Below the pieces are notes generated by a model. It did no database searches. It was not told the DNA's origin and worked only from the letters and a program-made list of their open reading frames with translations. Below are positions 1-64,000 of a stretch of 64,000 nucleotides of DNA, one piece after another. The position numbers and the translations under genes are program-made. Positions within the stretch are counted from its first letter, which is position 1; each line of letters starts with the position of its first letter. Source of the stretch: an uncultured Chitinophagales bacterium (GTDB lineage: Bacteria > Bacteroidota > Bacteroidia > Chitinophagales > CAZNGA01); assembly GCA_964572485.1 (NCBI GenBank), contig CAZNGA010000003.1, positions 9,591 through 73,590 on the forward strand, in the 5' to 3' direction.

Positions 1-180
1 GGAACGGTGACCTCCGTATTGATCCCCTGGAATACCTGTGGCGCTACTCAATCAGCCGTTTTAGGAGTTGCTACTTTCACATACCTTCCCTATTGTTTTT
101 TTAATATTATCAGCCCATTTATGAGTATTTTCTTTGCTTACGCAGGGATAAAAATTGCAAAATATACTGGGAAGAAATGA
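1..180 (+). CDS. C-terminal fragment of a polytopic membrane transporter (NhaC-type antiporter-like); 5' end outside window
   Basis: Frame 1 is open from base 1 to TGA at 178-180. Translation GTVTSVLIPWNTCGATQSAVLGVATFTYLPYCFFNIISPFMSIFFAYAGIKIAKYTGKK is hydrophobic. The IPWNTCG...LPY.FFN pattern recalls NhaC C-termini (from memory, not searched). Confidence 0.4.
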   Translation, partial: GTVTSVLIPWNTCGATQSAVLGVATFTYLPYCFFNIISPFMSIFFAYAGIKIAKYTGKK

Positions 181-181
181 T

Positions 182-2512
182 CTAGAAAGGATAACCAATT
201 GCTAGGTTATAGAAAATATTATTATTCCTCCACGATGCACTTGAAAGGTTTATATCATCTATCAGCCACCTGTCTCCAGCAGGTAAAGCTGGATCTCTAA
301 TAGGTACTGCCACATCAAATCTGACAATAAAGTAGGTAAAATCCAGTCTTACTCCTACTCCGGTTCCAATAGCAAATTCACTTAAGAAATCCTCTTTTAT
401 CTTTGCTCCCGGGCGTAACGTATCTTCTTTCAAAGTCCACATATTTCCCCCATCAACAAAAAGAGCGCCTTTCAAAAGACCAAAGACCCCAAATCGAAAT
501 TCTAAATTGGATTCCAATCTCATATCCGCTGTTTGATCAACAAAAACATCTTCAGAGGTATTATCAAAAGATCCGGGGCCTAAAGTTCGAATGCGCCATG
601 ATCTTACGCTATTTGCCCCTCCAATATAAAATTGTTTTATATAAGGCAGTGATTTAGAATTGCCAACCGGAAAGCCAATTCCACTGGCAAATCTATAGAT
701 CAGTACCCTGTTTTTTGAAAAGACCTGATAGTACCTGAAATCAATATCTGTCCTTACGTATTGAGAATAATTGATCCCTATTAGATCTAAGGACTCATCA
801 TCGGTTGGAGAAGCAGGGATATTTACTAGTGTCTGACTTAACGCTACCAAGAGCCCTGCTGATTCTATATTTCCTCTGAAATAAATATAATCTCTCAACC
901 TATCTAAACGTTGATTATTGAAGAGAAAACTGTAGCTACTTCCAATGATCAATTGCTCCTCAAACCTACTTTTCAACAAGGGTTCCTTTTCCAATCGCTC
1001 AAAAAAGCGTTCACTTGTAGCATTTTCATTCAAATTAACCAGACTTATTACGGTAGGTGATAAAATATGTCTTTTAAAGGTGAATTCTTTCCACTCAAAG
1101 CCATAAGAAACATTGATCATATTGATTGCATAAGACTCCTCCCCTTCCCTTTTTAGAAAATTGTACCCCATTGATATCCGGGTCTTTGGATTGAACTTTT
1201 TAGACAAATTCTGAAATCTGATAGGAGTCAATAATTTTGGGAAATAGAAATTGATTTGAGGGGTGATGTCAACCGTATTAAACAAAAGACTGTCGCCAAA
1301 TTGCATTTCCACACCACCCTGCAAGTTAATGGTCGTAAGGTCTGCATTGCGAAATAGGTTCCTGGTCTTATAAGATAAATTGATCGTTGTGCCCAGGGGA
1401 TAATCAGAAGTTGTACGAGTATTCGTATTTAATTCGGTTTCTACTGAGATTTCATTTTTCTTTTTAGGTGTCAAGTAGATATGACAATCCAACAGACTCT
1501 CATCAGCCCTATCGAGATTTGTAAATCTGATATTCACAAATTTAAAAACCCCAATATCTAATAGTCTGTAATGCGTCCGGTCATGCTTCTCTTTTGAATA
1601 CAGGTCTCCAGCGCTAATAAAAACGGCGTCAAGAAGCACCTTTGGATTGTATTTCAAAGCTGTCGTGACAAAAAAGTAATTATTGATCAACAAAGTATCT
1701 ATCTCAGTTGCTTCCTTGAATTCTGTGGTATAATCAGGATAGATATATACATTATTGATCGTAAAATATTGATAGGCCTGCTGGTCAGGTAATTGATGGA
1801 GTTTGATCTCAATATCAATTGTCTGATCTTTCTTATTACTGTCGAGTTCAAATGACACATATTCTTTATTAAAATAATAGTATCCAACATTCTTTAATAA
1901 TTTCACGATCCTTTCTCTTTCCAACTGAAGTAGATCAATATCATAAGGGGCTTCAGCTTTTAATAAGCATTCGTCAATATTTACAAGCATCTTACGCTCA
2001 ATTCTATTTACCCCTTCAGGAAGAATAACTTTATTGATCTTGTAGCGGTCCCCGGTGGTGATGTTATAGACGATCTTTGTTTTTCGTTTTTTACTGAAGG
2101 AAGCAAATGAAACCTCTGCATGAAAGAACCCTTTGTTAAACAAGTAGTTTTTCATCAGGTTAGAGGTGGCCTCAGAAATTTTCGCATCATAAATAACAGG
2201 TGTTTCTCCTAATTTATTCTTGACCCAATTCTTGAACCTATTTAGATTCCCCTGGCTGGCTCGATTATAAAACCACAACTTGACCTTTAATGAGCCTAAA
2301 AAGCGTTCGTTTGGTTTCTGCTTGGTAAGCAACTCAAGGTCTTTCTTTAATTGTCTTTTTCCTGCCTTGTTTTCCTTAACATCAAGAAAAACCCTACTTT
2401 TATTCAATAAAGCCTCATTTTCGGATAGATATTTCGTGTTACTACATCCAAAAAAGAGTACGATGAATAATAAGAAGAAAAAAAGGCTGCACTTTTCCTT
2501 GATAAATTGCAT
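182..2512 (-). CDS. Omp85/BamA-TamA family outer-membrane protein (POTRA + D15 surface-antigen beta-barrel)
   Basis: The ORF runs to a TTG at 2530. The ATG at 2512 gives MQFIKEKCSLFFFLLFIVLFFGCSN, a signal/lipobox-like N-terminus. Large beta-rich protein ending ...YNLAIGYPF, with the terminal aromatic typical of OMP barrels. Confidence 0.85.
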   Translation of the reverse strand: MQFIKEKCSLFFFLLFIVLFFGCSNTKYLSENEALLNKSRVFLDVKENKAGKRQLKKDLELLTKQKPNERFLGSLKVKLWFYNRASQGNLNRFKNWVKNKLGETPVIYDAKISEATSNLMKNYLFNKGFFHAEVSFASFSKKRKTKIVYNITTGDRYKINKVILPEGVNRIERKMLVNIDECLLKAEAPYDIDLLQLERERIVKLLKNVGYYYFNKEYVSFELDSNKKDQTIDIEIKLHQLPDQQAYQYFTINNVYIYPDYTTEFKEATEIDTLLINNYFFVTTALKYNPKVLLDAVFISAGDLYSKEKHDRTHYRLLDIGVFKFVNIRFTNLDRADESLLDCHIYLTPKKKNEISVETELNTNTRTTSDYPLGTTINLSYKTRNLFRNADLTTINLQGGVEMQFGDSLLFNTVDITPQINFYFPKLLTPIRFQNLSKKFNPKTRISMGYNFLKREGEESYAINMINVSYGFEWKEFTFKRHILSPTVISLVNLNENATSERFFERLEKEPLLKSRFEEQLIIGSSYSFLFNNQRLDRLRDYIYFRGNIESAGLLVALSQTLVNIPASPTDDESLDLIGINYSQYVRTDIDFRYYQVFSKNRVLIYRFASGIGFPVGNSKSLPYIKQFYIGGANSVRSWRIRTLGPGSFDNTSEDVFVDQTADMRLESNLEFRFGVFGLLKGALFVDGGNMWTLKEDTLRPGAKIKEDFLSEFAIGTGVGVRLDFTYFIVRFDVAVPIRDPALPAGDRWLIDDINLSSASWRNNNIFYNLAIGYPF

Positions 2513-3262
2513 ATGATCTCGAAAGCACAAATTAAGTTTATTAATTCACTTAAAACTAAAAAATACAGGCAAAAGTATCATCTATTCTTATCTGAAGGCA
2601 AAAAGCTTGCCAAAGAACTCCTAAATGGACCAATTGAAAAAGATTCCATTTTTGCGACACAAAATTGGGTCAAGTCAAATGCAATGGACGCACAAAGGTA
2701 TGATGACATCCTAAATGAGGTATCAGAACCAGAACTGAAAAAGATATCTTCTCTATCAACACCTAACGAAATATTAGTAGTGGCAAAGATCCCCCAGGAT
2801 AGCCCAGATCCCTCTGAGATCAATACTTCTTTGTCTTTGGCACTTGACAACATTCAAGATCCCGGAAATATGGGTACGATAATTCGTATTGCCGATTGGT
2901 TCAATATTCCTTATATCTTTTGCTCGAAGGACTGTGTAGATATGTATAACCCAAAGGTAGTACAGGCAACAATGGGCTCAATTGGGCGTGTTAAAGTGTA
3001 TTACCGTGAGCTTAGCAAACTCTTTATAGAATATAGCAGTCTTCCGGTCTATGGAGCGACTATTCATAGTACAAGTATTTATGATTGTGATCGTTCAGGA
3101 GAGGGATTTATCTTAATGGGGAGTGAGTCACTTGGCATCAATGAGCAATTGAATGAGTTTATAAGTACACAGATAAGTATTCCTAAATATGGCGCTGCCG
3201 AATCCTTAAATGTAGCTATGGCAGCTGCAATAATTTGTGCGGAATTCCGAAAAGGAAACTAA
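2513..3262 (+). CDS. SpoU/TrmH-family RNA 2'-O-methyltransferase
   Basis: Motifs DNIQDPGNMGTIIRIADWF, GSESLGI and ESLNVAMAAAIICAEF are typical of the SPOUT/TrmH family. The ATG at 2513 is preferred over the TTG at 2507. Confidence 0.85.
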   Translation: MISKAQIKFINSLKTKKYRQKYHLFLSEGKKLAKELLNGPIEKDSIFATQNWVKSNAMDAQRYDDILNEVSEPELKKISSLSTPNEILVVAKIPQDSPDPSEINTSLSLALDNIQDPGNMGTIIRIADWFNIPYIFCSKDCVDMYNPKVVQATMGSIGRVKVYYRELSKLFIEYSSLPVYGATIHSTSIYDCDRSGEGFILMGSESLGINEQLNEFISTQISIPKYGAAESLNVAMAAAIICAEFRKGN

Positions 3263-4179
3263 TGGAACAAAATTATCGAAGAACAAGAATATGCTTACTT
3301 CTCATTATGGTCTTTTCTGCTTTTGACGGATCAGCACAGGATTTTTCATGGTGGAACAAAGCGCAAAACTGGGATGGGATCACGCCATGGCATCAGTATA
3401 TCACTACAGCCTCAAATCATATGGGACCCAATTCATTACCGGTTCCTCAAATCAAAAAAGGGCTCATATCCAATGACACAGAAATAGAATATGGGATTTT
3501 TTCTCATTTAAGTAATGGTGATAATACTCAAAACTTCATGTTAAAATTATATTTGCCATTAGCTAAAGACAAAGCTGCCTTGGAAATTTATGGTGTTCCG
3601 GTCGAATATTTTAAAATGGATTTTCAGACAAGAGATGATCGTGGCTGCCGTGATTATGATGGAGAAGGCTTTGCAGGAGGGGACATCTATTTTGGGACAA
3701 TTTTGCAATTGGTAGGCAAAAAAGAACATTTTCCTGATGTTACCCTGAGTTTGAATTGTAAAACTGCTTCGGGTAATAACTTTAGGAATGCTCGATTTAC
3801 AGATACTCCAGGATATTTCTTTGATCTTTCCTTTGGGAAAACTTTTAGCAAGCAGGAAAAGGGCATTAATAACTCAACAAGATTATATGGCACAGTAGGT
3901 TTCTACGGATACCAGACATATTCAGAAAGCCACCGACAGGATGATGCTGTAATGTATGGCACGGGAATTACAATTAGGAAGGGGAGTTTTTCTTTAGATA
4001 ATGCTTTTGGTGGCTATTATGGTTATATAGGAAATGGTGATCGTCCATTTGTTTATCGATTCAGTTTTACCAAAATTGGCAAACAAATGAACCTAAGGAT
4101 AAGCTACCAATTAGGTATAATTGATTTGGATTATCATTCAATCGGATTTACAATGATTAGTCATTTTTCAAAAAAATAA
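3262..4179 (+). CDS. hypothetical secreted protein
   Basis: The ATG at 3262 overlaps the upstream stop (TAATG). Signal peptide RICLLLIMVFSAFDGSAQ. No recognisable family motif. Confidence 0.55.
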   Translation: MEQNYRRTRICLLLIMVFSAFDGSAQDFSWWNKAQNWDGITPWHQYITTASNHMGPNSLPVPQIKKGLISNDTEIEYGIFSHLSNGDNTQNFMLKLYLPLAKDKAALEIYGVPVEYFKMDFQTRDDRGCRDYDGEGFAGGDIYFGTILQLVGKKEHFPDVTLSLNCKTASGNNFRNARFTDTPGYFFDLSFGKTFSKQEKGINNSTRLYGTVGFYGYQTYSESHRQDDAVMYGTGITIRKGSFSLDNAFGGYYGYIGNGDRPFVYRFSFTKIGKQMNLRISYQLGIIDLDYHSIGFTMISHFSKK

Positions 4180-4188
4180 TAGTGATCG

Positions 4189-5031
4189 TTGAATAAGAAT
4201 TGTTTGTATTGGTTCGGTGTATTTTTCCTATTACTTGGATGCGGGAAAGACCCTTATATTAATATTGAGAACCCATCTACCAAAGATGGATGGGGATTGA
4301 TTTTCCAAGAAGAATTTGATACTAATTCAATTGATAAGCAATTATGGGGTGATAACTCATGGAGTAGAAGCATCGTTGGCAACAAGGAACTACAATACTA
4401 TACAAGCCCTTTAGATGGTGACAATTATCAAATTAAAAATGGGATCATTAAACTTATTGCCTTAAAGAAAAATATTACTAGCAGAGTTGTTGATCATTGG
4501 GCAGATGACAAGATCATTTACGACGGATATCCCAACAAAAGATTCTTTACTTATTCTTCGGGGAAATTAGAAACTAGTATCGAGTTTTTGTATGGCTATT
4601 TTGAGATTAAATGTAAAATTCCAAAAGGAAAAGGTTTGTGGCCGGCATTTTGGTTAATTGCAACTAATACCAGTGATTATAAGGAAATAGATATATTTGA
4701 ATTTCATTGTGATGAACCAAATGTGCTTCATATGACAAACCACTATTTAGATGGTAATGGAGAAAAAAGAATAAAAGCAAAACACATAAAAGGGCCCGAT
4801 TTTTCTAAGAATTTTCATACAATTGGTATAGAATGGGATAGCAGAAAAATAGTGTGGTATTTTGATAACATGAGAATTTTTACTTCTCGCAAAGAAATAC
4901 CTCACGTTGGGCTTAGAATGATAGTAAATTTAGCTGTTGGTGGAGAATGGCCAGGACACCCTAATAATGACACCCAATTTCCGGCTGCTTTAGAAGTTGA
5001 TTACATAAGAGTATTTCAAAAATTATACTAA
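4189..5031 (+). CDS. glycoside hydrolase family 16 lipoprotein (beta-glucanase/laminarinase-like)
   Basis: Lipobox FFLLLGCGK. GH16 catalytic signature EIDIFE within YKEIDIFEFH. A TTG start is the only in-frame start giving the signal peptide. Confidence 0.8.
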   Translation: MNKNCLYWFGVFFLLLGCGKDPYINIENPSTKDGWGLIFQEEFDTNSIDKQLWGDNSWSRSIVGNKELQYYTSPLDGDNYQIKNGIIKLIALKKNITSRVVDHWADDKIIYDGYPNKRFFTYSSGKLETSIEFLYGYFEIKCKIPKGKGLWPAFWLIATNTSDYKEIDIFEFHCDEPNVLHMTNHYLDGNGEKRIKAKHIKGPDFSKNFHTIGIEWDSRKIVWYFDNMRIFTSRKEIPHVGLRMIVNLAVGGEWPGHPNNDTQFPAALEVDYIRVFQKLY

Positions 5032-5045
5032 GGAAATAGCACAAA

Positions 5046-6536
5046 ATGACAAACCAGATTTTTGGAATTGCAACAATTATCTTATCATGTATTGGTTTTT
5101 ACTTTTCATTTAGAGCTTTTAGAAATGAAAATTATTCCCTTGCCGTTTCTCTTGTTGTAGTTGCTGGACTCCTATTAAGAAGCTATGTTGGAGCAGATCT
5201 TTATCTTCATGCATGGGATGAGAGATACCACGCTTTAGTAGCAAAGAACTTTTTAAAGCATCCTTTATTGCCAACTCTTTATGATAATCCACTGCTGCCT
5301 TTCAACTATAAAGGTTGGGATATGAATCATGTTTGGCTTCATAAACAACCCCTACCAATGTGGCTTATGGCTCTCAGCATGAAATCTTTCGGAGTCAATG
5401 AAATAGCATTAAGATTACCTTCCATACTCCTATCTTCGCTAAGTATTTATTTCACTTACTATATTGGTGCTTACTTATTTAATAAACAAACAGGATTATT
5501 AGCCGCATTCTTTCATTCAATAAATGGATTAGTAATTGAAATTACTGGTGGACGAGTCGCTACAGACCATTATGATATCTTATTTTTAGTCTTTATAGAA
5601 TTGGCAATATTACTCTCAATTGCTTATGTAAAAACCAACAAAAGATTCCTCCATTTGCTAATTGGCGCTTCAGTAGGAGCTGCAATACTAACAAAATGGC
5701 TGCCAGCATTAATTGTGATACCCATTTGGTATCTATTGGTATGCAGAAAAGATGATCAAAAAAATATTTTAATAAATTTCGCCTTGTTATCATTCGCTTG
5801 TATTGCATTTTTTCTTCCTTGGCAAATCTATATTATGAATACCTTCCCTTTAGAGGCACAATGGGAATACAATTATAATTTATTACATATATTAGAACCA
5901 CTTCAAGGGCATTCCGGATCTTTTTTTTATCACTTTAACAAAATTCGAATAATATTTGGTGAGCTCATTTATATTCCAATTCTGTGGTTTTTATATGTGA
6001 TTTATAGAAGGAGAGCGAACCTAAACATCATTATCATTGGAATTTGGTTTTTAGTCCCTTATATATTCTTTTCTGCAATTCAGACAAAAATGCAGGGCTA
6101 TATATTATTTGCTGCCCCCAGCATTTTCATTTTACTGGCTTACTTTTGGTGGAAGCAATTCAAAATTAGAAGAAAGACGAAATATCCAAAGCTTCTAATT
6201 CTGTTTCTAATTTTATTGATTGTTTTACCAATAAGATATTCCTTCGAAAGAGTAAAACCATTTCATAAATTGAACAGAAACCCAAAATGGGCGGTTACTC
6301 TTAAAAATCTTGATGAAAAGATAATCCCTAATAATGCAGTACTTTTCAATATTGATTATTCGATTGAGGCCATGTTCTATTCTGAAATCGTAGCATATCC
6401 GTATTTGCCAACAGCTGATCAGGTCATGTATCTAAACAACAAAGGTTATAATATATATGTGTATGATACCGGGGATTTACCACAATACATTCTTGATAAT
6501 AAGAGCATAATTATTCCAGAGATCCAATTCAAATAA
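5046..6536 (+). CDS. GT39 (ArnT/PMT-like) integral-membrane glycosyltransferase
   Basis: About 12 predicted TM segments. The first loop, HAWDERYHALVAKNF, resembles the Asp/Glu loop of the ArnT/PMT family. Confidence 0.7.
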   Translation: MTNQIFGIATIILSCIGFYFSFRAFRNENYSLAVSLVVVAGLLLRSYVGADLYLHAWDERYHALVAKNFLKHPLLPTLYDNPLLPFNYKGWDMNHVWLHKQPLPMWLMALSMKSFGVNEIALRLPSILLSSLSIYFTYYIGAYLFNKQTGLLAAFFHSINGLVIEITGGRVATDHYDILFLVFIELAILLSIAYVKTNKRFLHLLIGASVGAAILTKWLPALIVIPIWYLLVCRKDDQKNILINFALLSFACIAFFLPWQIYIMNTFPLEAQWEYNYNLLHILEPLQGHSGSFFYHFNKIRIIFGELIYIPILWFLYVIYRRRANLNIIIIGIWFLVPYIFFSAIQTKMQGYILFAAPSIFILLAYFWWKQFKIRRKTKYPKLLILFLILLIVLPIRYSFERVKPFHKLNRNPKWAVTLKNLDEKIIPNNAVLFNIDYSIEAMFYSEIVAYPYLPTADQVMYLNNKGYNIYVYDTGDLPQYILDNKSIIIPEIQFK

Positions 6537-6601
6537 CAGTATATGTTTCCAACTGATTGGGTTATGTTTTATTTAATTAGTACTTTTTCTAATTAACTTT
6601 C

Positions 6602-7138
6602 ATGAACAGGGACTATTACCAAATATTAGGCGTACCCTCAAATGCCCGTTTGCATGAGATCAAAAAGGCATTTAGGGAGAAAGCTAAGGACCTGCATCCT
6701 GATATCAATACCTCAGAAAATGCCAGCCAGCAATTTATCAGCATTCATGAAGCTTACCAGATCTTAAGCGACCATAAGAAAAGATATATGTATGATCTTA
6801 GGTACCATACGCGATCTCAGGTCAAATCACCAAAACACCCCGGGCCAAAGAAATACGATCCGCACTTTGATAATTGGGTTAAAGATGCACGAGATACTGC
6901 CGGTAAGCATGCACATATGGGATATTCAGATTTTCTGGAGTCTTCATTTTATAAAACTGCATCAGCGGTATCAAATGTAATTGCTTTTCTAGCAATAGGC
7001 GGTGGGATCGTCATCTGTTTATTTCCTGTAGGCAGATATTGGATGATACACCAAAGCAGTGCGCTTTATGCTTTATTATATTGCATTCCTGTGGGATTAG
7101 CTTTAATAGCTAGTGGTATGGCTGCAATAAGATCTTAA
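6602..7138 (+). CDS. J-domain (DnaJ-like) protein with C-terminal membrane anchor
   Basis: DYYQILGVPSNARLHEIKKAFREKAKDLHPD contains the HPD motif. Two C-terminal hydrophobic helices. Confidence 0.85.
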   Translation: MNRDYYQILGVPSNARLHEIKKAFREKAKDLHPDINTSENASQQFISIHEAYQILSDHKKRYMYDLRYHTRSQVKSPKHPGPKKYDPHFDNWVKDARDTAGKHAHMGYSDFLESSFYKTASAVSNVIAFLAIGGGIVICLFPVGRYWMIHQSSALYALLYCIPVGLALIASGMAAIRS

Positions 7139-7141
7139 TTA

Positions 7142-8011
7142 TCAATTCTGCTGAAACTTGGGATTTGGGACAGGTGGCTTATCAAATTCCCCGATCGAAT
7201 AATGAAATACTTTGGATATATGTTTCCATTTTCCCTTTGAGAATTTAAAGCCCCTGTAGGTGCCATCAGGGATGTAAGTGCTTTTATCACCGGCATTACC
7301 CTCTTCGGGGATCAGGTTGTCATAAATGATCTGCTTCAATTCCTGATCATAGTTCAAGCCAACTGCGGCACCCTTTTTATATTCAATGATTATCCTTGTC
7401 TTTAAGGAATCAGCGCCAAAATCAAATATTTCCGCTCCAAATACCGGGCCACTTTTTTTATTCAATCTCAGCACTTCAATGAGCTTCTTATTGCTAGATA
7501 AATTGTTTCCGTCCCATCCAAAAAGCATGTAGTACTTCTTCACTTTTACAATATTGTAATACATACAACCATACCATCCCTCATTGTTTACGATCGTGTC
7601 TTGAGGAAATACCATAAATGGGGAGTTATCAAAGAGGGGGAATAACATGAACTTCTTGGGGCTATTCATAAAAATGGTGCCATAAAAACGAAAGCTCCCA
7701 TTAGATTTTAATAATTGCCATGTGAATATCCTAAATTTCTTATCCGGAGAAGTGATCTTTGAAATGGTGATCAATGAATCAAATGGAAATTCAAATGAGC
7801 CATCTATTTTTAGCGCTTTAACAAGCATTGGGATAAAGACATGGCACGCATTCCTTCGGGTATATTCATCTCCCCCCTTAACAATTGAATCAGCCAATAT
7901 TTTAAGGGTATCTTCATAAGCCTTCAGACGAGCAAGGTGATCGCTTTCATTTTGTCCATAAGTACTAGTAAACATAATACTCAAGATCAAAATCAATATG
8001 CACTTCCTCAT
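7142..8011 (-). CDS. hypothetical secreted protein
   Basis: Signal peptide MRKCILILILSIMFTSTYGQ. 289-aa ORF with normal composition and no recognised motif. Confidence 0.6.
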   Translation of the reverse strand: MRKCILILILSIMFTSTYGQNESDHLARLKAYEDTLKILADSIVKGGDEYTRRNACHVFIPMLVKALKIDGSFEFPFDSLITISKITSPDKKFRIFTWQLLKSNGSFRFYGTIFMNSPKKFMLFPLFDNSPFMVFPQDTIVNNEGWYGCMYYNIVKVKKYYMLFGWDGNNLSSNKKLIEVLRLNKKSGPVFGAEIFDFGADSLKTRIIIEYKKGAAVGLNYDQELKQIIYDNLIPEEGNAGDKSTYIPDGTYRGFKFSKGKWKHISKVFHYSIGEFDKPPVPNPKFQQN

Positions 8012-8105
8012 ACTTTTCTATTTACGGGAAAATAATAACTGCCCTTTTGAACAAATGTACTCAAATAACTCCTTTTACTAACGACAATTCCAAGTGCAAA
8101 TTGCA

Positions 8106-9284
8106 TTATACCAATTCCACAACCATTGCAGAAGCACCACCACCGCCATTACAAATTCCGGCAGCACCTAATGTACCATTATTTTGCTTCAAAACATTTA
8201 GTAAAGTGACAATAATGCGAGCTCCTGAGCAACCTATAGGGTGGCCAAGAGAAACACCACCACCATTCACATTTACTTTCGCAGGATCCAGTTTCATCTC
8301 GTTGTTATTCGCTACGGCAACCACAGAAAAAGCTTCATTGATCTCGAAATAGGCTATATCTTCAAGTTTCTTCCCTGCTTTTTCAACCGCTTTCGGCAGT
8401 GCTTTTGATGGAGCTGTTGTAAACCATTCGGGAGCCTGTGCTGCGTCAGCATAACTCAATATTCTGGCAATAGGCTTTACACCTAAGGATTCCATTTTCT
8501 CCTTACTCATAATGATAACAGCAGCTGCGCCATCATTGATCGTAGAGGCATTCGCTGCGGTAACTGTACCCTCCTTTTGAAAGACAGGTCTGAGTTCAGG
8601 GATCTTTTCAAACTTTACATTTTTGTATTCCTCATCTTCATTAAAGATAACTGGGTCACCCCTTCTCTGAGGTATTTCAACTTCAACGATCTCATCTTTG
8701 AACTTTCCTGATTCAGTGGCTGCAGCGCTTCTTTTATAGGATTCTATTGCAAAGCTATCCTGCTCTTCCCGAGAAATATTACATTCTTTCGCACACAATT
8801 CAGCAGCATTTCCCATGTGGTATTTATTGTAAACATCTGTTAGCCCGTCGCCCACTAATCCATCAATGACTTTACCATCTCCTAACCTATACCCATTTCT
8901 CGCCTTGTCAAGATAATATGGGACATTGGACATGCTCTCCATCCCTCCTGCAACAACAACGTCATTATCCCCGGCTATGATAGTTTGAGCTCCCAGCATG
9001 ATTGACTTCATCCCTGAAGCGCATACTTTATTAACTGTTGTACATGGGACCTCATTGCCTATTCCGGCGTAGATAGAAGCCTGGCGTGCTGGTGCTTGCC
9101 CGATGTTAGCAGTCAACACATTACCCATAAAGACCTCATCAATTTCAGATGGTTTAATACCTGCTCTATCAATGGCCCCTTTAATTACTATAGCTCCAAG
9201 GTCAGGTGCAGACATTGAAGCTAATGCTCCTCCAAAACTTCCGATCGGTGTACGAGCGCAAGCTACAATATAAACTTCTTTCAT
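8106..9284 (-). CDS. acetyl-CoA C-acetyltransferase (thiolase II)
   Basis: Active-site motifs VNKVCASGMKS, GHPIGCSGARI and CNGGGGASAMVVE. 392 aa. Confidence 0.95.
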   Translation of the reverse strand: MKEVYIVACARTPIGSFGGALASMSAPDLGAIVIKGAIDRAGIKPSEIDEVFMGNVLTANIGQAPARQASIYAGIGNEVPCTTVNKVCASGMKSIMLGAQTIIAGDNDVVVAGGMESMSNVPYYLDKARNGYRLGDGKVIDGLVGDGLTDVYNKYHMGNAAELCAKECNISREEQDSFAIESYKRSAAATESGKFKDEIVEVEIPQRRGDPVIFNEDEEYKNVKFEKIPELRPVFQKEGTVTAANASTINDGAAAVIIMSKEKMESLGVKPIARILSYADAAQAPEWFTTAPSKALPKAVEKAGKKLEDIAYFEINEAFSVVAVANNNEMKLDPAKVNVNGGGVSLGHPIGCSGARIIVTLLNVLKQNNGTLGAAGICNGGGGASAMVVELV

Positions 9285-9369
9285 TTGATTATAATTTAGA
9301 TGTTAAAATTTCGATACAAATTTAATTTAGTTACTTTTAACATCAAATTTCTAAAGCTTAAAAATTGGG

Positions 9370-11481
9370 ATGAAGCGGTTCTTTTCTTTTTTAATCAACA
9401 GCCATCAGGACATACTAAAATATGTACTTATTTTGCTGGCCATTTTCTTGATCACCAATTGGTATCCAAAAACAGGGAAATTTAAATATGAATTTGAGGA
9501 GGGAAAGCCCTGGAAGTATGAGACCTATTTAGCCCCATTCAACTTTGCTATCAAAAAATCTGATGAGGAACTCAGTCTCGAAAAAGAAAAGATACTCACC
9601 GGATTCAATCCTTATTACAGAATTCATAGCGGGGTCATTACCGGCAGCAAGGAACTATACACCTCCAATTTCAAAAGGGAGTACAAAACCTTACGAACAG
9701 ACAATACCGCTTTATTGAAACTGAAATCCCTCTTCAAAAAGAAGATCGACCCCAAAAAAGATTCATTACAGAACCTGCAACTCGGATTGGATTTACTTGA
9801 AGATATTTATGGTTATGGGATCATAGATGTGGACGAGGCAAAGAGTAGGATCGGACCAGATGGATACATCAATCTGTTAAGTAAAAATATTGCCTCTAAA
9901 AGAACAGTCTCAGACTTTAGGACAATTGCTGAGGTTTATATTTATATAATTGATACACTGAACAACACTCCAGCTGAGATCATCATACCCATCATTGAGT
10001 CAGCAGTTACCGCTAACATATTATATGATGACTCCACAACGGAGCTACTACAGAATGAGAAGTTGGCTAATATTTCTGTCACAAGAGGTCTTATTCTTGA
10101 AGGCCAGATGGTTATTGCGAAGGGGACCATCATTACTAAGGATAAGTATCAAATATTACACTCGTTAAAAGATGAATATGAGCAAAGGATCGGATCGACC
10201 CAAAAGGGGCATATTATCTTTATGGGTTACTTATTGTTGACGGCTATCATATTTGTATTGCTCTCTCTTTTTCTATTTCTTTTTGCCAAAGAAGTTTTCT
10301 ATAGCATCAGAAAATTGACCTTTATTTTATTGATCATTGTGGTGAGCACACTTCTTGTAAGTGTAGTAGCAGATTCAGATAAGGTTTTTTCATTATATGC
10401 AATACCATTTTGCATAGTTCCGATCATGGTCAGGACATTTTTTGGCTCCCGGCTGGCTCTCTTTGTTCATCTTTGCGTGGTCCTGATCTCAGGCTTCATT
10501 GCTTCTCTTGGGTTCAATTATCCATTCCTACATTTGATCGCAGGAATTGCAGCCATCTACTCAAATGTGCAAGCTTACTATTGGTCTCAATTTGTCAGGT
10601 CAGGAGCATTTATTTTGATCACTTATTGTTTTACTTATCTCGGGTTATCATTGACCCAGGAAGGAAGCTTTGAGTCCATAGAATGGGCAAATTTCGGATG
10701 GCTTAGCTTGAATGCTTCCCTTACTCTGCTGGCTTATTTGCTGATCCCTTTATTTGAGAAGATGTTCGGTTTTGTTTCAAACATTACCCTAACAGAATTA
10801 GCTGATACCAACAAACCCTTGCTGAAAGAGCTATCCCTGAATACGCCCGGGACCTTTAACCATTCACTACAGGTAGCTAATTTGTCAGAAGCTGCGGCCT
10901 ATGAGATCGGTGCAAATACGATCCTTGTTAGAGTTGGCTCACTTTATCATGATATCGGTAAAATGGAAAATCCTCTCTACTTTATTGAGAATCAGATCAC
11001 TGAGGTCAACCCTCACGATGAGTTACTATTCGAAGAAAGTGCCAGAGTCATCATTGGCCATGTGAGCAAGGGCATAGAGAAAGCTAAAAAGCATAATTTG
11101 CCTGATATGGTCATTGATTTCATTCGTACGCATCATGGGACAACAAAGGTTGAATATTTCTATCAATCTTATTTAAAGAATTTCCCAGAAAAAGATGTTG
11201 ATGAACAGATCTTTACCTACCCCGGGCCTTTACCCTACTCAAGAGAAACAGCTATTGTAATGATGGCTGACTCGGTTGAAGCAGCATCACGCTCTATTAA
11301 AAATCCCAATTTCGAAGACATCGATAACCTCGTCGAAAAGATCGTGAACGGTCAAATCAACCAAGACCAATTCATCAATTGCGGTATTACCTTCAAGGAA
11401 ATTACGGTAACAAAAAAGATATTCAAGAAAATGCTTAAAAGCATATATCATGTTAGAGTTGCATATCCTGAAACCAAGTAA
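9370..11481 (+). CDS. pgpH: 7TM-receptor HD/HDIG phosphohydrolase (PgpH-like cyclic-di-AMP phosphodiesterase family)
   Basis: Extracellular N-domain, a seven-TM block, then an HD domain with HSLQVANL and LYHDIGK (HDIG) motifs. Confidence 0.8.
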   Translation: MKRFFSFLINSHQDILKYVLILLAIFLITNWYPKTGKFKYEFEEGKPWKYETYLAPFNFAIKKSDEELSLEKEKILTGFNPYYRIHSGVITGSKELYTSNFKREYKTLRTDNTALLKLKSLFKKKIDPKKDSLQNLQLGLDLLEDIYGYGIIDVDEAKSRIGPDGYINLLSKNIASKRTVSDFRTIAEVYIYIIDTLNNTPAEIIIPIIESAVTANILYDDSTTELLQNEKLANISVTRGLILEGQMVIAKGTIITKDKYQILHSLKDEYEQRIGSTQKGHIIFMGYLLLTAIIFVLLSLFLFLFAKEVFYSIRKLTFILLIIVVSTLLVSVVADSDKVFSLYAIPFCIVPIMVRTFFGSRLALFVHLCVVLISGFIASLGFNYPFLHLIAGIAAIYSNVQAYYWSQFVRSGAFILITYCFTYLGLSLTQEGSFESIEWANFGWLSLNASLTLLAYLLIPLFEKMFGFVSNITLTELADTNKPLLKELSLNTPGTFNHSLQVANLSEAAAYEIGANTILVRVGSLYHDIGKMENPLYFIENQITEVNPHDELLFEESARVIIGHVSKGIEKAKKHNLPDMVIDFIRTHHGTTKVEYFYQSYLKNFPEKDVDEQIFTYPGPLPYSRETAIVMMADSVEAASRSIKNPNFEDIDNLVEKIVNGQINQDQFINCGITFKEITVTKKIFKKMLKSIYHVRVAYPETK

Positions 11482-11575
11482 TTATTGTTCCAGGTGATCT
11501 TTTAAGTCATCCAAAAATCAATCCCTCCCGATTTATGCAATTTTCACTATCTTTACAAAAAGCCTTTCTACGCCA

Positions 11576-13498
11576 ATGATACCGCAAAATACTATTCAGG
11601 AGATCTTTGATACTTTAAAAATTGAAGATGTTATTGGTGATTTTCTTCCTCTGAAGAAAAGAGGGGTTAACTTTATTGGGTTATGCCCTTTTCACAACGA
11701 AAAAACACCCTCATTCACAGTCTCCCCTTCAAAGGGAATTTACAAATGCTTTGGTTGTGGTGTAGCAGGAAATGGTGTTAAATTCTTAATGGAGCATGAG
11801 CATTATTCTTATGTAGAATCCATTAAATATCTAGCCAACAAGTACCACATAGAGATTGAGGAAGCAGCACCCACTGAGGAAGAATTAGCTTACAAAAATG
11901 TACAGGATAGTCTATTCATTGTTACCTCCTTTGCACAGACATATTTCAGCACCACATTATTGGATAATGAGGAGGGAAAGACGATAGGATTGGCTTATTT
12001 GAAAGAACGCGGATTCAGGGAAGATGTGATCAAGAAATTCCAACTTGGCTATTGCCTTACCTCCACCAATGGATTCGTAAACTATGCGCTTGAAAAGGGC
12101 CATCAATTAGAGTTATTGAAAAAATGCGGGTTGGTCACTTCTAAAGGCAATGAGAACAAAGACTTCTTTAGCGGACGCATATTGTTCCCTGTGCATAATT
12201 TATCTGGGAAGATCATTGCTTTTGGGGGCAGGACACTTAAAAATAACGAGAGATCACCTAAATATATCAATTCACCTGAAACAGATATATACCACAAAAG
12301 CAAAGTACTTTATGGATTGTTCTTCTCACGCAATGCGATCATAAGAGAAGACTCATGCTATCTTGTAGAGGGCTATACAGATGTTTTATCATTACACCAG
12401 GCGAACATTGAAAATGTGATCGCCTCTTCCGGGACCTCTCTCACTGATGATCAAATACGATTGATCAAACGGTATACCCAGAATATTGTGATCTTATATG
12501 ATGGTGATGAAGCGGGTATTAAAGCCGCGCTGCGAGGAATGGAGATCATCTTACAACAAGGGCTGAACGTAAGGATCGTTTTACTCCCAGATAAAGATGA
12601 TCCTGATTCTTTTATTCGTAAAAAGGGGACTGATGGATTTAAGGAATTCATTTCTAAAAATGGCCGTGATTTTGTACTATTCAAAACATCCCTCCTACTC
12701 AAAGAATCGGAAAATGATCCTGTTAAAAAGGCACATCTTATCAAAGAGATTGTGACCACTATAGCCAAGATCCCTGATCCGATCAAGCGATCATTATATA
12801 TAAAAGAGTGCAGCGATTTATTCAAGGTAAAAGAGCAGATCCTTATAACAGAAACCAATAAGATCAGCAGGAAAGAGCTTCAGAAAGGGATGACCATTTC
12901 AAGAAGCGAAGCAGAAACATTGGAAAGACTCAACCAACCATCTACGAATGATGATAATAAGGAAATAGAGTCCTTATTTCAAAATGACGCCAAAGAACTC
13001 CATGAAAAAGATATCGTCAGGATACTTCTTGAGCACGGAGATAAAGAAATATCAGAGAACGTATCTGTGGCTTCCTTCATATTAAAGGAGATTGAGCATA
13101 TTGATTTCAGTAATGAAAAATATAGAAAGATCCTGGAGGAATATTCCGATCGATCTGAAGATGAAACCCCACAAAAAAAACACTTCATCCAACACCAGGA
13201 TCAAGAGATCAGTACGGCAGTTGTTGAGATCCTATCAAGCCAATACGAATTAAGCGATAATTGGGACAAAATGCATAATATCGTTGTTTCAGATAGTGAA
13301 TCAAACTTCAGGGAACATGTAAAATCCAGCATTTCCCGCTTCAAACTGAAAAAGGTTCTAAAGATGATCTCCGAGAATGAGATCAAAATGAAAGAAGATG
13401 GCAATGAGGAGACCATTCAGAAATTACAAAAAGTGCACTCAGAACTGCTTGGCTGGAAACAGGAACTATGTAAAGAGTTGGGGACAGTTATCATATAA
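11576..13498 (+). CDS. dnaG: DNA primase
   Basis: Zinc ribbon CPFHNEKTPSFTVSPSKGIYKCFGCG. TOPRIM motifs EGYTDV and YDGDEAG. Confidence 0.95.
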   Translation: MIPQNTIQEIFDTLKIEDVIGDFLPLKKRGVNFIGLCPFHNEKTPSFTVSPSKGIYKCFGCGVAGNGVKFLMEHEHYSYVESIKYLANKYHIEIEEAAPTEEELAYKNVQDSLFIVTSFAQTYFSTTLLDNEEGKTIGLAYLKERGFREDVIKKFQLGYCLTSTNGFVNYALEKGHQLELLKKCGLVTSKGNENKDFFSGRILFPVHNLSGKIIAFGGRTLKNNERSPKYINSPETDIYHKSKVLYGLFFSRNAIIREDSCYLVEGYTDVLSLHQANIENVIASSGTSLTDDQIRLIKRYTQNIVILYDGDEAGIKAALRGMEIILQQGLNVRIVLLPDKDDPDSFIRKKGTDGFKEFISKNGRDFVLFKTSLLLKESENDPVKKAHLIKEIVTTIAKIPDPIKRSLYIKECSDLFKVKEQILITETNKISRKELQKGMTISRSEAETLERLNQPSTNDDNKEIESLFQNDAKELHEKDIVRILLEHGDKEISENVSVASFILKEIEHIDFSNEKYRKILEEYSDRSEDETPQKKHFIQHQDQEISTAVVEILSSQYELSDNWDKMHNIVVSDSESNFREHVKSSISRFKLKKVLKMISENEIKMKEDGNEETIQKLQKVHSELLGWKQELCKELGTVII

Positions 13499-14149
13499 TT
13501 ATACTGCCTTATTATCAATGGTATATGCCAGCATATAGTCATCCAACCTCTCATAGTAGATCTTATATGCTCCGGATTCGTTGGGTTTTACCACCTTACC
13601 TATAAAATGACCCTTTTCATCATAATCGAAAGGATCTAAGATGATGTCTTGTTTGAAATTCAAACTGCCTTTGCCATATAGCTTATAAAGTACCTCTTTG
13701 GAGCACCAGTGCACATACATTTCTTCTGTCTCCATGCCAGGTGTTAGTCTGTCAAGGTCATCTCTTTCCATAAATTTATGTGCCACACGCTCAATCCTTG
13801 GATGCAAGAACTCAATATCAATGGCTACATTATAATCTCTGCTGACAATAACTCCGGCATAGTCTGTGGAATGGCTAATAGATATATTGTAAGGGAGGTT
13901 CTTAATTATCGGTTTACCAACAAAAGCTACATCTGTCTCAACAAATTCTTCAGTTTGAAGAAGTTCCTTTAACAGCACTCTACTACCTAACCAATGAAGG
14001 TATCTTTCCTCATTCTTGATGCTATTAAGAAATTCTCTTTCTTTTGCATTTAGCCGTAATCTCGATAATAAGTACTCTCTATCTTCATCGATATCCCAGA
14101 CTCCCAATCTGGTCCCTTCCCCAATCTCCTTTTGATAGATAACCGCCAT
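13499..14149 (-). CDS. 4'-phosphopantetheinyl transferase (Sfp-type)
   Basis: ISISHS and WCSKEVLYKLYGKG (W.xKE..xK) motifs. The stop abuts the dnaG stop with no spacer. Confidence 0.8.
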   Translation of the reverse strand: MAVIYQKEIGEGTRLGVWDIDEDREYLLSRLRLNAKEREFLNSIKNEERYLHWLGSRVLLKELLQTEEFVETDVAFVGKPIIKNLPYNISISHSTDYAGVIVSRDYNVAIDIEFLHPRIERVAHKFMERDDLDRLTPGMETEEMYVHWCSKEVLYKLYGKGSLNFKQDIILDPFDYDEKGHFIGKVVKPNESGAYKIYYERLDDYMLAYTIDNKAV

Positions 14150-14253
14150 CTTTTTTTTATATAAAAATAATAAATTATTCTTCCAATAATTCTATACAAC
14201 AACTATTTCTTTTATCCATTAAATGCTAACAGATAGCCAATTTCAACAAAAAA

Positions 14254-14289
14254 AGCCCCTGATGACGTTTTCAACACCATTCAAGGGCT
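14254..14289 (-). terminator. hairpin downstream of the 1694-aa gene
   Basis: AGCCCCTGA / TCAAGGGCT stem (one mismatch) with an 18-nt loop. Flanked by an A7 run on the plus strand (U-run on the minus strand), 19 nt past the stop at 14308. Confidence 0.5.
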
Positions 14290-14307
14290 TTTATATTAAG
14301 TATAAGA

Positions 14308-17300
14308 TTATCGAATTAGTTTTATCCAACCGGTCCAGGTACGCTCATCATCACAGATGTACACATAGTAATAAGTATCACTCTCTAATAATTTACCATT
14401 CAAATCCTTCCCTGCCCAGTCATTCTGATAATCATTGGCTTCATACACCTTAGTTCCCCATCTATTAAATACAACTAATCTGCAGTTTGCAAAGTCGGTA
14501 CCATCAATGATAAAGAAATCATTCTTACCATCATTATTTGGTGTAAAGGCATTAGGAATACTAAAGTCCTCACAAACCTCAATACTTACTTGGGTACTAT
14601 TGGTACAAGAACTGCCACCATAAGTATGAACTACAGTGAATTCAATGGTATATCTCACCGGATAATTTGAATCTGCTCTTGCATACGTGTGTAAGTGTGG
14701 CCCAACGACATCTATAGCAGGTAGTGTTCCGTCACCAAAATCCCATTGCCACGAAGTGACATTAGGTTCAACCGTAGCATATTCAACGGTTACATCTAAA
14801 GGATAACACTTACCCACAATATATGATGGTTCTTCAAAGACAGGCACCGGATTTGGAAGTACATTCACTGTTATAAATGCAGTATCCATACAGCCTGTAG
14901 CGATATCTTCTCCAATGAGTATAAATAGTGTTGTATCTGATGGATCAACAGAAATGGTATCTAATGGAGGAGTTGTAGTTGTGATCAAGCTATCAAGTCC
15001 GGAGGACAGTCTTGCATAAAAATGATAAGTCACATTACCTGTGGCTCGCAATGTAATGGTTCCTCCTGCACAAATAGCACTATCGCTTGAAGCAATAGTA
15101 ACTCCTGGTCTTGGATTAATTGTAAGTGAAACAGTACTTGTATCATTTCCGCACAAAGTAGTAGTGGCTATCATTGAGAAAACGACAGTACCAGCGTCAC
15201 TAGTTGTGGAATAATAAGTAGGTGTAGCGGTTGTGCTATCCTGCAAAACGCCTGTTCCATTATGGGTCCAATACACTAAGTTCCCTGTAAAAGAGCCTGC
15301 AAGGGTAACACTTTGCCCTTGGCATATGGCTGATGGAGAAGCGCCTGCATTGGCTAACGGTAATGGCATTACGACAACAGTCACTGAATCCATCACAGGA
15401 ACGCATGCACTTCCTGAGGCACTTGCAGTAAGCGTTAATGTAACGGTTTGTGGCGTCGTGATGCCCGTACATAAAATATAACCAGGTGTCAAAATCGTGT
15501 TACTCGGTGTAAAGGTTCCACCTGCACCACCATCTGACCATGCAAAAGTATTAGAAGCTGTAACTGCTGAATACAAAGCAACGGTATCGCACTCACAAAC
15601 CGTATCAGGAGGGAAGGGAGCTGTAAGAGATATGGAATCAATGAGTGGTAATGAATCTACAGTTACATAGGCGGTATCAACATCAAATCCGCACATACCG
15701 AAAGTATCAGTTACCGTTATTGTCAACATCAACACTACTCCGGCAGAATCAATATGAGGCGTATAAGTAGGATCTTCAATAATTGTGCTTGAAAAAGCAC
15801 CATTTCCACCATTGTCAGACCATAATATACTTCCTCCTGAAGCTGTACCATTCAGATTGACGAAAGTCGATTGGCAGGTATCCACATCAGGGCCTGCATT
15901 AGCTGAAGGCGTTATTACCGCAACATTGATAGGAACGGTATCCCTACATTGGCCGGCAAAGCCTATAGCTTGGAATGTAGTATTCACTGTTGGTGTCACC
16001 TCAATAGAATCGCAAAATGGAGGAGTCAGGCAATTGATACCGGCTGCGGGGATAGAGCTCCATGAGTATATAGCAGCTCCGGTAGCAGTAATCGTATCCA
16101 TTTGACCTCCACAAATGGTATCACGTGTTACCGTCAAGGTAACGATACCCGAGTCAACTCTAAATGGGTATGTCAGGGTATCAGGACATCCTCGAAGACT
16201 ATCAAATACAGCTACATCAAAAGTATAGAAACCACTGGTATGCACAGTATCAAACGCTGCACTAATACACCTATTGGTCAATGGAGTTGTGATCATTGTA
16301 TCAAATGGCGCCGAAGTCAAGCTCCAATCATAGGAAGTGCTTAGACTGGTTCCGGTAACGCAAATGGTAGTTGTATCCGGTAGATCAGGTGCACAAAATC
16401 CCGAATCGGTAGCACTCAGAGAAAACGGGATGAACAAATTAAGAAAATCGCACACGGTATCATCACAATTCAATACAGTATCCGTTACGATAAGACAGAA
16501 TGTCGTTGTATCACTAGCCAGAGCCCATGTTGAGTCTGCAGTAACACTATCGATAAAGACAACAGGATTAGAAAACCATAGATAAGAAAGGTCATTACCG
16601 GTACTTCCTTTACCATTAAGAATAATGGTATCTAAAACTCCGCCAAAACAAATCGAATCTGATGCAGCAGGTACTGAAATTGGTGGTGTTTTAGCCAATA
16701 CAGAGATGATCGTATCTTTAAAACATAAAGTAAGGGTATCTGTAACTCTTAGGGTAAATACATCAGAGAGGCAAGCTACAGCTGTTGTAACCAAAGAATC
16801 AGGTTCAGCAATACTATTACCACCTGTACTAGTCCATAAATAAGCTACTCCTACACTATCGCTACCTGTTCCATCCAAAGCTACTGTTTCGCAAACGCAA
16901 GTAGAATCCAAATCCGCTGCCTCAGCATTTGGATTCGGATACCAATCTACTACAAATGTGTCTACTTCCACACAACCACTTCGTGTTGCAACCATAATAT
17001 AAGTAGTTGTGTCCACCGGGGTATGTGTAATAAATGGCGTAGTATCGATCGCAAAAGTATCAGGAGGAGTTAATTGTGCGATAGCGATCCATGTATAACT
17101 TACATTTACAATATCACATCCGTCCGATAAGGTAACAGAGTTCCCGTCACAAACACCTGTATCAGATGCAGTGAAGCATATAGCAACTGCACTATCAAAT
17201 TGGAAAAGCAGATCAGCGGTATCAATACATCCTGTGGCACCATCTGTCACTTCCACTGAAAACTCAAATATAGAGTCCAGTAATTGTGCTGCAGGTAGTC

Positions 17301-19392
17301 CCAATTTTGACCAATTGAAATAGATAAATGAATCTGGCAGGCTATAGGATTCCAATAGCCAATTGTGTCGTGCAAGAGTACTATCCCAATCGAAAGCAGA
17401 TCCTGAGCATGATCCATCAACTCTTAAGAATATGGAGTCAGATAGGGATGATACACAAGTGCTATCAGGGGGTACCAATGTTGGGGGCTCATGAATTGGA
17501 AAACAGATTTCAAAGGTATCTACACAAAGCATGGAATCTGTAACGATCAATTGTAAGGTAAAATCAGTCTCTATTGTTCTTGACTTGACCCAAGCGGTAT
17601 CGGTAAGACTATCAGTAACCCACGCAACTTCATAATCATAAATACCTGTTGTAGGTGACCAATCCAATGTTAATGGTGGAACTCCCCTAACGGTATAAGA
17701 GAAGGCAATAGAATCACCTGGGCAATAGGCACCAACGACGAAATCAACACATATTGCCGAAGCATTTGTATCTGGGCTGCACGTGGCAGTTGTATCACTC
17801 AGGTTTGTGATCTCTATGGTATCAATTACAGGTTTATACAATTTTAGATACATGGTATCCAGTTCGAAACATCCTAAAGAATCTTCAACTCTAACTATAT
17901 AGCGAAAAGGAATGTTCTCATATTCTGCAGGGTGAAAAGACAAGAGATCTCTTAAGGAGTCTATATTCACCCGGAAGGTACAATTCGTAGTATCCGGAAT
18001 TGTGGTTGAATCTATTCGCTGGCCGGGTGCAACCGTACTATCATACCATTCATATGTAAATGGTGCAACTCCTGTTCCGGCAACGGTATCTACTTTCACA
18101 CACAATTGCATAGCCAGATCTTCTGCACAATAATAAACAGTATCTGGACTTACAAGTTGCATGGGTTTATCTAAGATATATGTGGCTCTAATAGTATCCG
18201 GACAAGGATCATCATTACTGGCGCAGTTACCATCCAAATCTAAGAATACAACCACAGTATCGTCACAAGTGGTGTGGTAGACAGTATCTTGACCGGGATC
18301 ATCAGTTGGAATAGTGATCCCATTTGGATTTTGAACAACCGTATCCCAAATAATTACAAGTGGTGCCAAACTAATGGTATCCGGCAGTGGGTCACCTACG
18401 GGCACAGTAGGATCCCCCATGATATAGGTTGTCGAATCAAGGTTCGGACATCGTTCATATACCTTCAATGTAATCCTATAAATAGAAGCGACAATGACCG
18501 AAGGGTTCATATTTCCTGAAGTTATTATTCCTAATGGATTGCCAACGCACACATTGGTAGAGGAGTCTCTTCTTAGTTCTGGTTCTAGGTTCACAGCGTT
18601 CACTTTAGCGGAGACATCCTGCGCCTGGTCACAAAAGTCAAAGGGCGGAGGTACATCAGTATGGCACCTATTACAAGCTCTTAACCTAACTGTGTAAGTT
18701 ACGCAGGGAGGGAAAAAGAAGGTGTCAACTCTTCCTGAATCCGCCAATGTATCGGGGCTGGCTGGGGGTATAATCGCTGGGGTTCGGCCACCTCCGGCTA
18801 ATTCCCAATAATAATCTATTGAATCACTATGTCTGATCGTATGGTTGGTAAAAAATCCCATCGCAGTATCGCATTGTGCAAAAGGAGCCACCGGGTCAGT
18901 ACTAAAAGCGGGTTCGGGAGCTGCAATGATCCCATTGTTCACGGTGGTCACATTGATAGTGAAACTCTCACCAACTAAAGGACATGCTGCAAGTGTGTTC
19001 ACAGCAATATAATACTTGGTACCTGAAACAGTTGGAGTGATCAATATAGAATTGGTTCCATTAGCAGGTACTGCAAAACACCCAAGAGAGCCACCTGCAC
19101 AAGAGCCGTCAAATACTTCTACATTCAATCCGCAAAGGGCGCCAGTATCCTCTACTGATACAGTGAAACTCCCTCCTGTCTTATACCCTTCCACAAAGAA
19201 CCAAACACTTCTGCTTTCAGCTAAGCAGGTCATTATCCCTTCGCTTGTAGCAAACACATTGTTCTTACCCATTTCAAAAGAAAAACCGGCACATATCCGA
19301 AGTGCATCTGTACAATCATCATTAATACCCTGAGCTGTAGAAGTAAAATTAAATGAAAATAAAACAGCTAATAGTAAAAGTAATTTTTTCAT
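14308..19392 (-). CDS. giant Cys/Thr/Asp-rich surface protein with PKD domain and type-B T9SS (gliding-motility CHU_C) C-terminal domain
   Basis: Signal peptide. Many repeats of Cys-bounded Ig-like units. WQWDFGDGT PKD signature. C-terminus IPNAFTPNNDGKNDFFII...VVFNRWGTKVYE...WAGKD..G..L.SDTYYYV is the type-B sorting-domain pattern. Confidence 0.9.
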   Translation of the reverse strand: MKKLLLLLAVLFSFNFTSTAQGINDDCTDALRICAGFSFEMGKNNVFATSEGIMTCLAESRSVWFFVEGYKTGGSFTVSVEDTGALCGLNVEVFDGSCAGGSLGCFAVPANGTNSILITPTVSGTKYYIAVNTLAACPLVGESFTINVTTVNNGIIAAPEPAFSTDPVAPFAQCDTAMGFFTNHTIRHSDSIDYYWELAGGGRTPAIIPPASPDTLADSGRVDTFFFPPCVTYTVRLRACNRCHTDVPPPFDFCDQAQDVSAKVNAVNLEPELRRDSSTNVCVGNPLGIITSGNMNPSVIVASIYRITLKVYERCPNLDSTTYIMGDPTVPVGDPLPDTISLAPLVIIWDTVVQNPNGITIPTDDPGQDTVYHTTCDDTVVVFLDLDGNCASNDDPCPDTIRATYILDKPMQLVSPDTVYYCAEDLAMQLCVKVDTVAGTGVAPFTYEWYDSTVAPGQRIDSTTIPDTTNCTFRVNIDSLRDLLSFHPAEYENIPFRYIVRVEDSLGCFELDTMYLKLYKPVIDTIEITNLSDTTATCSPDTNASAICVDFVVGAYCPGDSIAFSYTVRGVPPLTLDWSPTTGIYDYEVAWVTDSLTDTAWVKSRTIETDFTLQLIVTDSMLCVDTFEICFPIHEPPTLVPPDSTCVSSLSDSIFLRVDGSCSGSAFDWDSTLARHNWLLESYSLPDSFIYFNWSKLGLPAAQLLDSIFEFSVEVTDGATGCIDTADLLFQFDSAVAICFTASDTGVCDGNSVTLSDGCDIVNVSYTWIAIAQLTPPDTFAIDTTPFITHTPVDTTTYIMVATRSGCVEVDTFVVDWYPNPNAEAADLDSTCVCETVALDGTGSDSVGVAYLWTSTGGNSIAEPDSLVTTAVACLSDVFTLRVTDTLTLCFKDTIISVLAKTPPISVPAASDSICFGGVLDTIILNGKGSTGNDLSYLWFSNPVVFIDSVTADSTWALASDTTTFCLIVTDTVLNCDDTVCDFLNLFIPFSLSATDSGFCAPDLPDTTTICVTGTSLSTSYDWSLTSAPFDTMITTPLTNRCISAAFDTVHTSGFYTFDVAVFDSLRGCPDTLTYPFRVDSGIVTLTVTRDTICGGQMDTITATGAAIYSWSSIPAAGINCLTPPFCDSIEVTPTVNTTFQAIGFAGQCRDTVPINVAVITPSANAGPDVDTCQSTFVNLNGTASGGSILWSDNGGNGAFSSTIIEDPTYTPHIDSAGVVLMLTITVTDTFGMCGFDVDTAYVTVDSLPLIDSISLTAPFPPDTVCECDTVALYSAVTASNTFAWSDGGAGGTFTPSNTILTPGYILCTGITTPQTVTLTLTASASGSACVPVMDSVTVVVMPLPLANAGASPSAICQGQSVTLAGSFTGNLVYWTHNGTGVLQDSTTATPTYYSTTSDAGTVVFSMIATTTLCGNDTSTVSLTINPRPGVTIASSDSAICAGGTITLRATGNVTYHFYARLSSGLDSLITTTTPPLDTISVDPSDTTLFILIGEDIATGCMDTAFITVNVLPNPVPVFEEPSYIVGKCYPLDVTVEYATVEPNVTSWQWDFGDGTLPAIDVVGPHLHTYARADSNYPVRYTIEFTVVHTYGGSSCTNSTQVSIEVCEDFSIPNAFTPNNDGKNDFFIIDGTDFANCRLVVFNRWGTKVYEANDYQNDWAGKDLNGKLLESDTYYYVYICDDERTWTGWIKLIR

Positions 19393-19650
19393 TTTTTATA
19401 ATTTTAATAGGCTCACAATTATCAAAAATTAATAATATAGTTCATTTTTCCCTACTCATTTACCTAGCAGGTAATATGCTAATGTAATACAATGCAATAG
19501 TAAAATAAAAAGATAATTCGTATTCAGTCACTTACAATTAGTATTTGGTGCATTTTACAAGGAATTTGGTATATAGGATTCCTTAACAAAACATGAGTAT
19601 TTACTAAATAATCGTTCGAATAGCATCATTCAAGTAGAGGTATCAGGGCA

Positions 19651-20397
19651 TTACAAATTATTAAAAGTTGCCAAATGTGTCAAGAATTCCGACTTCTTGC
19701 TCCTGGCAATACCTATCCTTGAATCATCACTCATCATAATATATCCTCCTGTGCCCTTGACATATTTCTTCACATACACAAGGTTGATCAAATGTGACTG
19801 ATGGACTCTATAAAAGTTCACATCTGATAAAAGTTGTTCGTACTCCTTCAATGAACCTGATATCATGATCTTTTCGCCTGAAACCAGGAAGAAAGTAGTA
19901 TAAGCGTCGCTGGCTTCACACCTGATGATATCCTCCACGGAAACAAAGATGATCCCTTCATGGGTGGACAGGGCGATCTTCTTTGGCTGCATGGTTTGAT
20001 TATTCAAAAAGACCTTGAGACGCTCTTTGGATTCTTTATCTTTTACTTTCTTTGCTGCCTTATCTACTGCTGCTTTTAACTCCAGGATATTGATTGGTTT
20101 GAGAAGATAATCAAGAGCGGCAAATTTGATCGCTTTGATCGCATATTCATCGTAAGCCGTTACGAAAATAATTTCAAAGGAAATGTCCTGAAGTTTCTCT
20201 AAGAGATCCAAACCACTCCCATCAGGCATTTGTATGTCTAAAAACACTAAGTCGATTTGATGCTTATTGATCTCTTCAATACCTGAAATAGTGGAATCAG
20301 CTTGGCCAACTATGTTCACATCGCTGCAATATTTCTCAAGAAGATTCCCCAGATTCTCTCTTGCATCCGCTTCATCATCAATAATTATTGCATTCAT
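19651..20397 (-). CDS. LytR/AlgR-family response regulator (receiver + LytTR DNA-binding domain), no cognate kinase in window
   Basis: MNAIIIDDE, FLDIQMPDGSG and VTAYDEYAIKA receiver motifs. C-terminal LytTR domain (FYRVHQSHLINL). The ATG at 20397 is preferred over the TTG at 20430. Confidence 0.9.
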   Translation of the reverse strand: MNAIIIDDEADARENLGNLLEKYCSDVNIVGQADSTISGIEEINKHQIDLVFLDIQMPDGSGLDLLEKLQDISFEIIFVTAYDEYAIKAIKFAALDYLLKPINILELKAAVDKAAKKVKDKESKERLKVFLNNQTMQPKKIALSTHEGIIFVSVEDIIRCEASDAYTTFFLVSGEKIMISGSLKEYEQLLSDVNFYRVHQSHLINLVYVKKYVKGTGGYIMMSDDSRIGIARSKKSEFLTHLATFNNL

Positions 20398-20522
20398 GGA
20401 AAGGTTTTTATTTGAAGTTAACTTACTCAATGGACCCTACTAATTTATACATTATTCTCATACAATAGAAATCGAATTCGTATTTGGTGTACAGCAATTA
20501 GCAAACGGTACGTTACACATAG

Positions 20523-20581
20523 GATTTGGTGATTTGGGATCGGGTGATTGGAAGATTTGTGGATTGGAGATTTGGAGATTG
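20523..20581. repeat. eight head-to-tail 7-8 nt GATTKGR units
   Basis: The tract reads GATTTGGT GATTTGG GATCGGGT GATTGGAA GATTTGTG GATTGGA GATTTGGA GATTG. It lies in the divergent spacer between the LytTR response regulator and the CRTAC1-like gene. Confidence 0.75.
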
Positions 20582-20639
20582 TCTTCAATCAATAAATTCC
20601 TTATTATTGTAAAACTATTTAACATGAATTGCAATATTT

Positions 20640-22949
20640 ATGAAAAAGTTATTTGCCTCTATAATCATTATTCTGATCACATGTGATCTTTTTGCAGTAA
20701 CTGACTCCCTCTACCACTACGATCCTTTTGGCGGATCTACCGCATATGGAGGATATACGTTGCAGGTAGCAAGGTTTGACCCTGTCGCTCCTTGCACACT
20801 TAAAAGTTTGGCTATCATTTTTACTGGGCTCAGTGGTACCGCAACCGTACATATTTTTGGCCATGAAGCCGGCTCAACGATTCCATCGTTGCAATTAGAT
20901 CTTATTACTCCTATCGTTGTTACTAAAACGAAATCAGGAACCCAAAGGATAATGGTAGAGCTTCCCACCCCTGTATATCTTCCGAACAACCAGTTCTATG
21001 TAGGATTTTCAGATATGACCAATAATATAAAGCCTTCTTCAGACAATAAAACAAGATCTCCCTCATGCAGTTCAACCAGTGGCGGTGACTATTATTACCA
21101 ATATTTATATGATGGCAGTTCTTGGTTCTATGCAAATAAAGCCTTTAAGATCAAGGCAGTTGTTGAATATGATATAACAACCTCCCCAATGTACTTTAAA
21201 GATGTAACCGCTTCTTCAGGCATAGATACGAACTTGTCCAATGTGACTATGGCATGGGGAGATTTCAATAATGACGACCACCTAGACCTTTTAGTTGCCG
21301 GTAAACTTTATAAAAGTGACCAGGATGGGACTTTTACGGATATCTCTACCTCTTCCGGTATAGCCGCATCTCCTTCACCTCAAGGAAATGCATTTATCGA
21401 TATGGATAATGATGGGCTACTGGATGTTGTTTTCGTTTTAAGCACAGATACCATTACTATTTTCGAAAATAATGGGGACGAAACTTTTACAGAGCATATT
21501 ATCCCTGACCCTTCAGGGTATTTGCAATTTGCCGGATTCAACAGTTTCTCTTTCGCTGATATTAATTTTGATCAATATCCTGACTTTTTTATCAGCCGAC
21601 TTTGGACCCCATATCCTGATCCAATGCCTAACCATTTTTTCTTTAATGATCAAAGTTATGGCTTAATTGATACCACAAGGATGATCTACCCTCTTTCATG
21701 GACAAATAGAAGAAGCAGGGGATCATTTTGGGTAGATTTTGATGATGATGCCGACATGGACCTTTTTGTCGTAAATTATTATCTGGAGCGTGATGAACTT
21801 TGGCAAAACAATGGGAATGGTACCTTTACAAATATCACCAATAGTAAAGGTATTGATATAAATGCGACTTCTTCAAATCATGGCACCGGAGTAGATTGGG
21901 CGGATTATGATAATGACGGTGATATGGATCTGCTACTCCCCCAATTTGCGCACCCACAATGGTCAATGTTTGAGCCCACAGGATATGACCATCGCCCCAC
22001 AACCATTTACAGGAATGATGGGCCACCAAATTATAATTTTACAGACATGAAAGATACTCATGGGATTGCGTATGAAGAGACTCACGCAGGGGGTACCTGG
22101 GGAGATGTAAATAATGATGGGTTGGTTGATATTTACATGTCTACCTATTATGGTTGTCGTTATGTGGACTTCTATTTGCAGAAAGCTGACCATACATTTG
22201 AAATGAAAACATTCGAATATGGATTGGATAAGATCGTAACAGGTCAGGATGGTGCATGGGTTGATTATGATAATGACGGCAAGCTAGATCTCACTGCCGG
22301 AGATGGTGGCAAGATCGTTTTATTTAAGAACGACGCTGACTATGGTGGTAATTTTGTAGAGTTTGAATTGGTAAGTACTTCCGGAAATCACTTTGCCATT
22401 GGTGCCCGCATCATTGTGTACTCAAACGGGAATCAATACTTGCAGGAAGTAAATGCAGGCAGGGGGCAAAGAATGCAGGAGCCGGGACGTATGCATTTCG
22501 GCTTAGGACTTAATACAACTATTGACTCAGTCACTGTCAGGTGGCCAAATGGCACCCAAAATAGAGAAGTATATACAGGGCTGGAAGGCAACAACATTTA
22601 TCGCCTAACAGAAGGTGGCCTGAAGGAGATCCTCTTTACAGTGGATGTTCCTGTGTACACAAATGATATGATAGATGGCGATCACCCCATTTCAATATAC
22701 CCCAACCCTTCCACTGATAATATCAACATTGATTTTGAATTATCCTCTGATGCAAGGGTTCAATTAGAGATCTTCTCATTGTTATGTGAGCAGGTCAAGG
22801 AATTTATGAATGGCCTGCATGGTGCAGGGAGCTATCACTTCAATTGGGATATGAATGGTAAGAGTGGCAACAAGGTAAGCAATGGGATCTATTTTTATAA
22901 GCTTACTATTGAGAATCAAATTTATACCGGCAAGATCATTGCCATGTAA
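20640..22949 (+). CDS. CRTAC1/ASPIC-UnbV family FG-GAP/VCBS-repeat protein with type-A T9SS CTD
   Basis: Repeated DFNNDDHLDLLVAG, DMDNDGLLDV, DYDNDGDMDLLL and DYDNDGKLDL motifs. UnbV-like GARIIVYSNGNQYLQEVNAGRGQ. CTD is IYPNPSTDNINIDF...GIYFYKL...GKIIAM. Confidence 0.85.
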   Translation: MKKLFASIIIILITCDLFAVTDSLYHYDPFGGSTAYGGYTLQVARFDPVAPCTLKSLAIIFTGLSGTATVHIFGHEAGSTIPSLQLDLITPIVVTKTKSGTQRIMVELPTPVYLPNNQFYVGFSDMTNNIKPSSDNKTRSPSCSSTSGGDYYYQYLYDGSSWFYANKAFKIKAVVEYDITTSPMYFKDVTASSGIDTNLSNVTMAWGDFNNDDHLDLLVAGKLYKSDQDGTFTDISTSSGIAASPSPQGNAFIDMDNDGLLDVVFVLSTDTITIFENNGDETFTEHIIPDPSGYLQFAGFNSFSFADINFDQYPDFFISRLWTPYPDPMPNHFFFNDQSYGLIDTTRMIYPLSWTNRRSRGSFWVDFDDDADMDLFVVNYYLERDELWQNNGNGTFTNITNSKGIDINATSSNHGTGVDWADYDNDGDMDLLLPQFAHPQWSMFEPTGYDHRPTTIYRNDGPPNYNFTDMKDTHGIAYEETHAGGTWGDVNNDGLVDIYMSTYYGCRYVDFYLQKADHTFEMKTFEYGLDKIVTGQDGAWVDYDNDGKLDLTAGDGGKIVLFKNDADYGGNFVEFELVSTSGNHFAIGARIIVYSNGNQYLQEVNAGRGQRMQEPGRMHFGLGLNTTIDSVTVRWPNGTQNREVYTGLEGNNIYRLTEGGLKEILFTVDVPVYTNDMIDGDHPISIYPNPSTDNINIDFELSSDARVQLEIFSLLCEQVKEFMNGLHGAGSYHFNWDMNGKSGNKVSNGIYFYKLTIENQIYTGKIIAM

Positions 22950-22962
22950 CCTTACAAAAAAA

Positions 22963-22987
22963 GAGGGCATTTAAAAAAAATGCCCTC
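22963..22987. terminator. bidirectional hairpin between convergent genes
   Basis: GAGGGCA(TTT)...(AAA)TGCCCTC stem flanked by A/T runs. It sits between the stops at 22949 (+) and 23048 (-). Confidence 0.6.
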
Positions 22988-23047
22988 ATATAGCCCAAGA
23001 TAGTACGAATATCAGGCAGGCTTCATCGGCCTACCCCCAACTTAATA

Positions 23048-26000
23048 TTATTTTGAAGCAGCTGCCCCAGCGAAGGGTGAGTTGCTGATAATTATTTTCT
23101 TCTGGAAAAGGACTGATTCACCTGAAAGAACAACATAATACAATCCTGATGGCAAACTGTTGCCAATAATAATGTCTTCCATGAAATTTTCACTGGTTAT
23201 TTTTACATTTTTGCTATACACTTCACGTCCCAGGAAGTCCAATATCGAGATCTTCATTTTGTTATCTTGTTGGCCCCAAATACTCACAAAGAACCTCCCC
23301 TCCACTACAGGATTAGGATACACTTTTACTTTCGTATAAGCGATCTTCAAAAAGGTTACTGAAACTATGTCAGAATAACTTGATTGCCCATCAATATCCA
23401 CTTGTAACAAGCGATAATATGATACTCCTTCGTGAGGATGTTCATCAGTAATACCATAATTTTGATTCGTGTAACTGTTTCCATATCCCTTTACTATAGT
23501 CAATGGATAAAAGCTATAACCATCCACACTCCTTTCTACCACAAAATGATCGTTGTTGATCTCAAAAGCGGTTGCCCAGGTCACATCCACCATCTCACCA
23601 TTTATTTCAGCATCAAAGCTTATCAATTCAATTGGAAGAGGAATACCGGTGCCGCCTGTGAATGCCAACACACCAGGGAAAGGTTCAGATATCCCCACCG
23701 CTGTATAGAATATATTTGCTGCATCATCTACTGCTTCATGGCTAGCCCATGTACTTCCATCCCAGATCTGTGAAGTCATTCCTGTCTCTGAACCAACTAT
23801 ATCAGCTGACACATAAGTATAGTTCACATTAAAGTTCATAGATAACAGGCCACTCCAGGTCATTGTCCAATACCTGGTAATATAATCAGCAGTACTCATA
23901 TTGGGATGCTTCCCATCCGTGATATTCACTGCAACACCATCACCGCCAAAGAAAGTTGCGGAATTCAGTTCAAAGGTAAATGGGGAGTAATTGGTTCCAT
24001 CTCCTACAGGAAATGTAAATGAACCTGTATCACTAAACTCTTTCACCATTGCTCCGCTGCCATCTGCCTGTACATAGCTGGATGAACTACCTCCTGTGGT
24101 CAGGCCATTATCCTTCATAGTAAGATTGTAATTTCCTAATACAATATCTCTTTCAATTAAAGTTAATTCAGTTGCTGATACATTGGAAGCTAATGGAAGA
24201 TCAGAACCTTGTTTATCCACCGTTATGTTATAATAAGTACCATCGTTTGGACCTTTTATTGCCTGTGAGTTATTACCATTATATTCAACGATATTTCCGG
24301 TAGCAGAAGCTACCAATTTTCCTGTGTTTAGCAGGTCTCTTTCAACGATCAATGAAGAGTTCACCTCATTGATCCAGAATGCATTCGCATCTTCTCCAAT
24401 AATATGCTCTTCAAAAACAATGTTTCCAAAATTTGTAATTGTGAAAGCACCCTTAAAAGTAAGGTCACTTTTTTTAATGATAAGGTATGCACCTGATGGT
24501 ATCGTCTTATTGCCATTAGTGATCCAAACACCATTATCATTCTGTATCCGTCCTATTCCATCTAATATTGAGCCTGACCCACTAAGAGTAAGCACATTAT
24601 CCCCTTTGATCTTTCCATCCACAATCAGGTCTCCCTGCACATCCATGGTCTTACTTTTTATATCAAGCTCTCCACCTGACATTATGATCAGGTTTAAGAT
24701 AGTAGTATTTGATTCCAGTTCTATATCATGATTAGCGCTGATCTTTACACTATTACCAGCCAAAGGGACACAATCGCAGTTCCATGTTTCGGGATCATCC
24801 CATTTACCTGATTTTATGCTTAAGATCGGAACATATATATTGATGCTTTGGTCAACACTTGCGGCTGCGCCACAACCATTGGAGCCGATCACACTCACTT
24901 CTCCAATTCCCGCTGATCCCCAATCTACTGTTATCTCATAGGTCCCTTGTCCGGCAGATATTGTCCCACCAGTAACTGTCCAGGTATAAGTATTCCCGGA
25001 GATATCTATAACATTATATATATCTCCTATAGAGTTTTCCGGTACATTGAAAGAGCCATAAATTATTGATGTTGCAATTGGATGAATACCCACAGCGAAA
25101 TCCACAGGAGTGGCACTCATACAGCTATTACTTTCTACTAAACGGACATTCCCTTCCATCCCTACAGCCCCCCAATCAATGGTTATACTATTTGTTCCCT
25201 GCCCGGAAATTATACTCCCTCCGGTGGCTGTCCATACATAACTATTACCGGGGGTATTTGTTACAGAATATATGCTTCCGCTAGTGTTCTTACATAAGCT
25301 ATCTGTTCCTGAAATAGTTGAAGTCGCTGGCCCGGAACAATTTGTAGTATCCCCTAAAGCAAATTGCCCTAAAATACTCATGCTTGTTCGGTAAGCAATA
25401 GGTGAAATAGCGATGCCATGATTACCGTTGGCTATCCATGGATCAGCGATCAATCCTCTGTAAAGAATTCTGGTTGAACCATCCATGGTAAATGAACTTA
25501 ATCCGGTGCTTGTGATTGCCATATCATATGTGGTACCTGCGAAAGAGTTGGCTTCGGTAAACTCCCAAAAACCTTCAGTAAATGTATTGTGTACTGTTTC
25601 GGCTCCATCAACAAGTGGGAATCCGTTAGTACCCGGATCGAATTCAATGAACTCTGCGATTATAGAACCTCCTGTCAATGCGCTGAAATTAAGTTTCACA
25701 TTTAATGCATAGTCATCGGTACCTACCGGGAATTCATAGGAAGAACCAGTTGTGTTTACCCATCTTTCAAATTGGCCTATAATTGTTCCGGCAGTGTGTA
25801 CCAAGCTCCCTTCATCTAGCAGACTTTCTCCTAATATCAATTTATTGGAGCCTGGATCTATATTACCCCTGATCATGGTAAGCGTATTTTCTACCGTATC
25901 AGATTGATTTAGTATTAACTTTCCTCCTGATTTATCAACAGTAAGATTATAAAAGCATTCTCCTGATATAGTCTCAAGGTTCTGATCTGTCGATCCGTTG

Positions 26001-26833
26001 AAAATAACGGTCCCTGTAGTTTCATTATTATAGGCCCTATTGATCCAATCCCCTGACAGCGAAAAAGTAAAAGTACCTAGATCGAAAATCCCACCATTTA
26101 TTGTAAAGTCACCGCTCACACTTAAATTAGCAAGAACAGTTTTAGTGCCGCTTGCTTCTACAATCAAGTGATAATAATTTCCAAGGGGGGTTTTAATATT
26201 TTGAGCAAGACTGCCATTGTATTTTACAGTATTGCCTGATGCGGAAGCATCAAGAATTCCTAACGGTAATAACGCACTGGCAACTGTTAATGAGCTATTG
26301 ACTTCATTTACCCACTTTGAAGTTCCATCTTCACCATGCAATGTATCACCAAGTGATACGATTCCATAATTATGAACAGTGATCCCACTTTTTATGGTTA
26401 TTGTTCCAAATGCTTTAGTGAGGTTCGCTGTGGATAGGATCGTTTTATCTCCTCCCTGAAACCATAGATCAGCTTCGTGAATAGTGCCATTACCATCAAT
26501 TGTGGTGTTGCTTCCATTCAATATGGTTGCCACACTTTTAAAACTCACGTGGTCACCATTAACCACATAGTTGCCATTGATTGTTAGCAATACTTTTCTA
26601 CTGAAAAGAATACCACCTGCATTAATTGTTAGATCATTAACAACAGTTGTATTTTGCATTCTCACCTGATGGCCTGCACCAATGATAATATCGTCCGTGG
26701 ACGTTGGGATACAACCACAATCCCAGGTATTTTTATTGTCCCAATTGCCACTGGTTATTGAAGTTATCGTAGCTGATTCAGCGACGAAGATCTGCAAAAA
26801 TAGAAATGCAGTAAGTAAATATACTTTCCTCAT
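23048..26833 (-). CDS. T9SS type-A CTD protein, tandem paralog A1 (two beta-helix-like modules + two Ig-like domains)
   Basis: 1261 aa with signal peptide MRKVYLLTAFLFLQIFVAESA.
- Module openers: SGNWDNKNTWDCGCIP (aa 28-43) and SGKWDDPETWNCDCVP (aa 675-690).
- Two Cys-bounded about 85-aa domains (aa about 499-668).
- Core: SYVQADGSG..FPVGD..YSPF..KHPN..ITRYW..DIVGSE..WDGSTW.
- LPIELISF...EINNDHFVVERS.DG...YYRL.QVD.DG.
- CTD: KVYPNPV...GLYYVVL...KKIIIS plus an 11-aa tail. Confidence 0.9.
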   Translation of the reverse strand: MRKVYLLTAFLFLQIFVAESATITSITSGNWDNKNTWDCGCIPTSTDDIIIGAGHQVRMQNTTVVNDLTINAGGILFSRKVLLTINGNYVVNGDHVSFKSVATILNGSNTTIDGNGTIHEADLWFQGGDKTILSTANLTKAFGTITIKSGITVHNYGIVSLGDTLHGEDGTSKWVNEVNSSLTVASALLPLGILDASASGNTVKYNGSLAQNIKTPLGNYYHLIVEASGTKTVLANLSVSGDFTINGGIFDLGTFTFSLSGDWINRAYNNETTGTVIFNGSTDQNLETISGECFYNLTVDKSGGKLILNQSDTVENTLTMIRGNIDPGSNKLILGESLLDEGSLVHTAGTIIGQFERWVNTTGSSYEFPVGTDDYALNVKLNFSALTGGSIIAEFIEFDPGTNGFPLVDGAETVHNTFTEGFWEFTEANSFAGTTYDMAITSTGLSSFTMDGSTRILYRGLIADPWIANGNHGIAISPIAYRTSMSILGQFALGDTTNCSGPATSTISGTDSLCKNTSGSIYSVTNTPGNSYVWTATGGSIISGQGTNSITIDWGAVGMEGNVRLVESNSCMSATPVDFAVGIHPIATSIIYGSFNVPENSIGDIYNVIDISGNTYTWTVTGGTISAGQGTYEITVDWGSAGIGEVSVIGSNGCGAAASVDQSINIYVPILSIKSGKWDDPETWNCDCVPLAGNSVKISANHDIELESNTTILNLIIMSGGELDIKSKTMDVQGDLIVDGKIKGDNVLTLSGSGSILDGIGRIQNDNGVWITNGNKTIPSGAYLIIKKSDLTFKGAFTITNFGNIVFEEHIIGEDANAFWINEVNSSLIVERDLLNTGKLVASATGNIVEYNGNNSQAIKGPNDGTYYNITVDKQGSDLPLASNVSATELTLIERDIVLGNYNLTMKDNGLTTGGSSSSYVQADGSGAMVKEFSDTGSFTFPVGDGTNYSPFTFELNSATFFGGDGVAVNITDGKHPNMSTADYITRYWTMTWSGLLSMNFNVNYTYVSADIVGSETGMTSQIWDGSTWASHEAVDDAANIFYTAVGISEPFPGVLAFTGGTGIPLPIELISFDAEINGEMVDVTWATAFEINNDHFVVERSVDGYSFYPLTIVKGYGNSYTNQNYGITDEHPHEGVSYYRLLQVDIDGQSSYSDIVSVTFLKIAYTKVKVYPNPVVEGRFFVSIWGQQDNKMKISILDFLGREVYSKNVKITSENFMEDIIIGNSLPSGLYYVVLSGESVLFQKKIIISNSPFAGAAASK

Positions 26834-26872
26834 AAAATAGTAATTTTATTAAGCACATAGTTTTATCTATAT

Positions 26873-26965
26873 AGTAATTACGTATGATTACCCTTAAAAG
26901 ACATATTTATTTGATAGAGATGGCTTATTAGCGGATAAGTGATCTAAAAATGGTGTTGAATGGGC
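26873..26965. promoter_or_regulatory. three-box upstream module of A1 (degenerate box1, 21/39 spacing)
   Basis: TTACGTATG core ending at 26886, a 21-nt gap, TATTTGAT (26908-26915), a 39-nt gap, then GTTGAATGGGC (26955-26965). Confidence 0.45.
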
Positions 26966-27171
26966 TATTTTAACCGATTAATGAGGTAAAATCGGTGATT
27001 CACAGCTATATAGGTTTTCTGCTCAATTTCGCAGGGTAAGATCAGTGTCTTTTAACCTTAAGCTTAAAGAAGTCGCAAAGTTCATTGGTTTAATCAATAG
27101 GGGTCTATAATGAATCATATCTGGATGCTAAGGTACTTAATCGACTGTGGCAATTACATCAGTTATAAAAA

Positions 27172-27204
27172 CTCTTCCTTTTCTTCTTTCCTTCTTCTCT
27201 TTTT
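27172..27204. repeat. 33-nt pure polypyrimidine (CT) tract
   Basis: CTCTTCCTTTTCTTCTTTCCTTCTTCTCTTTTT, in the spacer just downstream of the A2 stop. Confidence 0.7.
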
Positions 27205-27257
27205 ATAGAAAAAGCCCCTCAAAAATGAGAACCTTTAATAATTAGGATCAAAATTTA

Positions 27258-30200
27258 TTATTTATTCCCAACAAAGATATCCTCGCTATACGAATTCGTT
27301 AAGATGACCTTTTGTTTGAAGATATAATTATCACTGCTTGAAATGACGAAGTAAACTCCTGAAGGTAATTTACTTCCTACATCAATACCAGTCAATATAT
27401 TATCACTTTCCACCAACATCATTCTAGTAAACACTTCTCTACCTAAATGGTCAAGCAGTATGACTAACATCTCTTTATTTTGAAATCCCAAGATACCGAG
27501 ATTAAGTTTACCATCTACAACAGGATTAGGATACACTTTAACCATAGGTACAGGGATATCTGATAAAGTAACAGCAACAACATCTGAATAGCTTGCCCTT
27601 CCATCTTTATCAACCTGCATCAATCGATAATAAGAGGTGCCTTGAAGCGGATGGTTATCTGTCAAAGCATAATTGCTAGGCACATAACTATTACCAACTC
27701 CAAAAACCATACCTATACCGTAAAAATCCATACCATCTTGACTTCGTTCTACAATAAAATAGTCATTATTGATCTCAGTAGCCGTAGTCCAGGCAACATC
27801 CACAGCTTGTTCATTTACTTCTGCGTCAAAAGTTAAGAGTTCAATGGGAAGAGGGCTGCCACTTCCTCCAGTAAATTGCAATATACCTGGGAATGGAGCT
27901 GAGATACCACCGGAAGTTTGAAAAGTATTCGTCACTTCATCCACTACATCGTGAATTGTCCATGAACTTCCATCCCAGACATATGTGATCATCCCTATTT
28001 CAGTGCCAACAATATCTCCTGACACATACGTATAACTTACATCAAAATTCATAGATAATAAGCCACTCCAGGTCATCGTCCAATACCGCGAAATATAGTC
28101 AGCGGAAGTTATGGTAGGGTGTTTTGCATCAATTACCTTTATAGCTACCCCATCGCCACCAAAGAAAGTGGCTGAGTTTAAGTCAAAGGTAAATGGAGAA
28201 TAATTAGTTATATCTCCAATGGGGAAGGTAAATACTCCAGTATCGCTAAATTCTTTTATTACATAACCACTGCCATCAGCTTCAATATAAGATAAAGAGC
28301 TGCCTCCGGTTATATTCCCCTGATCCTTTATAGTAAGGTTGTTATTATCAAGAACCAAATTCCCACTTGAGAGATTCAATTCTGTTGTATTGATATCAGA
28401 GGTTAAAGTAAGATCATTGCCGGGTTTATCTACACTCAACCTATAATAAGTGTTCGCATTGGGTTGTTTAACACTTTGAGTTCCGCTACCTGAATAATTG
28501 ACCAAATTTCCTGAAGCTGAAGCGATTAGTTTTCCAGTAAGTAGAAATGCTCCTTTGATGTTTACAGAACTATTGACCTCATTGATCCATATTGAGTTCA
28601 CATTGGTACCTATAATATCTCCATATAGAAGGATGTTACCATAATTGGTAATCGTATATGCATCTTTAATAATGATCATTTTCCTTGTCTTTGTCAGATA
28701 AGCAGATGATAGGATCGTTTTATCGCCATCGGTAATTTCCAAATTACCTTTATTGGTTATTTTTCCAATACCATCAATTATTGTACCTGAACCGCTTAAT
28801 GTAAGGGTTGCTGAGCCTGAATATTCCCCATCAACTGTAAGATCCCCTTTCACATCCATGGTTTTACCTTCATCATCGATCTCTCCTCCGGCAACAATTT
28901 CCAGATGATTAACAACTGTTGCTGCTTTCAATTTAATTTTATGCTTTTTCATTACACGTACATTGCTACTTGCCGATGGCACACACTTGCAATTCCAAGT
29001 GGATACATCATTCCATTCTCCCGATTTGACGCTATTTATCGGTACATAAATATTGACATTTAAGCTTATTGTATCGGCCGTTCCGCAACCATTTGAGCCA
29101 TCAACTATTACCTTACCGGTTCCTGCTGCACCCCAGTCAACTGTAATACTATTGCTACCTTGCCCAGATACAATTGTGCCTAGCATCACGGTCCAATCAT
29201 ATGTGTAACCTGTAATTCCAGAGATACTGTAAACTTCTCCAGTCGTATTCTCTGTTACATTTTCTTTCCCTGTTATGGAAGATGTGGTAAATGGATGAAT
29301 ACTTACGGGCAAATTGACGGGTGAGCCATTTGTACAATTATTTGATTCTACCACCTCCACTTCGCCTATCATACCAATACCACCCCAGTCCACGGTAATG
29401 TTGTTGGTACCCTGGCCTGAAACAATTGTTCCGCCGGATACTGTCCATGCATAAGTAGACCCTAATGTATTGGTAACAGAGTAAGGTATACCCAGGGAAT
29501 TCTTACAAGTACTATCGATACCTGTAATCATTGAAGTTGACGGGCCTGCACAATTTGAAGTGTCCCCAAATGTCAGCTGCCCAATAGTTGTTAAACCGAT
29601 TCGAGATACAAATGGTGCGAGTACTGTCCCATGGGACCCATTAGCACTCCAAGGATCACTAGAAGAAGGCCTGAACAAGACCTTGGTAGACGAGTCAATT
29701 GGGAAACTGGAAAATCCAAAGCCACCCAAAGCCACATTATAATTATTACCTACAAAAGAATTCATTGGAGTCACTTCCCAATATCCTTCACTAAAAGTAT
29801 TGTTGAGCGTATCTGTTCCATCTACAACAGGTAGCCCATTATTGCCGGGAGCAAATTCGATGAATTCTACAATTATTGATCCGGATGACATTGAAGAAAA
29901 TCCTATTGACGTTTCTCTGGAATCGGTAGAGGTACCAATTGGGAATTGATAGGTAACCAAAGGACTTTTAATCCATCTCTCAAATTTCCCAATAATATTT
30001 CCTGATATATGAATCAAAGTTCCATCATTAATTGTATCTGTCCCAAGGACCAATTTCCCTGATCCCACATCGATATCACCACTATTCATAGTTAATAAAT
30101 TCTTAACCGTATCAGTGCAGCCCAGGGAGACTTTACCACTCAATTTCTCTACTCTTAGGTTATAATAGCTTTGTCCAAATAAGCATTTGACCACCTGATC

Positions 30201-31181
30201 TGAATTACCATCAAATACTACGGTACCTGATGCCTCATTAAATGAACCGGTATTGACCCAATTGCCTCGAAGGTATATGGTATTACTATTTGAATAAAAT
30301 GGCCCACTATTTAGGATCAGGTCGCCATTTATAAAAATATTTGCCATAAGATTTTTGATCCCACTACTTTCCAGGATAAGGTTATAGTAATTATTGCCTA
30401 ACGCTGTCTTAATATTCTGCGATACAGCACCATAATATCTGATATTATTGCCAGTGGCACTTGCATTCAACTTTCCGGTGGCAAGCAAAATGCCACGTAT
30501 ATTCAAAGTACTATTACTAGCATTGATCCAAATTGCAGAAGCACTTTGCCCAATGATATCACCTCCAACAGTGATTATTCCTTTATTAGTAACGGTTACA
30601 CCAGGATAAATAGTTATAGTACCAAATGCTTTAGTTAGATTTGAAGAAGCAACGATGGTCTTATTTCCATTCATTATTGCAAGGTCAGCTTCATGAATAG
30701 TGCCAATGCCTCCAATACTAGTGTTGATCCCTGTTAAAGCAGTAACGATACCTCCCATGCTTACATGATCGCCATCAACTATATAGTCGCCTGTAATGGT
30801 GATCTGACGTTTATTATTATATAACAGTGATCCGGATTTTATGAGAAGATCATTGACAACGGTGTTGGTTCCCAATGATACTTTATGGCCGCTCGAGATC
30901 ACCACATTGTCTGAAGAAGTAGGGATGCAACCACAATCCCAGGTTGTTTTAGCTGTCCACAATCCACCTTGCACTGAAACGATAGTGGCCTGCCCGTAAG
31001 AAAATAAGGTGAGGAGGGAAAAAAACCCCGTTAGAAAATAGACCTTGCTATTACGAATAATCGGTAACCCTGCTTTTTTTAATTGGTCATTAGTCATATT
31101 CCAAGCATTGCCACTCTCTAACGGGGAAACAACGGGCATAAAAAAAATTGCTCTTTTAATGAGGTAAAGTATTTCTTTCAT
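27258..31181 (-). CDS. T9SS type-A CTD protein, tandem paralog A2
   Basis: 1307-aa ORF with the same architecture as A1 (WTAKTTWDCGCIP and SGEWNDVSTWNCKCVP openers, two Ig-like domains, core module, LPIELLTF domain, CTD). The hydrophobic signal segment VYFLTGFFSLLTLFSYGQA starts about 45 aa into the ORF, so the true start may be the ATG at 31097. Confidence 0.85.
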   Translation of the reverse strand: MKEILYLIKRAIFFMPVVSPLESGNAWNMTNDQLKKAGLPIIRNSKVYFLTGFFSLLTLFSYGQATIVSVQGGLWTAKTTWDCGCIPTSSDNVVISSGHKVSLGTNTVVNDLLIKSGSLLYNNKRQITITGDYIVDGDHVSMGGIVTALTGINTSIGGIGTIHEADLAIMNGNKTIVASSNLTKAFGTITIYPGVTVTNKGIITVGGDIIGQSASAIWINASNSTLNIRGILLATGKLNASATGNNIRYYGAVSQNIKTALGNNYYNLILESSGIKNLMANIFINGDLILNSGPFYSNSNTIYLRGNWVNTGSFNEASGTVVFDGNSDQVVKCLFGQSYYNLRVEKLSGKVSLGCTDTVKNLLTMNSGDIDVGSGKLVLGTDTINDGTLIHISGNIIGKFERWIKSPLVTYQFPIGTSTDSRETSIGFSSMSSGSIIVEFIEFAPGNNGLPVVDGTDTLNNTFSEGYWEVTPMNSFVGNNYNVALGGFGFSSFPIDSSTKVLFRPSSSDPWSANGSHGTVLAPFVSRIGLTTIGQLTFGDTSNCAGPSTSMITGIDSTCKNSLGIPYSVTNTLGSTYAWTVSGGTIVSGQGTNNITVDWGGIGMIGEVEVVESNNCTNGSPVNLPVSIHPFTTSSITGKENVTENTTGEVYSISGITGYTYDWTVMLGTIVSGQGSNSITVDWGAAGTGKVIVDGSNGCGTADTISLNVNIYVPINSVKSGEWNDVSTWNCKCVPSASSNVRVMKKHKIKLKAATVVNHLEIVAGGEIDDEGKTMDVKGDLTVDGEYSGSATLTLSGSGTIIDGIGKITNKGNLEITDGDKTILSSAYLTKTRKMIIIKDAYTITNYGNILLYGDIIGTNVNSIWINEVNSSVNIKGAFLLTGKLIASASGNLVNYSGSGTQSVKQPNANTYYRLSVDKPGNDLTLTSDINTTELNLSSGNLVLDNNNLTIKDQGNITGGSSLSYIEADGSGYVIKEFSDTGVFTFPIGDITNYSPFTFDLNSATFFGGDGVAIKVIDAKHPTITSADYISRYWTMTWSGLLSMNFDVSYTYVSGDIVGTEIGMITYVWDGSSWTIHDVVDEVTNTFQTSGGISAPFPGILQFTGGSGSPLPIELLTFDAEVNEQAVDVAWTTATEINNDYFIVERSQDGMDFYGIGMVFGVGNSYVPSNYALTDNHPLQGTSYYRLMQVDKDGRASYSDVVAVTLSDIPVPMVKVYPNPVVDGKLNLGILGFQNKEMLVILLDHLGREVFTRMMLVESDNILTGIDVGSKLPSGVYFVISSSDNYIFKQKVILTNSYSEDIFVGNK

Positions 31182-31225
31182 AAATATATTTTTAAGTAGA
31201 TTCAGTTTTCCAATTTGTTCTATTT

Positions 31226-31318
31226 CTTACATACGTAAGGGACCAGTAACAATTCGATTTAATTTGACCAAACCTATGTACATCAAGTTAAGTGAACTTT
31301 ATTTAGGGATGAATGGAC
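31226..31318. promoter_or_regulatory. three-box upstream module of A2 (21/39 spacing)
   Basis: CTTACATACGTAAG (31226-31239), a 21-nt gap, AATTTGAC (31261-31268), a 39-nt gap, then GATGAATGGAC (31308-31318). Confidence 0.55.
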
Positions 31319-31564
31319 AAAAAAGTAAGATTAAACGGCCGAAACCTATACGATTGGCTATACCAAGACTTTACAATCCAACCTGGATATTCTGCTATAT
31401 CTATTAAGTCGATTCAAAGGGCTTAGATCAGCCACAATAAGTACCATTTACATAGGTAAGGATGATCTAGTTTTCCAATGATCTATCGATGCATGGATAC
31501 AATATAAGATCAGGTGTGACTTGGGAAATAAGTTGTGTTAGAGGGTAGTCATTGAAAGGAACAT

Positions 31565-34500
31565 TTATTTTGTAGAACCTTCTTCGCTTGTTGAGACAAC
31601 CAATTTTTGCTTGTACACAAAATTGTTACATTTTGCAACAACACAATATATGCCTGCGGTGAGCTGGCGAGCCATATCCATACATTTTATAAAGCCATCA
31701 TTTTCAGGCTTTTTCGTTATTGAATATACCTCCCTGCCTAAATGATCAAGTAATGTGATCGCCACTTCAACATCTTTGGCAAGGTTTTCAATTTCAATTC
31801 TCAAACTGACATTCTTATTGATCGGGTTTGGATAAACTCTTATCGAGGTTTGAGAAGACCTTGTAAAAATAACACTTACAATTTCAGAATATTCATAGCT
31901 ACCATTCTTGTCCACTTGTTTCAAACGATAATATGAGAGTCCGATGTAAGGATCACCATCCAGACTATAATATTTTGTTAATGTGTAACTATTTCCTACC
32001 CCACTGACTTTAATAATATCTTCAAAATCTGTTCCATTATAGCTTCTTTGTACCATGTAATAGTCATTATCAATTTCTATAGACGTAGACCATTCCAGAG
32101 CTACTTCATCAATTAATCCTTTAGCAGTAAAGCTAATAAGCTCAATGGGCAATAATGCACCGCCACCACCGGTAAAGTCTTCCTCATCCGGCTCAGTGGT
32201 TATGCCTGCAGAGGTAAACAATGTATTGCTTGGAGCGATCACAGGTTCGTAAGAGGTCCAACCCCCATCCCATCTCTGAGAGAGGAAGGTATTCTCTGAG
32301 CCAACAATATCAGCATCTACATATTGATAGGTGGCATCATAGTTTATGGCATTAACATCATGAATTTTAACTGTCCAATATCTTGTAATATACCCTGTTG
32401 ATGCCATATTAGGATGTTTAGCATCTGTCACATTCACATGCATTCCGGCAGGTTTTGAGCCTCTAAAAACTGTACCGGGATTCAAAGTGTACCAGAATGG
32501 GGAAAAATCATCTACATCCCCAACAGGGAAAAAGTAGGTCCCCAAGTTGTAGGTTCTTCTCTTAAAATCACCACCGCTATCTGCCTGCACATAACTATTT
32601 ACGTCACCACCTATTACATCCCCTCCTGCCATGATCCTGAAGTTATTGGATCCTAAAATAAGTTTACCACTGGTTAATGTCAAATTCATCGCATTCATAC
32701 CTTTTGTTATTCTAGCATTTCCAGCCAACTTGTTAATGATCACATTATAGTAATCTTTTGAATTTGGCCTTTTGACGATCTGGTTGGTAGCACCTGAATA
32801 TTCAACAGTATTATTGTAGCTATTTGCCTTAAGATCTCCGAGATAGCGGAGCAATTGGCCTTTGCAATTCAGGTAACTGCCTGCTGCATTGTCCCAAGTT
32901 GCATTTTGATTATTTGTAGTAAGGTCGCCTTCCAAAGTAATAGTACCCAAATTTGTAATTGTAATGTTACCATCCATATAAAGCGTATTTGAGGATTTGG
33001 TTAAAAACGCTGATGATAGAATTGTTTTATCGCCTCCTGTTATTCTTAACAATCCGGAATTCGCAATTTGACCGGTACCATCAATATTGGCACCAGCTCC
33101 ACTTAACAACAGTTCTCCAACACCGAGGAAAAATCCATCTATAGTTAGGTCACCTGTTACTTCCAGGTCAACGGCATTTAAACTCAGTACCCCTCCGGCT
33201 TGAATTTCAAAATGATTTACAGTTGTATTTTGAAATACATCCACTACATGAGTATTCATTATTTTTACATTGCTGCTTACTAAGGGGACACAACTACAAT
33301 TCCAGGTATTGAAATCACTCCACGCCCCTGTTTGCACGCTGATAATTGGCACATAAATATTGATCTCCATACACATAGTATCTGCAAGTCCACAGCCATT
33401 TGAGCCGATAACACATACAGCGCCAATCGCTGCAGCCCCCCAATCAATAATTGCAGTACCTGTTCCTTGCCCCGCAACTACTGCCCCTCCTACAACACTC
33501 CATGTATAATTATACCCCGGAGCTCCAACGATATTATAAGGTTCACCCAAAGTAAACTCCGAAACATTTTCTTTTCCAGTTATGTCCGTAGTACTAAAGG
33601 GATGAATATTCACCGGATAGGCAACTGAAGCACCCCTGGTACAAGAATTAGTTTCATATACTGTAACTCCCCCAACCATACCCGTATTTCCCCAGTCAAC
33701 CATGACAGCATTAGTGCCCTGACCAAATGTCACGAGGCCACCAGTAGCCATCCATGTATATGTTGACAAAGGAGTGTTAACTACAGAATATGGAATTCCA
33801 AAAGCGTTTAGACAAACGCTGTCCGCCCCTGCAATTGGAGATGTAACCGGACCTGTGCAATTGGCAGAGTCACTAAAAGCAAATTGTGCAGGAAGCATAT
33901 TAACTCCATCTCGTTTTGTTGTTTGTCCAACAGCAGATGAGTGGATGCCATTTGCAGTCCATGCGCTAGCATCATTCAATCTGGTAAGTACTCTGGTCAT
34001 TGGGATAATAGGGAAACTTGTATACCCATTTCCTGAAAACTCTACATTATAATCAAAACTTAACAATCCATTTGATGCTGAGAGGTCCCAATAACCCTCT
34101 ACAAATGTATTATTTAATGTAACTGTATTATCAAGCAAAGGTAAGCCATTTATTCCCGGTGGAGTTTCGTTATATTCAACGGTAAGTAAGCCACCTGTTA
34201 TCGCATTGAATGTTACCATAGCCGGGTAATAACTTGTTGCAATACCGATGGGAAACAAATATCCTGAGCTAAGTGTATTTACCCAACGGGCCAATCTTCC
34301 GATGATCACTCCCGAAAAGTAGGTTAGGTTTCCTTCATTGGCAATGGAAGTACCTAGGATCAGCTTCGTGGTGTCAGTGTTGATATTTCCTACCATCATT
34401 TCAAGATGGTTAATTACGGTCACTTGATTTTGCAAGATCAAATCACCCATCGGCTTTTCCACCCTTAGATGATAAAATACTTCGCCTTGATTATTAGTAA

Positions 34501-35374
34501 TTGTTTGGTCAGATAATCCATTCATGATCACTGATCCATTTGAATTGACAAAAACGCCCGTATTGAGCCAATCGCCTTTTAAATACATTGTAAACCCACC
34601 CAGGTCAAAAGTCGAACTGTAGATAACAAAATCACCGTTGATTGTGACATCAGAACCTAGGGTCTTAACCCCTGAGGCCTCCAAAAACAAGTTATAATAG
34701 GTACTTCCAATTGTATTATTGATCTGTTGACTGTCTACTCCATAATATCTTACGGTATTGCCCGGGGATGTGGCATCAAAGACACCATTTGTTTCAAATA
34801 CTGCACCCCCAATATTTAATGTTGCATTAACCCCGTTGACCCATTGTGAAGTTGGATCAACACCTGTAAGGACACTACCGATGGTTATTGTGCCTAGATT
34901 ATTAACAATTACACCTGATTTAACAGATACGATTCCAAATGCTTTTGTAAGTCTCGCTGTTGCGAGAATTGTTTTATTGCCACCGCTTAATCTTAGTTCG
35001 GCAGAATGTATGGTCCCGATTCCACCAATATTGGTTCCAATTCCTGTTAATTCAGTCCTGTCGTTTCCAACATGGTCTCCGTTTATGATATAATCGCCTG
35101 CCACTGTTAATACATATGAATTATTATTGAGGAGGCCGCCGGCATTTATGGTTACACTATTTATCATTACCGAATCAGCAAGTCTTACTTCGTGACCATT
35201 ACCAATGATCACATCATCTGTAGGTGCGGGTACACAATTACAATCCCAGGTGGTCGTATTGATCCAACTCCCACTCTGAATTGAATTTGCCACAATAGCA
35301 TGTGCGTTGATCGCAAAAAGCATTATCGCTAATAAGGATATTACCCTTTTTAGTGATTGATAAAAAGTGCTCAT
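31565..35374 (-). CDS. T9SS type-A CTD protein, tandem paralog A3
   Basis: 1269 aa with signal peptide LLAIMLFAINAHA. Openers SGSWINTTTWDCNCVP and TGAWSDFNTWNCSCVP. Two Ig-like domains, core module (YVQADSGG..FPVGD..FSPF..KHPN..ITRYW), LPIELISF domain, and CTD RVYPNPI...GIYCVV. Confidence 0.9.
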   Translation of the reverse strand: MSTFYQSLKRVISLLAIMLFAINAHAIVANSIQSGSWINTTTWDCNCVPAPTDDVIIGNGHEVRLADSVMINSVTINAGGLLNNNSYVLTVAGDYIINGDHVGNDRTELTGIGTNIGGIGTIHSAELRLSGGNKTILATARLTKAFGIVSVKSGVIVNNLGTITIGSVLTGVDPTSQWVNGVNATLNIGGAVFETNGVFDATSPGNTVRYYGVDSQQINNTIGSTYYNLFLEASGVKTLGSDVTINGDFVIYSSTFDLGGFTMYLKGDWLNTGVFVNSNGSVIMNGLSDQTITNNQGEVFYHLRVEKPMGDLILQNQVTVINHLEMMVGNINTDTTKLILGTSIANEGNLTYFSGVIIGRLARWVNTLSSGYLFPIGIATSYYPAMVTFNAITGGLLTVEYNETPPGINGLPLLDNTVTLNNTFVEGYWDLSASNGLLSFDYNVEFSGNGYTSFPIIPMTRVLTRLNDASAWTANGIHSSAVGQTTKRDGVNMLPAQFAFSDSANCTGPVTSPIAGADSVCLNAFGIPYSVVNTPLSTYTWMATGGLVTFGQGTNAVMVDWGNTGMVGGVTVYETNSCTRGASVAYPVNIHPFSTTDITGKENVSEFTLGEPYNIVGAPGYNYTWSVVGGAVVAGQGTGTAIIDWGAAAIGAVCVIGSNGCGLADTMCMEINIYVPIISVQTGAWSDFNTWNCSCVPLVSSNVKIMNTHVVDVFQNTTVNHFEIQAGGVLSLNAVDLEVTGDLTIDGFFLGVGELLLSGAGANIDGTGQIANSGLLRITGGDKTILSSAFLTKSSNTLYMDGNITITNLGTITLEGDLTTNNQNATWDNAAGSYLNCKGQLLRYLGDLKANSYNNTVEYSGATNQIVKRPNSKDYYNVIINKLAGNARITKGMNAMNLTLTSGKLILGSNNFRIMAGGDVIGGDVNSYVQADSGGDFKRRTYNLGTYFFPVGDVDDFSPFWYTLNPGTVFRGSKPAGMHVNVTDAKHPNMASTGYITRYWTVKIHDVNAINYDATYQYVDADIVGSENTFLSQRWDGGWTSYEPVIAPSNTLFTSAGITTEPDEEDFTGGGGALLPIELISFTAKGLIDEVALEWSTSIEIDNDYYMVQRSYNGTDFEDIIKVSGVGNSYTLTKYYSLDGDPYIGLSYYRLKQVDKNGSYEYSEIVSVIFTRSSQTSIRVYPNPINKNVSLRIEIENLAKDVEVAITLLDHLGREVYSITKKPENDGFIKCMDMARQLTAGIYCVVAKCNNFVYKQKLVVSTSEEGSTK

Positions 35375-35397
35375 AGTTTTCCCATTTAATACTATTT

Positions 35398-35469
35398 CTT
35401 ACATACGCGAACATTCCGGATAAATCCGAGTAAATTTGACGGAAGTGGTGGTAATTTCGATGAATGGAC
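35398..35469. promoter_or_regulatory. three-box upstream module of A3 (21/18 spacing)
   Basis: CTTACATACGCGAA (35398-35411, right half degenerate), a 21-nt gap, AATTTGAC (35433-35440), an 18-nt gap, then GATGAATGGAC (35459-35469). TAAATTTG at 35431-35438 matches TAnnTTTG on the plus strand. Confidence 0.55.
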
Positions 35470-35767
35470 CTATTCCTATGGTTAATAGCCTATAAGGTTG
35501 GATAAGGCACTTAAGCTCAATGACTGCAAGGTATTAAGGCAGTACATCATCACTTCAATACTCTTATACATAATAGGTAAGCACAGGGGAAGGGCCTACT
35601 AATGATCACTTCGGATCTGATACACAAGATAAATATCGCGGACTAAATTAGAAGTAGGTGTATTTGTAATATTTGAAACTTAGGGTAAGTACAATACAAA
35701 AAAATGCCCACATCGATTCACCTTCAGGTAGGATGCAGACATTTAAAGTTTTAATATGCTTTGTAGG

Positions 35768-38296
35768 TTATTGCTTGGCAATTGAAGAAGAGGAATTGCC
35801 TGAAACGACGATTTTTTGATAATAATAATTATTGTTATTGCTTCCATAGACAAAATATACGCCAGGTTTTAATTTGCTATTAATTACAAGCGTTTGAAAC
35901 ACCTTTTTATCAGTTGGCATCATAACTTTAGTATAGATATGTTTTCCTGATTGATCAATCAAATTTACAAGGACCTCTTTTTGAGAATCAAAACCATCAA
36001 ATTCAATATTAAAAGGTTGACCTGCAATAACAGGGTTTGGATAAATCTTTATGCCCGGCAGATCAATATGGTTCATATTGACAGATACCGGTGAAAAGTA
36101 TTTGTAATATCCATCAAAATCGGTTTGCTTCAATCGATAATAACTAATGCCGTAATAAGGAGTTTGATCGGTAAAAGTATAATTAGTTGAAATATATGAA
36201 GTTCCTTGTCCATAAACTTGTCCGATCTCTTCATAAACAACACCATCATCCGAATGCTCAAGTGTAAAGTAATCATTATTGATCTCAACTGCTGTCGACC
36301 AGGTCAGTGATACTTTATGGCCTACTATTTCAGCATTAAATCCAAGCAGTTCTATTGGTAAAATCGATCCGGCACCTCCACCTGTAAATCCATCGTTGGC
36401 AGGGATCTCACTGATACCTGTAGTATTGGATAGTGTATTTGTTGGTAGAGTAGCAGAATTATATGATGCCCAGGCACTTCCATCCCATCTTATCCCTAAG
36501 AGGTTGCTCTCGGATCCTACAATATCTGCATTTACATACACCGATTTATAGGTAAAGTTAATTGCCGAGAATCCACCACTATTTACATTCCATACTCTGG
36601 TGATATGAGCAGCGCCTGCATTTATATTAGGATGTTTTTCATCAGTGATATTTACGGACATGAAATCACCTCCGCCAAATGTGGTTCCTCCAATCAACTC
36701 TACCCAAAAAGGGGAATATTCATTATTATCCCCTACCGGATAATTGAATGGATTATTGAGTGCATCCATATTTTTGATCATTACACCTGCATTATCTGCT
36801 TGCACATAACTTGAAGCACTTTCATTGGACGATGTGGCATTGACGTCCATAGTCATATCATTTGACCCTAATACGATATCCCCAAGAGTAAGATCGAGGG
36901 TACGAGAAACTGTGATATCTGTATTCAATGATACATCACCACTTGAATTATTGATGGTCAGGTCATAATAGGTTTCACTAACACCATTGACAGTTTGGGC
37001 CGCTGCGCCATCGAATGTCATCATAGCACTTTGCTCATTGAAGGTACCATTGTCTGTCCAGTCACCTGCAAGAGTGATACTATAGTTGTTGGCAACATCT
37101 GCATCCAAAGTAGTGGAAGCTACTATCAACAGGTCGCCATCTACATTAATGTTTCCTACAAGTGTCTTTGTTGCTCCTCCTGAAAGTGTTATGTTGCCAT
37201 AGGGCTCACTATTTGATGGATTGGGAACACTTTGTGCACTAGTGGCAGCAAAATTCACTGTACTGTTAACATGGATATTATGATATGCAGTACTCGATGT
37301 TTGCAACATACCTCCTGTGGCATCTGTGGTTGTAGAATAATAAGTGGCGCCATCGGCAATTTCAAAAACCTTCCCATTCTTCAATTCAATACTGAATCCG
37401 CCGGAGTTCATTTGTCCGCTTTGGATTCGGATGCTGTCATCAACTCTATTCTTTACATCGGAGATACTAATATTTGCATCTAAAGTTACACCTGCCGCAT
37501 TATTAATTTCTATATCTCCATACAGCCACAAATTAGTGAATGAATTTCCATAATCGATCATGGATAGGGTTTGTGGTGATGTACCGTTGAAATTCACTAC
37601 TGTATTCACCTCACAATCCAGATCGCCATAGTTACCGGCTGCGCTTCGGTCAAAATTTCCTGCAATATTCAATATCCCAAAATCATTCATATTGATCTTT
37701 GAATTTCCCACTTGAGCTCCGGTATATATAATATCACCTCCAACTGTGCATATCGCATTTCCTTGAATTTTGAGTTCCGCTTTTTGATTACCATCTGTCC
37801 ACAGTAATACATCACCGACTACGGTCAATGTGCCATCTTCCTTCACATCAACTTTAGCATCATCCTGAGTATGATATGCTTTTAAAATCAAATCTCTTCC
37901 AATGGACACAGTTCCAGGGCTGGCAGTTTGCCCTAGTATCTCTATTAATGCCTTATGTTTGTAGTTGACCCCTCTTAATAGAACACCATTGGTTACAGTG
38001 AGGTCGCCATTATTATCTATAATTATCCTGGAATCCTTAGCGGAGCCACACATCACATGAATAGAATCGCAAGTTTCAGTTGAATTGACAGTAACAATAT
38101 ATCCCCCCTCAATTACAGCGATATCCCCACTCCCCGGGACAGATGCTCCTGAACCACCACCTGAAGTTGCTGACCAGGTGCCGGTACTGCTCCAATTACC
38201 GGTAGCCACTGAATAGCGTGTGGCTGCCTGGAGAAACATTGTGCAAAAGAAGATGATCAAGGTGATCAAAAAGAGAATAGTAGAGATCTTTTTCAT
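35768..38296 (-). CDS. T9SS type-A CTD protein, tandem paralog B1 (single module)
   Basis: The ORF extends to 38404. The ATG at 38296 gives signal peptide MKKISTILFLITLIIFFCTMFLQA. Opener TGNWSSTGTWSATSGGGSGASVPGSGD. Core YVQADNAG..YPVGD..YSPF..KHPN..ITRVW. LPIELLGF domain. CTD KIYPNPV...GVYFVY. Confidence 0.85.
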   Translation of the reverse strand: MKKISTILFLITLIIFFCTMFLQAATRYSVATGNWSSTGTWSATSGGGSGASVPGSGDIAVIEGGYIVTVNSTETCDSIHVMCGSAKDSRIIIDNNGDLTVTNGVLLRGVNYKHKALIEILGQTASPGTVSIGRDLILKAYHTQDDAKVDVKEDGTLTVVGDVLLWTDGNQKAELKIQGNAICTVGGDIIYTGAQVGNSKINMNDFGILNIAGNFDRSAAGNYGDLDCEVNTVVNFNGTSPQTLSMIDYGNSFTNLWLYGDIEINNAAGVTLDANISISDVKNRVDDSIRIQSGQMNSGGFSIELKNGKVFEIADGATYYSTTTDATGGMLQTSSTAYHNIHVNSTVNFAATSAQSVPNPSNSEPYGNITLSGGATKTLVGNINVDGDLLIVASTTLDADVANNYSITLAGDWTDNGTFNEQSAMMTFDGAAAQTVNGVSETYYDLTINNSSGDVSLNTDITVSRTLDLTLGDIVLGSNDMTMDVNATSSNESASSYVQADNAGVMIKNMDALNNPFNYPVGDNNEYSPFWVELIGGTTFGGGDFMSVNITDEKHPNINAGAAHITRVWNVNSGGFSAINFTYKSVYVNADIVGSESNLLGIRWDGSAWASYNSATLPTNTLSNTTGISEIPANDGFTGGGAGSILPIELLGFNAEIVGHKVSLTWSTAVEINNDYFTLEHSDDGVVYEEIGQVYGQGTSYISTNYTFTDQTPYYGISYYRLKQTDFDGYYKYFSPVSVNMNHIDLPGIKIYPNPVIAGQPFNIEFDGFDSQKEVLVNLIDQSGKHIYTKVMMPTDKKVFQTLVINSKLKPGVYFVYGSNNNNYYYQKIVVSGNSSSSIAKQ

Positions 38297-38447
38297 AATT
38301 GTTGCTTTGTTATTATAGTTTACGTTTTGACCAAATCCTTGTTTCGAATTGGCCTCCTGACTTATTAGTCGGTTTACTATCGCTGATAAATGGTCGTTAT
38401 TCATAAATAAATGGTTGGTATTATATAGTTACTATACTATCAACTCT

Positions 38448-38519
38448 CTTACTTACGTAAGTTTGTCTGCATAATCTGAGAAATTTTGACCGATGTAATG
38501 GAATATTCGACGAATGGAC
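38448..38519. promoter_or_regulatory. three-box upstream module of B1 (21/18 spacing)
   Basis: CTTACTTACGTAAG (38448-38461, containing the perfect 12-bp palindrome ACTTACGTAAGT), a 21-nt gap, ATTTTGAC (38483-38490), an 18-nt gap, then GACGAATGGAC (38509-38519). Confidence 0.6.
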
Positions 38520-38658
38520 CTATTATGGTGTTGAATAACTTTGTAGAATAGATAAGCTGCCTAATAGACAATAGAACTTTGAGTATGCAAATACATTTAT
38601 AGGGTCAGGAACCATTGGGGTATATTATCAAGGGGTAAAGTTACTGCCAACAATACAA

Positions 38659-38916
38659 CTACTGCTTAGCATAGGATGAAAAGGAAGAGGAGCTGCTTAC
38701 AACCACAATCTTTTGTTTATATAGCTGTTGATCGCTGGCTCCAATAACGAAATAGATACCAGGGTTTAAAGTATTGCCAATATCCTTGAATTTACAATTC
38801 ACCACTCTTTGGAATGGGGAGGCCGGGATCCGGGATATTGAAAATTGCCCATAAAATTCAACGTGCATTAAGGTTCCTGTATTTCTTGTCAGAGGATTAG
38901 CTACTGTGAATAGCAT
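38659..38916 (-). pseudogene. CTD-only relic of a family paralog
   Basis: The 85-aa ORF holds only a degenerate T9SS CTD: ANPLTRNTGTLMHVEF...NPGIYFVIGASDQQLYKQKIVVVSSSSSFSSYAKQ. The Ser-rich ...AKQ tail matches B1. No signal peptide or passenger domain. Confidence 0.6.
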
Positions 38917-39024
38917 GTGAAGAAGGTGGAAATTTCTTAAAGATCTCAGATAAGCTTAAATGTACCCTCTCTTTCTTTTTTTTCTCTGCCTGAAAGTACT
39001 TGATAAATTTGTAAGTCTTCATAT

Positions 39025-39639
39025 TCAAAATAGTTGTATTTCCCAAAATAACCAGCCAAACATTAGAAACCTCAATATACGCACGCTGGCAAATGCCATA
39101 TATCTATTTAATGGATAATCCATAGAACCTGATAAGATGCTGATAATAGAAAAAGGGATGGGTGTAAATGCTGCTATAGCGATATACATGCCTCCCCAGG
39201 ACAAGATATTCTTCTTGTATTTATTACTGAATCCGTTCAAGTACTTTGCTAAATATTTAATTTGGCATAACTTTTTTCCAAGCAACAATGAGACGATCCC
39301 ACCAAAATAGGAAAGAAATGCTAAAAGGAACAAAAAGATCACAGGGTGAGAACATTGCAAGGACCAAAGGATAAAAAAGTCTTGAGGTAATATGCCAAGA
39401 AAGGACTCTGAAATAAAGAAAACACCAAATACGATTGGAGGGAGCACTGCCAAATGAATGCTGGTTTCAAAATTAGTAGTTGAAAAAAAGTATTTAGAGG
39501 TTGCAAGAGCTCCTACTATCAAAATAATATATAGGAACCCATGAAGTATATTTCGTGATAAGATCTTGTACTCGATATTATTTAATGGAAGGCAAATGGC
39601 TCTTATCTTTGTAATTGAATTCTTGCTAAATTGCTTCAT
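39025..39639 (-). CDS. small polytopic membrane protein, YqaA/DedA (VTT-domain)-like
   Basis: 204 aa, about 5 TM segments. The LPQDFF..., YFGG....LG and AAFTPIPFSIISILSG patterns resemble the YqaA/DedA family. It starts 33 nt downstream of the paralog C stop on the same strand. Confidence 0.6.
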   Translation of the reverse strand: MKQFSKNSITKIRAICLPLNNIEYKILSRNILHGFLYIILIVGALATSKYFFSTTNFETSIHLAVLPPIVFGVFFISESFLGILPQDFFILWSLQCSHPVIFLFLLAFLSYFGGIVSLLLGKKLCQIKYLAKYLNGFSNKYKKNILSWGGMYIAIAAFTPIPFSIISILSGSMDYPLNRYMAFASVRILRFLMFGWLFWEIQLF

Positions 39640-39672
39640 GAGTGTGTATCTTGAGATTTTACAGAGATAAGA

Positions 39673-41730
39673 TCAATTACGAGCATAATTACTTGATCCA
39701 TTGCCACCTGATATGACCAACTTCTGCTGGCATATTTCGTTCTTACTGCTCGCGACTATCAGATATACCCCCGGAGCAAGGTTGTTCATTAGATCGATCC
39801 CTGTGAGTACGCCATTACTTTCAGTGATCATCACTTTAGAATATACCTGCTGTCCCGTATGGTTATAAAGAACCACCAACACTTCTTCATTAGCTTTCTT
39901 ATCGCTTATTTCCAGAGTTAATTCCTGTCCAGTTAATAGAGGATTAGGATAGATCTTCATGGTTGAAGTTGTATTAGTGATCTGTACAGCCACAGGATCA
40001 AAATATTCAAACCTCTGATCGTAGTCGGTTTGTTTGAGTCTATAGTAGCTGGTACCAGATAGTGGCGTATTGTCAATATAAGAATAGTTGTTTTCTGTGT
40101 ATGATGTCCCCATTCCTTCCACTTCCGCAATTACTTCAAAGTTGATCCCATCATTAGACCTTTCTACAGTATAATAGTCATTATTGATCTCAACTGACGA
40201 GGTCCAATTGATCTCAACTGATCTTCCAACAACTTCTGCACCCATATCCAACAATTCGATAGGGAGTGCCATTCCATTCCCCGCAGAGAAGTCATGGTTT
40301 GAAGGTATCTCTGATATACCACTGCTACTGGTAAGTGTATTGGTGACTGTATTTACATTATTGTATTGAGTCCAGGCAACCCCATTCCATCTGGCTGTAT
40401 TCAGGGTGGCCTCAGTGCCTGTAACGTCTACTTCATTATAGATATAGCTCACATCGTAATCAATAGAACCAATACCACTTGCATCTATGGTCCAATATCT
40501 TGTGATCAGATCACCCGGATCTAAGTTGGGATGGAGACCATCGGTTATATTACAAGTTATAGTAGCTGTACCCCCTGAACTGCTATTTTTTGTAAAGGTA
40601 AATGGTGAATATTCGTTCACATCTCCTACTAAAAAGTCAATTGAGCTATTGTTGTTAAATAGCTTTACCATTTTCCCACCATTCGAAGAGGTAACATCTA
40701 CATAACTATTGATACTGCCACCAGCTGTAGTACCTGATGTTGCAATGATCAGGTCATCTGCGCCAACTTTGATCACCCCATCAGACATGGTAAGTGTACC
40801 ATTTACTGTGACATCTCCCTCTAAGGTTAATTGTGGAGAAGTACCATAGCTATTGTTTATTGTAACATTCTCGTATGTAAAACCATCTGTGCCTGCTCCC
40901 TCATCTTCTCCGATCACTTGAGCTATAGAGGCATCAAATGTGATCGTTGAATTATCCTGCATATCAAATAATCCGTAGTTATTAGGAGTTGCCTGTCGTA
41001 TAACATCACCGGCAAGATTGATGCGTGTGTCATCCAGCACTTTAAAAACAACTCTGCTTTGAGCACTCGCAGTTATATAGATATCTCCAGACACATCTAA
41101 AAATGAGTTATCCTCAAATTTGCCATACACATCTTGTGAGCCCCCGCTGTAATCCATGGTGAGGTCTCCATCTACAATAAGTTGGCCATCATCTTTTACT
41201 GACAGTGATATTCTCTTTGTCCCGCCATCACTGTCAAGGGTCATATCCCCATTTACTCTCATTATTGAATTGTCATTTACCTTTATTTTTATCACATCTG
41301 AACCGCCATTTCTATAAGCCAGGAAATCACCTTGTACGGTAAGAATACCGCCACCCATTCCACCGGAATTTTCCTCCAGGTGCAAATGTGCTTCCCTCGA
41401 GCCGCCATTTGCATCTAAAAGCATATCTCCGGCTACGGTTAATGAATAGCCATCTTCAATTTCTAATTTACCATCATTGCTTCCTGAACCAAGAAGTTGA
41501 ACATATGCACAAGCCATATTTGCGTTATTAACTTCGATCTCATATCCCTGGATATAAGCGCTATCGCCTGCAACTGGGTAAGCGCCGGCTGCAGCCCCTC
41601 CAAAACCGGTTGTTGACCAGTTATTGTTGTCATCCCAGATACCCCCACTAATAGAATAGTAAATAGTAGCACCTGCGAAATTCATCGCTGCAAAAAAAGT
41701 AAGTCCGATTAATAAAATAAAGCGTTTCAT
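39673..41730 (-). CDS. T9SS type-A CTD protein, tandem paralog C
   Basis: The ORF extends to 41814. The ATG at 41730 gives MKRFILLIGLTFFAAMNFAGA. Opener SGGIWDDNNNWSTTGFGGAAAGAYPVAGD. Core SYVDV..FLVGD..YSPF..LHPN..ITRYW. LPIELLDM domain. CTD KIYPNPL...GVYLIV. Confidence 0.85.
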   Translation of the reverse strand: MKRFILLIGLTFFAAMNFAGATIYYSISGGIWDDNNNWSTTGFGGAAAGAYPVAGDSAYIQGYEIEVNNANMACAYVQLLGSGSNDGKLEIEDGYSLTVAGDMLLDANGGSREAHLHLEENSGGMGGGILTVQGDFLAYRNGGSDVIKIKVNDNSIMRVNGDMTLDSDGGTKRISLSVKDDGQLIVDGDLTMDYSGGSQDVYGKFEDNSFLDVSGDIYITASAQSRVVFKVLDDTRINLAGDVIRQATPNNYGLFDMQDNSTITFDASIAQVIGEDEGAGTDGFTYENVTINNSYGTSPQLTLEGDVTVNGTLTMSDGVIKVGADDLIIATSGTTAGGSINSYVDVTSSNGGKMVKLFNNNSSIDFLVGDVNEYSPFTFTKNSSSGGTATITCNITDGLHPNLDPGDLITRYWTIDASGIGSIDYDVSYIYNEVDVTGTEATLNTARWNGVAWTQYNNVNTVTNTLTSSSGISEIPSNHDFSAGNGMALPIELLDMGAEVVGRSVEINWTSSVEINNDYYTVERSNDGINFEVIAEVEGMGTSYTENNYSYIDNTPLSGTSYYRLKQTDYDQRFEYFDPVAVQITNTTSTMKIYPNPLLTGQELTLEISDKKANEEVLVVLYNHTGQQVYSKVMITESNGVLTGIDLMNNLAPGVYLIVASSKNEICQQKLVISGGNGSSNYARN

Positions 41731-41776
41731 GATTAATGATTTAGTTGTGTTCAAATCGTCATTTTTTCTCATAATA

Positions 41777-41790
41777 GTTACCCGTGTAAG
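41777..41790. promoter_or_regulatory. box1 palindrome upstream of paralog C (proximal copy)
   Basis: GTTAC-CCGT-GTAAG, 46 nt upstream of the ATG at 41730. A degenerate copy, CTGTC-ATAA-GTAAG, lies at 41859-41872. Confidence 0.45.
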
Positions 41791-41915
41791 TTTTTGTTTG
41801 TTTTCTGATAGCAATATATATCTTATCGCTTCTAAATAAAAGCCATTTGCTTCAGGACACTGTCATAAGTAAGATTTACAGTTATTTCTGGTAATCAATG
41901 AAGAAATGAAGGGTT

Positions 41916-41929
41916 ACTTACAGGTGTAA
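41916..41929. promoter_or_regulatory. box1 palindrome upstream of paralog C (distal copy)
   Basis: CTTAC-AGGT-GTAAG with perfect half-sites. Confidence 0.45.
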
Positions 41930-41993
41930 GAAATAACAGCTTTTGGTTTATTCTCTTAATAGATCATTACAGCAAAATGAATAGAATTGCAGT

Positions 41994-42034
41994 GAAGAAA
42001 GGAAGAGGAAGAAAGGAAAAGGAAAGAGAAAAGG
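41994..42034. repeat. 41-nt pure polypurine (GA) tract
   Basis: GAAGAAAGGAAGAGGAAGAAAGGAAAAGGAAAGAGAAAAGG, in the spacer between B2 and C. Confidence 0.7.
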
Positions 42035-42111
42035 TCCGATCCATATAGAACCGGGGCCATAATACAACTAAATCAACATCAAAATATTATTCAATTTTTC
42101 CCTATGTCATC

Positions 42112-44604
42112 TTATTTTATTATATCGCCAGAGATGATCAATCTCTGTTGATAGATGCTTTTATTACTGCTACCAATCACAAAATATACACCTGGTATCA
42201 ACTTATTATTTAAATCTATGGCAGTAGTAATTTCATCACCTTGAATCAATAGCACCTTCGAATAGACCTCTCTCCCATATTGATCTACAAGCACTACCAT
42301 CACTTCTTCATCAGGGGTAAATCCTTGCAGAATAACCTGCAATGACTGGCTTGGCAACACAGGATTTGGGTATAACTTAATAGTAGGTTTATCAACACTT
42401 ACAAAGTGTACAGCTATCGGTGCAAAATATTCAAATTGATGATCCACATCTGTTTGCTTCAATCTATAGTAGGAAGTCCCTGTAATTGGCTCAGAGTCAA
42501 CATATTTATAATTAGTGCTTTGATAGGTAGTCCCCTGGCCATTAATTGTTGATATAACTTCATAATCAAAACCATCATTCGATCTTTCAATTGTAAAATA
42601 ATCATTATTGATTTCAACAGCTGTACTCCAATATAATACAACCCTGTCTGTCTCTACATCTGCCCTAAAACTCAGCAATTCTATAGGTAAAGCACCTCCA
42701 CTGCCGCCTGTGAAATCATGGTTACTGGGAATAGTAGTGATCCCTATAGAATTGGAGAGTGTATTGATCGCAGGATTTACAGCATTATATGCACTCCATG
42801 AACTACCATTCCATTTGGCAGCTTTCAGGTTGGTTTCTGTGCCTACAATATCTTCGTCTAAATACACTGCCTTGTAACCATATTTAATAGCTGAAAAGCC
42901 CCCACTATTCATTCTCCAAAACCTTGTAATGTGGTCCCCTTCTGCCATATTTGCATGTTTTGCATCAGTCACCTTTATTGAAATATTATCACCCCCACCA
43001 AAAGAAGTTCCCCCTTGGAGCTTAAACCAAAATGGAGAAAATTCATCATTATCGCCAACCGGAAAGTCAAATGGCGTAGTGATCCCATTAAAATTCTTGG
43101 TCATTACTCCTTCATTATCTGCCTGAACATAACTGGAAGCACCTCCGTTAGATATTGTGGCATCAACATCCATTGTCAGATCATTAGCCCCCAGGACAAT
43201 ATCTCCACTAGAAAGGTTAAGGGTTCTGGTCACTGTAATATCAGCACTCAATGAAACATCACCACTACTATTATCGACGGTAAGATCATAAAATTCTTCA
43301 CTATTGCCATTTATTGCTTGAGGAGATGAGCCATCAAATGTCACTTCACCATTTCTCTCAATAAATGTACCATTGTCTGTCCAGTTTCCTGCGAGATCTA
43401 TAGTATAATCACTTCCATTCCCTACATCCAATGCAGCATTGGCAGTAATCAACAGATCTCCATTTATATCTACATTATCAGTAAGTGTTTTGGTAGCCCC
43501 TCCTGATAGGGTTACGTTACCATAGGATTCATTATTTGAGGGATCAGGGACATTCTGGGCACTGGTAGCAGCAAAATTTACAGTACTGTTGACATGGATA
43601 CTATGAGATGCACTAGTTGAAGTTTGTAGCATTCCACCTGTACCATCTGTGGTGGTAGTAGAATATGTTGTAGTGCCAGCCATCTCGAAGAACTTTCCAT
43701 TTGCCAATTCAATACTGTAACCGCCAGAATTCAGCTGGCCGGTCATTACACGAATATCATCTAATACTGTATTCGTCTCATCTGATTGAGAGATATCTGC
43801 ATCTAAAGTTACTCCTGCAGTATTATTGATCCTCACCTCTCCATAGGTCCATTCATTTGTAACAGCACCCCCATAATTGATCATTGAGAACACTTGAGCT
43901 GATGTGCCATTGAAGTTTATAGTTGTAGTCTCTTCACAATCAAGGTCCCCATAATTACCTGATGCACTTCTGTCAAAATTACCTGCCAGATTCATTAATC
44001 CATTGTCATTCATATTGATCTTTAAACTTCCTTTCTCAGCACCTTCATATAATACATCCCCCAGTATTGTGCATACTCCATCATCTTCTAATTTAAGTTC
44101 TGCTTCCTTATCACCATTTGCCCAGAGGGATACATTGCCGGTTATGGTTAATGATCCATCTTCTTTTACTTTTACCTTTGCTTCATCTTGATCATCATAA
44201 GCCATAAGGTTCAAATTGGAGCCAATTGACATTGTTCCAGGGAATCCACTCGAACCGGATATCTCAATTTCAACTTTATTTTTATTACTTTGGGTACTTA
44301 ATAAAGTACCATATATAACTGTCAGGTCTCCATTATCCTCAATGAGCAATTTAGAGTCATCCCCTGATCCGGAGCGCATATAGATACTATCACACTGCTC
44401 AATAGAATTTACGGTTACTTCTTCATCTTCAATAACCACAATATCTCCAACGCCGGGTACAGAAGCTCCGGATGAACCACCTGAAGTAGTTGACCAGGTA
44501 CTTGTATTATCCCAATCACCTGAATTTACCGAGTAGCGAGTCCCTGCCTGCAAACAAAAGTAGGTCATCATTATCAGACATACAGTAGTAAATAAAGTTT
44601 TCAT
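42112..44604 (-). CDS. T9SS type-A CTD protein, tandem paralog B2
   Basis: 830 aa with signal peptide MKTLFTTVCLIMMTYFCLQA. Opener SGDWDNTSTWSTTSGGSSGASVPGVGD. Core YVQADNEG..FPVGD..FSPF..KHAN..ITRFW. LPIELLSF domain. CTD KLYPNPV...GVYFVIG. Confidence 0.9.
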   Translation of the reverse strand: MKTLFTTVCLIMMTYFCLQAGTRYSVNSGDWDNTSTWSTTSGGSSGASVPGVGDIVVIEDEEVTVNSIEQCDSIYMRSGSGDDSKLLIEDNGDLTVIYGTLLSTQSNKNKVEIEISGSSGFPGTMSIGSNLNLMAYDDQDEAKVKVKEDGSLTITGNVSLWANGDKEAELKLEDDGVCTILGDVLYEGAEKGSLKINMNDNGLMNLAGNFDRSASGNYGDLDCEETTTINFNGTSAQVFSMINYGGAVTNEWTYGEVRINNTAGVTLDADISQSDETNTVLDDIRVMTGQLNSGGYSIELANGKFFEMAGTTTYSTTTTDGTGGMLQTSTSASHSIHVNSTVNFAATSAQNVPDPSNNESYGNVTLSGGATKTLTDNVDINGDLLITANAALDVGNGSDYTIDLAGNWTDNGTFIERNGEVTFDGSSPQAINGNSEEFYDLTVDNSSGDVSLSADITVTRTLNLSSGDIVLGANDLTMDVDATISNGGASSYVQADNEGVMTKNFNGITTPFDFPVGDNDEFSPFWFKLQGGTSFGGGDNISIKVTDAKHANMAEGDHITRFWRMNSGGFSAIKYGYKAVYLDEDIVGTETNLKAAKWNGSSWSAYNAVNPAINTLSNSIGITTIPSNHDFTGGSGGALPIELLSFRADVETDRVVLYWSTAVEINNDYFTIERSNDGFDYEVISTINGQGTTYQSTNYKYVDSEPITGTSYYRLKQTDVDHQFEYFAPIAVHFVSVDKPTIKLYPNPVLPSQSLQVILQGFTPDEEVMVVLVDQYGREVYSKVLLIQGDEITTAIDLNNKLIPGVYFVIGSSNKSIYQQRLIISGDIIK

Positions 44605-44651
44605 TACACTTAATTTTAATTATAGAATTATTGTTGAATTTCCTTTCATTA

Positions 44652-44714
44652 CAAATATATATCTTGACATGAGGTGATACAAACCATGTTAAAATGGTTG
44701 CTTTCCCGTGTAAG
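44652..44714 (-). promoter_or_regulatory. candidate B2 promoter: box1 plus TAnnTTTG box
   Basis: Box1 CTTTC-CCGT-GTAAG (44701-44714). On the minus strand, TATATTTG (44659-44652) lies 41 nt below it and about 48 nt upstream of the ATG at 44604. A TTTG sits 20 nt upstream of the -7 box. Confidence 0.5.
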
Positions 44715-44816
44715 TTTATTTCAATTAAATAGGGAATTCAATCCTTTTTTTCGACCAATGGATATAATACATTTAAAGGGCGGATCTATTGGCTTACCTG
44801 ACCATGGATATAATAT

Positions 44817-44850
44817 AGAAGCCCCTTATCAAGTATGATAAGGGGCTTCT
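44817..44850 (-). terminator. perfect 14-bp hairpin downstream of B3
   Basis: AGAAGCCCCTTATC-aagtat-GATAAGGGGCTTCT, 41 nt past the B3 stop at 44892. Confidence 0.7.
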
Positions 44851-44891
44851 AACAATTACAACGAAGTATAAAAGTTAAATAACTATATCTC

Positions 44892-47402
44892 TTAATTTGA
44901 AGAAGAATTACTGGAGCTGGAAATAATCAACCTTTTTTTATGTATCGTTCTTTCATCGCTTCCAATAACAAAGTAAAGTCCGGGTGGAATTTTACCATAA
45001 AGGTCAATAGCTGTAAGCACCTGGCTACTCTCCATCATTATCACTTTTGAAAAAACCTCTCTGCCAAATTGATCCATCAGCAAGACAACCACTTCTTTAT
45101 ATGGTTCAAATCCTTCTAAGACCACATTCAAAGATTGGTTGGGCAGCACAGGGTTTGGGTACAATTCAATGGATGTATTATTTGAATATTCTAATACCAC
45201 TGTTACCGGTGCAAAATATTCGAAATGATGATCATAATCAGCTTGCTTCAGCCTGTAATATGAAGTCCCTTGGTAGGGTGAAACATCTACATATTTGTAG
45301 TCAGTACTTTGATATGTGGTTCCTTGCCCTTCAATAGTAACCAAGATCTCGAAATCAATACCATCATTAGAGCGCTCTATAGTAAAATAGTCATTATTGA
45401 TCTCAACAGCAGTTGACCAGGTGAGTAGCACTTCAGAGCCAACAACTTCAGCATTAAATCCTAATAACTCTATTGGCAGTATTGCACCTGCACCACCTCC
45501 GGTAAATCCATCGTTGGCAGGAATTTCACTGATCCCTGTAGTATTGGACAGGGTATTTGTTGAGGCAGAAACCGAATTGTATGATGTCCAGGCACTTCCA
45601 TCCCATCTTATCCCTAAGAGGTTGCTCTCGGAGCCTACAATATCTGCATCCACATACACTGATTTATAGGTAAAGTTAATTGCCGAGAAACCACCACTGT
45701 TTACATTCCATACTCTGGTGATATGAGCAGTACCTGGGTTAATCTGAACATGCTTGGAGTCGATTATATTTACAGAGATAAAATCACTTCCACCAAATGT
45801 GGTTCCACCGATCAACTCTACCCAAAAAGGAGAATATTCATTATTATCCCCTACCGGATAATTGAATGGATTATTGAGTGCATCCATATTTTTGATCATT
45901 ACACCTGCATTATCTGCTTGCACATAACTTGAAGCACTTTCATTGGACGATGTGGCATTGACGTCCATAGTCATATCATTTGACCCTAATACGATATCCC
46001 CAAGAGTAAGATCGAGGGTACGAGAAACTGTGATATCTGTATTCAATGATACATCACCACTTGAATTATTGATGGTCAGGTCATAATAGGTTTCATTAAC
46101 GCCGTTGATTGTTTGAGCTGAAGATCCATCAAATGTTACTTTTCCATTTCGCTCATTATAGGTTCCATTATCTGTCCAGTTTCCTGCCAGATCTATATCA
46201 TAATCATTTCCGTTATCTGCATCCAGGGTAGAAGTTGCAGTAATCAAAAGGTCGCCATTCACATCAATATTATCTACAAGTGTTTTGGTAGCCCCACCTG
46301 ACATGGTTACATTACCATAGGGTTCACTATTTGAGGGATCAGGGACATTTTGCGCACTGGTGGCTGCAAAATTCACCATACTATTTACATGGATATCATG
46401 AGAGGCAGAAGTAGAGGTCTCCAACATCCCACCAGTAGCATCTGTGGTAGTGGTATAATAAGTTGTTGCACTTGCAATCTCAAAAACCTTTCCATTTCCC
46501 AGTTCTATACTATATCCTCCTGAGTTCATCTGACCGCTCAGGATACGAATATCATCCAAGACTGTATTATTAACATCTGATTGAGAGATATCTGCATCTA
46601 AAGTTACTCCTGCAGTATTATTGATCCGTACTTCCCCATATGTCCATACATCGGTAGCCGATCCACCGTAGTCAATCATCGAAAGAGTTTGTGCAGATGA
46701 GCCATTGTAATTTACGACAGTGTTCAATTCACAATCCAACTCCCCATAATTTCCAGAGGCACTCCTGTCAAAATTGCCTGCAATGTTCAATACTGCGTTG
46801 TCCTTAACTCTCAATCTTGGCTTACCTAGCTCAGCCCCCTCAAATATAATATCTCCCACTACAATAGCTGTAGCATCATTTTCTACATTAAATTCAGCTT
46901 TTTTATCGCCATCGGTCCATAAAAACACATCCCCGCTTACGGTCAATGAACCATCATCAATTACATTAACTTCTGCATCATCTTCTCCATCAAAACCCCT
47001 TATGATCAAATCTCCTCCAATAGACATCGTCCCCGGAGTTCCGCTTGTGCCAAATATCTCAAGAGTTGCTTTATTACCATTATTTTCTGTTGTGAGAAAC
47101 ACACCATTCGTAACGGTAAGATCACCATCATCATCAACTAATAGTTTACTATCATTACCAGAGCCGGAAATAATATAAATACTATCACATTGTTCCACAG
47201 AATTTACAGTTACTGTATATTCGTCTTCAATTATTACCACATCACCACTACCGGGAACAGAAGCCCCTGAAGATCCTCCGGAACTTGTTGCCCAGGTGTT
47301 CGTATTATCCCAATCACCATTGTTGACGGAGTAACGATTAGCTGCATCAACATTGTACTCTATAACACTGATGATGAATAGTGTTGTAAATAAATACTTC
47401 AT
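44892..47402 (-). CDS. T9SS type-A CTD protein, tandem paralog B3
   Basis: 836 aa with signal peptide MKYLFTTLFIISVIEYNVDA. Opener NGDWDNTNTWATSSGGSSGASVPGSGD. An 88-aa stretch is identical to B1. LPIELLGF domain. CTD ELYPNPV...GLYFVIG. Confidence 0.9.
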   Translation of the reverse strand: MKYLFTTLFIISVIEYNVDAANRYSVNNGDWDNTNTWATSSGGSSGASVPGSGDVVIIEDEYTVTVNSVEQCDSIYIISGSGNDSKLLVDDDGDLTVTNGVFLTTENNGNKATLEIFGTSGTPGTMSIGGDLIIRGFDGEDDAEVNVIDDGSLTVSGDVFLWTDGDKKAEFNVENDATAIVVGDIIFEGAELGKPRLRVKDNAVLNIAGNFDRSASGNYGELDCELNTVVNYNGSSAQTLSMIDYGGSATDVWTYGEVRINNTAGVTLDADISQSDVNNTVLDDIRILSGQMNSGGYSIELGNGKVFEIASATTYYTTTTDATGGMLETSTSASHDIHVNSMVNFAATSAQNVPDPSNSEPYGNVTMSGGATKTLVDNIDVNGDLLITATSTLDADNGNDYDIDLAGNWTDNGTYNERNGKVTFDGSSAQTINGVNETYYDLTINNSSGDVSLNTDITVSRTLDLTLGDIVLGSNDMTMDVNATSSNESASSYVQADNAGVMIKNMDALNNPFNYPVGDNNEYSPFWVELIGGTTFGGSDFISVNIIDSKHVQINPGTAHITRVWNVNSGGFSAINFTYKSVYVDADIVGSESNLLGIRWDGSAWTSYNSVSASTNTLSNTTGISEIPANDGFTGGGAGAILPIELLGFNAEVVGSEVLLTWSTAVEINNDYFTIERSNDGIDFEILVTIEGQGTTYQSTDYKYVDVSPYQGTSYYRLKQADYDHHFEYFAPVTVVLEYSNNTSIELYPNPVLPNQSLNVVLEGFEPYKEVVVLLMDQFGREVFSKVIMMESSQVLTAIDLYGKIPPGLYFVIGSDERTIHKKRLIISSSSNSSSN

Positions 47403-47469
47403 AATGTTACCTTTTCAATAGTTTAATTGTTAATTAAATTGAACCTGCAGAGCAGGTTTTTATTAGTAT

Positions 47470-47532
47470 CAAAAATAAAACATTAGTCAAGTGAAAGCAA
47501 TCAGATTTGCACTACAATCTTTCGCATGTAAG
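47470..47532 (-). promoter_or_regulatory. candidate B3 promoter: box1 plus TAnnTTTG box
   Basis: Box1 CTTTC-GCAT-GTAAG (47519-47532). On the minus strand, TATTTTTG (47477-47470) lies 41 nt below it, the same spacing as at B2. A TTG sits 20 nt upstream of the -7 box. Confidence 0.5.
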
Positions 47533-47656
47533 ATTTAAGTAGTTTCTGGTCGATATTATTAAGATAAATGCACAATCCTGTTGAGCAAAGAACCTCAATA
47601 ACCTTTTATCATGGTTATTACTTAAAATAATAGAAATAAAATAGGATTGATTTGGC

Positions 47657-48019
47657 TTACAATAAGTTAAGTCGTTGCATTAAGCTTTTCCTATAAGATT
47701 TGCTGATCGGAATGGGCTTTTTATCCAATATAAGGATCTTTCCCTGTATGGCAGCGATCTTATCAATACGGATGATGTATGATCTGTGTACCCTGATAAA
47801 ATCTTCAGCAGGGAGCTTACCTTCAATACCTTTCATGGTAGAATGAACGGTGTAATTTTCATGCTCAGTTTGAATGATCACATAATCACCATACGCTTTG
47901 ATCCACAGGATATCTTCAGGATAGATCTTTAAAAGGCGTGCAGCCGCTTTCAGAAATATGTGGTTGCTCTGAAAAGTGGTTTGTTTACTAGGCTGATTCA
48001 AGTTGTTGCTTTGGAACAT
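47657..48019 (-). CDS. stand-alone LytTR-domain DNA-binding protein (no receiver domain), copy 1
   Basis: 120 aa. DILWIKAYGDYVIIQTEHENYTVHSTMKGIEGKLPAEDFIRVHRSYIIRIDKI is a complete LytTR domain preceded by only about 30 aa. Confidence 0.85.
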   Translation of the reverse strand: MFQSNNLNQPSKQTTFQSNHIFLKAAARLLKIYPEDILWIKAYGDYVIIQTEHENYTVHSTMKGIEGKLPAEDFIRVHRSYIIRIDKIAAIQGKILILDKKPIPISKSYRKSLMQRLNLL

Positions 48020-48071
48020 ATTTTCATGGTTTTGATGAGGTCAATATATAATACGCAGCGGAAGCTCTTTT

Positions 48072-48109
48072 GTTACAATAGTTACGGGCTTTGTCATACG
48101 TTTGTCATA
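48072..48109. promoter_or_regulatory. repeat cluster upstream of LytTR copy 1
   Basis: GTTAC-AATA-GTTAC (48072-48085, direct half-sites), then TTTGTCATA twice with 11-bp phasing (48090-48098 and 48101-48109). The cluster lies 53-90 nt upstream of the ATG at 48019. Confidence 0.35.
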
Positions 48110-48155
48110 TTTATTTTTATCTTATATGAAATGTGTTTTTTCAATAATATTGCGT

Positions 48156-48524
48156 CTAATCCATTCTTTTCATTAGTTCTTTCCTGAAGGAATCACTTAC
48201 CGGTATCAGCTTCTTTCCTACCTCCAGAGTCTTATTATTTATCGCATTTATTTTATCAATGGCCACAATATATGATCTGTGTACTCTTATAAATTTAGCC
48301 TCAGGAAGCATCTCTTCAATTTCCTTCATTGTTGCATGTACTGTATGTCTATCTTGAAAAGTTTTAATACTGACGTATGAGCCAAAGGCCTCCACACAAA
48401 GGATAGCATCAAGCAGTATCTTGAGGATGGGCGCCTTCTCTTTCACGAAAAGTGGTTTACTTGGTGGTACTCTCTTTCTCATATTGCTATCTTGGTTTTC
48501 AAAGCCGTCAATATTTCTGATCAT
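48156..48524 (-). CDS. stand-alone LytTR-domain DNA-binding protein, copy 2
   Basis: 122 aa. AILCVEAFGSYVSIKTFQDRHTVHATMKEIEEMLPEAKFIRVHRSYIVAIDKI. Confidence 0.85.
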   Translation of the reverse strand: MIRNIDGFENQDSNMRKRVPPSKPLFVKEKAPILKILLDAILCVEAFGSYVSIKTFQDRHTVHATMKEIEEMLPEAKFIRVHRSYIVAIDKINAINNKTLEVGKKLIPVSDSFRKELMKRMD

Positions 48525-48556
48525 GTCAATTAGTTTTAAATTGTTTGCCTATAGTA

Positions 48557-48628
48557 AAACTATACGTAAGGTTCCAGGTAAAAGGTGATTAATTTTGATG
48601 GATGCATTGATTAAAAGGACGAATGGGT
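48557..48628. promoter_or_regulatory. three-box module upstream of LytTR copy 2 (21/18 spacing, same as A3 and B1)
   Basis: ATACGTAAG ends at 48570 (the left half-site is degenerate), a 21-nt gap, ATTTTGAT (48592-48599), an 18-nt gap, then GACGAATGGGT (48618-48628). TAATTTTG at 48590-48597 matches TAnnTTTG on the plus strand. Confidence 0.55.
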
Positions 48629-48733
48629 CAATTATTCGGATTAACGAACCATTTAGGTGGTTGACTATCCATTAATTGTGTTGAATTGATGATTCAATGG
48701 ATACGAGTATAGGTACATTCCTTCTTTTTGAAT

Positions 48734-48764
48734 AAAAAAACCCCCGATACGCATGTACCGGGGG
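48734..48764 (-). terminator. orphan intrinsic terminator (minus strand) inside an ORF-free spacer
   Basis: CCCCCG-12 nt loop-CGGGGG, preceded on the plus strand by A7 (U7 after the stem on the minus strand). It lies 450 nt below the nearest upstream minus-strand stop codon. Confidence 0.65.
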
Positions 48765-49116
48765 TCTCTCTGTGATACTAAAACTAAATTACAATTACTA
48801 AAACTTAAAAATTATGAATATGTCATTGGTTGCTTGATTCTATACATTAAACGAAAAAAAGCAGTAATTGGTTTCATAAATTCGATGAATTGACCTGTTT
48901 ACAGTTAAAATAAAGCACATTATGCCCCCTGCTCAAACAGGGAATATTGATTCAAGTTGATTGATTATGTTGGGAGTATTGGGATTCCTGCTTGTCGACA
49001 GACAGGATTTTATTGATAATTTTTATTGCTCCTGATATTTAAATTATTCGCCTAACCAGCTAATTAATGATCACGATGCACTTTGGCATCGGGATTAATT
49101 CAACTACTAATTTTTA

Positions 49117-49153
49117 TTAAAAAGAAAACCCCTACCATCTAATTGGTAAGGGT
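49117..49153 (-). terminator. intrinsic terminator of LytTR copy 3
   Basis: ACCCCTACCA-tctaat-TGGTAAGGGT (9 of 10 bp paired), followed on the minus strand by TTTTCTTTTT. It lies about 60 nt past the stop at 49213. Confidence 0.6.
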
Positions 49154-49212
49154 CTCTTCTGATAATCAAAACCTAAGAAAGAGGATAGATCTTTAAAGGT
49201 TTTCTATGAAAA

Positions 49213-49557
49213 CTAAAGCAGATTTAAATTTTGCATCAAATTCTCCTTGTACGAATTACTAACAGGGATATATTTTGAGGCAACTTTTAGTGTTTTACCG
49301 TTTACAGAGTTGATCTTATCCAGGGCAACAATAAATGATCTATGTACGCGAATGAAAAATTCGGGGATCAGTTTCTTTTCAATGCCCTTCATTGTTGTGT
49401 GAACAGTATATTTTCTTTCAGGTGTATGGATGATAACATAGTTGCCTAGTGCTTCGATCCATAAAATATCTTCCACATTTATTCTATGAAAATGGGTACT
49501 TGTTTTCACAAAAAAGTTCGCATTTGGCTTCTGCGATATGGTCTGTTTGTTCTTCAT
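49213..49557 (-). CDS. stand-alone LytTR-domain DNA-binding protein, copy 3
   Basis: 114 aa. DILWIEALGNYVIIHTPERKYTVHTTMKGIEKKLIPEFFIRVHRSFIVALDKI. It starts 32 nt downstream of the 165-aa CTD protein gene on the same strand. Confidence 0.85.
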   Translation of the reverse strand: MKNKQTISQKPNANFFVKTSTHFHRINVEDILWIEALGNYVIIHTPERKYTVHTTMKGIEKKLIPEFFIRVHRSFIVALDKINSVNGKTLKVASKYIPVSNSYKENLMQNLNLL

Positions 49558-49589
49558 TATCTTATCTGTTTTAGAGAATTTACTTTCAT

Positions 49590-50087
49590 TTATTTTACGA
49601 TCAATTGTTGTCTTTTTATGCTATCAAAGCTTTTCACTACTATATAATAGGTCCCTGATTCTAATTCAAATCCATAGTTTATATTTTCCACTGTCCCATC
49701 GTTATTGGTAATGAAATCTTTGGAAAATATCACCTTTCCATTTTGATCAAGAAAATTAACCGTGATCTCCTTGACACCTAGCACATTTAGTTGGATGCTT
49801 ATGTTACTGGAAGTCTCAATAGGGTTTGGGAAAATATTAAATGAAAATGCCGGATAAGGTTCAAAACTTTTGACTGTGTTGCTTCGTTCTACTTTTTTAT
49901 TATCCGGTACACTGTAAGGCATACTTTCCACAACCGTAACTGTGGTTATGTTATTATGTTCATCACTCTTTACTTCAGTCGTTTCACTTTGAGCATAAAT
50001 AAAACAGGATATAAGTAAACTAATAGTCAACATGGCCAATCCTTTTGAAGCAAAAGGCGAAAAACGAATATGTTGTATCCTGTTCAT
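49590..50087 (-). CDS. minimal T9SS substrate: signal peptide + short linker + type-A CTD only
   Basis: 165 aa. Signal LAMLTISLLISCFIYAQS, an about 50-aa linker, then the CTD FNIFPNPIETSSNISIQLN...FLDQNGKVIFSKDF...GTYYIVV...RQQLIVK. Confidence 0.8.
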   Translation of the reverse strand: MNRIQHIRFSPFASKGLAMLTISLLISCFIYAQSETTEVKSDEHNNITTVTVVESMPYSVPDNKKVERSNTVKSFEPYPAFSFNIFPNPIETSSNISIQLNVLGVKEITVNFLDQNGKVIFSKDFITNNDGTVENINYGFELESGTYYIVVKSFDSIKRQQLIVK

Positions 50088-50160
50088 TCTATAAAGTTCT
50101 TTTAACTTATTGCAAATTACTTAATGCGAATTCCTTGGACAAACCATTACAAGGCATGCG

Positions 50161-50174
50161 GTTACACATGTAAG
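50161..50174. promoter_or_regulatory. box1 palindrome upstream of the 165-aa CTD gene / LytTR copy 3 pair
   Basis: GTTAC-ACAT-GTAAG followed by ATTTTGAGG, 73 nt upstream of the ATG at 50087. A near -7 box, GTAATTTG, lies on the minus strand at 50120-50113 (40-nt gap). Confidence 0.45.
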
Positions 50175-50242
50175 ATTTTGAGGGAAAAGGGGCAATCAAA
50201 TGATTCGAAGAAAGGTATTGAAAAGAAAATGTTGGATACAAA

Positions 50243-52936
50243 TTAATGTGGCATGAAGACGATCTTTCTTGTTGTTTTATGATCCCCTGCTAAAAGGGAC
50301 ACAAAATAGATCCCCCTGGCTATAAAAGGTTCAGGCTGCCAAGTGATCATATGAAATCCAGCACCTTTGGTAAATGGTGTAAAATCCTTAACTAACCTTC
50401 CTGAGATATCGTAGATCTGAATACCAATCTCTCTCTCCTCATGAAGTGCAATTTCAAAGGTTACACCATTTGAAAAGCTTGGATTTGGATATATGCTAAC
50501 CGCCAAAGAAGAAGGTAATACCTCCGGGTCCGGCTCAAAATAACCTAACGAATCGATACTTGATGTCTTCCACAATCCACCGGAAACACTACCAGCCCAT
50601 ACCGTATTGCCTGTAGCATCATTTGGGTCAACCATAATAGTACGGGTTCTGCCTCCAATATTTGAAGGGCCTCTTTCTTCCCAAATGATACTATTATCAC
50701 TCTGAATCCTACCTACATACAAACCCCTTCCATGTGTTGCTGCAAGTATTGAGTGATCTGACTTTCTTATCCTCAACATATCTGTCCTTACATAAGCCAA
50801 GCCCTGATTTGCAGGCAGCCAGATAGTACTATCACCATCCAAATTATTAGTATAGAATACGCCTATCTCTGTGGCAATATAACATACCCCGGCCTTTAAG
50901 GGATGGAGCAGTGCCCATCTAACCGGAATATCAGGCAGATCACCCTCTACAGAATGCCAGGTAGGTGATGGATCTGCCGCATCCTTACTCTCAAATATCG
51001 ACGGGGCTCCGTAGTTTGAGTATACCACAATTACGTGCCCTCCATCTTGCGGATCAACATAAATGCACGATGCGAAAAAATCCGGCTCTCCCATATTAGC
51101 TTGAGGAAGCCTGTCTGCAGGATCTGTATTTTCAGGTCTGTAGGATGATGTTGTCAAATGGGCATCAACTACTCTAAATACTTTTCCGGATGAGCTTTGT
51201 CGTCCAAAGTATAATATATTTGCAGGATTTTGACTAATCCCTATCGCTGATACCGTTCCCCATGCTTTTGTAGCCTGTTCCCAATCGGAATCATCAGCTG
51301 CTGAAGCATTCTTGAGACGCCATATCCCATTATTACTTGCCTGGTAGATTATATCTGGATCAATCGGATCCATTTCCATGGGATTGATAAATAATGTATT
51401 TCCTCCACTGCTGCTTGAGCCACCCTTCAAATACGGATTTGTGATCGCATCATATCCACCTGATCCTCCATTTACAAACCTATACATCCGTAAATATTGT
51501 GTTGTGGTATACATGATATTACCGTCGTTATAATTAATGGCACAAAAAGCGCCGTCAGCACCGGATAATTTTTGGAAATCACTTTTCCCAGAACTAATGG
51601 CTATTCCCGATCCATTATCCTGCGTCCCTCCAATCACAATGTGACTACCTGCATCAGGATGAATGGCCCCGGCATAATACTGTGTAACATTGTAGGTGGC
51701 ATTTCGATTTGTGATCATAGGTGTGTCATCTCTAAAGTTGCTGCATTTCCATATACCACCATCATTACCAAAAAAGACGGTATCTGAATTCAAAAAAGTG
51801 ACCTCATGTTGATCCACATGCACATACCCCGCTGAATCGGATTTACTATGAGTGATCTTTCGCCAATTAATGCCCCCATCTATACTTCTCCAAAAATGCA
51901 ACCCACCAGCCACCAGAACATCTTCGTTGTTCGGATCCACCTTCAAGATCAGATCATACCACCCCTGCTTTTTTGAGAATTTGGTACTATCACCCCCTGG
52001 AATATTTACCTTGAACCATGTACTTCCTTTATCCTCGGTTTTGTAAAATCCCATGATATAATAATTCTGAGACACATCACTTATTGCAGTGGCATAAGCC
52101 ACATTTTCATTGGAAGGCGCTGTGGCAAGTTCAATCCGATAAATATTATTGGCCGGGAATCCGTTGGTTTGTTCAACCCATGTACCTGTATCCCCAGTTG
52201 CTGAGAAGTAAATCCCATCGGTATTAAACATACCTATGGTTGCAAAGATCTCTCCAGATGCAGTATATTCTATGTCTGCTATCCGATCATGTACAGCTCC
52301 ATTTCCCGCTCCCAGAACCTGCTCCCATGTGAGGCCATTATCCTTTGAACGCATTAGCCCACCATCCCTTGTTGCCACATAGATATCACCTGTTGTTGGG
52401 TGTACAAACATATCCTGACACTGAAAGAAAATGCTACTGTCTGTAGCAGGAAGCTGGCTCCAAGTATCACCTCCATCCGCCGACTTCCACACACCGGCCC
52501 CTCTCACAGCATCTGCATTGAACCACCCTTCTCCAGTACAGAAATAGAAATTATTGGTATTATTCGGATCATAAACTAGCCGGGTAATACTTAAGGATGG
52601 GAAAAAATCATTGATGGTTGACCATCTTATATCCTTTTTCATGGGAGATGAATGACCGCTTAATGTTAATTTACCAGCAGCTTCCAATTTCTTTAGCGCT
52701 TTATAAACTGCTCCCTTGGGTGCTTCACCTGTATAAGGGTTGGCTACTCTGTCCAATTCAAACTGAGCTAATTCACCAGGATACTCAGCAATTGGCCTAT
52801 CTGCTTCCTGACCAATTATATTGCTCAATGGCCTATCATATAGAAATAATGCCAATAATAGGAATATGGCGACCATTAAAGATATGTTTATTAGGGTTCC
52901 TGTTCTCACGCTGCTTGATTTCAATCTAAGTAGCAA
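50243..52936 (-). CDS. BNR/Asp-box beta-propeller protein (sortilin/VPS10- or GH74-like) with type-A T9SS CTD
   Basis: Asp-boxes SADGGDTWSQ, SKDNGLTWEQ, TEDKGSTWFK and SIDGGINWRK. CTD SIYPNPSFSNGVTFEI...GIYFVSL...RKIVF. Confidence 0.85.
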   Translation of the reverse strand: MLLRLKSSSVRTGTLINISLMVAIFLLLALFLYDRPLSNIIGQEADRPIAEYPGELAQFELDRVANPYTGEAPKGAVYKALKKLEAAGKLTLSGHSSPMKKDIRWSTINDFFPSLSITRLVYDPNNTNNFYFCTGEGWFNADAVRGAGVWKSADGGDTWSQLPATDSSIFFQCQDMFVHPTTGDIYVATRDGGLMRSKDNGLTWEQVLGAGNGAVHDRIADIEYTASGEIFATIGMFNTDGIYFSATGDTGTWVEQTNGFPANNIYRIELATAPSNENVAYATAISDVSQNYYIMGFYKTEDKGSTWFKVNIPGGDSTKFSKKQGWYDLILKVDPNNEDVLVAGGLHFWRSIDGGINWRKITHSKSDSAGYVHVDQHEVTFLNSDTVFFGNDGGIWKCSNFRDDTPMITNRNATYNVTQYYAGAIHPDAGSHIVIGGTQDNGSGIAISSGKSDFQKLSGADGAFCAINYNDGNIMYTTTQYLRMYRFVNGGSGGYDAITNPYLKGGSSSSGGNTLFINPMEMDPIDPDIIYQASNNGIWRLKNASAADDSDWEQATKAWGTVSAIGISQNPANILYFGRQSSSGKVFRVVDAHLTTSSYRPENTDPADRLPQANMGEPDFFASCIYVDPQDGGHVIVVYSNYGAPSIFESKDAADPSPTWHSVEGDLPDIPVRWALLHPLKAGVCYIATEIGVFYTNNLDGDSTIWLPANQGLAYVRTDMLRIRKSDHSILAATHGRGLYVGRIQSDNSIIWEERGPSNIGGRTRTIMVDPNDATGNTVWAGSVSGGLWKTSSIDSLGYFEPDPEVLPSSLAVSIYPNPSFSNGVTFEIALHEEREIGIQIYDISGRLVKDFTPFTKGAGFHMITWQPEPFIARGIYFVSLLAGDHKTTRKIVFMPH

Positions 52937-53042
52937 TAAAGATACAAAATCAACCGAAATACCAGGTGATCAGGTCTAAGACAAGAAAAAATGTCGTGAA
53001 GATCGTAAAAGCCAATAATTTATGGCTCTGGATTAGAGAGGA

Positions 53043-53285
53043 TCAGAAGTGGTTATAACAATTGACGATCCCTTTTCCAATTCTATAGAAAATATTGGCA
53101 ACGAAATATATAGGGGCCAGGATGATAGCCAATCCATCGATAATCCTGAATCCAATTCTAAAAATTAAGTATGCCATCATAGTAATTACTTTACGGAAAT
53201 TTTGGAGAGAAGTTACTACAAATATTAGCAGAATCTTACATGCAAATTCCGATATACCTATAGTATTTATAGTGCAAAATTCCAT
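53043..53285 (-). CDS. possible small two-TM membrane protein (uncertain)
   Basis: The 80-aa ORF has two hydrophobic segments, but a competing 67-aa plus-strand ORF overlaps it. No family motif. Confidence 0.25.
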   Translation of the reverse strand: MEFCTINTIGISEFACKILLIFVVTSLQNFRKVITMMAYLIFRIGFRIIDGLAIILAPIYFVANIFYRIGKGIVNCYNHF

Positions 53286-53432
53286 AATTGATAGTTAACA
53301 TGTAATAGGAAGAAATGCCCATTTTTCTTACGTAGATATACGTATCCCACAGAAAATTATGTGTGAATTGTGTTGCGTGAGAGTCATTTACAACAACAAC
53401 AGAAAGGCAAAACAGGAGTGATCAAAGAGACC

Positions 53433-53861
53433 TCAAGAGCGTGTAATTTTAGCCTTGAATCCATCAGGCAAAGGAACTATTTTCTTTTTTTTATGGTCAT
53501 AAGAAGCGATTCCGGTCTTAGCTTCAGCGATCACTTCGGTTGAATTTTTCAGCGAAAGGCGGTAGTAAATTACAAAACTTGTATTGCTGAAGTCATCAAC
53601 AGCGATTTCAACTTTAAGGATATCACCATGGAATCCTTCTGATCTGTAGCTTATTGCCGCATCAATCATCATTGTTCCACAACCTCCAATATCCATCTCA
53701 CTGAAGCCGTTTTCCTTATAAAAATTGACCCTTGCATCATGCATGAGGGATAGTACGGCATCATTCCCTAAATGACCGCCATAATTAATATCGCTGATCC
53801 TCAAAGAAGTTTCAGTAACATAGTCCACGGTCTCCGGGAAGTGCACCTTTACCCTTGTCAT
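53433..53861 (-). CDS. hotdog-fold acyl-CoA thioesterase (4HBT/YbgC-like)
   Basis: 142 aa. The DINYGGHLGNDAVLSLMHDARVNFY pattern is typical of the 4HBT family. Its start overlaps the stop of the upstream cupredoxin gene (TAATG). Confidence 0.7.
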   Translation of the reverse strand: MTRVKVHFPETVDYVTETSLRISDINYGGHLGNDAVLSLMHDARVNFYKENGFSEMDIGGCGTMMIDAAISYRSEGFHGDILKVEIAVDDFSNTSFVIYYRLSLKNSTEVIAEAKTGIASYDHKKKKIVPLPDGFKAKITRS

Positions 53862-54514
53862 TATTTTTTGATTATTTTCTTTTTTGAAAAATAGAGGTTG
53901 TTTCTCCTATCATATACCTGCATAATATAAATTCCACAGGAAAGCTCTCCAAGGTTGAATCGTTCCATAAACACATTTCCTGATACATTTCTGCGGGTTA
54001 AAAATATCCTTTTTCCTGATATATTTGTTAATTCAATATCAAGTTCCATATCACTTTGTCCATCGATCCTAATGACAATATAGTCTATTACCGGATTAGG
54101 AAACAAATCATACTCAATGGTTGAATTACCACCTGGTCCTTTTGATAACTGATTTTCTCCTGTCGAAACCATTTGAGCAGTAAATGCACCTACCATACCC
54201 ATTCCAAAATGTGGTGTGCATTTGTAATTATATACCCCTGTATCGGTGACAACATACTCATAGGAAACATGCATACTTGTGATCATTTCGTCCCATAATG
54301 CAGCAGAATCTGGGATGGTCAAAGAGGTAGTCGTATGGGATCCTGACATCCATTCCCATCTAACGGTATCACCGACATTGACATTGACATTTGCCGGAGA
54401 AAAGGCAAAATTAGATACCTGAATTGCTACTACAGTTGATTTTGCGCTTTGTGTTGCCATCACTAAAACTACTGAGAGCAAAATTACAAAGAATGCGATG
54501 TTAAAATTTTTCAT
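53861..54514 (-). CDS. blue-copper (plastocyanin/pseudoazurin-like cupredoxin) protein with type-A T9SS CTD
   Basis: Signal peptide. GDTVRWEWMSGSHTT and YKCTPHFGMGMVG supply the type-1 copper ligands (His...Cys-x-x-His-x4-Met). CTD LFPNPVIDYIVIRI...GIYIMQV. Confidence 0.8.
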   Translation of the reverse strand: MKNFNIAFFVILLSVVLVMATQSAKSTVVAIQVSNFAFSPANVNVNVGDTVRWEWMSGSHTTTSLTIPDSAALWDEMITSMHVSYEYVVTDTGVYNYKCTPHFGMGMVGAFTAQMVSTGENQLSKGPGGNSTIEYDLFPNPVIDYIVIRIDGQSDMELDIELTNISGKRIFLTRRNVSGNVFMERFNLGELSCGIYIMQVYDRRNNLYFSKKKIIKK

Positions 54515-54626
54515 ATGCTTAAATTGTTGGTTATAGAAATTAGGTTAATATCCTATGTCAACAGATAATTCTTGCAGAAAGTTCAGGAGATACAACAACC
54601 AACATTTAATGATTCCTGAAAATTAC

Positions 54627-55664
54627 TTATCCCAACTTATATCTTGCATCCGGCACCACATTTTGGTCGGTGAACTCATTTTTTAGGTATTTATAATACC
54701 CTGTAACCGACACCATCGCAGCATTATCAGTGCAAAACTCATTTTTCGGAATATAAGTATTCCAATTCATTTCATCACCCGTTTCAGCTAATGCCAACCT
54801 CAATGCTGAATTGGCTGACACCCCGCCGGCAATTGCGATCTCTTGAATTCCTGTCTGTTCAGTTGCAAGGATCAACTTATTCATTAGAATGGTTGTGATC
54901 CTCTTCTGAACTGAGGCACAAATATCAGCGAGATTTGTTTTAATGAAGTCAGGATCTTCTTTCTCCTTATCCTGCAGAAAATAGAGTATGGCCGTTTTTA
55001 AACCACTAAAGCTGAAATTCAGCTCGGGGATCCTGGGCTCAGGGAAATTGAATCTTTCAGGATCACCCTCCTGTGCATATTTGTCGATCAATGGGCCACC
55101 CGGATAAACCAATCCCAATAGTTTTGCTGTTTTATCAAATGCTTCACCTGCAGCATCATCAAGTGTTTCGCCAATTATCTCTAACTTAAGATGGTCGCTC
55201 ACCTTAATAATTTGTGTATGCCCCCCTGAAACGGTGAGACAAAGAAATGGGAATTGAGGGTAGCCATCATTATGGTCATCATTTTTTCTTGACCCATTTT
55301 CAATAAAATGCGCCATCACATGTGCATGGATATGATGTACCTCTAAAATAGGGATATTCAATCCCATAGCAAAGGATTTAGCAAATACAGACCCCACCAG
55401 CAATGGGCCTATCAACCCGGGGCCTTTCGTGAAGGCAACTGCCTGAATGTCCTCTTTATTTATTCCTGCCGCTTTCATCGTCTCATGTACCACCGGTATG
55501 ATATTCTCATGATGAGCCCTGGCAGCAAGTTCAGGGACTACACCACCATATGCCTCATGAATTTCTTGTCCTGCGACTATATTGGCAAGGATTTTGGTGT
55601 TACTTGAAATAGCAGCGGCAGTATCATCACATGATGATTCAATACCTAAAATAATAGTGTCCAT
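54627..55664 (-). CDS. tsaD: tRNA N6-adenosine threonylcarbamoyltransferase
   Basis: GIESSCDDTAAA, VHHIHAHV and AGGVSAN motifs. 345 aa. Confidence 0.95.
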   Translation of the reverse strand: MDTIILGIESSCDDTAAAISSNTKILANIVAGQEIHEAYGGVVPELAARAHHENIIPVVHETMKAAGINKEDIQAVAFTKGPGLIGPLLVGSVFAKSFAMGLNIPILEVHHIHAHVMAHFIENGSRKNDDHNDGYPQFPFLCLTVSGGHTQIIKVSDHLKLEIIGETLDDAAGEAFDKTAKLLGLVYPGGPLIDKYAQEGDPERFNFPEPRIPELNFSFSGLKTAILYFLQDKEKEDPDFIKTNLADICASVQKRITTILMNKLILATEQTGIQEIAIAGGVSANSALRLALAETGDEMNWNTYIPKNEFCTDNAAMVSVTGYYKYLKNEFTDQNVVPDARYKLG

Positions 55665-55836
55665 AACTTTTTACACTGTGAAACGTTAATGGATAGTGGT
55701 ATTTTTGAATTTTGGCGATTTACTAACTTATGATCATTGGGTTGTGATAAAAACTAGTAATTATTTACAACCCTTTATCTGATTACCTTTGATTACTCAA
55801 ACAAAATTACCTTAATTTTGAGGTAATTCAAAATTG

Positions 55837-58800
55837 ATGAACTTAGTTAAACTCAGGCGTAAACTCGTTAAGACCTTTCTTTATTTGATTGGAGGTATCT
55901 TATGCTTACTCCTATGTGGTTATATCATACTGCTTCAACCCTCTGTTCAAACCAAGATCGTAAAACAGGTGGCATCTCATCTGTCAGAACAGTTGGATGC
56001 CAAGATCACCTTGTCAGGTGTTAAGATCGATTTTATCAAAACACTTGTTCTGGAAAACCTATGCATTGCAGATCCGGCACAAGACACCCTCCTATTCGCA
56101 AAAAAGCTAAAAGCAAATATTGCTTCTTTAGATATTAGGAATCGGAAGGTAAGTTTGAATTTCTTTGGCCTCGAGGATGCTTACATCAATCTGAACAAAA
56201 AAAGCGGGGAGGATCAATTCAACTTCAAGTTCCTTATTGCTGCACTCTCCGGTGGAAAGAACCCGATAAAATTCAACATAAAAAAAGTAGGCCTCCAACA
56301 AATCAAGTTCCGTCTCAATAATGAAGCAAGGTCATTGGAGCTATCTATTGACCTCGAACGTCTCAATATCAACCTTGACAAATTTATTCCCAGCGAAAAA
56401 ACCATCATTGCTGACCTTATCGATATCAACCAAGCAAAAGTTGTGATCAACAAGCCAAAATATGTCCCACGAAAAATTTCAGATAAGGCAAAAGCAATTA
56501 CCGATGGTACCTTCATGAATAAGAAATGGGAATTTGGGGTTCATCAATTGAATATTGCCACCTCCTCTTTTGAATTCGACAATTACAAAACCCATAAAGG
56601 GGAAGGCTATATTGACTTCAACCATCTTGACATCCCTTTGATCGACCTCATTATAACGGAAGCAGTATTTAATCAAGATACCATTATGGGGTCCATAGAT
56701 CAGCTTGCTTTTACAGAAAAGGGTGGATTTAAGGTGAACAACGTAACAACAAAGGGAAGGATCACCACCAATGAGGTACGGGCTGATGATCTCAAGATAG
56801 AAACCTCTGAAAGTCATATTGAAAGGGTATTTAGCATGCAATACGACTCTTTCAAAGATTTCAAAAATTTCACCAGCCAGGTCACATTATTCCTGGAATT
56901 TAATAACTCGCATATCTCTCTTGGTGATATGGCTCATTTTGTGCCAGCTTTGGATAAGCATTCAGAGGATATAAGATTGGATGGTATTGTTCGTGGCAAA
57001 ATAAGTAAATTAAAAGGGAAAGACCTTACCATTAAGGCCGGGGAATACACTTTTTATAAAGGGAACATAAACCTCAGTGGCCTCCCACAGATAAAGGAAA
57101 CTTATATTGACCTGAAAGCTGATCAGGCAACAACTTCAGCCAGGGAACTGGCGAGTTTGATCCCAGGGATAAAAGTGACTGACCAAATGTTGAAACTTGG
57201 ACATGTATCATTCACAGGTCGCTTTACAGGATTTGTCAATGATTTTGTGGCTAATGGGATCATTTCCTCTGCTTTAGGGGAATTTTCATCAGATATAAAT
57301 CTAAAATTAGCCGAAAATCCTGTTGAAAGTTTCTTTTCAGGGAGACTATCCGCTAAAAGATTTGAGCTTGGCACCATGCTGAATATGGAACATATCCTCG
57401 GGACGATCAGTTTTGATGCCAAGGTATATGGTAACGGTTTTGACATTAATACCATTACCGCTAAACTCAATGCCAACATACAGCAAATTGATTTTAAGAG
57501 CTACAACTATAAGAACATCCTAATGGATGGCCAACTACAACAGAAGCTCTTTGCAGGAAACCTTTTTGTCAATGATGACAACCTATTTCTTGATTTCCAG
57601 GGTACGGTGGATTTCAATGGTACAAAACCCCTATTCGACTTTACTTCCCATATTAAGAATGGAAATTTAAAGGAATTGAATTTAGCCAATGAGCCCTACA
57701 CCTTAAACGCTGATTTCTACTTTAACCTTCAGGGAAGTCATGTGGATAGTATTGAAGGAACATTTGCTGTAGCTAATTATGAGATAGAAAATAAGGGGAG
57801 CAAGTATGCTTTAGATACTTTGTCAATTTCCTCATCTTTGGTAAACCAAAAAAGAGAGATAATTATCAATTCAGAGATCGTAGAAGCTAAGATCCTTGGC
57901 AATCTGCAGTTGAGTAAGTTGCCCACAACTATCAGCTCTTATATAAGCAATTACTTCCCTTACATGTTTACATTGGGAACCCCTTCAGAGACAACTACAC
58001 CTGATGACTTCACCTTTCAGGTCAAGGTTTTGAATACAAAGAATCTGACTAACTTCTTCTTACCAGAATTGAGCAACTTCAATAATGCCCAGATCAGTGG
58101 TGATTTCAACAGTGGTCAGCAAAAATTACGGCTGGCACTGAGCATTCCCGGCTTAATGTACAAAAAGACCGATTTCAGAGCTCTATCCTTCACGGTTGAG
58201 TCAAACGAAGAGAGTTTAGAGATCATTGCAAAGATCGACAATATTGCAATGAGCGATAGCATGGAAACCTCTGACAATTCATTCTCCGCATCAATCAATA
58301 AAGACAGCATAACGATGCATTTAATTTCAGGGGCTGATTCATCGGTAAATCGTTTTGATATTTTTGCATTTATACAAAACACAAAAGATGTGGTCAATTT
58401 ATCAGTATTGGCTAACGAGATAATATTGAATAATAAGAATTGGGACTTGCCGGATGACAATAATATCAAACTGACCAAAGATCAGATCATTTGCAAGAAT
58501 TTCAAATTAACACACAAGAATCAGATACTTTCTTTGGAGAGCAAAGTTCTTAGCGACACTACATCTCAACTGTTGTGCAATTTCAAGAATTTAGACATCT
58601 ACGATTTCACCCAATTGATCCGATTTTCAAAGCACAAATACAGCGGGCTGCTAAATGGTGTGGCAACCATAAAAAATCCAAAGACAAATCCGGGCATATG
58701 GGCTAACGGGCGTTTAACTGATCTAGCCATTAATGGTGATACTATTGGGAACCTGTTTGTAGATGTAGAGACAAATGATGATAATAAAACCATTGATATC

Positions 58801-60534
58801 AGTGCCAACCTTGGCGACCTCTTAAAGAATATCAACATTGCCGGCTCCTATCATCTTAACCAGCCGGATAGCAGTTTAGCATTTAGGATGAGGGTTAAAA
58901 AACTCAACCTCAGTGTGTTTCAAGAATTCTTGCATCCTGTATTCTCAAATATCCATGGAACCGTAACCAGCAATCTTAAATTGACAGGAAGTTTAAAGGC
59001 TCCTGTATTATCTGGCAAGGCAGTTATCACTGATGGAGGCACAACAGTCAATTACCTAAAAACCCACTATACCATTCCAAAAGCTACTGTTATATTTAAA
59101 GAGAACAAGATCGTGTTACGCAATTTAATGCTCTATGATTCATTAGAGAATGTGGCAATTGCCAATGGTGCATTTCTCCATCAATATTTCAAAAAAGTGT
59201 CGTTGGATGTAGCAGTAAATACCGACAATCTGCTGATGCTGAATACTACAGAGGATGACAACAAGATCTATTATGGAACCGCATTCGGCAAAGGGTTGAT
59301 CAATTTTAACGGCCTCTTGAAGAATTTAGATATTGACATGAAATTAATGACTTTGAAAGGGACCAAGATCATCACCCCAATGCTTGACGAAACGAGTGTC
59401 ACCAAAAATTCCTTTGTGAAATTTGTGAACAGCTCAAAACAAGTATCCACCTCTCAGCCTTACAACGTAAATCTGAAGGGATTGAAGGTCAATATTGATT
59501 TGGAAATTACACCTGACGCTCACGGGCAGATCATAATAGACCCGGATGCCGGAGATGCTATCAGAGTAAATGGTTATGGCAACATCAAGATGTCCATAAG
59601 TACCCTTGGTGAGTTCAAGATGTATGGTACTTTTGAGATCGCCCACGGGGATTACATCTTCACCTTTTACAATAAGCTGATCAACAAGCAATTTGACATT
59701 GAGAAGGGAGGTACAATTACCTGGTCAGGAGACCCATATGAAGCGATCATCAATGTCAATGCACTTTATAAGGTAAGAGCCTCCAGCTATGATCTGATAA
59801 AGAGTATTAGTGAAATGACCGAAGAAGATAAGCTGATCTATAAGAAGAGAACACCATTTCACGTAAAACTGCTCCTGACAAATTCATTATTTTCTCCTGA
59901 CATAGATTTTGACATACTGGATGTTACTTCACTCAGTGATCATGTACATAGGAAACTATTGGAGATCAAACAAGATAAGAATGAATTGAATAAACAGGTA
60001 TTTGGATTACTGGTATTGAATAGGTTCATCCCTACAGAAATTCCAGGAGAGCAGGTGTGGAGATCAGGAGTAAATACAAGCGTGAGTGAGTTCATTTCAG
60101 CCCAACTCAGCCATTGGGCCTCTCAGCTCAGCGAAGATGTAGAATTAAATGTGGCTTATTATGGAAAAACTGAATCAGGGGTTCAGGCCGAGGAGAATCC
60201 GGATCTCTTTAAAAGAAGAGAACTGCAATTAGCCCTCACCAAACGCTTTTTTGATGACCGGGTTTCTGTGGATATTGGCGGAAATTTTAATCTCGCCAAT
60301 GATTATGCAAAAGAAGCACAAAATGATGCCAGTAACATTGCCGGTGATTTCAATATTGAATACAAGATCACACCATCCGGTAACCTGAGGGTAAAGGTTT
60401 TCAGAAAGAGCGATTTTGACATTATCCTTGAACGCAACAAAAGCAGGACTGGCGTAGGCATCTTCTACCGCAGGGAGTTCGATAAACTCAAGGAATTATG
60501 GGAAGGTAAAAAGGGGACAAAGAAATCTTCCTGA
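55837..60534 (+). CDS. tamB: translocation and assembly module protein TamB-like (DUF490 C-terminus)
   Basis: About 1565 aa with a single N-terminal TM anchor and a long beta-rich body. Divergent from tsaD, as is common in Bacteroidota. The ATG at 55837 is preferred over the TTG at 55834. Confidence 0.75.
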   Translation: MNLVKLRRKLVKTFLYLIGGILCLLLCGYIILLQPSVQTKIVKQVASHLSEQLDAKITLSGVKIDFIKTLVLENLCIADPAQDTLLFAKKLKANIASLDIRNRKVSLNFFGLEDAYINLNKKSGEDQFNFKFLIAALSGGKNPIKFNIKKVGLQQIKFRLNNEARSLELSIDLERLNINLDKFIPSEKTIIADLIDINQAKVVINKPKYVPRKISDKAKAITDGTFMNKKWEFGVHQLNIATSSFEFDNYKTHKGEGYIDFNHLDIPLIDLIITEAVFNQDTIMGSIDQLAFTEKGGFKVNNVTTKGRITTNEVRADDLKIETSESHIERVFSMQYDSFKDFKNFTSQVTLFLEFNNSHISLGDMAHFVPALDKHSEDIRLDGIVRGKISKLKGKDLTIKAGEYTFYKGNINLSGLPQIKETYIDLKADQATTSARELASLIPGIKVTDQMLKLGHVSFTGRFTGFVNDFVANGIISSALGEFSSDINLKLAENPVESFFSGRLSAKRFELGTMLNMEHILGTISFDAKVYGNGFDINTITAKLNANIQQIDFKSYNYKNILMDGQLQQKLFAGNLFVNDDNLFLDFQGTVDFNGTKPLFDFTSHIKNGNLKELNLANEPYTLNADFYFNLQGSHVDSIEGTFAVANYEIENKGSKYALDTLSISSSLVNQKREIIINSEIVEAKILGNLQLSKLPTTISSYISNYFPYMFTLGTPSETTTPDDFTFQVKVLNTKNLTNFFLPELSNFNNAQISGDFNSGQQKLRLALSIPGLMYKKTDFRALSFTVESNEESLEIIAKIDNIAMSDSMETSDNSFSASINKDSITMHLISGADSSVNRFDIFAFIQNTKDVVNLSVLANEIILNNKNWDLPDDNNIKLTKDQIICKNFKLTHKNQILSLESKVLSDTTSQLLCNFKNLDIYDFTQLIRFSKHKYSGLLNGVATIKNPKTNPGIWANGRLTDLAINGDTIGNLFVDVETNDDNKTIDISANLGDLLKNINIAGSYHLNQPDSSLAFRMRVKKLNLSVFQEFLHPVFSNIHGTVTSNLKLTGSLKAPVLSGKAVITDGGTTVNYLKTHYTIPKATVIFKENKIVLRNLMLYDSLENVAIANGAFLHQYFKKVSLDVAVNTDNLLMLNTTEDDNKIYYGTAFGKGLINFNGLLKNLDIDMKLMTLKGTKIITPMLDETSVTKNSFVKFVNSSKQVSTSQPYNVNLKGLKVNIDLEITPDAHGQIIIDPDAGDAIRVNGYGNIKMSISTLGEFKMYGTFEIAHGDYIFTFYNKLINKQFDIEKGGTITWSGDPYEAIINVNALYKVRASSYDLIKSISEMTEEDKLIYKKRTPFHVKLLLTNSLFSPDIDFDILDVTSLSDHVHRKLLEIKQDKNELNKQVFGLLVLNRFIPTEIPGEQVWRSGVNTSVSEFISAQLSHWASQLSEDVELNVAYYGKTESGVQAEENPDLFKRRELQLALTKRFFDDRVSVDIGGNFNLANDYAKEAQNDASNIAGDFNIEYKITPSGNLRVKVFRKSDFDIILERNKSRTGVGIFYRREFDKLKELWEGKKGTKKSS

Positions 60535-60550
60535 TAATGTATGAATAAAA

Positions 60551-60586
60551 CTTCTCCTCTCTCCTTCCTCTTCTTTTCCTTTTTTC
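60551..60586. repeat. 36-nt pure polypyrimidine (CT) tract
   Basis: CTTCTCCTCTCTCCTTCCTCTTCTTTTCCTTTTTTC, just downstream of the tamB stop. Confidence 0.7.
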
Positions 60587-60701
60587 ATATTGTTTGGAAA
60601 ATCTACAACCATTGCTATCCCACTTTGGTACCAGCATATGGAGTTGATAAATTCGAGATGGATATATTTTGTAGGTTTGCACATCATCAAGGTATTTCAC
60701 T

Positions 60702-61565
60702 ATGAGGGCTTTTGTAAACCGGTTATTCATATTTATCCTCCCAACCATTTTATTTCCTTTTTTTTCCTTTTATGTAATTAAGGAAATTCATGAGCCTTTT
60801 ATAATTGAAAAAAGCATCGATACAATTATTACCGGGGATTCCCATCTGCAATATAGTGTAAATGATTCCTTGTTAGGGAATAACATGATCAACATTTCAA
60901 TAAATTCTGAAGGGTATTTTTATTCCTATTATAAGATAAAAGTAATTCTGGAGAACAATCCCCACATACAGAATGTATGGCTTGGTGTGAATTACCATAA
61001 TCTGTCCTCGTATTATGATGATTTTCTTTTTAACTGTTTTGTTTTCACCAGATACTATCCCCTTATTGATTCAAAAGGATATGCCACAATTCTTAAAAAT
61101 AACCCAAAGGCTATTTTAGCTACCTTAAATGGTATTAGAAATATTTTTGCATATCCATATATAGGGCATTATTATGAACATAAAGTGGCAAGCAATCAAA
61201 AAGTTACCAGTAAATCACTAAAAAATAGGATCAGGACCCAATTTGGTGCGGATGGGAACTTCAAAGAGGTTTCTGATCTAAATGTATCTTATCTGACTCA
61301 GATTGTTCTGTTATGCGAACAAAAAAAAGTCAATTTGGTTTTGGTTAAGCCCCCTCTTCATAAAGAGTATATGAATAACGTCCCTCATAAATATCTTTAT
61401 GATCAGATCACAACTTTATATAAGGTACCAATCATTGATATGGAAAATTTAGAGATGGGAGATGATTGCTATTTACCAGATGGTGACCATCTAACAAATA
61501 AAGGTGCCCTAGTTGCTACCAATTGGATCAAGGACAATTTTACTACATTGGGGAAAAGAAAATGA
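60702..61565 (+). CDS. membrane-anchored SGNH/GDSL-like hydrolase-fold protein (tentative)
   Basis: N-terminal TM segment. ITGDSHLQ (block I GDS-like) and DGDHLTNKGA (block V DxxH-like). Confidence 0.5.
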   Translation: MRAFVNRLFIFILPTILFPFFSFYVIKEIHEPFIIEKSIDTIITGDSHLQYSVNDSLLGNNMINISINSEGYFYSYYKIKVILENNPHIQNVWLGVNYHNLSSYYDDFLFNCFVFTRYYPLIDSKGYATILKNNPKAILATLNGIRNIFAYPYIGHYYEHKVASNQKVTSKSLKNRIRTQFGADGNFKEVSDLNVSYLTQIVLLCEQKKVNLVLVKPPLHKEYMNNVPHKYLYDQITTLYKVPIIDMENLEMGDDCYLPDGDHLTNKGALVATNWIKDNFTTLGKRK

Positions 61566-61591
61566 AAGTCCCAATCATCTTAAGAGAAGAT

Positions 61592-62155
61592 CTAGAATTT
61601 TGTTAACTCCTCACATAATCTATTGACCGGGAGCCCTACTACGTTAAAATAGCATCCCTCGATCCTCTGAATGGCTGTCAATCCGATCCATTCCTGAATA
61701 CCGTAACCACCTGCCTTATCAAAGGGCTTATAGTTATCAATATACCGATAAATAGCTTCATCTGTAAGCACTCCAAAATATACATTTGTGGAAACGGAAA
61801 AGCTGTGGGTTTTCTGATGTGCTGCCAAACAAACCCCGGTAATTACCTCGTGTTTCTTCCCTGACAGCATTCGGAGCATTGCATACGCATCCTCCCTGCT
61901 ACCCGGCTTGCCCAGGATCTTGTTATAGAAGGAAACAACAGTATCGGCTCCGATCACAACTTCATTATTCGCTATTTCTTCAATGGACATCGCTTTTAGC
62001 TTCGCATTATGTATTGCAAATTCTTTAGGCGAAAGCTCTTCAGGAACCACTTCTTTTACTTTGGGAACTTTTACTGTAAAATCAAATCCTGCTTCTTTCA
62101 ATAGTTGAGATCTGCGCGGAGATCCGGAAGCAAGAATGATTACTTTTTCAACCAT
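61592..62155 (-). CDS. maf: Maf-family nucleoside triphosphate pyrophosphatase
   Basis: ILASGSPRRSQLL and GKAGGYGIQ-like (KAGGYGIQEW) motifs. 187 aa. Confidence 0.9.
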   Translation of the reverse strand: MVEKVIILASGSPRRSQLLKEAGFDFTVKVPKVKEVVPEELSPKEFAIHNAKLKAMSIEEIANNEVVIGADTVVSFYNKILGKPGSREDAYAMLRMLSGKKHEVITGVCLAAHQKTHSFSVSTNVYFGVLTDEAIYRYIDNYKPFDKAGGYGIQEWIGLTAIQRIEGCYFNVVGLPVNRLCEELTKF

Positions 62156-62173
62156 ACAAACAGTAGTACTCTC

Positions 62174-63121
62174 TTATTCAAATATTAATATGAAAAAATA
62201 GAGCATTGACAATACCCCTAAAAACATAACGATCTTAATAAGTAAACTTAATCGATGATAGTGTTTTTTATGTTCTGCTTTATATAATCCGGCCAGGAAG
62301 ACGATCAACGGTAGCTGCAGTGCTAACATCAAATACCAAAATTCGTAAAATTGATGGCCGACAAATTGTATTTTTTGGATCCATCCAATACCACACAGGA
62401 TGCTAATCACAAGAAAAGCTACGATCGCTTTGCCGGGAAGTATCCCAAAGACAATTGGCAGTGTTCTGCAATCATAATCAGCATCTCCTTTAATATCTTC
62501 CATGTCTTTAACGATCTCCCTCACCAATGACACAAAAAAAGCAAAAACAGCATATGATCCAATGATCAGGAGTATCGCACCTGAAGCGGCCACTGTACTG
62601 GGAGCTTCAGCCAAGTACAACATAGGTTCGTAGAACACAACGATCAATAATACAAAAGCCGACAAGAAACTCACGATCAGGTTTCCAACCAACAGCATCT
62701 TTTTGAAGGAGGTGGCATAGAACCAAAGCAAACTTGCTGTAAAGAAGTGGAGATAGCCCAGCTTATAATTCCCAACATACCATCCCAAGTAGATCCCAAT
62801 ACCAATTGCTATAATATTGCAGGTAAAATACACCGGCATGATGAAGTTCTTATTGATAACCGATCCTATTATAAGACGGTGTGGCTTATTTATTGTATCT
62901 ATACCCACATCATTGTAATCGTTAATGATATAGCCGCTAGCAGCGATTAACAATGTGGACAAAGCGAGTAATAAAAAATGAAGATCATCCAGAAAACGAG
63001 GCACCCCATAGGAGTTAAAAATAGGCGTAATAATGCAATACCAGATGAGGAATTGAGTCATCGCAATAAGTACCAGGTTTGGAAAACGGATCAATCTAAG
63101 AATAGAAATGAAAATTTTCAT
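62174..63121 (-). CDS. UbiA-family prenyltransferase
   Basis: About 9 TM segments. The NDYNDVGID (NDxxDxxxD) and DMEDIKGD motifs are present. Confidence 0.85.
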   Translation of the reverse strand: MKIFISILRLIRFPNLVLIAMTQFLIWYCIITPIFNSYGVPRFLDDLHFLLLALSTLLIAASGYIINDYNDVGIDTINKPHRLIIGSVINKNFIMPVYFTCNIIAIGIGIYLGWYVGNYKLGYLHFFTASLLWFYATSFKKMLLVGNLIVSFLSAFVLLIVVFYEPMLYLAEAPSTVAASGAILLIIGSYAVFAFFVSLVREIVKDMEDIKGDADYDCRTLPIVFGILPGKAIVAFLVISILCGIGWIQKIQFVGHQFYEFWYLMLALQLPLIVFLAGLYKAEHKKHYHRLSLLIKIVMFLGVLSMLYFFILIFE

Positions 63122-63125
63122 TGGG

Positions 63126-63902
63126 CTATCTTTTCTGTTGCTGAATATCTTGCGTCATCAATTCATACACCTTTTTGTATTGTGGATAATCACTAAGAAA
63201 TTCCAAGTGCTTTGCAATTGTCTTTGCATCATTCCTAATTGCTGGCCCGGTCTGCATCTTTGCAGGGGACCCCTCCAAGCTTTTTCTCATAGTCTCTTTG
63301 ATGAGAGGTTGCAGAATTTCCATTGACAGATCACTCCTTTGTAAAAGATCTGCTGCAATAGACAATAAATGGTTTGAAAAATTATTGACAAATACCCCAC
63401 AGATATGCAATAACAATCGTTGCTCCTCTTTAATATCCATTGACCTGGCACCGATCAATTCGGCAAGTCCAGCTAGTTGCCTGGCTACATCCGGGTGATT
63501 TGCTTCAATGCATACAGGGCTCCCGGCTACATCGAGGGATTCCCCCTTAGTGAAGGATTGCAAGGGATAGAAAACACCGATGTTATTTGATATACCATTT
63601 AGCACTTGCATAGAAACAGTTCCTGAGGTATGAGCCACTGTAGCTACATCCCTTATAGATAATTGGTTAGCAACCACAGGAATACCTTCATCCTTTACCG
63701 CAATAATAAAAATATCAGAAGCGGCTTCTTTCAACATCTCAATATCATTTACCGGGCGAGCATCAAGTTCTTTCGCCAAAACTTCAGCATTGCTCATATC
63801 TCTGCTGTAAACAAATTCGATGTGCTGCCCCTTACTCTTTAGATTAACGCCTAAATGATAGTTTACATTGCCTGCACCAATAAGAGTGATCTTTTGACCC
63901 AT
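63126..63902 (-). CDS. Rossmann-fold NAD(P)-binding protein, DUF2520-like
   Basis: N-terminal ITLIGAGNVNYHLG dinucleotide-binding motif. The about 258-aa size and context (next to UbiA/Maf) fit the Bacteroidota DUF2520 family. Confidence 0.6.
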   Translation of the reverse strand: MGQKITLIGAGNVNYHLGVNLKSKGQHIEFVYSRDMSNAEVLAKELDARPVNDIEMLKEAASDIFIIAVKDEGIPVVANQLSIRDVATVAHTSGTVSMQVLNGISNNIGVFYPLQSFTKGESLDVAGSPVCIEANHPDVARQLAGLAELIGARSMDIKEEQRLLLHICGVFVNNFSNHLLSIAADLLQRSDLSMEILQPLIKETMRKSLEGSPAKMQTGPAIRNDAKTIAKHLEFLSDYPQYKKVYELMTQDIQQQKR

Positions 63903-64000
63903 TACTTATTTTGAATTATTGTATGATATCATATCGTGGTCAAAGTTAAGTAAAAAAAAAGGGGATTCTACAGACCTCCAAACATTGCTGGCTACTCCCC

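Follow-up and report, generated by a model that had tools for sequence, protein, structure and literature searches.

What do seven large, co-oriented paralogs bearing type IX secretion system (T9SS) sorting domains do for the bacterium that encodes them? We addressed this question in a 64-kb stretch of DNA, hereafter the window. The answer we favor, and hold to be probable, is that they are surface-exported, surface-anchored T9SS proteins, most likely binding or structural in nature, encoded by an array that grew by duplication and is linked to LytTR genes.

Layout and paralogy of the array

Open reading frames, BLASTP comparisons and a signal peptide in all seven proteins bear out the co-oriented tandem family claimed in a preliminary description of this DNA. 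The seven genes are intact, lie on the minus strand at the positions first assigned to them, and are interrupted by a single unrelated gene:

23048..26833, minus strand: A1, 1261 aa, two units
27258..31181, minus strand: A2, 1307-aa ORF, two-unit architecture as in A1
31565..35374, minus strand: A3, 1269 aa, furthest in sequence from the other A types
35768..38296, minus strand: B1, 842 aa from the signal-peptide ATG; one unit, LPIEL module, C-terminal domain (CTD)
39025..39639, minus strand: unrelated 204-aa gene, no Pfam match
39673..41730, minus strand: C, 685 aa from the signal-peptide ATG; solenoid shorter and divergent, followed by core, LPIEL module and CTD
42112..44604, minus strand: B2, 830 aa
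44892..47402, minus strand: B3, 836 aa

From hydrophobic stretches judged by eye, the 204-aa product looks like a multi-pass membrane protein. The B1 reading frame extends upstream to 38404 and that of C, with a TTG start, to 41814; the sensible starts are the signal-peptide ATGs at 38296 and 41730. The signal peptide of A2 begins ~45 aa into its ORF, so the true start of this gene is possibly M29 (~31097).

BLASTP identity is 53% between A1 and A2, 43–45% between A3 and either of these, 67% between B1 and B3, and 58–65% between B2 and the other B types. C aligns with the B types at 39–43% identity over ~470 aa, and A and B types at 37–42% across their last ~410 aa. Six genes have spacers of 254–424 bp, close to the 250–420 bp originally ascribed to all seven, whereas the spacer of B1 measures 620–728 bp and contains a relic. 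Terminator-like hairpins lie 3′ of A1, B2 and B3, and the seven genes appear to be transcribed separately.

Modular architecture and its distribution

All seven proteins follow a common unit order, in which a G8-like opener leads into a β-solenoid of three strands per coil and then a putative β-sandwich core. B and C types contain one unit, and A types contain two, parted by two PKD_6 domains; the A types are internal duplications with two openers and two cores each (core E 1e-25 to 1e-48). The preliminary description had mentioned neither this duplication nor the PKD_6 domains. AlphaFold2 models of B3 (pLDDT 89.4, pTM 0.71) and of A1 residues 1–700 (pLDDT 92) revealed solenoid coils of ~25 aa with three short strands, modeled at pLDDT 89–92. 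The residue boundaries are as follows:

A1 unit 1, after the signal peptide: opener at ~29, solenoid, core′ 346–491
A1 linker, between units 1 and 2: two PKD_6 domains, ~504–670
A1 unit 2: opener at ~676, solenoid, core 920–1058
A1 C-terminal part: LPIEL module from 1067, CTD 1171–1249
B3 as modeled: signal peptide 1–21, opener 22–60, solenoid 61–490, core 491–642, LPIEL module 643–742, seven-strand CTD 743–836

The suggested resemblance of the opener, G.W....W....(V/I)P..(G/S)D..(V/I).I, to G8 β-helix proteins holds for the A types and for just the N-terminal 40–45% of the profile, the consensus matching the first 49–57 of 124 positions of G8 (PF10162). A1 (29.9 bits) and A2 (24.7 bits) pass the cut-off of 22.9 and A3 does not, whereas the G8 profile found no match in the B and C types. 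The GG and PbH1 models matched none of the family proteins. Homologs show PF13229 (Beta_helix), or a more complete G8 match, in the stretch preceding the core.

At the opposite end, the type-A T9SS CTD ascribed to every gene was recovered with TIGR04183 above cut-off in all genes except B3, which reaches 18.2 where 23 is required, yet aligns with the other six. The window holds 12 CTD-bearing genes and no T9SS machinery genes. The LPIEL module, also said to be shared by the copies, proved real and unnamed. In 95 of its 102 occurrences it stops 70–98 aa short of the ORF terminus, which by position makes it a pre-CTD domain, and its fold looks Fn3/Ig-like.

The core had been described as a nameless conserved region of ~115 aa. 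Pfam, NCBIfam and PDB sequences indeed lack it, but it is 135–150 aa long. A core profile matched 8,629 cluster representatives, 4,045 of them at E ≤ 1e-10; many of the representatives are giant proteins, and a single protein can contain as many as 14 cores. Core-bearing proteins elsewhere also carry Por_Secre_tail, PKD_6, SprB and PATR (passenger-associated transport repeat) domains, the last as one weak match below cut-off in a single homolog. Judging from this spread, the core is an unnamed yet common, recurring module of T9SS cargo. Of 80 related genome loci, only two have separate tandem family genes, and homologs are nearly always single genes. By this count it is the array that is unusual, not the family.

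Array history and neighboring regulators

Several further features bear on how the array arose and how it may be controlled:

36714..36977, minus strand: gene-conversion tract in B1, 264 nt, from the solenoid end into the core start
38662..38805 (approximate), minus strand: CTD relic, corresponding to the final ~45 residues of a family CTD (ORF 38659–38916)
45832..46095, minus strand: partner tract in B3, identical to that in B1 over all 264 nt
47519..47532, minus strand: example of the upstream motif CTTACnnnnG(T/A)AAG (further copies at 31226, 31447, 38448, 41777, 41917, 44701 and 50161)
47657..48019, minus strand: Lyt1, stand-alone LytTR, 120 aa (PF04397 E 2e-23), directly upstream of B3
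48156..48524, minus strand: Lyt2, stand-alone LytTR, 122 aa (PF04397 E 1e-19)
49213..49557, minus strand: Lyt3, stand-alone LytTR, 114 aa
49590..50087, minus strand: small CTD protein, 165 aa, with signal peptide, ~60 aa and type-A CTD; the motif at 50161–50174 belongs to this gene

The B1/B3 tract substantiates the inter-copy recombination proposed earlier, as identical stretches in every other gene pair reach at most 54 nt. Such a tract might also, in principle, arise from chimeric assembly; B1 recurs in another contig, which may derive from the same reads. A JGI contig contains an A2 copy that is 99.9% identical. The CTD-only relic was likewise recovered (blastx E 6e-7 to B2, 46% identity) and, on this similarity, is the remnant of an eighth copy. 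The 165-aa protein is separate from it, its CTD being just generically similar to those of the family. We propose that the array would have grown by tandem duplication of genes plus their upstream regions and lost at least one copy, and that the remaining copies may still trade sequence by gene conversion. All modules are intact in all seven genes despite 33–57% amino acid divergence inside the A and B groups and still greater divergence from one group to another, which points to purifying selection acting on every one of them.

The LytTR regulators noted beside the array comprise the three stand-alone genes, which are paralogs (49–54% identity), and one receiver-LytTR gene. Lyt1 is 65% identical to lytB, and Lyt2 54% identical to lytA, of L001, the nearest relative. 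There the two orthologs adjoin three solenoid-CTD genes, two of them core-bearing, and the family proteins are ~35–40% identical to those described here. An association of LytTR with family genes was found in only one of the 80 related loci. It is adjacency only that suggests LytTR control, with the Lyt proteins as the best candidate regulators of the array. HdrRM and BrsRM of Streptococcus mutans are stand-alone LytTR regulatory systems, and Lyt1–3 (114–122 aa) are, like their LytTR members, small LytTR-only DNA-binding proteins without a receiver. In contrast to those systems, no cognate membrane-inhibitor gene was found adjoining the Lyt genes, and the candidate site is a palindrome, whereas characterized LytTR proteins bind direct repeats. 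The case for a shared upstream operator is mixed: CTTACnnnnGTAAG, allowing at most one mismatch, is modestly enriched (nine occurrences versus 1.5 expected, eight of the nine upstream of locus genes), but the motif is absent from L001 and so lacks cross-species support.

Predicted export route and likely function

Following established T9SS biology, the Sec system would carry each protein over the inner membrane, and the T9SS would read the seven-strand type-A CTD and move the protein through the outer membrane. The CTD would then be cut off and the new C-terminus joined to a surface glycolipid, as in the described pathway of CTD cleavage and glycan anchoring (PMC11969387). The Fn3/Ig-like LPIEL module would form the stalk nearest the cell, with core and solenoid pointing outward and the opener capping the distal end; A types would be two stacked units linked by two PKD-like Ig domains. 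The unit of opener, solenoid and core may thus be a widespread T9SS cargo building block, with up to 14 units in one giant protein in other bacteria and ten units over seven genes here. We infer secretion and surface anchoring for all seven proteins, most likely in an adhesin-, fiber- or coat-like role.

Known systems offer partial parallels. SprB, RemA and GhpA, adhesins and appendages among Bacteroidota T9SS cargo, share with the family a Sec signal peptide, a long all-β passenger, a C-terminal sorting domain and Ig/PKD-like repeats, and SprB repeats occur in some family homologs. SprB carries a type-B CTD. SprB and GhpA each form one giant polypeptide dominated by Ig-like repeats, whereas the family combines a solenoid with an unnamed core in seven genes of 685–1307 aa. 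The Chlamydia Pmp proteins, autotransporters with β-helix passengers, are likewise many diverged, partly tandem paralogs with β-helical surface passengers, and the weak PATR match in one family homolog points the same way; they differ in using a type V route with a C-terminal β-barrel rather than T9SS and a cleaved CTD, and share no known sequence similarity with the family. The best fold matches were Ig/Fn3 strings, namely the T9SS grappling-hook protein GhpA (bioRxiv 10.1101/2024.01.29.577165), the surface glycan-binding protein SGBP-B and the adhesin SraP. With whole models as queries, TM-scores stayed at or below 0.26 for PDB chains and 0.40 for predicted viral proteins; the GhpA fragments that top the PDB matches of the A1 model are weak and generic (TM ≤ 0.26).

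The proteins could instead be secreted polysaccharide-degrading enzymes, with a catalytic solenoid as in pectate lyases, GH28, CEMIP and TMEM2, a core serving as carbohydrate-binding module, and paralogs for different glycans. The G8 domain occurs in the hyaluronidases CEMIP and TMEM2, and G8 β-helix proteins include polysaccharide-degrading enzymes. The opener match to G8, PF13229 ahead of the core in homolog P0068, a GH16 gene elsewhere in the window and core polar residues invariant among the seven copies (D28, D57, H60, R72, D96 and E101) all fit such a role. However, these residues are not conserved across the wider family, and near-invariant residues in two sets of 39 and 33 homologs are Gly, Pro and Trp only. 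The solenoid has no acidic or basic residue conserved across homologs, the N-terminal half of the A types has no invariant or nearly invariant column among 27 homologs, and the solenoids of A, B and C types are far apart (~25% identity). Profile and structure searches placed the passenger in no characterized family. At E ≤ 0.1 no enzyme family matched the seven proteins, glycoside hydrolase, polysaccharide lyase and carbohydrate-binding families included, and no catalytic signature was seen; nor do SusC/SusD or other polysaccharide-utilization genes adjoin the array. Catalysis is unlikely, and the earlier view that this T9SS cargo lies outside ordinary metabolism stands.

Variation is a separate matter. 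A contingency locus modeled on the Chlamydia Pmp proteins or invertible surface loci of Bacteroides, with one or a few of the seven proteins expressed at once and gene conversion reshuffling them to evade phages, grazers or competitors, would suit paralogs with their own spacers and hairpins, the conversion tract, the relic of a lost copy, three paralogous regulators, and a 15-nt inverted repeat pair (41737–41751 and 42061–42075) flanking the whole spacer upstream of C. Yet the window revealed no recombinase or invertase, convincing inverton or slippage tract; every copy is old (43–67% amino acid identity) and intact, none being a silent cassette, and just one recent conversion tract exists; and the locus is 99.9% identical, in the same orientation, between two assemblies. 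We consider this account distinctly improbable, and the 'variable' coat of the preliminary description is unsupported because no switching machinery was found. An array without special function, left by neutral duplication in tandem of a single T9SS cargo gene beside unrelated LytTR neighbors, would accord with the density of T9SS cargo genes throughout the window, the nearly always single-gene homologs elsewhere and the absence of the upstream motif from L001. It is very hard to credit given the intact signal peptide, modules and CTD of seven diverged genes, and a LytTR pair whose synteny with family genes extends to L001, where the family proteins are ~35–40% identical.

The reading we prefer thus remains a set of anchored surface proteins with a binding or structural role. 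Two of their domains, the core and the LPIEL module, are widespread though missing from every family library searched.

A tandem array of T9SS cargo genes

An ORF listing bore out the preliminary description of seven long tandem ORFs on the minus strand, here designated as types A, B and C.

Genes of the array, by position
23048-26833, minus strand: A1, 1261 aa
27258-31181, minus strand: A2, 1307 aa
31565-35374, minus strand: A3, 1269 aa
35768-38296, minus strand: B1, 842 aa (ORF reaches 38404)
39673-41730, minus strand: C, 685 aa (ORF reaches 41814)
42112-44604, minus strand: B2, 830 aa
44892-47402, minus strand: B3, 836 aa

BLASTP comparison of their products gave 53% identity between A1 and A2, with A3 at 43-45% to either, and 67% between B1 and B3, with B2 at 58-65% to either. 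C shares 39-43% identity with the B types across its C-terminal ~470 aa, and the A and B types share 37-42% over the last ~410 aa. Judged by sequence, the seven genes are unambiguously paralogs. Each product carries a Sec signal peptide, read directly from the translations as a hydrophobic N-terminus with an A-x-A-like cleavage site; that of A2 lies ~45 aa into the ORF, and M29 may therefore be the true start. The upstream spacers measure 254-424 bp, that of B1 excepted.

Type-A cargo was recognized by a C-terminal sorting domain (CTD) of ~75-80 aa matching the curated model TIGR04183 or PF18962 (Por_Secre_tail). Pfam and NCBIfam together placed such a domain in all seven proteins, with TIGR04183 above its 23-bit cut-off in six. 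The B3 domain scored 18.2 bits against this model, yet it aligns with the other six and was modeled by AlphaFold2 as a seven-strand sandwich (residues 743-836); from this alignment and model it is clearly homologous to the CTDs of the other copies. The window as a whole is likewise rich in T9SS cargo: twelve CTD-bearing genes lie in its 64 kb, and these imply that the genome encodes a T9SS, although por, spr and gld genes are absent from this stretch. Three further type-A cargo genes flank the array, and the CHU_C protein adds another kind of large T9SS cargo to the window.

Genes around the array
4189-6536, plus strand: GH16 glycoside hydrolase gene, adjoining a PMT_2 family glycosyltransferase gene and unconnected with the array
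14308-19392, minus strand: 1694-aa type-B T9SS cargo (CHU_C signal, PKD, Ig_7), adjoining the next gene
19651-20430: receiver-LytTR gene
20640-22949, plus strand: FG-GAP/ASPIC protein, type-A CTD cargo flanking the array
50243-52936, minus strand: sortilin/BNR-like protein, type-A CTD cargo flanking the array
53861-54514, minus strand: cupredoxin, type-A CTD cargo flanking the array

The window is chromosomal, since it carries dnaG, tsaD, tamB, bamA-like and maf genes; tRNA genes and Rfam families were absent from it. For TsaD, no database protein exceeds 68% identity, and the nearest sequences belong to Saprospiraceae, Chitinophagaceae and Bacteroidota MAGs; on such comparisons the host is an uncultured Bacteroidota without a close sequenced relative. 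The array itself has been assembled twice, possibly from the same community, because positions 26861-41691 are matched at 99.9% identity by a JGI metagenome contig (L081, sample 3300002231). The two differ by five substitutions, one N and eight single-base insertions in L081, which break B1 and C into fragments in the JGI gene calls; these insertions are most likely sequencing errors and not real frameshifts.

Domain organization and relatives of the passenger

At E≤0.1, Pfam and NCBIfam returned nothing beyond a partial G8, PKD_6 and the CTD in any of the seven proteins, and assignment of the passenger to an enzyme or a named family was rejected on these searches. The preliminary description had likened the N-terminal opener to the start of G8/beta-helix domains, a likeness that held in part for the A types: the G8 profile (PF10162) matched their opener over positions 1 to 49-57 of 124, scoring 29.9 bits in A1, 24.7 in A2 and 16.5 in A3 against a cut-off of 22.9. 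The whole profile was matched nowhere in the array, and the B and C types gave no G8 match in Pfam at E≤0.1. Each A type also contains two mid-protein PKD_6 domains (PF19408), above the gathering score with E values of 1e-14 to 5e-27, which the preliminary description had overlooked; Pfam found none in B or C.

A motif search located two openers per A type, and a locally iterated HMM located two copies of the core, the domain that follows the solenoid, with E values of 1e-25 to 1e-48. An A type thus has its two [opener, solenoid, core] units linked through the two PKD_6 domains, with the LPIEL module and the CTD after them, and in this predicted architecture the A types are internal duplications. 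The B and C types have a single unit each.

AlphaFold2 models of B3 (pLDDT 89.4, pTM 0.71) and of A1 residues 1-700 (pLDDT 92.0, pTM 0.72) showed three short strands per ~25-residue coil over B3 61-490 and A1 22-290. In B3, the core was modeled as an all-beta domain (491-642) and LPIEL as a seven-strand sandwich (643-742; strands 645-737), which matched no curated Fn3 or Ig model of Pfam or NCBIfam. Beta_helix repeats (PF13229) were matched in none of the seven array proteins by Pfam at E≤0.1, and Foldseek with the whole B3 model gave one weak match to a parallel beta-helix repeat (TM 0.16). Among homologs, the region before the core matches PF13229 in P0068 and a fuller G8 in P0071 and P0088. 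These matches support reading the solenoid as a putative right-handed beta-helix. Our literature searches returned no paper connecting T9SS with the G8 domain.

The claim that the passenger lies outside characterized families withstood both profile and whole-model Foldseek searches, which gave only weak matches (TM≤0.40). Core and LPIEL are both absent from Pfam, NCBIfam and PDB sequences, the last searched with whole proteins and with profiles of the core, alone or combined with LPIEL. With whole models only, Foldseek reached TM≤0.26 against the PDB and ≤0.40 against predicted viral proteins (BFVD), the low-TM matches being mostly strings of Ig/Fn3 domains. For A1, the top matches were fragments of GhpA, a grappling-hook protein that Aureispira secretes through T9SS and that has a stem of Ig-like repeats, followed by SGBP-B, SorCS2, insulin receptor and SraP. 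In BFVD, B3 was best matched by small proteins from phages, with annotations such as Fn3-like or 'Secretion system C-terminal sorting domain' (A0A516LU18: E 1e-10, TMt 0.40); to judge from the models, they resemble the LPIEL plus CTD cassette.

Word-indexed searches yielded 111 homologs for B3 and 27 for the A-type N-terminal half, every one of them called either 'hypothetical' or 'T9SS type A sorting domain-containing protein'. Their sources are Bacteroidota MAGs, Roseivirga, Fulvivirgaceae, Haliscomenobacter, Ferruginibacter, an Ignavibacteriae MAG and a few other phyla, and one from Fulvivirgaceae (P0013) has the complete A-type architecture. Apart from L081, the sole near-identical contig and one of the same population, the closest relatives are distant, with best matches of 44% identity in the genome scan and 32% in the metagenome scan. 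A core profile built from 33 sequences and searched against 1.84 billion cluster representatives gave 8,629 matches at E≤1e-3, 4,045 at E≤1e-10 and 264 at E≤1e-30. Leading these matches are giants, 2,000-7,600 aa long and carrying as many as 14 core copies, in which Pfam recognizes CTD, PKD_6, partial G8, SprB or PATR only; two core proteins of ~3,700 aa have no Pfam annotation apart from the CTD. In P0088 the core lies between G8 and DUF6701 and there is no T9SS CTD, so the core, and with it the [solenoid, core] unit, also occurs outside T9SS cargo.

LPIEL was confirmed at 585 or more loci in a scan of species-representative genomes and is much commoner than the core in an HMM census of the best 80 of these at least 585 loci. 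Its end lies 70-98 aa (median 88) from the ORF end in 95 of 102 occurrences, and LPIEL therefore directly precedes the CTD. Tandem organization recurs only in part among relatives: among the best 80 loci, separate tandem family genes occur only at L001, the locus of the nearest related genome, and at one other (L061), and the rest are single genes or units fused in one long ORF.

LytTR neighbors, recombination and proposed switching

The array had been described as bordered by LytTR regulators, and three stand-alone LytTR genes indeed lie directly upstream of B3. Their products (114-122 aa) share 49-54% identity, and PF04397 spans nearly all of each (E 1e-19 to 2e-23). Compared with systems that pair a stand-alone LytTR protein with a membrane inhibitor, the LytTR-only regulator is present here but an adjacent, co-transcribed inhibitor gene is missing: no convincing same-strand ORF of ≥30 aa was found beside the three genes, and the sole membrane-like ORF (39025-39639) is 8 kb away. 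L001 contains a short opener-solenoid-CTD gene besides two family genes, whose products share 33-40% identity with the family proteins; after these come a pair of LytTR genes, the orthologs of Lyt2 (54%) and Lyt1 (65%) of the window. The linkage between LytTR and the family is hence older than the window's genome.

The spacers of A1, A2, A3 and B1 are mutually alignable, as expected if promoters were duplicated along with the genes. In L001, the spacers of the two family genes (1509-1904 and 3915-4419) are near-duplicates, as in the window; there, too, genes evidently duplicated along with their promoters. Short purine/pyrimidine-rich tandem tracts, with units such as GAAGAAAGGAAAAG, occur in the spacers upstream of A1 (27175-27202) and C (41994-42034). 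A shared upstream operator, as previously proposed, found partial backing in the palindrome CTTACnnnnGTAAG, which at ≤1 mismatch has nine occurrences where 1.5 are expected, all but one of them upstream of locus genes; the palindrome is absent from L001. The alternative definition ACGTAWGTAAGA was not enriched (13 matches versus 7.9 expected), with likewise nothing significant in L001. A sigma-70 promoter scan, which does not cover Bacteroidota promoters, returned 79 matches against 75.5 expected.

Both the inter-copy recombination and the CTD-only relic of the preliminary description were upheld. B1 36714-36977 is perfectly identical to B3 45832-46095 over 264 nt, and outside this tract the two genes are 55-75% identical; the longest identical stretch of every other gene pair is ≤54 nt. 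The relic comprises the final ~45 aa of a family CTD at ~38662-38805 (ORF 38659-38916, minus strand), between a 204-aa gene and B1, and the array therefore formerly contained at least eight copies. The 204-aa ORF, the membrane-like one at 39025-39639 (minus strand), interrupts the array; it has no Pfam match, is unrelated to the family, is membrane-like by its hydrophobic stretches and is also present in L081. Its arrival may have destroyed the eighth family copy. A 165-aa ORF at 49590-50087 (minus strand), comprising a signal peptide and a CTD, was rejected as a further relic, its CTD being 23-30% identical to the family's and no better a match than that of the cupredoxin gene.

That the array is a switching, variable surface coat draws mechanistic support only from the one conversion tract and the neighboring regulators, and we consider such a coat very unlikely. 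No switching device was found in the window, the only candidates being the conversion tract and one inverted-repeat pair. No recombinase is encoded in the 64 kb, neither simple-sequence nor long homopolymer tracts for slippage were found, and all seven copies are intact, leaving none as the silent cassettes of a variation locus. The only inverton candidate is a 15-nt inverted-repeat pair (41737-41751 and 42061-42075; 93% complementary, 309 nt apart) that brackets nearly the whole spacer upstream of C in an inverton-like layout. No alternative orientation was seen around 41737-42075, and no recombinase lies nearby.

Predicted surface role of the array proteins

Overall, the observation behind the preliminary description was confirmed and sharpened, and its interpretation found partial support, for T9SS surface proteins but not for a switching coat. 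Export by T9SS and anchoring at the surface is the best-supported reading of the array proteins. By analogy with the established T9SS pathway, in which CTD cleavage and glycan anchoring have been described (PMC11969387), the CTD would be cleaved and the protein then attached to glycan; LPIEL would form a cell-proximal stalk, from which one or two [solenoid, core] units would extend away from the cell. That LPIEL has a constant place beside the CTD suggests a possible role in cargo presentation or anchoring.

Some G8 and beta-helix proteins are enzymes that degrade polysaccharides, and the passengers could by that token be enzymes of this kind. We regard this as unlikely, and favor a predicted binding or structural role over catalysis, because no enzyme family of Pfam or NCBIfam matches at E≤0.1, the near-invariant residues across homologs are only Gly, Pro and Trp, and the solenoids of the three types diverge strongly; where homologs of the A-type N-terminal half are aligned, not a single column is near-invariant. 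Going further than a binding or structural role, the unit of G8-like cap, beta-solenoid and core sandwich might, with LPIEL, define a large superfamily of building blocks for T9SS surface fibers, unnamed in the family libraries searched; in this lineage it would have been split into a LytTR-controlled multi-gene repertoire that is diversified by gene conversion and switched through the palindromic operator. This is improbable on present evidence; if true, the array would be an environmental Bacteroidota counterpart of the adhesin-variation loci of pathogens.

The array genes are a new, unnamed family within the well-known T9SS multi-domain surface proteins, and would not surprise a specialist, since paralogous T9SS adhesin-like genes are common. 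Much of the cell surface of Bacteroidota consists of T9SS cargo, large parts of which are without annotation. The core alone marks ~8,600 protein clusters, and models of core and LPIEL would better annotate thousands of proteins. Of practical use are the two domain families, which merit definition, and the unusually tidy, LytTR-linked array of seven genes, a compact place to ask whether a surface-protein repertoire is regulated in environmental Bacteroidota, and whether by stand-alone LytTR proteins.

Follow-up and report, generated by a model that had tools for sequence, protein, structure and literature searches.

Genomic setting of the locus

The window, that is, the whole stretch of 64 000 nucleotides analysed here, belongs to a Bacteroidota genome assembled in 167 contigs with a completeness of 92.7%, and is occupied by an array of minus-strand genes encoding T9SS C-terminal sorting domains, which comprises A1, A2, A3 and B1 as well as several others. 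Three stand-alone LytTR-domain genes (Pfam PF04397, E-values 1e-19 to 2e-23) and a response regulator are found in the same window, and their products are candidate binders of the repeats described below. The genes on which the analysis bears are the following:

23048-26833, minus strand: A1 gene, T9SS C-terminal sorting domain
27258-31181, minus strand: A2 gene, T9SS C-terminal sorting domain
31565-35374, minus strand: A3 gene, T9SS C-terminal sorting domain, start codon at 35374
35768-38404, minus strand: B1 gene, T9SS C-terminal sorting domain
47657-48019, minus strand: stand-alone LytTR-domain gene, candidate repeat binder
48156-48524, minus strand: stand-alone LytTR-domain gene (LytTR2), candidate repeat binder
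49213-49557, minus strand: stand-alone LytTR-domain gene, candidate repeat binder
19651-20430, minus strand: response regulator with receiver and LytTR domains (Pfam PF00072 and PF04397), fourth candidate repeat binder

The longest ORFs of A2 and B1 start 28 and 36 codons ahead of the signal peptides (31098-31181 and 38297-38404, respectively); the true starts are probably the downstream ATGs, and the leaders would then be about 140 and 160 nt long.

Architecture of the upstream module

The sequences upstream of A1, A2, A3, B1 and LytTR2 consist of a common module of 125 nt and align without a single gap. The comparison rests on 11 modules, seven copies in this genome and four in the related genome G012, nine of which align ungapped, while the C1 and C79 copies fit after a 1-nt shift; the E-values of the copies in nhmmer or cmsearch searches range from 1e-16 to 1e-25. 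An earlier note on this DNA had divided the stretch 35398-35469 into three boxes, of which box2, read on the plus strand, had been taken for a promoter element. The seven copies of this genome, with the strings at the box2 position where they are discussed below, are:

26866-26990, minus strand: A1 module copy, plus-strand box2 TTTATTTG at 26906, CGTA at 26879-26882
31219-31343, minus strand: A2 module copy, plus-strand box2 TTAATTTG at 31259, CGTA at 31232-31235
35391-35515, minus strand: A3 module copy (column 1 is 35515, column 125 is 35391), immediately upstream of the A3 start codon
38441-38565, minus strand: B1 module copy, plus-strand box2 AAATTTTG at 38481, CGTA at 38454-38457
48550-48674, minus strand: LytTR2 module copy, upstream of the LytTR gene 48156-48524, plus-strand box2 TAATTTTG at 48590-48597, CGTA at 48563-48566
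C1:121830-121940, same genome, outside the window: copy upstream of another A-type paralog, found by profile search
C79:6590-6705, same genome, outside the window: copy upstream of a gene for a 321-aa signal-peptide protein, found by profile search

On the gene strand, the module contains four 9-bp direct repeats with the consensus yCAtTCrTC, spaced by 12-bp gaps and repeated with a 21-bp period (columns 7-15, 28-36, 49-57 and 70-78), followed by an A/T tract, an invariant CGTA and 33-54 nt up to the first ATG of the ORF. CGTA is present in 11 of the 11 modules, 30 nt after the proximal repeat DR3 (29 nt in C1 and C79), and the DR3 pattern T...TC is equally invariant, the G012 and C1 copies of this repeat being TTATTCATC, GGTTCATC and CTTTTCATC. 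All 11 modules lie just upstream of the adjacent gene and are directed toward it, their targets being mostly T9SS-secreted paralogs, together with one stand-alone LytTR gene. The three boxes can be resolved into these elements: box3 is DR2, box2 is the end of DR3 with the A/T tract and box1 is the CGTA region. In the A3 copy, the elements are located as follows:

35501-35509, minus strand: DR0, 9-bp direct repeat TGCCTTATC, in 21-bp phase, with conserved columns T11, A13 and C15
35480-35488, minus strand: DR1, 9-bp direct repeat CTATTAACC, 12 bp after DR0, a peak of the LRS matrix (see below) on the gene strand only
35459-35467, minus strand: DR2, 9-bp direct repeat CCATTCATC (plus strand GATGAATGG), top mean LRS-matrix score, on the gene strand only; micro-ORFs start inside it
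35438-35446, minus strand: DR3, proximal repeat ACTTCCGTC, whose last base C is the plus-strand G at 35438 of TAAATTTG
35431-35438, plus strand: box2, TAAATTTG, which matches TAnnTTTG exactly; its gene-strand letters are the last C of DR3 and then the A/T tract AAATTTA
35404-35407, minus strand: CGTA, the invariant core of box1, with its TA at 35405-35404
35398-35411, no strand assigned: box1 dyad region, gene strand TTCGCGTATGTAAG, of which A3 has the right half GTAAG only

A fifth LytTR-like word, TCGGATTTA, TCAGATTAT or TCACCTTTT, is found at module columns 87-95 (minus strand, 35421-35429 in A3); it has a good LRS-matrix score, is out of phase with the four repeats and overlies the expected -33 position.

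Distribution of the module

The comparative sample is small and partly paralogous, with full modules in two genomes only. Among 150 sampled genomes of the order, no full module was detected beyond those of this genome and G012, with weak partial matches elsewhere, and no further full module was found in 80 metagenome and 80 genome loci encoding similar LytTR proteins when these were scanned with the module models. Three of the four G012 copies are on a contig that also bears two stand-alone LytTR genes, located between modules, and the fourth is on a second contig.

A comparison of LytTR2 with 5.8 billion proteins yielded one relative only, 56% identical. On its contig (ENA contig k141_103700, 1632 nt), this relative is situated between two T9SS-type genes, of which the downstream one is preceded by a terminator and lacks an upstream repeat module.

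In other genomes of the order, a 21-bp unit composed of TCATTTATC and 12 nt forms long tandem arrays that reach at least 14 copies, with a repeat word and a period that match the LytTR sites described here. These arrays, which may be LytTR landing pads or satellites, are:

G009:C1:3155931-3156216: 21-bp-unit array, locus L216
G009:C1:5064583-5064690: 21-bp-unit array, locus L220
G033:C65:26260-26405: 21-bp-unit array, locus L215

The plus-strand match to the sigma-A -7 box

The -7 box of Bacteroidota sigma-A promoters, TAnnTTTG, occupies positions -12 to -5 of the promoter (PMC9723704). Papers by Bayley in 2000 and Chen in 2007 reportedly deal with it as well. In this genome, the motif is used on the gene strand, where it is strongly enriched 20-60 nt before start codons, with a peak at -60 to -20, while the opposite strand remains at background; the genome-wide ratio of gene-strand to opposite-strand occurrences at -65 to -18 is 3.05 for TAnnTTTG and 2.1 for TAnnTTTA. 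The sequence features from which the earlier note had argued are all there: a motif scan recovered the exact plus-strand matches at 35431-35438 (A3) and 48590-48597 (LytTR2) as well as the one-off versions at A1, A2 and B1, no -33 TTG or TTTG is present upstream of 35431 at the distance of about 19-21 nt, and the A3 spacer (35375-35767) contains no TAnnTTTG on the gene strand.

How much such a match means depends on the letters around it. Each of the seven copies in this genome contains the gene-strand letters TC-AAA-WWWW and hence, on the plus strand, WWWWTTTG, so that four of the six consensus letters are guaranteed and an exact match has a probability of about 0.25; three exact matches were observed among the seven (A3, LytTR2 and C79) against 1.75 expected (binomial P(>=3) about 0.24). 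The consensus scores are 6, 6, 6, 5, 5, 5 and 5 of 6 in this genome and 3, 3, 3 and 4 of 6 in G012, where none of the four modules has an exact match. The critical letter, A at position 2, is found in four of the 11 modules (4/7 here, 0/4 in G012), and the TA as a whole is lacking from four of the seven own copies and from all four of G012. Upstream of genes in this genome, exact TAnnTTTG in antisense orientation occurs at about 0.0009 per nt, and about 14% of the genes have one inside the 150 nt upstream. Measured by the same strand ratio, TTnnTTTG (0.80), AAnnTTTG (0.96) and ATnnTTTG (0.79) show no enrichment, from which it follows that the one-off boxes, those of A1, A2, B1 and C1, are of classes without promoter use in this organism. 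An A/T-rich 3′ flank also accompanies other repeats, as at DR2 of A3, which yields TAATTTCG on the plus strand at 35452. Judged by these sequence counts, the box2 match does not exceed chance expectation when the local sequence constraint is taken into account, and the plus-strand 'promoter' is most likely a by-product of the A/T-rich tract beside a regulator-binding repeat and not a conserved function.

Additional exact TAnnTTTG strings are present within the modules, namely TAGGTTTG on the gene strand in DR3 of A2 (31276-31269) and, on the plus strand of the B1 module, TAAGTTTG in box1 (38458-38465) and TAACTTTG between DR0 and DR1 (38536-38543). They show the ease with which chance matches arise.

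What lies downstream of box2 on the plus strand was also considered, and neither a gene nor a conserved small ORF, a terminator or an RNA structure was found there. The micro-ORFs that had been proposed, MDLFLWLIAYKVG (35464), MDLLWC (38514) and a 37-aa ORF from 31313, do exist and, as had been said, are not conserved, since their peptides share nothing. The 'conserved ATG' of box3 from which they start is real as far as its letters go; it is merely supplied by GAATGG, the reverse complement of the repeat word CCATTC. An Rfam scan of 22000-54000 with E<=1 gave one sub-threshold chance match only, and RNAalifold on the nine-module alignment returned neither pairs nor a consensus structure. A 5′-UTR RNA element or an sRNA was rejected because of this lack of pairs and because the gap-free alignment has a 21-bp DNA period.

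A further reading of the same strings, conceivable if unlikely, is that the exact plus-strand boxes at A3, LytTR2 and C79 initiate some transcription which, directed away from the adjacent gene and belonging to a pervasive antisense background, is neither conserved nor the purpose of the module. The promoter information of this genome is almost entirely contained in the -7 box, the -33 element being very weak, and as the -7 box nearly alone carries this information, the exact boxes at 35431, at 48590 and in C79 could fire at some level. Such transcription would have a parallel in Flavobacterium psychrophilum, where antisense transcripts with non-canonical initiation overlap 12% of the CDSs (PMC9723704). 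The flanks of box2, however, have neither the T-rich stretch at -6 to -3 nor the C/T preferred after the G in the promoters of this genome, the TA is missing in the copies counted above, and such a transcript would run through the LytTR repeats, at about +5 to +70, and be blocked when these are occupied. Compared with a Bacteroidota sigma-A promoter, the plus-strand 8-mers at 35431 and 48590 thus have the exact core, but they are on the strand opposite the gene, are not conserved among the copies, have atypical flanks and have nothing downstream to express.

Orientation and spacing of the repeats

The orientation of the repeats can be assessed independently of this genome, using the LRS promoters of Streptococcus mutans and its relatives. 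A position matrix was derived from 40 LRS repeat words of experimentally studied and predicted promoters (PMC6193735) and applied to nine modules, each read in both directions. Its highest mean scores all fell on the gene strand, where columns 48, 6 and 27, which are the phased repeats in the LRS register, stood out together with an extra site at column 87, while no peak appeared on the plus strand of these nine modules. The orientation of the repeats is therefore the one known from promoters that direct transcription into the adjacent gene.

Their spacing was compared with that of LRS promoters. In the modal LRS layout, the repeat is followed by 10 bp, the -35 hexamer, 17 bp and the -10 element, which places the first -10 base 33 nt from the repeat, and in two Bacteroides LRS-like operons the distance is 11+4+19 = 34 nt ahead of a TATCTTTG -7 box (PMC6193735). 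The invariant TA of CGTA is found 33 nt after the proximal repeat in the LRS register, and this TA is not a consensus box. The start codon follows this TA after 31-47 nt in A1, A3 and LytTR2, and three G012 copies have 59-66 nt in between, distances that fall inside the range of the -7 boxes of the genome. A calibration of the spacing between direct repeats and -7 box found no other direct-repeat pair in this genome followed by a canonical box.

A putative LytTR-dependent promoter on the gene strand

Taken together, the phased LytTR-type repeats and the invariant CGTA, whose TA has the spacing of a LytTR -10 element, suggest that 35398-35469 is probably the promoter-proximal part of a LytTR-type control region, in which a LytTR-dependent, non-canonical promoter would drive the adjacent minus-strand gene. 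This was the alternative meaning that the earlier note had allowed for, a non-canonical promoter for the genes themselves, and it is the one favoured here. LytTR proteins encoded nearby are predicted to occupy the repeats along one face of the DNA and would bring RNA polymerase to a core promoter that is weak and non-canonical. The TA of CGTA (35405-35404 in A3) would form positions -12/-11 of this promoter, with predicted minus-strand start sites about 10-13 nt beyond this TA, near 35393 for A3, 48552 for LytTR2, 26868 for A1, 31221 for A2 and 38443 for B1. LytTR2 would activate itself via its own copy of the module.

The core element itself departs from the consensus. The gene-strand 8-mers that begin at the TA of CGTA agree with TAnnTTTG at two to four of its six positions, the class TAnnTAAG to which such 8-mers belong shows no promoter-like strand enrichment across the genome, and no -33 TTG is present on the gene strand at the usual spacing from CGTA. 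Given this poor fit and the missing -33 TTG, the gene-strand core promoter is postulated and not recognised. In A2, B1, C1 and C79, moreover, the likely start codon is 90-170 nt past CGTA (130-170 nt in C1 and C79), and C1 has a second promoter-like arrangement closer to the gene, so that in some copies the module may be an upstream site and not the core promoter; these four genes would have long leaders or additional promoters.

Other assignments of the core were tried and rejected. Columns 95-112, read as a sigma-54 promoter (-24 GG / -12 GC), do not fit; the gene-strand TCAAA, taken as a sigma-E-like -10, has no conserved -35; and box2, taken as a gene-strand -7 with DR2 as the proximal repeat, would have a spacing of 21 nt instead of 30-34 and contains no TTTG.

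The CGTA may also be read by a sigma factor other than sigma-A. In this improbable case, an ECF sigma factor would recognise the gene-strand promoter, with CGTA as its -10 (a CGT box) and the LytTR array as an upstream modulator. The invariance of CGTA in 11/11 modules is as well explained in this way, a CGT fitting the -10 of ECF sigma factors at least equally well, and in F. psychrophilum T9SS genes are driven by the motif SM6, which has a CGT box at -10 and has been attributed to ECF sigma factors (PMC9723704), so that the module resembles these promoters both in an invariant CGT(A) at the expected -10 and in its T9SS-related genes. At the -35 the likeness is confined to two copies, GAAC-N16-CGTA in C1 and AAC-N17-CGTA in G012 copy b, whereas the other nine modules have no conserved AAC-type element 16-17 nt upstream. 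No sigma or anti-sigma gene was found among the ORFs of the window scanned with Pfam, and ECF promoters rarely depend on an upstream activator array. In the module, a LytTR-type array is present upstream of CGTA.

The box1 dyad and a second promoter layout

The dyad CTTAC-N4-GTAAG that the earlier note had placed in box1 (35398-35411) has its centre about 26 nt upstream of the box2 TA, as described there. Its full form is present in A2 and B1 only, A3 and LytTR2 have half dyads, and the dyad is missing from this position in 7 of the 11 modules, namely A1, C1, C79 and all four of G012.

A related dyad belongs to a second promoter layout, which is common to B2, B3 and the 165-aa T9SS gene (minus strand, 44652-44714, 47470-47532 and 50113-50170). 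Here the gene strand carries a TATATTTG, TATTTTTG or TAATTTG box, and the first base of AAAtCTTACatg, a dyad of the form CTTAC-N4-GnAAG, precedes the TA of that box by exactly 55 nt. The gene at 39673 also has the motif, in this case 55 nt ahead of a TATATTG that overlaps the predicted TTG start. The LRS matrix gave no consistent pattern on the second layout of B2, B3 and the 165-aa gene.

Both arrangements occur in front of the A-type paralog of the same genome that lies outside the window (C1, gene 119587-121707, leader C1:121683-121947). Its leader has the four-repeat module with CGTA, then, about 30 nt after CGTA, a perfect CTTACTTATGTAAG dyad and, 54 nt later, a gene-strand TAAATTTA. The distance of some 30 nt between CGTA and the C1 dyad beyond it shows that the two elements can be separated, and since the leader carries the module as well as the dyad and its -7 box, the two layouts are stacked in one leader.

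The dyad had been given a role in the reading originally proposed for the locus, a functional divergent promoter: with a regulator on the box1 dyad at about -40, the position of a class II activator site, plus-strand box2 would be activated, the RNA interfering with the upstream paralog or encoding micro-peptides. As a conserved function, this reading finds no support and is very improbable. It could draw on the seven box2 copies of this genome, each scoring 5 or 6 of 6, and on the plus-strand box1 of A2 and A3 (ATTTCTTACATACG). The latter resembles the AAATCTTACATG motif, which in B2, B3 and the 165-aa gene precedes bona fide -7 boxes on the gene strand by 55 nt, and 55 - 33 = 22 nt corresponds to two helical turns. 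Against it, conservation does not extend to the TA, and this genome makes no promoter use of the variant classes; most modules have no dyad at this place, and that of C1 is displaced; the G012 modules retain the repeats and CGTA, with neither dyad nor plus-strand box; and downstream nothing is conserved, the micro-ORFs being made from the letters of the repeat itself and no plus-strand terminator or RNA structure being present. Just as improbable is a LytTR-gated two-way switch, in which the exact plus-strand boxes (A3, LytTR2 and C79) would, with the repeats empty, drive transcription across them and, in antisense direction, into the upstream paralog at its 3′ end, while a filled array would block that RNA and turn on the CGTA sense promoter; if true, neighbouring paralogs would be expressed mutually exclusively or in order.

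Comparison with known LytTR systems

The reading preferred here, a LytTR-dependent promoter on the gene strand, has its closest counterpart in the LRS promoters of S. mutans and relatives, which are regulated by HdrR and BrsR (Zou et al. 2018, PMC6193735). Both have 9-bp direct repeats with 12-bp gaps just upstream of the promoter (a putative one here), similar repeat letters (ACCATTCAA and ACCACTTAT in LRS, CCATTCAAC and TCACTTATC here) and the same orientation to the regulated gene. The 33 nt from the repeat to the first -10 base of LRS equal the distance here to the TA of the putative -10, and in both the regulators are small receiver-less LytTR proteins, one of which has a site upstream of its own gene. 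They differ in that four phased repeats are present here instead of two and that the targets here are T9SS-secreted paralogs. Unlike in LRS, no membrane-inhibitor gene accompanies the LytTR genes of the window: no ORF of at least 80 aa is found between or directly after them, and their neighbours are T9SS-tail proteins. The module also has no recognisable -35/-33 or canonical -10/-7, and its binding and activation by LytTR proteins are predicted.

Within the same phylum, the Bacteroides LRS-like operons (Btheta7330_RS19915/RS19920 and a B. ovatus pair; PMC6193735, Table 3) likewise have phased direct repeats, there about 34 nt upstream of a -7 box. Their repeats, however, are of 11 bp with an 11-bp gap, their -7 is a canonical TATCTTTG with TGTA at -33 and their regulators have transmembrane segments, whereas here 9-bp repeats with 12-bp gaps are combined with CGTA-TAWNWWWN at the putative -7 position.

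Implications

For AT-rich Bacteroidota, the locus is a caution that an exact TAnnTTTG on the wrong strand can be produced by the A/T letters flanking a regulator site and is not in itself the mark of a promoter. In an uncultured lineage of Bacteroidota, the module would place a regulon of T9SS-secreted surface proteins under LytTR control, and it would pair four phased sites with a core promoter outside the sigma-A consensus. If CGTA is the -10 element, it would show how LytTR activators work with the unusual Bacteroidota polymerase or with an ECF sigma factor.

What the first reader, a model, noticed from the sequence alone, without database searches (positions are those of the whole stretch)
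36714..36977. 264-bp tract 100% identical between paralogs B1 and B3, 9.1 kb apart: recent gene conversion
Positions 36714-36977 (B1) and 45832-46095 (B3) read identically base for base, with a constant offset of 9118. They encode the identical 88-aa stretch ETYYDLTINNSSGDVSLNTDITVSRTLDLTLGDIVLGSNDMTMDVNATSSNESASSYVQADNAGVMIKNMDALNNPFNYPVGDNNEYSPFWVELIGGTTFGG.

Immediately outside the tract the two genes drop to visibly lower identity. For example, 36610-36660 versus 45725-45780 is strongly diverged. B2, which lies between them, differs throughout.

A sharp-edged identical patch in otherwise diverged paralogs is the signature of non-reciprocal recombination. This means the array is actively exchanging cassettes.
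Basis: seen in the sequence. Interest (0 to 1): 0.7.

Follow-up and report, generated by a model that had tools for sequence, protein, structure and literature searches.

The report
Gene conversion between surface-protein paralogs
Two of four neighbouring, otherwise strongly diverged genes for secreted surface proteins in an uncultured Bacteroidota bacterium share a perfectly identical 264-base stretch, which is best explained as one gene recently copying a piece of itself into the other, a real but ordinary process in bacterial gene families.

Summary
Window 36714-36977 and 45832-46095 are identical base for base: 264 nt at offset 9118, or 284/285 if extended to 36693. Both copies lie in frame in two minus-strand paralogs, B1 (35768-38296/38404) and B3 (44892-47402). 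These encode Type IX secretion system (T9SS) type-A cargo proteins with a predicted beta-solenoid followed by beta-sandwich domains.

Outside the tract, B1 and B3 are 55-73% identical and synonymous sites are saturated (dS above 1). Inside it, 0 of about 55 synonymous sites differ. There are 70 consecutive informative sites with B1=B3; the maximum in 10,000 permutations was 15.

Three contigs from a separate JGI assembly reproduce B1's copy and both B3 junctions. The two B3-side contigs break inside the tract, as expected for a true repeat.

Non-reciprocal ectopic recombination (gene conversion) is well supported.
- Only the 5' edge (in gene orientation) is sharp. On the 3' side, about 340 bp stays at 86% identity, pointing to older events.
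- "Actively exchanging cassettes" is not shown. All copies are full-length genes, both assemblies carry the same mosaic, and the neighbouring A family shows no significant tract.

This is a clean new example of a known process. Interest is low to moderate.

The parts
36714..36977 (-). B1 copy of the 264-nt perfectly identical tract (B1 residues about 441-528, counted from the MKK start)
   Evidence: Exact identity to 45832-46095. The same sequence, with both B1-specific flanks, is present in JGI contig L001 apart from 3 single-base insertions.
45832..46095 (-). B3 copy of the tract (B3 residues 437-524)
   Evidence: JGI contig L118 runs from B3-specific sequence 62 nt into the tract and ends at 46034. 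JGI contig L119 starts at 45875, 44 nt before the tract's 3' end, and continues into B3-specific sequence. The central 158 nt (45876-46033) has no independent cover.
35768..38404 (-). Gene B1. The ORF is 878 aa from the first ATG. The likely true start is MKK at 38296, giving 842 aa.
   Evidence: ORF list; T9SS type-A sorting domain TIGR04183/PF18962 at the C-terminus; alignment with B2 and B3.
44892..47402 (-). Gene B3 (836 aa)
   Evidence: The AlphaFold2 model has mean pLDDT 89.4 and is all-beta, with short repeated strands to about residue 490 and then longer sandwich-like strands. A CTD-type Pfam match covers residues 747-827, but it is below the curated cut-off for B3.
42112..44604 (-). 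Gene B2 (830 aa). An unconverted paralog used as the reference.
   Evidence: It is 70-79% identical to B1/B3 across the tract.
39673..41814 (-). Gene Bx (713 aa). A shorter, more diverged member of the family, about 50% nucleotide identity.
36270..36713 (-). Zone of intermediate B1-B3 divergence on the 3' side of the tract (partner 45388-45831). Interpreted as the remains of one or more older conversions.
   Evidence: 83% identity overall and 85.7% for 36270-36612. dS is 0.67 against above 1 in the flanks. Further significant runs of 12, 11 and 17 concordant sites occur here.
36613..36692 (-). 80-bp dip to 70% identity inside that zone (partner 45731-45810). Here B1 agrees with B2 and B3 is the odd one out.
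   Evidence: The motif reads NITDEKHPNI in B1 and NIIDSKHVQI in B3.
43779..43832 (-). 54-nt exact match between B2 and B3 (partner 46574-46627). It is the core of a roughly 120-nt patch at 89-91% identity and is a second, smaller conversion-like tract.
   Evidence: (14 concordant sites; 0 of 10,000 permutations reach it).

Best explanation
B1, Bx, B2 and B3 are old tandem paralogs encoding T9SS-exported surface proteins. Homologous recombination between two of them, B1 and B3, lying 9.1 kb apart in direct orientation, copied a patch of about 264-285 bp from one gene into the other without reciprocal exchange. This is ectopic gene conversion, and it erased all differences, synonymous ones included.

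The event is very recent relative to the age of the paralogs. No synonymous site differs, which puts the 95% upper bound on dS near 0.05, against 1.2-2.4 elsewhere.

The tract sits at the 5' end of a longer zone, about 700 bp in total, where B1 and B3 are already unusually similar because of earlier conversion(s).

Inferred mechanism:
- That older zone supplies exact runs of 20-45 nt that can seed RecA-type strand invasion.
- The heteroduplex extended towards the 5' end of the gene and stopped where it reached 70%-identical sequence. This would explain one sharp edge and one graded edge.

Direction is weakly suggested to be B3 to B1. The tract's distance to B2 (pS 0.60, pN 0.18) matches the typical B2-B3 distance rather than the B1-B2 distance.

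The net effect is local homogenisation and mosaicism of the region spanning the end of the solenoid and the start of the next beta domain. Nothing indicates a dedicated variation machine.

What is shown: the identity, its statistical significance, homogenisation of synonymous sites, the phylogenetic switch, two breakpoints, and reproduction in a second assembly. What is inferred: RecA dependence, seeding in the older zone, the direction, and the number of older events.
For: - Exact identity and its bounds.
- Sliding-window identity for all pairs. B1-B3 runs at 56-74% in the N-terminal part, 100% in the tract, 75-95% afterwards, and 50-63% in the C-terminal part.
- Permutation test. Observed run of 70 concordant sites, maximum 15 in 10,000 permutations.
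- Nei-Gojobori estimates by segment. In the tract, Sd=0 of S=55 for B1-B3, while B2 against either copy gives dS 1.2 in the same codons.
- Informative-site pattern. B2=B3 is the majority pattern in the flanks; B1=B3 is exclusive in the tract.
- No other paralog pair has an exact match longer than 54 nt.
- Separate JGI assembly of sample 3300002231:
  - L001 spans the whole of B1, including the tract.
  - L118 ends 62 nt inside the B3 copy.
  - L119 starts 44 nt before the end of the B3 copy.
  - Both B3 junctions are therefore real, and the assembler broke exactly where a true repeat would make it break.
- No RNA family, RNA structure signal or overlapping ORF accounts for the identity.
Against: - All sequence comes from metagenome assemblies, apparently of the same population and possibly from the same reads.
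- The central 158 nt of the B3 copy has no independent cover. Bubble-popping or polishing could have turned near-identity into perfect identity.
- No reads, coverage data or long reads could be examined.
- No orthologous array from a related strain or species was found. The event therefore cannot be dated or polarised against an outgroup, and the direction estimate rests on a difference of about 2 standard errors.
- Non-reciprocity is inferred from the outcome, not observed.
Confidence: 0.87

Rival explanations
1. Assembly artefact. The identity was created or exaggerated by the assembler or polisher, through a chimeric path across a shared k-mer, collapse of two similar variants, or consensus polishing with mis-mapped paralogous reads.
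For: - The source is a metagenome-derived contig. The exact B3 protein is known only from one 84-kb NCBI contig.
- The JGI contigs carry clustered single-base insertion errors in the B1 tract: 3 of 8 within 264 bp, binomial p=3e-4. They also carry 4 of 6 in the homologous part of B2. Consensus building was clearly disturbed in this region.
- The central 158 nt of the B3 copy is not independently covered.
Against: - A differently assembled data set shows B1-specific flanks on both sides of the tract.
- The same data set shows B3-specific flanks joined to 62 nt and 44 nt of tract sequence.
- The flanks just outside the 5' edge share no exact run of 15 nt or more at this offset, so a de Bruijn graph could not jump between copies there.
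- Contig breaks inside the tract on both B3 sides are what a genuine repeat produces. If B3's centre differed, it would have been assembled through.
Confidence: 0.05
2. Programmed cassette-type variation. The array would be a dedicated antigenic or phase-variation system in which segments are frequently shuffled between copies, in the manner of pilE/pilS or vlsE.
For: - At least three conversion-like tracts of different ages occur in one family of surface-exposed proteins.
- A shared palindromic upstream motif and three stand-alone LytTR regulator genes lie next to the array.
Against: - There are no silent, truncated or promoterless donor copies. Each gene is complete, with its own upstream region, signal peptide and sorting domain.
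- No recombinase or reverse transcriptase appears among the ORFs of 100 aa or more that were scanned.
- Both assemblies carry the same mosaic.
- Most of each gene is saturated at synonymous sites, so exchange is rare on the evolutionary scale.
Confidence: 0.05
3. Single unequal crossover or recent partial duplication produced a chimeric gene, rather than a patch-wise conversion.
For: 264 bp of identity in direct repeats 9.1 kb apart is a good substrate for unequal crossover, and tandem arrays do grow and shrink that way.
Against: - A single crossover gives one switch point. Here B1-B3 similarity is low, then 100%, then intermediate, then low, which means at least two and probably four or more switch points.
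- The array keeps four distinct genes with distinct flanks.
Confidence: 0.02
4. The nucleotide identity is maintained by selection on an embedded functional element, such as an RNA, a binding site or an overlapping gene, or by extreme purifying selection on the protein.
For: The protein segment is moderately conserved across the family.
Against: - B2 differs from both copies at 60% of synonymous sites in the very same codons.
- There is no Rfam match.
- Folding energy is no better than that of shuffled sequence on either strand: z = 0.37 and -0.11.
- All other reading frames contain stop codons.
Confidence: 0.01

Closest known systems
Ectopic gene conversion between duplicated bacterial genes, e.g. 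tufA/tufB in Salmonella (Paulsson et al. 2017, PMC5485169)
   Same: Non-reciprocal transfer between two same-genome copies, producing a patch with two end points and homogenising synonymous sites. Tracts are limited by sequence divergence and mismatch repair.
   Different: The tuf copies are about 99% identical and are kept uniform along the whole gene. Here the partners are about 70% identical with saturated synonymous sites, so conversion is confined to a short island. It probably depends on homology left by earlier events. No experimental system exists for this uncultured organism.
Shared identical adhesin-domain repeats in the Porphyromonas gingivalis T9SS cargo genes hagA, rgpA and kgp (PMC5266723)
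   Same: The same phylum and the same export route (T9SS C-terminal domain cargo). In both, surface proteins carry segments that are identical between paralogous genes and that break automated assembly. The paper separately invokes gene conversion and allelic exchange for diversity in other P. gingivalis surface proteins.
   Different: The protein family is unrelated (cleaved adhesin domains, against the beta-solenoid/beta-sandwich protein here). The gingipain genes are dispersed rather than arranged as a tandem array, and their repeats are longer and multiple. Strain-to-strain variation is documented for them, but none is documented here.
Cassette-based antigenic variation (Neisseria pilE/pilS, Borrelia vlsE). 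The comparison rests on general knowledge and was not tested against a database.
   Same: Segmental, non-reciprocal copying between paralogous sequences that encode surface proteins.
   Different: Those systems have one expression site plus silent partial cassettes, specialised cis elements, and high-frequency switching that is visible within populations. None of these features is present or shown here.

Membership tests
Interlocus (ectopic) gene conversion tract | A stretch of identity between paralogs that is significantly longer than their background divergence allows | tested here: met
   264/264 identical against a 71% background. The observed run is 70 concordant polymorphic sites; the maximum in 10,000 permutations is 15.
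Interlocus (ectopic) gene conversion tract | Synonymous sites are homogenised as well, so the similarity is not explained by protein-level selection | tested here: met
   In the tract, 0 of about 55 synonymous sites differ. In the same codons, B2 against either copy gives dS 1.2. In the flanks, B1-B3 dS is 1.4-2.4.
Interlocus (ectopic) gene conversion tract | Phylogenetic incongruence between tract and flanks, with two or more breakpoints | tested here: met
   B2=B3 sites dominate the N- and C-terminal parts, while B1=B3 is exclusive in the tract. The identity profile is low, then 100%, then intermediate, then low.
Interlocus (ectopic) gene conversion tract | Both copies really exist in the genome and are not an assembly product | tested here: met
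   JGI contigs L001, L118 and L119 reproduce the B1 copy and both B3 junctions. The central 158 nt of the B3 copy is not independently covered, and no reads were available.
Interlocus (ectopic) gene conversion tract | Non-reciprocity and dependence on homologous recombination (the RecA pathway) | not testable with these tools
   This needs ancestral or sister genotypes, or genetics in the organism.
Programmed cassette antigenic-variation system | Silent, partial donor cassettes feeding a single expression locus | tested here: not met
   B1, Bx, B2 and B3 are all complete ORFs with an N-terminal signal sequence and a C-terminal sorting domain. Each has its own upstream region.
Programmed cassette antigenic-variation system | Alternative mosaics coexisting in the population | tested here: inconclusive
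   Two assemblies show the same mosaic. Consensus contigs cannot reveal minority variants.
Diversity-generating retroelement (TR/VR pair) | Reverse transcriptase nearby, and repeat copies that differ at adenine positions | tested here: not met
   The copies are identical, with no A-specific mismatches. No reverse transcriptase domain appears in the window ORFs that were scanned.
T9SS type-A cargo protein (the genes that carry the tract) | C-terminal sorting domain (TIGR04183 / PF18962) | tested here: met
   B1 scores 24.7 bits, Bx 34.0 and B2 23.6 against a cut-off of 23. B3 scores 18.2, below the cut-off, but aligns along the whole domain with its paralogs.
T9SS type-A cargo protein (the genes that carry the tract) | N-terminal Sec signal peptide, and a T9SS machinery encoded in the genome | tested here: inconclusive
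   A hydrophobic N-terminal helix (residues 2-16) precedes an A-A/A-T motif. No signal-peptide predictor was available and no T9SS core genes lie in the window. Many other cargo genes carrying a C-terminal sorting domain are present.

The most novel reading that the evidence does not exclude
The B array, together with the A array, may be a co-regulated set of interchangeable surface beta-solenoid proteins. The shared CTTAC-N4-GTAAG upstream palindrome and the three adjacent stand-alone LytTR regulators would provide the co-regulation. Recurrent segmental conversion, focused on the junction between the solenoid end and the beta-sandwich, would be used to reshuffle a binding surface. That would make it a contingency or variation system for T9SS cargo in free-living Bacteroidota, built from expressed paralogs rather than silent cassettes.
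Probability: 0.06. Interest if true: 0.55.

Novelty: new member of a known kind. Interest (0 to 1): 0.25.

Why it matters
This is a clean, statistically unambiguous example of ectopic gene conversion acting between paralogs that are otherwise saturated at synonymous sites. It occurs in a poorly known family of T9SS surface proteins from an uncultured Bacteroidota lineage.

It shows three things:
- Short islands of homology left by earlier events can sustain further exchange between genes that are only about 70% identical.
- Trees or divergence estimates for such families will be misleading unless the tracts are masked.
- Such tracts are a predictable cause of contig breaks and consensus errors in metagenome assemblies.

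It does not reveal a new mechanism.

Tried and rejected
1. Exact-protein look-ups of B1 (both start codons), B3, B2, TsaD and one LytTR gene found no record of the source contig. The organism could not be named that way.

2. A scan of genome representatives with the B-family alignment found no relative. A scan with TsaD gave at best 63% identity, to Crocinitomicaceae, Christiangramia, Chitinophaga and Sphingobacterium. No close genome exists, so no orthologous array is available to date or polarise the event.

3. The metagenome scan returned only distant family members, with at most 44% identity over the best-matching segment. The protein search found nothing between 65% and 100% identity apart from the JGI fragments of the same population.

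4. Rfam and RNA folding of the tract on both strands gave nothing.

5. The PDB sequence search gave nothing. Foldseek on a confident model gave only weak multi-domain matches with TM-scores of 0.15 or less, to insulin-receptor L/FnIII domains, PorU, PorZ and FnIII tandems. The function of the protein beyond 'beta-solenoid surface protein' remains a prediction.

6. I looked for conversion in the neighbouring A family. None is significant after correcting for three comparisons: A1-A2 gave 25 of 3,000 permutations, and the other pairs were not significant.

7. I looked for long exact repeats in related loci from other metagenomes. A few of 60-117 nt exist. The follow-up script failed because of a file-name error. 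The one locus inspected, L003, has only a single 2,450-aa ORF listed, so the repeats may be internal to a giant gene. I did not pursue this further.

8. DGR, shufflon/invertase and overlapping-ORF explanations were considered and rejected. The copies are identical, in direct orientation and in the same frame. No reverse transcriptase or recombinase was found among the ORFs scanned, and the other frames contain stops.
Full report
OBSERVATION

With the next 20 bases included, the match is 284/285.

The coding strand is the minus strand. The tract lies in the same frame in two ORFs:
- B1, 35768-38404. The probable true start is MKK at 38296.
- B3, 44892-47402.

Protein identity continues 14 residues beyond the nucleotide-identical tract because the first differences are synonymous.

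CONTEXT

The window is chromosomal DNA of a Bacteroidota bacterium. It carries DnaG, TsaD, TamB, an Omp85-family protein, a thiolase and others. TsaD is at most 63% identical to any species representative found.

Positions 23-53 kb hold a run of minus-strand genes for T9SS cargo proteins:
- Three 'A' paralogs with G8 and PKD_6 domains plus a C-terminal sorting domain: 23048-26833, 27258-31181 and 31565-35374.
- Four 'B' paralogs: B1; Bx at 39673-41814; B2 at 42112-44604; and B3. These have no Pfam match except the type-A sorting domain.

The AlphaFold2 model of B3 has mean pLDDT 89.4. It shows, in order:
- an N-terminal signal helix;
- a long series of short beta strands, solenoid-like, to about residue 490;
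- longer-stranded beta-sandwich-like modules.

Searches place a CTD-type match at residues 747-827 (below the cut-off for B3).

Foldseek gives only weak matches, to insulin-receptor L/FnIII domains, PorU, PorZ and FnIII tandems. The PDB sequence search finds nothing.

The tract encodes B3 residues 437-524. This covers the last solenoid-type strands and the first strands of the next module. As far as secondary structure shows, it does not coincide with a discrete domain; that is an inference, not a measurement.

IDENTITY LANDSCAPE

In a codon-based alignment, overall nucleotide identity is 71% for B1-B3, 65% for B1-B2, 69% for B2-B3, and about 50% for Bx against the others.

Along the gene, B1-B3 identity runs as follows:

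| Segment | B1-B3 identity |
|---|---|
| N-terminal 1.4 kb | 56-78% |
| Tract | 100% |
| Next 20 nt after a single mismatch | identical |
| 36613-36692 (80 bp) | 70% |
| 36270-36612 | 85.7% |
| C-terminal 500 bp | about 55% |

The 5' edge in gene orientation is therefore sharp, and the 3' side is graded.

Synonymous divergence tells the same story:

| Segment | Pair | dS |
|---|---|---|
| N-terminal part | B1-B3 | 2.4 |
| C-terminal part | B1-B3 | 1.4 |
| Zone 3' of the tract | B1-B3 | 0.67 |
| Tract | B1-B3 | 0 (0 of about 55 sites) |
| Tract (same codons) | B2 vs either copy | 1.2 |

Informative sites switch from a B2=B3 majority in the flanks to 70 consecutive B1=B3 sites in the tract. Further runs of 12, 11 and 17 such sites follow downstream.

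In 10,000 permutations of polymorphic sites, the longest B1-B3 run was 15. A second, smaller tract links B2 and B3. It has a 54-nt exact match (43779-43832 = 46574-46627) inside about 120 nt at 89-91% identity, with 14 concordant sites, reached by 0 of 10,000 permutations.

No other pair among the seven paralogs shares more than 23 exact bases. The A family shows no tract that survives correction for multiple tests.

IS IT REAL?

The exact B1 protein clusters with fragments from JGI metagenome 3300002231. Three contigs of that assembly cover the array at 99.7-99.9% identity:
- L001 equals window 26861-41691. It spans all of B1 with the tract in place, apart from three single-base insertions.
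- L118 equals window 56303 down to 46034. It ends 62 nt inside the B3 copy.
- L119 equals window 45875 down to 42720. It starts 44 nt before the end of the B3 copy and runs on into B2.

Both junctions of the B3 copy, and the whole B1 copy, are therefore reproduced by a different assembly. That assembly broke on both B3 sides exactly inside the tract, which is the expected behaviour at a true repeat.

Some caveats remain:
- The central 158 nt of the B3 copy has no independent cover.
- The two assemblies may derive from the same community or the same reads.
- The JGI consensus errors cluster in this region: 3 of 8 insertions in L001 fall within the tract (p=3e-4), and 4 of 6 in L119 fall in the homologous part of B2.
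- Perfect identity, as opposed to near-identity, could in principle owe something to bubble-popping.

RIVALS

- Selection on an embedded element is excluded. B2 diverges in the same codons, there is no Rfam hit, folding shows no signal, and every alternative frame has stop codons.
- A single unequal crossover does not fit the multiple switch points.
- A DGR is excluded by perfect identity and by the absence of a reverse transcriptase among the ORFs scanned.
- A programmed cassette system is not supported. All four genes are complete, each with its own upstream region. A strong terminator-like hairpin separates B3 from B2. Both assemblies carry the same mosaic.

MECHANISM

The best-supported account is ordinary ectopic gene conversion by homologous recombination between direct-repeat paralogs 9.1 kb apart.

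At least two B1-B3 events of different age are needed. One or more older events left the zone at dS 0.67, and a very recent one produced the perfect tract. There was also one B2-B3 event.

I infer that the older zone, which contains exact runs of 20-45 nt, supplies the homology needed to start new exchanges. I also infer that the recent heteroduplex ended where it met 70%-identical DNA, giving the sharp 5' edge.

The tract's distance to B2 (pS 0.60, pN 0.18) equals the usual B2-B3 distance (0.595, 0.182) rather than the B1-B2 distance (0.674, 0.231). This weakly favours B3 as the donor, at about 2 standard errors and ignoring regional rate variation.

COMPARISON AND VERDICT

The process is the same as in the tuf genes of Salmonella (PMC5485169). 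It resembles the identical adhesin-domain segments shared by the P. gingivalis T9SS cargo genes hagA, rgpA and kgp, which also defeat automated assembly (PMC5266723).

What differs is the degree of divergence of the partners, which is about 70% with synonymous sites saturated. Conversion is therefore confined to a short island rather than homogenising whole genes.

This is a new example of a known kind. Its claims of two sharp edges and of active cassette exchange do not.

Noticed in passing
window 31226-31239, 31447-31460, 38448-38465, 41860-41873, 41917-41930, 47519-47532, 50161-50174: A palindromic motif, CTTAC-N4-GTAAG, is enriched in the window: 17 strand-wise matches with up to 2 mismatches, against 2.5 expected. 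Most matches lie in the upstream intergenic regions of the T9SS cargo paralogs A2, B1, Bx and B3 and of the 165-aa cargo ORF; others fall elsewhere (e.g. 5470, 14682). In A2, A3, B1 and one LytTR gene it is preceded by TCCATTC(G/A)TC and GGTCAAA(A)TT boxes. The TCCATTC box alone is not enriched. This may be a shared operator or promoter.
   Followed up: partly
window 47657-48019, 48156-48524, 49213-49557 (minus strand): Three tandem small genes (114-122 aa) consist of a LytTR DNA-binding domain only, with no receiver domain. They sit directly upstream of B3. A full response regulator with a LytTR domain lies at 19651-20430. These are candidate regulators of the cargo arrays.
   Followed up: no
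window 45731-45810 (B3), partner 36613-36692 (B1): Inside the older B1-B3 similarity zone, an 80-bp patch has B1 agreeing with B2 while B3 alone has diverged (NITDEKHPNI against NIIDSKHVQI). The motif is also conserved in the A family (repeat family D8). This could be lineage-specific change in B3 or a small patch imported from elsewhere.
   Followed up: partly
L001 4809-4921 (window 36887-36777); L001 1762-1928 (window 39930-39767); L119 2682-2813 (window 43196-43068): Single-base insertion errors in the JGI contigs cluster in the tract of B1, in the homologous region of B2, and in the C-terminal region of Bx. They break the genes into fragments (515 + 29 + 333 aa for B1). This suggests consensus problems where paralogous reads mix.
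   Followed up: partly
window 23048-35374 (minus strand): A second tandem family of three large T9SS cargo genes (1261-1307 aa; G8 and PKD_6 domains plus a C-terminal sorting domain) has 53-60% nucleotide identity between members. No conversion tract survives correction for three comparisons. Its C-terminal half shares motifs with the B family.
   Followed up: partly
window 38297-38404: The B1 ORF extends 36 codons upstream of the MKK start, which aligns with the starts of B2 and B3. The JGI gene call uses the long form, which is probably an over-extended start.
   Followed up: no
window 44816-44851 (minus strand): A 16-bp-stem, GC-rich hairpin lies in the 287-bp gap between B3 and B2. It looks like an intrinsic terminator, although the T-run is weak. 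It suggests that the paralogs are separate transcription units.
   Followed up: no
L003 9954-12840; L039 7675-11605; L079 7830-10073; L117 19672-20050: Some loci fetched from other metagenomes and genomes contain exact repeats of 60-117 nt at offsets of 0.3-2.2 kb. L003, L039 and L079 came from the B-family scan; L117 came from the TsaD scan and is not a B-family locus. The repeats could be internal repeats of giant genes or conversion between neighbours. This was not resolved; the follow-up script failed.
   Followed up: no
window 14308-19392 (minus strand): A 1694-aa protein carries a CHU_C (type-B) T9SS sorting domain, so both type-A and type-B cargo occur in the same neighbourhood.
   Followed up: no

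Follow-up and report, generated by a model that had tools for sequence, protein, structure and literature searches.

Two candidate promoter layouts, one with LytTR-like phased repeats, at a shared palindromic sequence in a T9SS cargo gene block of an uncultured Chitinophagales bacterium

To our knowledge, little beyond PorXY-SigP in Porphyromonas has been learnt about how T9SS cargo genes are regulated, and the small LytTR-only proteins that are abundant in Bacteroidota genomes are essentially uncharacterised. Elsewhere, a LytTR site is a pair of imperfect 9-bp direct repeats with 12 bp between them, placed 4-11 bp (mostly 10) upstream of the -35 element, and LytTR regulators that lack a receiver use such direct repeats to activate their own operons (PMC6193735). 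The HdrRM/BrsRM-type LytTR systems, together with the AgrA, ComE and PlnC/D promoters, share 9-bp direct repeats and a 12-bp spacer with the locus described here, and the HdrRM/BrsRM type further shares receiver-less LytTR proteins and repeats at the regulator's own gene or operon. In LytTR-activated promoters the repeats precede the -35 region by a few to ~10 bp; at our locus, where transcription start sites were placed from spacing and start codons alone, a comparable distance may hold in those modules that have a recognisable -35. The locus departs from the HdrRM/BrsRM type in that there is no adjacent membrane inhibitor, that there are 3-5 repeats rather than 2, that the host belongs to the Bacteroidota, that the repeat (nCATTCRTC) is unlike ACCnCTTAn and the core apparently ECF-like, and that the targets are T9SS CTD cargo paralogs, with the LytTR genes recurrently found behind a small CTD-protein gene.

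Two other kinds of system come close. AlgR of Pseudomonas aeruginosa, a LytTR response regulator that acts at algD with the ECF sigma AlgU, recognises a 9-mer nearly identical to the repeats here. It differs in possessing a receiver domain and in having sites that are often single, far upstream and in either orientation, whereas the proteins here are LytTR-only (114-122 aa) and the sites strictly phased. ECF control of T9SS genes, as in PorXY-SigP of P. gingivalis and motif SM6 of F. psychrophilum, is likened to our locus by the AAC-N16/17-CGTA found in many of the modules that we call type I and upstream of the LytTR gene Lyt1. However, PorXY-SigP serves T9SS machinery genes through PorX (PglZ domain, AT-rich sites; PMC8265659) where we find cargo paralogs and LytTR-type repeats, and, unlike in the PorXY-SigP and SM6 systems, no sigma or anti-sigma gene lies in the stretch analysed, an ECF sigma or its anti-sigma being absent among its ORFs. 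PorX binding sites were also considered for the motifs described below and set aside, the published ones being AT-rich and unrelated (PMC8265659).

Here, we analysed a window of 64,000 nucleotides from an uncultured Chitinophagales bacterium, a metagenomic lineage with few sequenced relatives, in which CTTAC-N4-GTAAG recurs upstream of T9SS CTD and LytTR genes. The reading that we favour, and hold with some though not high confidence on the strength of sequence comparisons, is that two promoter layouts occur side by side, that receiver-less LytTR proteins would activate T9SS cargo promoters via phased repeats, and that the 14-mer is not one operator. Such a LytTR direct-repeat promoter would be novel in lying in Bacteroidota, in its 3-5 repeats, in having no membrane-inhibitor partner, in its T9SS cargo and in its probably ECF-like core. 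The phased nCATTCRTC repeats, N30 and CGTA would make up a conserved, easily scanned cis-code that ties LytTR-only proteins to adhesin-like cargo paralogs, supplies concrete candidate regulons and allows secreted proteins under common control to be predicted in MAGs; the same locus cautions that a core-promoter element can accidentally yield an apparent palindrome.

The palindromic 14-mer in its gene block

Encoded here are A1-A3, three proteins of ~1,260-1,310 aa that combine PKD_6, G8 and Por_Secre_tail (T9SS CTD) domains, and several Por_Secre_tail proteins of ~710-880 aa (B1-B3 and C), along with a 165-aa CTD protein, three LytTR-only proteins (114-122 aa) and a 259-aa receiver+LytTR response regulator. 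A1-A3 and B1-B3 form paralog families, B2 and B3 being closer paralogs of B1. These assignments confirm the gene calls behind the site table of an earlier note on this DNA, which had spoken of T9SS-CTD genes and of four LytTR proteins. Among the window ORFs, no DNA-binding proteins were found besides the four LytTR proteins. B1, A2 and C probably start further downstream than predicted, with signal peptides beginning at M37, M29 and MKRF, respectively.

The exact pattern CTTACNNNNGTAAG has three matches in the window (31226, 38448 and 41917) and none in 100 dinucleotide-preserving shuffles; with up to one mismatch there are nine, against 1.49 +/- 1.13 expected, a number that no shuffle reached. 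Restricted to intergenic DNA, the one-mismatch form occurs eight times in the 3,528 nt of block spacers (26.8-50.3 kb), where 0.10 is expected and 1000 shuffles gave at most 2, and not once in the remaining 2,099 nt of window spacers outside the block. Since the exact, one-mismatch and intergenic counts all exceed expectation, the 14-mer is present, enriched and block-specific. This agrees with the earlier statement that the N4 form had not been noticed in the housekeeping spacers of the window, and it supports the idea, also put forward there, of a common regulatory code marking the T9SS-cargo/LytTR block. All strong sites of the earlier table were found again, one of them with a slip in its coordinates (41917-41930, not 41916-41929). 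Two further matches had gone unlisted, namely one at 14682, within the 1694-aa gene, and one at 31447, in a decayed second copy that spans 31447-31496 in the A2 spacer.

The earlier note had taken CTTAC-N4-GTAAG for a single dyad operator through which one dimeric regulator, possibly a LytTR protein, co-regulates about 10 promoters. Such an operator would account for the strong enrichment (3 exact matches vs 0 expected, 8 vs 0.1 in block spacers), for the perfect dyads at A2, B1 and one C site, and for the right arms of the type II-like window boxes, which are within one mismatch of GTAAG in 5/5 cases. We nevertheless consider it improbable, because the positions are incompatible, with the 14-mer in the -10 region, 23-44 nt from ATG, in type I and at about -67, starting 55 nt upstream of the -7 element, in type II. 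Further, A3 has the right arm only, Lyt2 the left arm only and A1 neither, yet all three keep the entire upstream module; the A3, A1 and second LytTR-gene sites, which the earlier note had called degenerate, are genuine members of a larger module even though their dyad is incomplete. In other organisms, promoters of homologous genes keep CGTA (type I) or CTTACA (type II) at the same distance and do not keep the second arm, the 14-mer with up to one mismatch has three matches in 172 kb of related loci, no more than expected by chance, and known LytTR sites are direct rather than inverted repeats (PMC6193735). With two architectures at different positions and a second arm that relatives have lost, the single operator for a single dimeric regulator does not hold up.

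Because the layouts differ, the same 14-mer coincides with the -10 region in one class of promoter (type I) and with positions of about -67 to -54 in the other (type II), and it is most likely the spot where two conserved promoter layouts happen to look alike, the palindrome being a by-product. An additional, lineage-specific operator may overlap the -10 region at A2 and B1, where both arms are present, and three exact palindromes are more than chance would give. Alternatively, the palindrome could act as a 5' UTR RNA hairpin with a 5-bp stem and a 4-nt loop, and such a hairpin does appear when the sites of A2, B1 and C are folded for minimum free energy. This explanation is scarcely credible, as the stability of the hairpin is not significant against shuffles (z-scores -2.1 to +0.2), A3 and B2 do not form it, other organisms have no compensatory changes but just the loss of one arm, and a search of the window against Rfam gave no match above threshold.

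Type I modules and their putative core promoter

In the type I layout, three to four direct 9-mers of consensus nCATTCRTC (nCATYCRTC) stand 21 bp apart and are followed, 30 nt past the last of them, by an invariant CGTA (Table 1). With its flanks, the repeat reads as an imperfect (C)CATTCRTC(G/A)AA, and its 9 bp plus the 12-bp spacer amount to about two helical turns. CGTA is the centre of the 14-mer and lies in the predicted -10 region, with ~33-54 nt between its C and the predicted start codons, so that the apparent palindrome CTTA-CGTA-WGTAAG is CGTA with lineage-specific flanks. The signal-peptide starts of A3 and A1 are well supported and lie only 23 and 39 nt from the box, and a type II arrangement therefore does not fit at these two genes.

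Table 1. Candidate promoter elements and LytTR-only genes in the window (positions are those of the window; N, any base)
Feature	Span	Strand	Elements and remarks
Type I, A1	26873..26984	-	Repeats TCATTAATC 26984-26976, CCATTCAAC 26963-26955, TCACTTATC 26942-26934, ATCTCTATC 26921-26913; AAA+N27, then CGTA 26882-26879; box earlier called degenerate, 26873-26886
Type I, A2	31226..31337	-	Repeats CGTTTAATC 31337-31329, CCATTCATC 31316-31308, TCACTTAAC 31295-31287, GGTTTGGTC 31274-31266; N30; CGTA 31235-31232, inside exact palindrome CTTACGTATGTAAG 31239-31226
Type I, A3	35398..35488	-	Repeats CTATTAACC 35488-35480, CCATTCATC 35467-35459, ACTTCCGTC 35446-35438; N30; CGTA 35407-35404; right arm TTCGCGTATGTAAG
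Type I, B1 (site first noted)	38448..38538	-	Repeats TTATTCAAC 38538-38530, CCATTCGTC 38517-38509, ACATCGGTC 38496-38488; N30; CGTA 38457-38454, inside CTTACGTAAGTAAG 38461-38448
Type I, Lyt2, candidate autoregulatory site	48557..48647	-	Repeats TCGTTAATC 48647-48639, CCATTCGTC 48626-48618, GCATCCATC 48605-48597; N30; CGTA 48566-48563; left arm CTTACGTATAGTTT
Lyt1 promoter-like element	48051..48085	-	GTAAC-TATT-GTAAC-N16-CGTAT, i.e., AAC-N16-CGTA; ECF-sigma-like core
Gene C, three CTTAC boxes	41777..41930	-	CTTACACCTGTAAG 41930-41917 (exact palindrome); degenerate box 41872-41859; CTTACACGGGTAAC 41790-41777
Type II, B2	44652..44714	-	Box CTTACACGGGAAAG 44714-44701; -33 TTTG 44683-44680; N20; -7 TATATTTG 44659-44652
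Type II, B3	47470..47532	-	Box CTTACATGCGAAAG 47532-47519; -33 (A)TTG 47501-47498; N20; -7 TATTTTTG 47477-47470
Type II, 165-aa CTD/Lyt3 operon	50113..50174	-	Box CTTACATGTGTAAC 50174-50161; -33 TTTG 50143-50140; -7-like GTAATTTG 50120-50113
Lyt1, LytTR-only, 120 aa	47657..48019	-	Candidate regulator; PF04397, E 2e-23
Lyt2, LytTR-only, 122 aa	48156..48524	-	Candidate binder of type I repeats
Lyt3, LytTR-only, 114 aa	49213..49557	-	

Several lines of evidence point to the phasing. The string RTCAAA-N27-CGTA occurs five times in the window, each time in sense orientation and directly upstream of A1, A2, A3, B1 or Lyt2, and framing these regions by 21 nt exposes the phased 9-mers, with one additional frame in A1 and A2. 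Among 47 shifts tried for the self-similarity of the five regions, 21 and 42 nt were the top two, and the 21-nt value was not attained in any of 2000 sets of segments drawn at random from the window. When a matrix was built from the two strongest repeats, the offset of -21, on which it had not been trained, ranked 2nd, 1st, 4th, 2nd and 6th among 82 offsets. A composite rule (two phased 9-mers, a 29-31-nt gap and CGTA, with the matrix trained on the window alone) matched the window five times, compared with 0.25 times in shuffles.

The spacers of these genes are themselves alike. A3 and B1, whose genes are non-homologous, align without gaps over 110 nt (66% identity, E 4e-12), and B1 aligns with Lyt2, a gene unrelated to the A and B genes, over 73 nt (E 4e-6). 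Identity of ~66% over 70-110 nt implies recent shared ancestry, and hence the five window modules do not count as independent observations. Could the shared sequences then be remnants of a recent promoter duplication that accompanied the paralogs, with no regulatory meaning? That A1-A3 and B1-B3 are paralog families, that the ~66% identity extends to the inter-repeat spacers and that a decayed copy sits at 31447-31496 would all suit such an origin. We reject pure duplication as very unlikely, because the module also precedes the unrelated LytTR gene Lyt2 and because the architecture is conserved across organisms, recurring at 37-50% G+C with unrelated inter-repeat sequence, a result of the cross-organism scan that largely refutes it; moreover, type II is found at B2 and B3, the closer paralogs of B1, and type I at B1.

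That scan covered foreign loci, i.e., contigs that encode homologues of the LytTR-only proteins or of B2, retrieved by protein homology. In 76 kb of such loci from uncultured Bacteroidota, the window-trained composite rule detected eight type I modules (0.36 expected, at most 3 in 200 shuffles), all in sense orientation and upstream of CTD-protein or LytTR genes, and two further ones were recognised by eye, in L022a and L031. Across 15 tabulated modules the repeats read nnnTTCRTC, the period is always 21 and the distance from the last repeat to CGTA is 29-31 nt, and the number of repeats in a module is 3-4 in the window and ranges from 2 to 5 elsewhere. Between organisms of 37-50% G+C, the sequence between the repeats is unrelated, and repeats, period, gap and CGTA are kept. 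A collection-wide scan with the composite as an exact pattern, in a collection that excludes the window's contig, gave 18 matches, about the chance number and mostly in coding sequence, of which only those in L013/L019 and L018 look genuine. The LytTR-only gene of Chryseotalea (L033) has no clear module, and the homologue promoters in L023, L024 and L025 carry other motifs, neither type I nor type II.

The relatives also bear on the nature of the core promoter. AAC-N16/17-CGT is the classical ECF-sigma signature, and AAC-N16/17-CGTA is present in six foreign modules where it had not been forced by the search (L022b, L022c, L026, L028_6672 and two in L030), as well as in L013, which was selected by pattern. 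Where an AAC -35 can be recognised, in modules of relatives, it starts 10-11 nt past the last repeat. The five type I modules of the window have CGTA and lack AAC, with GAAT, GGAT or AGAT instead, and no clear -35 is seen in them. Outside type I, GTAACAAAA-N12-CGTAT stands upstream both of Lyt1 and of its 76%-identical orthologue in L028. Taken at the level of sequence, CGTA is plausibly the -10-region element of an activator-dependent promoter, more likely of ECF type than sigma-A.

The housekeeping sigma-A might read the type I core all the same, if TAWGTAAG served as a degenerate -7 element (TAnnTTTG) and the LytTR array offset the missing -33. Canonical or near-canonical -7 sequences indeed follow directly on CG in L013 (CG-TATCTTTG), L018 (CG-TATTTTTG) and L022a (CG-TATAATTTG), and the TTG/-33 element is absent from every module, as would be expected of activator-dependent promoters. 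However, the invariant CG before TA is outside the sigma-A consensus, TAWGTAAG fits four of the six specified positions of TAnnTTTG, and an ECF-type promoter accounts better for the AAC that many modules have 16-17 nt ahead of CGTA. In addition, the putative ECF-type promoters of T9SS genes in Flavobacterium psychrophilum are marked by a CGT -10 box, their ECF signature (PMC9723704). On balance we regard a sigma-A reading as rather unlikely, and continue with an ECF-type core as the better candidate.

Candidate type II promoters with a CTTACA box

Upstream of B2, B3 and the 165-aa CTD/Lyt3 operon, the 14-mer belongs to a different layout, in which a -7 TAnnTTTG follows 55 nt after the start of a CTTACA box. 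The box reads CTTACAYGnGWAAS in the window and starts 31 nt upstream of TTG/TTTG, which is followed by N20 and TAnnTTTG, so that it would occupy about -67 to -54 of a -33/-7 promoter. The canonical Bacteroidota sigma-A promoter (-33 TTTG / -7 TAnnTTTG; PMC9723704) is what type II shares, and the conserved CTTACA box is what it adds: TTG-N17-21-TAnnTTTG is matched exactly at B2 and B3 and nearly at the 165-aa gene, and type I modules do not match it. The three CTTAC boxes of gene C resemble type II, but a canonical -7 box is absent there at the type II distance.

This layout also extends beyond the window. CTTACA-N48-50-TAnnTTT[GA] has six matches in 263 kb, compared with 0.57 expected, all in sense orientation and upstream of genes in three organisms, and a seventh site, before the LytTR-only gene of L030, comes close to the pattern. 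None of these boxes outside the window has the right arm GTAAG. Within type II promoters, a second, 21-bp-phased copy of CTTACA was not found, the autocorrelation being weak with its top shift at 22. We propose that an essentially non-palindromic WWWCTTACAYR at about -67 of a sigma-A promoter (TTG-N20-TAnnTTTG) would take the position of a class I activator, with another LytTR paralog perhaps as its binder. As for other readings of the box, CTTACA was tried as a sigma-70-like -35 and dropped, since by eye no consistent -10 lies 17 nt downstream; a sigma-70 consensus scan of the window was uninformative (85 matches vs 75 expected), and we found no description in the literature of a CTTACA box 31 nt upstream of a -33 element.

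Candidate LytTR regulators

Which proteins might read the type I repeats? At least two imperfect 9-bp repeats, with the 12-bp spacer and 21-bp period, characterise all modules, as in direct-repeat LytTR promoters, for which spacers of 11-13 bp count, and the strongest repeats here (CCATTCGTC, CCATTCATC and CCATTGGTC) are close to AlgR sites, CCATTCGTC being one base off. The AlgR consensus is CCGTTCGTC, with CCGTTCATC and CCGTTGGTC as footprinted variants (PMC4787818). The earlier note had also linked the block to LytTR regulation, and LytTR proteins do remain the best candidate regulators; the link, however, runs through the phased direct repeats, which had been missed, and not through TACGTAAG, which had been compared with LytTR half-sites. 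It is the nCATTCRTC direct repeats further upstream, with their 21-bp period, that resemble LytTR sites. We infer that LytTR proteins bind the type I repeats, and the best candidate binder would be Lyt2, because its own gene carries a module.

In three independent settings (Lyt2 in the window, L028 and L031), a LytTR gene or operon has a type I module in front of it, which amounts to candidate autoregulatory repeats at the regulator's own promoter, as in LRS of the HdrRM type. In L028 the module stands before a predicted operon of a 298-aa CTD gene and then P0166, and in L031 before one of a 434-aa CTD gene and then P0084. A co-transcribed membrane inhibitor, the partner in LRS of the HdrRM type, was not found, and no membrane-protein ORF lies next to Lyt1, Lyt2 or Lyt3; the recurrent partner is instead an upstream gene for a T9SS CTD protein. 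Lyt3 lies 32 nt downstream of the 165-aa CTD gene, and the two are likely co-transcribed. Of the LytTR proteins compared, Lyt2 and P0166 resemble each other most, and the gene order Lyt2-type, Lyt1-type, adhesin gene is common to the window and L028. Retrieval of homologues for the LytTR-only proteins relied on a profile of five LytTR proteins; a word-based search with Lyt2 alone returned itself and one relative, and a search of the collection with the Lyt2 protein returned one distant locus, L002, at 38% identity.

In the mechanism that we propose, receiver-less LytTR proteins, most likely Lyt2, would bind the phased repeats on one helix face and recruit RNA polymerase to a weak, activator-dependent CGTA core promoter. 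The sigma factor would probably be ECF-type, a non-canonical sigma-A -7 box being the alternative. Activation would turn on the adhesin-like T9SS cargo paralogs together with the regulator's own gene, which would create positive feedback. More tentatively, and as a possibility that we would not yet lean on, these parts may form a dedicated surface-adhesin circuit of uncultured Bacteroidota that couples LytTR proteins and an ECF sigma in a bistable switch with two sub-regulons. Receiver-less LytTR proteins, typically encoded behind a small gene for a T9SS-secreted CTD protein, would bind cooperatively to 3-5 phased repeats and, with an ECF-type sigma, fire the giant T9SS adhesin paralogs and their own genes. 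The resulting feedback-driven bistable switch would choose which surface adhesins are displayed, and CTTACA, as the site of a second LytTR paralog, would make for two interlocked sub-regulons.

Finally, a second 21-bp-phased family, ACCAAATWC in three copies, occurs in front of two genes, the one for the 1694-aa CHU_C protein and the one for the receiver-LytTR protein. Its repeats (ACCAAATTC / ACCAAATAC / ACTGAATAC and ACCAAATCC / ACCGTTTGC / ACCAAATAC) are cleaner than those of type I, and the existence of this second phased family makes LytTR-style sites a theme of the region.

Repeats and promoters in the window

Besides the type I module (21-bp-phased nCATTCRTC direct repeats, N30, CGTA), the window carries another 21-bp-phased direct-repeat family, with ACCAAATTC/ACCAAATAC/ACTGAATAC upstream of the 1694-aa CHU_C T9SS gene and ACCAAATCC/ACCGTTTGC/ACCAAATAC upstream of the receiver+LytTR response-regulator gene, and a 70-nt alignment links the two spacers (E 1e-5). 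The second family is probably the regulon of the response regulator itself. Decayed or orphan type I pieces also occur: CCATGCATCGA followed by CTTACCTATGTAAA, with shortened spacing and CGTA absent, in the spacer of the T9SS cargo gene A2, and a single isolated CAATTCATCGAAT in that of Lyt2, a LytTR-only gene. At Lyt1, likewise LytTR-only, two TATGACAAA copies 11 nt apart precede an ECF-like GTAAC-N16-CGTAT, a pairing unlike the type I repeats.

Coordinates of the features described (window positions unless a comparison locus is named)
Feature	Window	Strand	Other loci
Second phased-repeat family	19520-19570, 20480-20530	minus
Decayed/orphan type I pieces	31447-31496, 48884-48892	minus
ECF-like GTAAC-N16-CGTAT and the two repeat copies before it, upstream of Lyt1	48051-48109	minus	GTAAC-N16-CGTAT conserved with L028
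Start positions in question, A2	31181/31097
Start positions in question, B1	38404/38296
Start positions in question, C	41814/41730
85-aa ORF	38659-38916
CTD/LytTR-only pair	49213-50087		L027 1-989; L028 4420-5715; L031 2570-4253; L032
897-aa Sortilin/CTD ORF	50243-52936		L001 3430-6065
80-aa ORF	53043-53344		L030 3450-3757
GAATCYGGAT repeat			L023 ~980-1050; L025 ~4370-4440
TTTYGTC-N30-CG layout			L019 755-4252; L018 3167-4160

Related layouts on other contigs

The promoters of two further B-family homologues have in common a GAATCYGGAT direct repeat with a 22-23-nt period. Other B-family members appear to be wired to different regulators. The layout CCATTCGTC-N12-nnTTTYGTC-N30-CG-TAnnTTTG was found in termite-gut-type metagenome contigs, where the genes behind it are a three-gene operon of paralogous lipoproteins, which lack a Pfam match, and a YDG-domain adhesin gene. 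In at least three organisms, a gene for a T9SS CTD protein of small or medium size is paired with a LytTR-only gene 19-53 nt downstream.

Gene models and small ORFs

For B1, A2, and C, the start taken from the longest ORF is probably incorrect. Their signal peptides start at M37, M29, and MKRF, respectively; shifting these starts changes the distances between start and CTTAC-N4-GTAAG box for all three genes. The match of the 85-aa ORF is confined to the final ~26 residues of a T9SS C-terminal domain, at 46% to the 298-aa protein of L028, and the ORF looks like what is left of a CTD gene. The 80-aa ORF shows 49% identity to a 49-aa ORF of the syntenic locus L030, and ACGTAA(A)AGAAA(A)ATG, together with a second TACGTAT box, stands ahead of each. 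It probably encodes a real, conserved small membrane protein that is shorter than called (~44-49 aa). Finally, gene calling divides the 897-aa ORF into two genes (290 and 565 aa) in L001, a 99.8% identical metagenome contig that differs by 4 nt in length across the aligned stretch; this reflects either a frameshift or a difference between strains.
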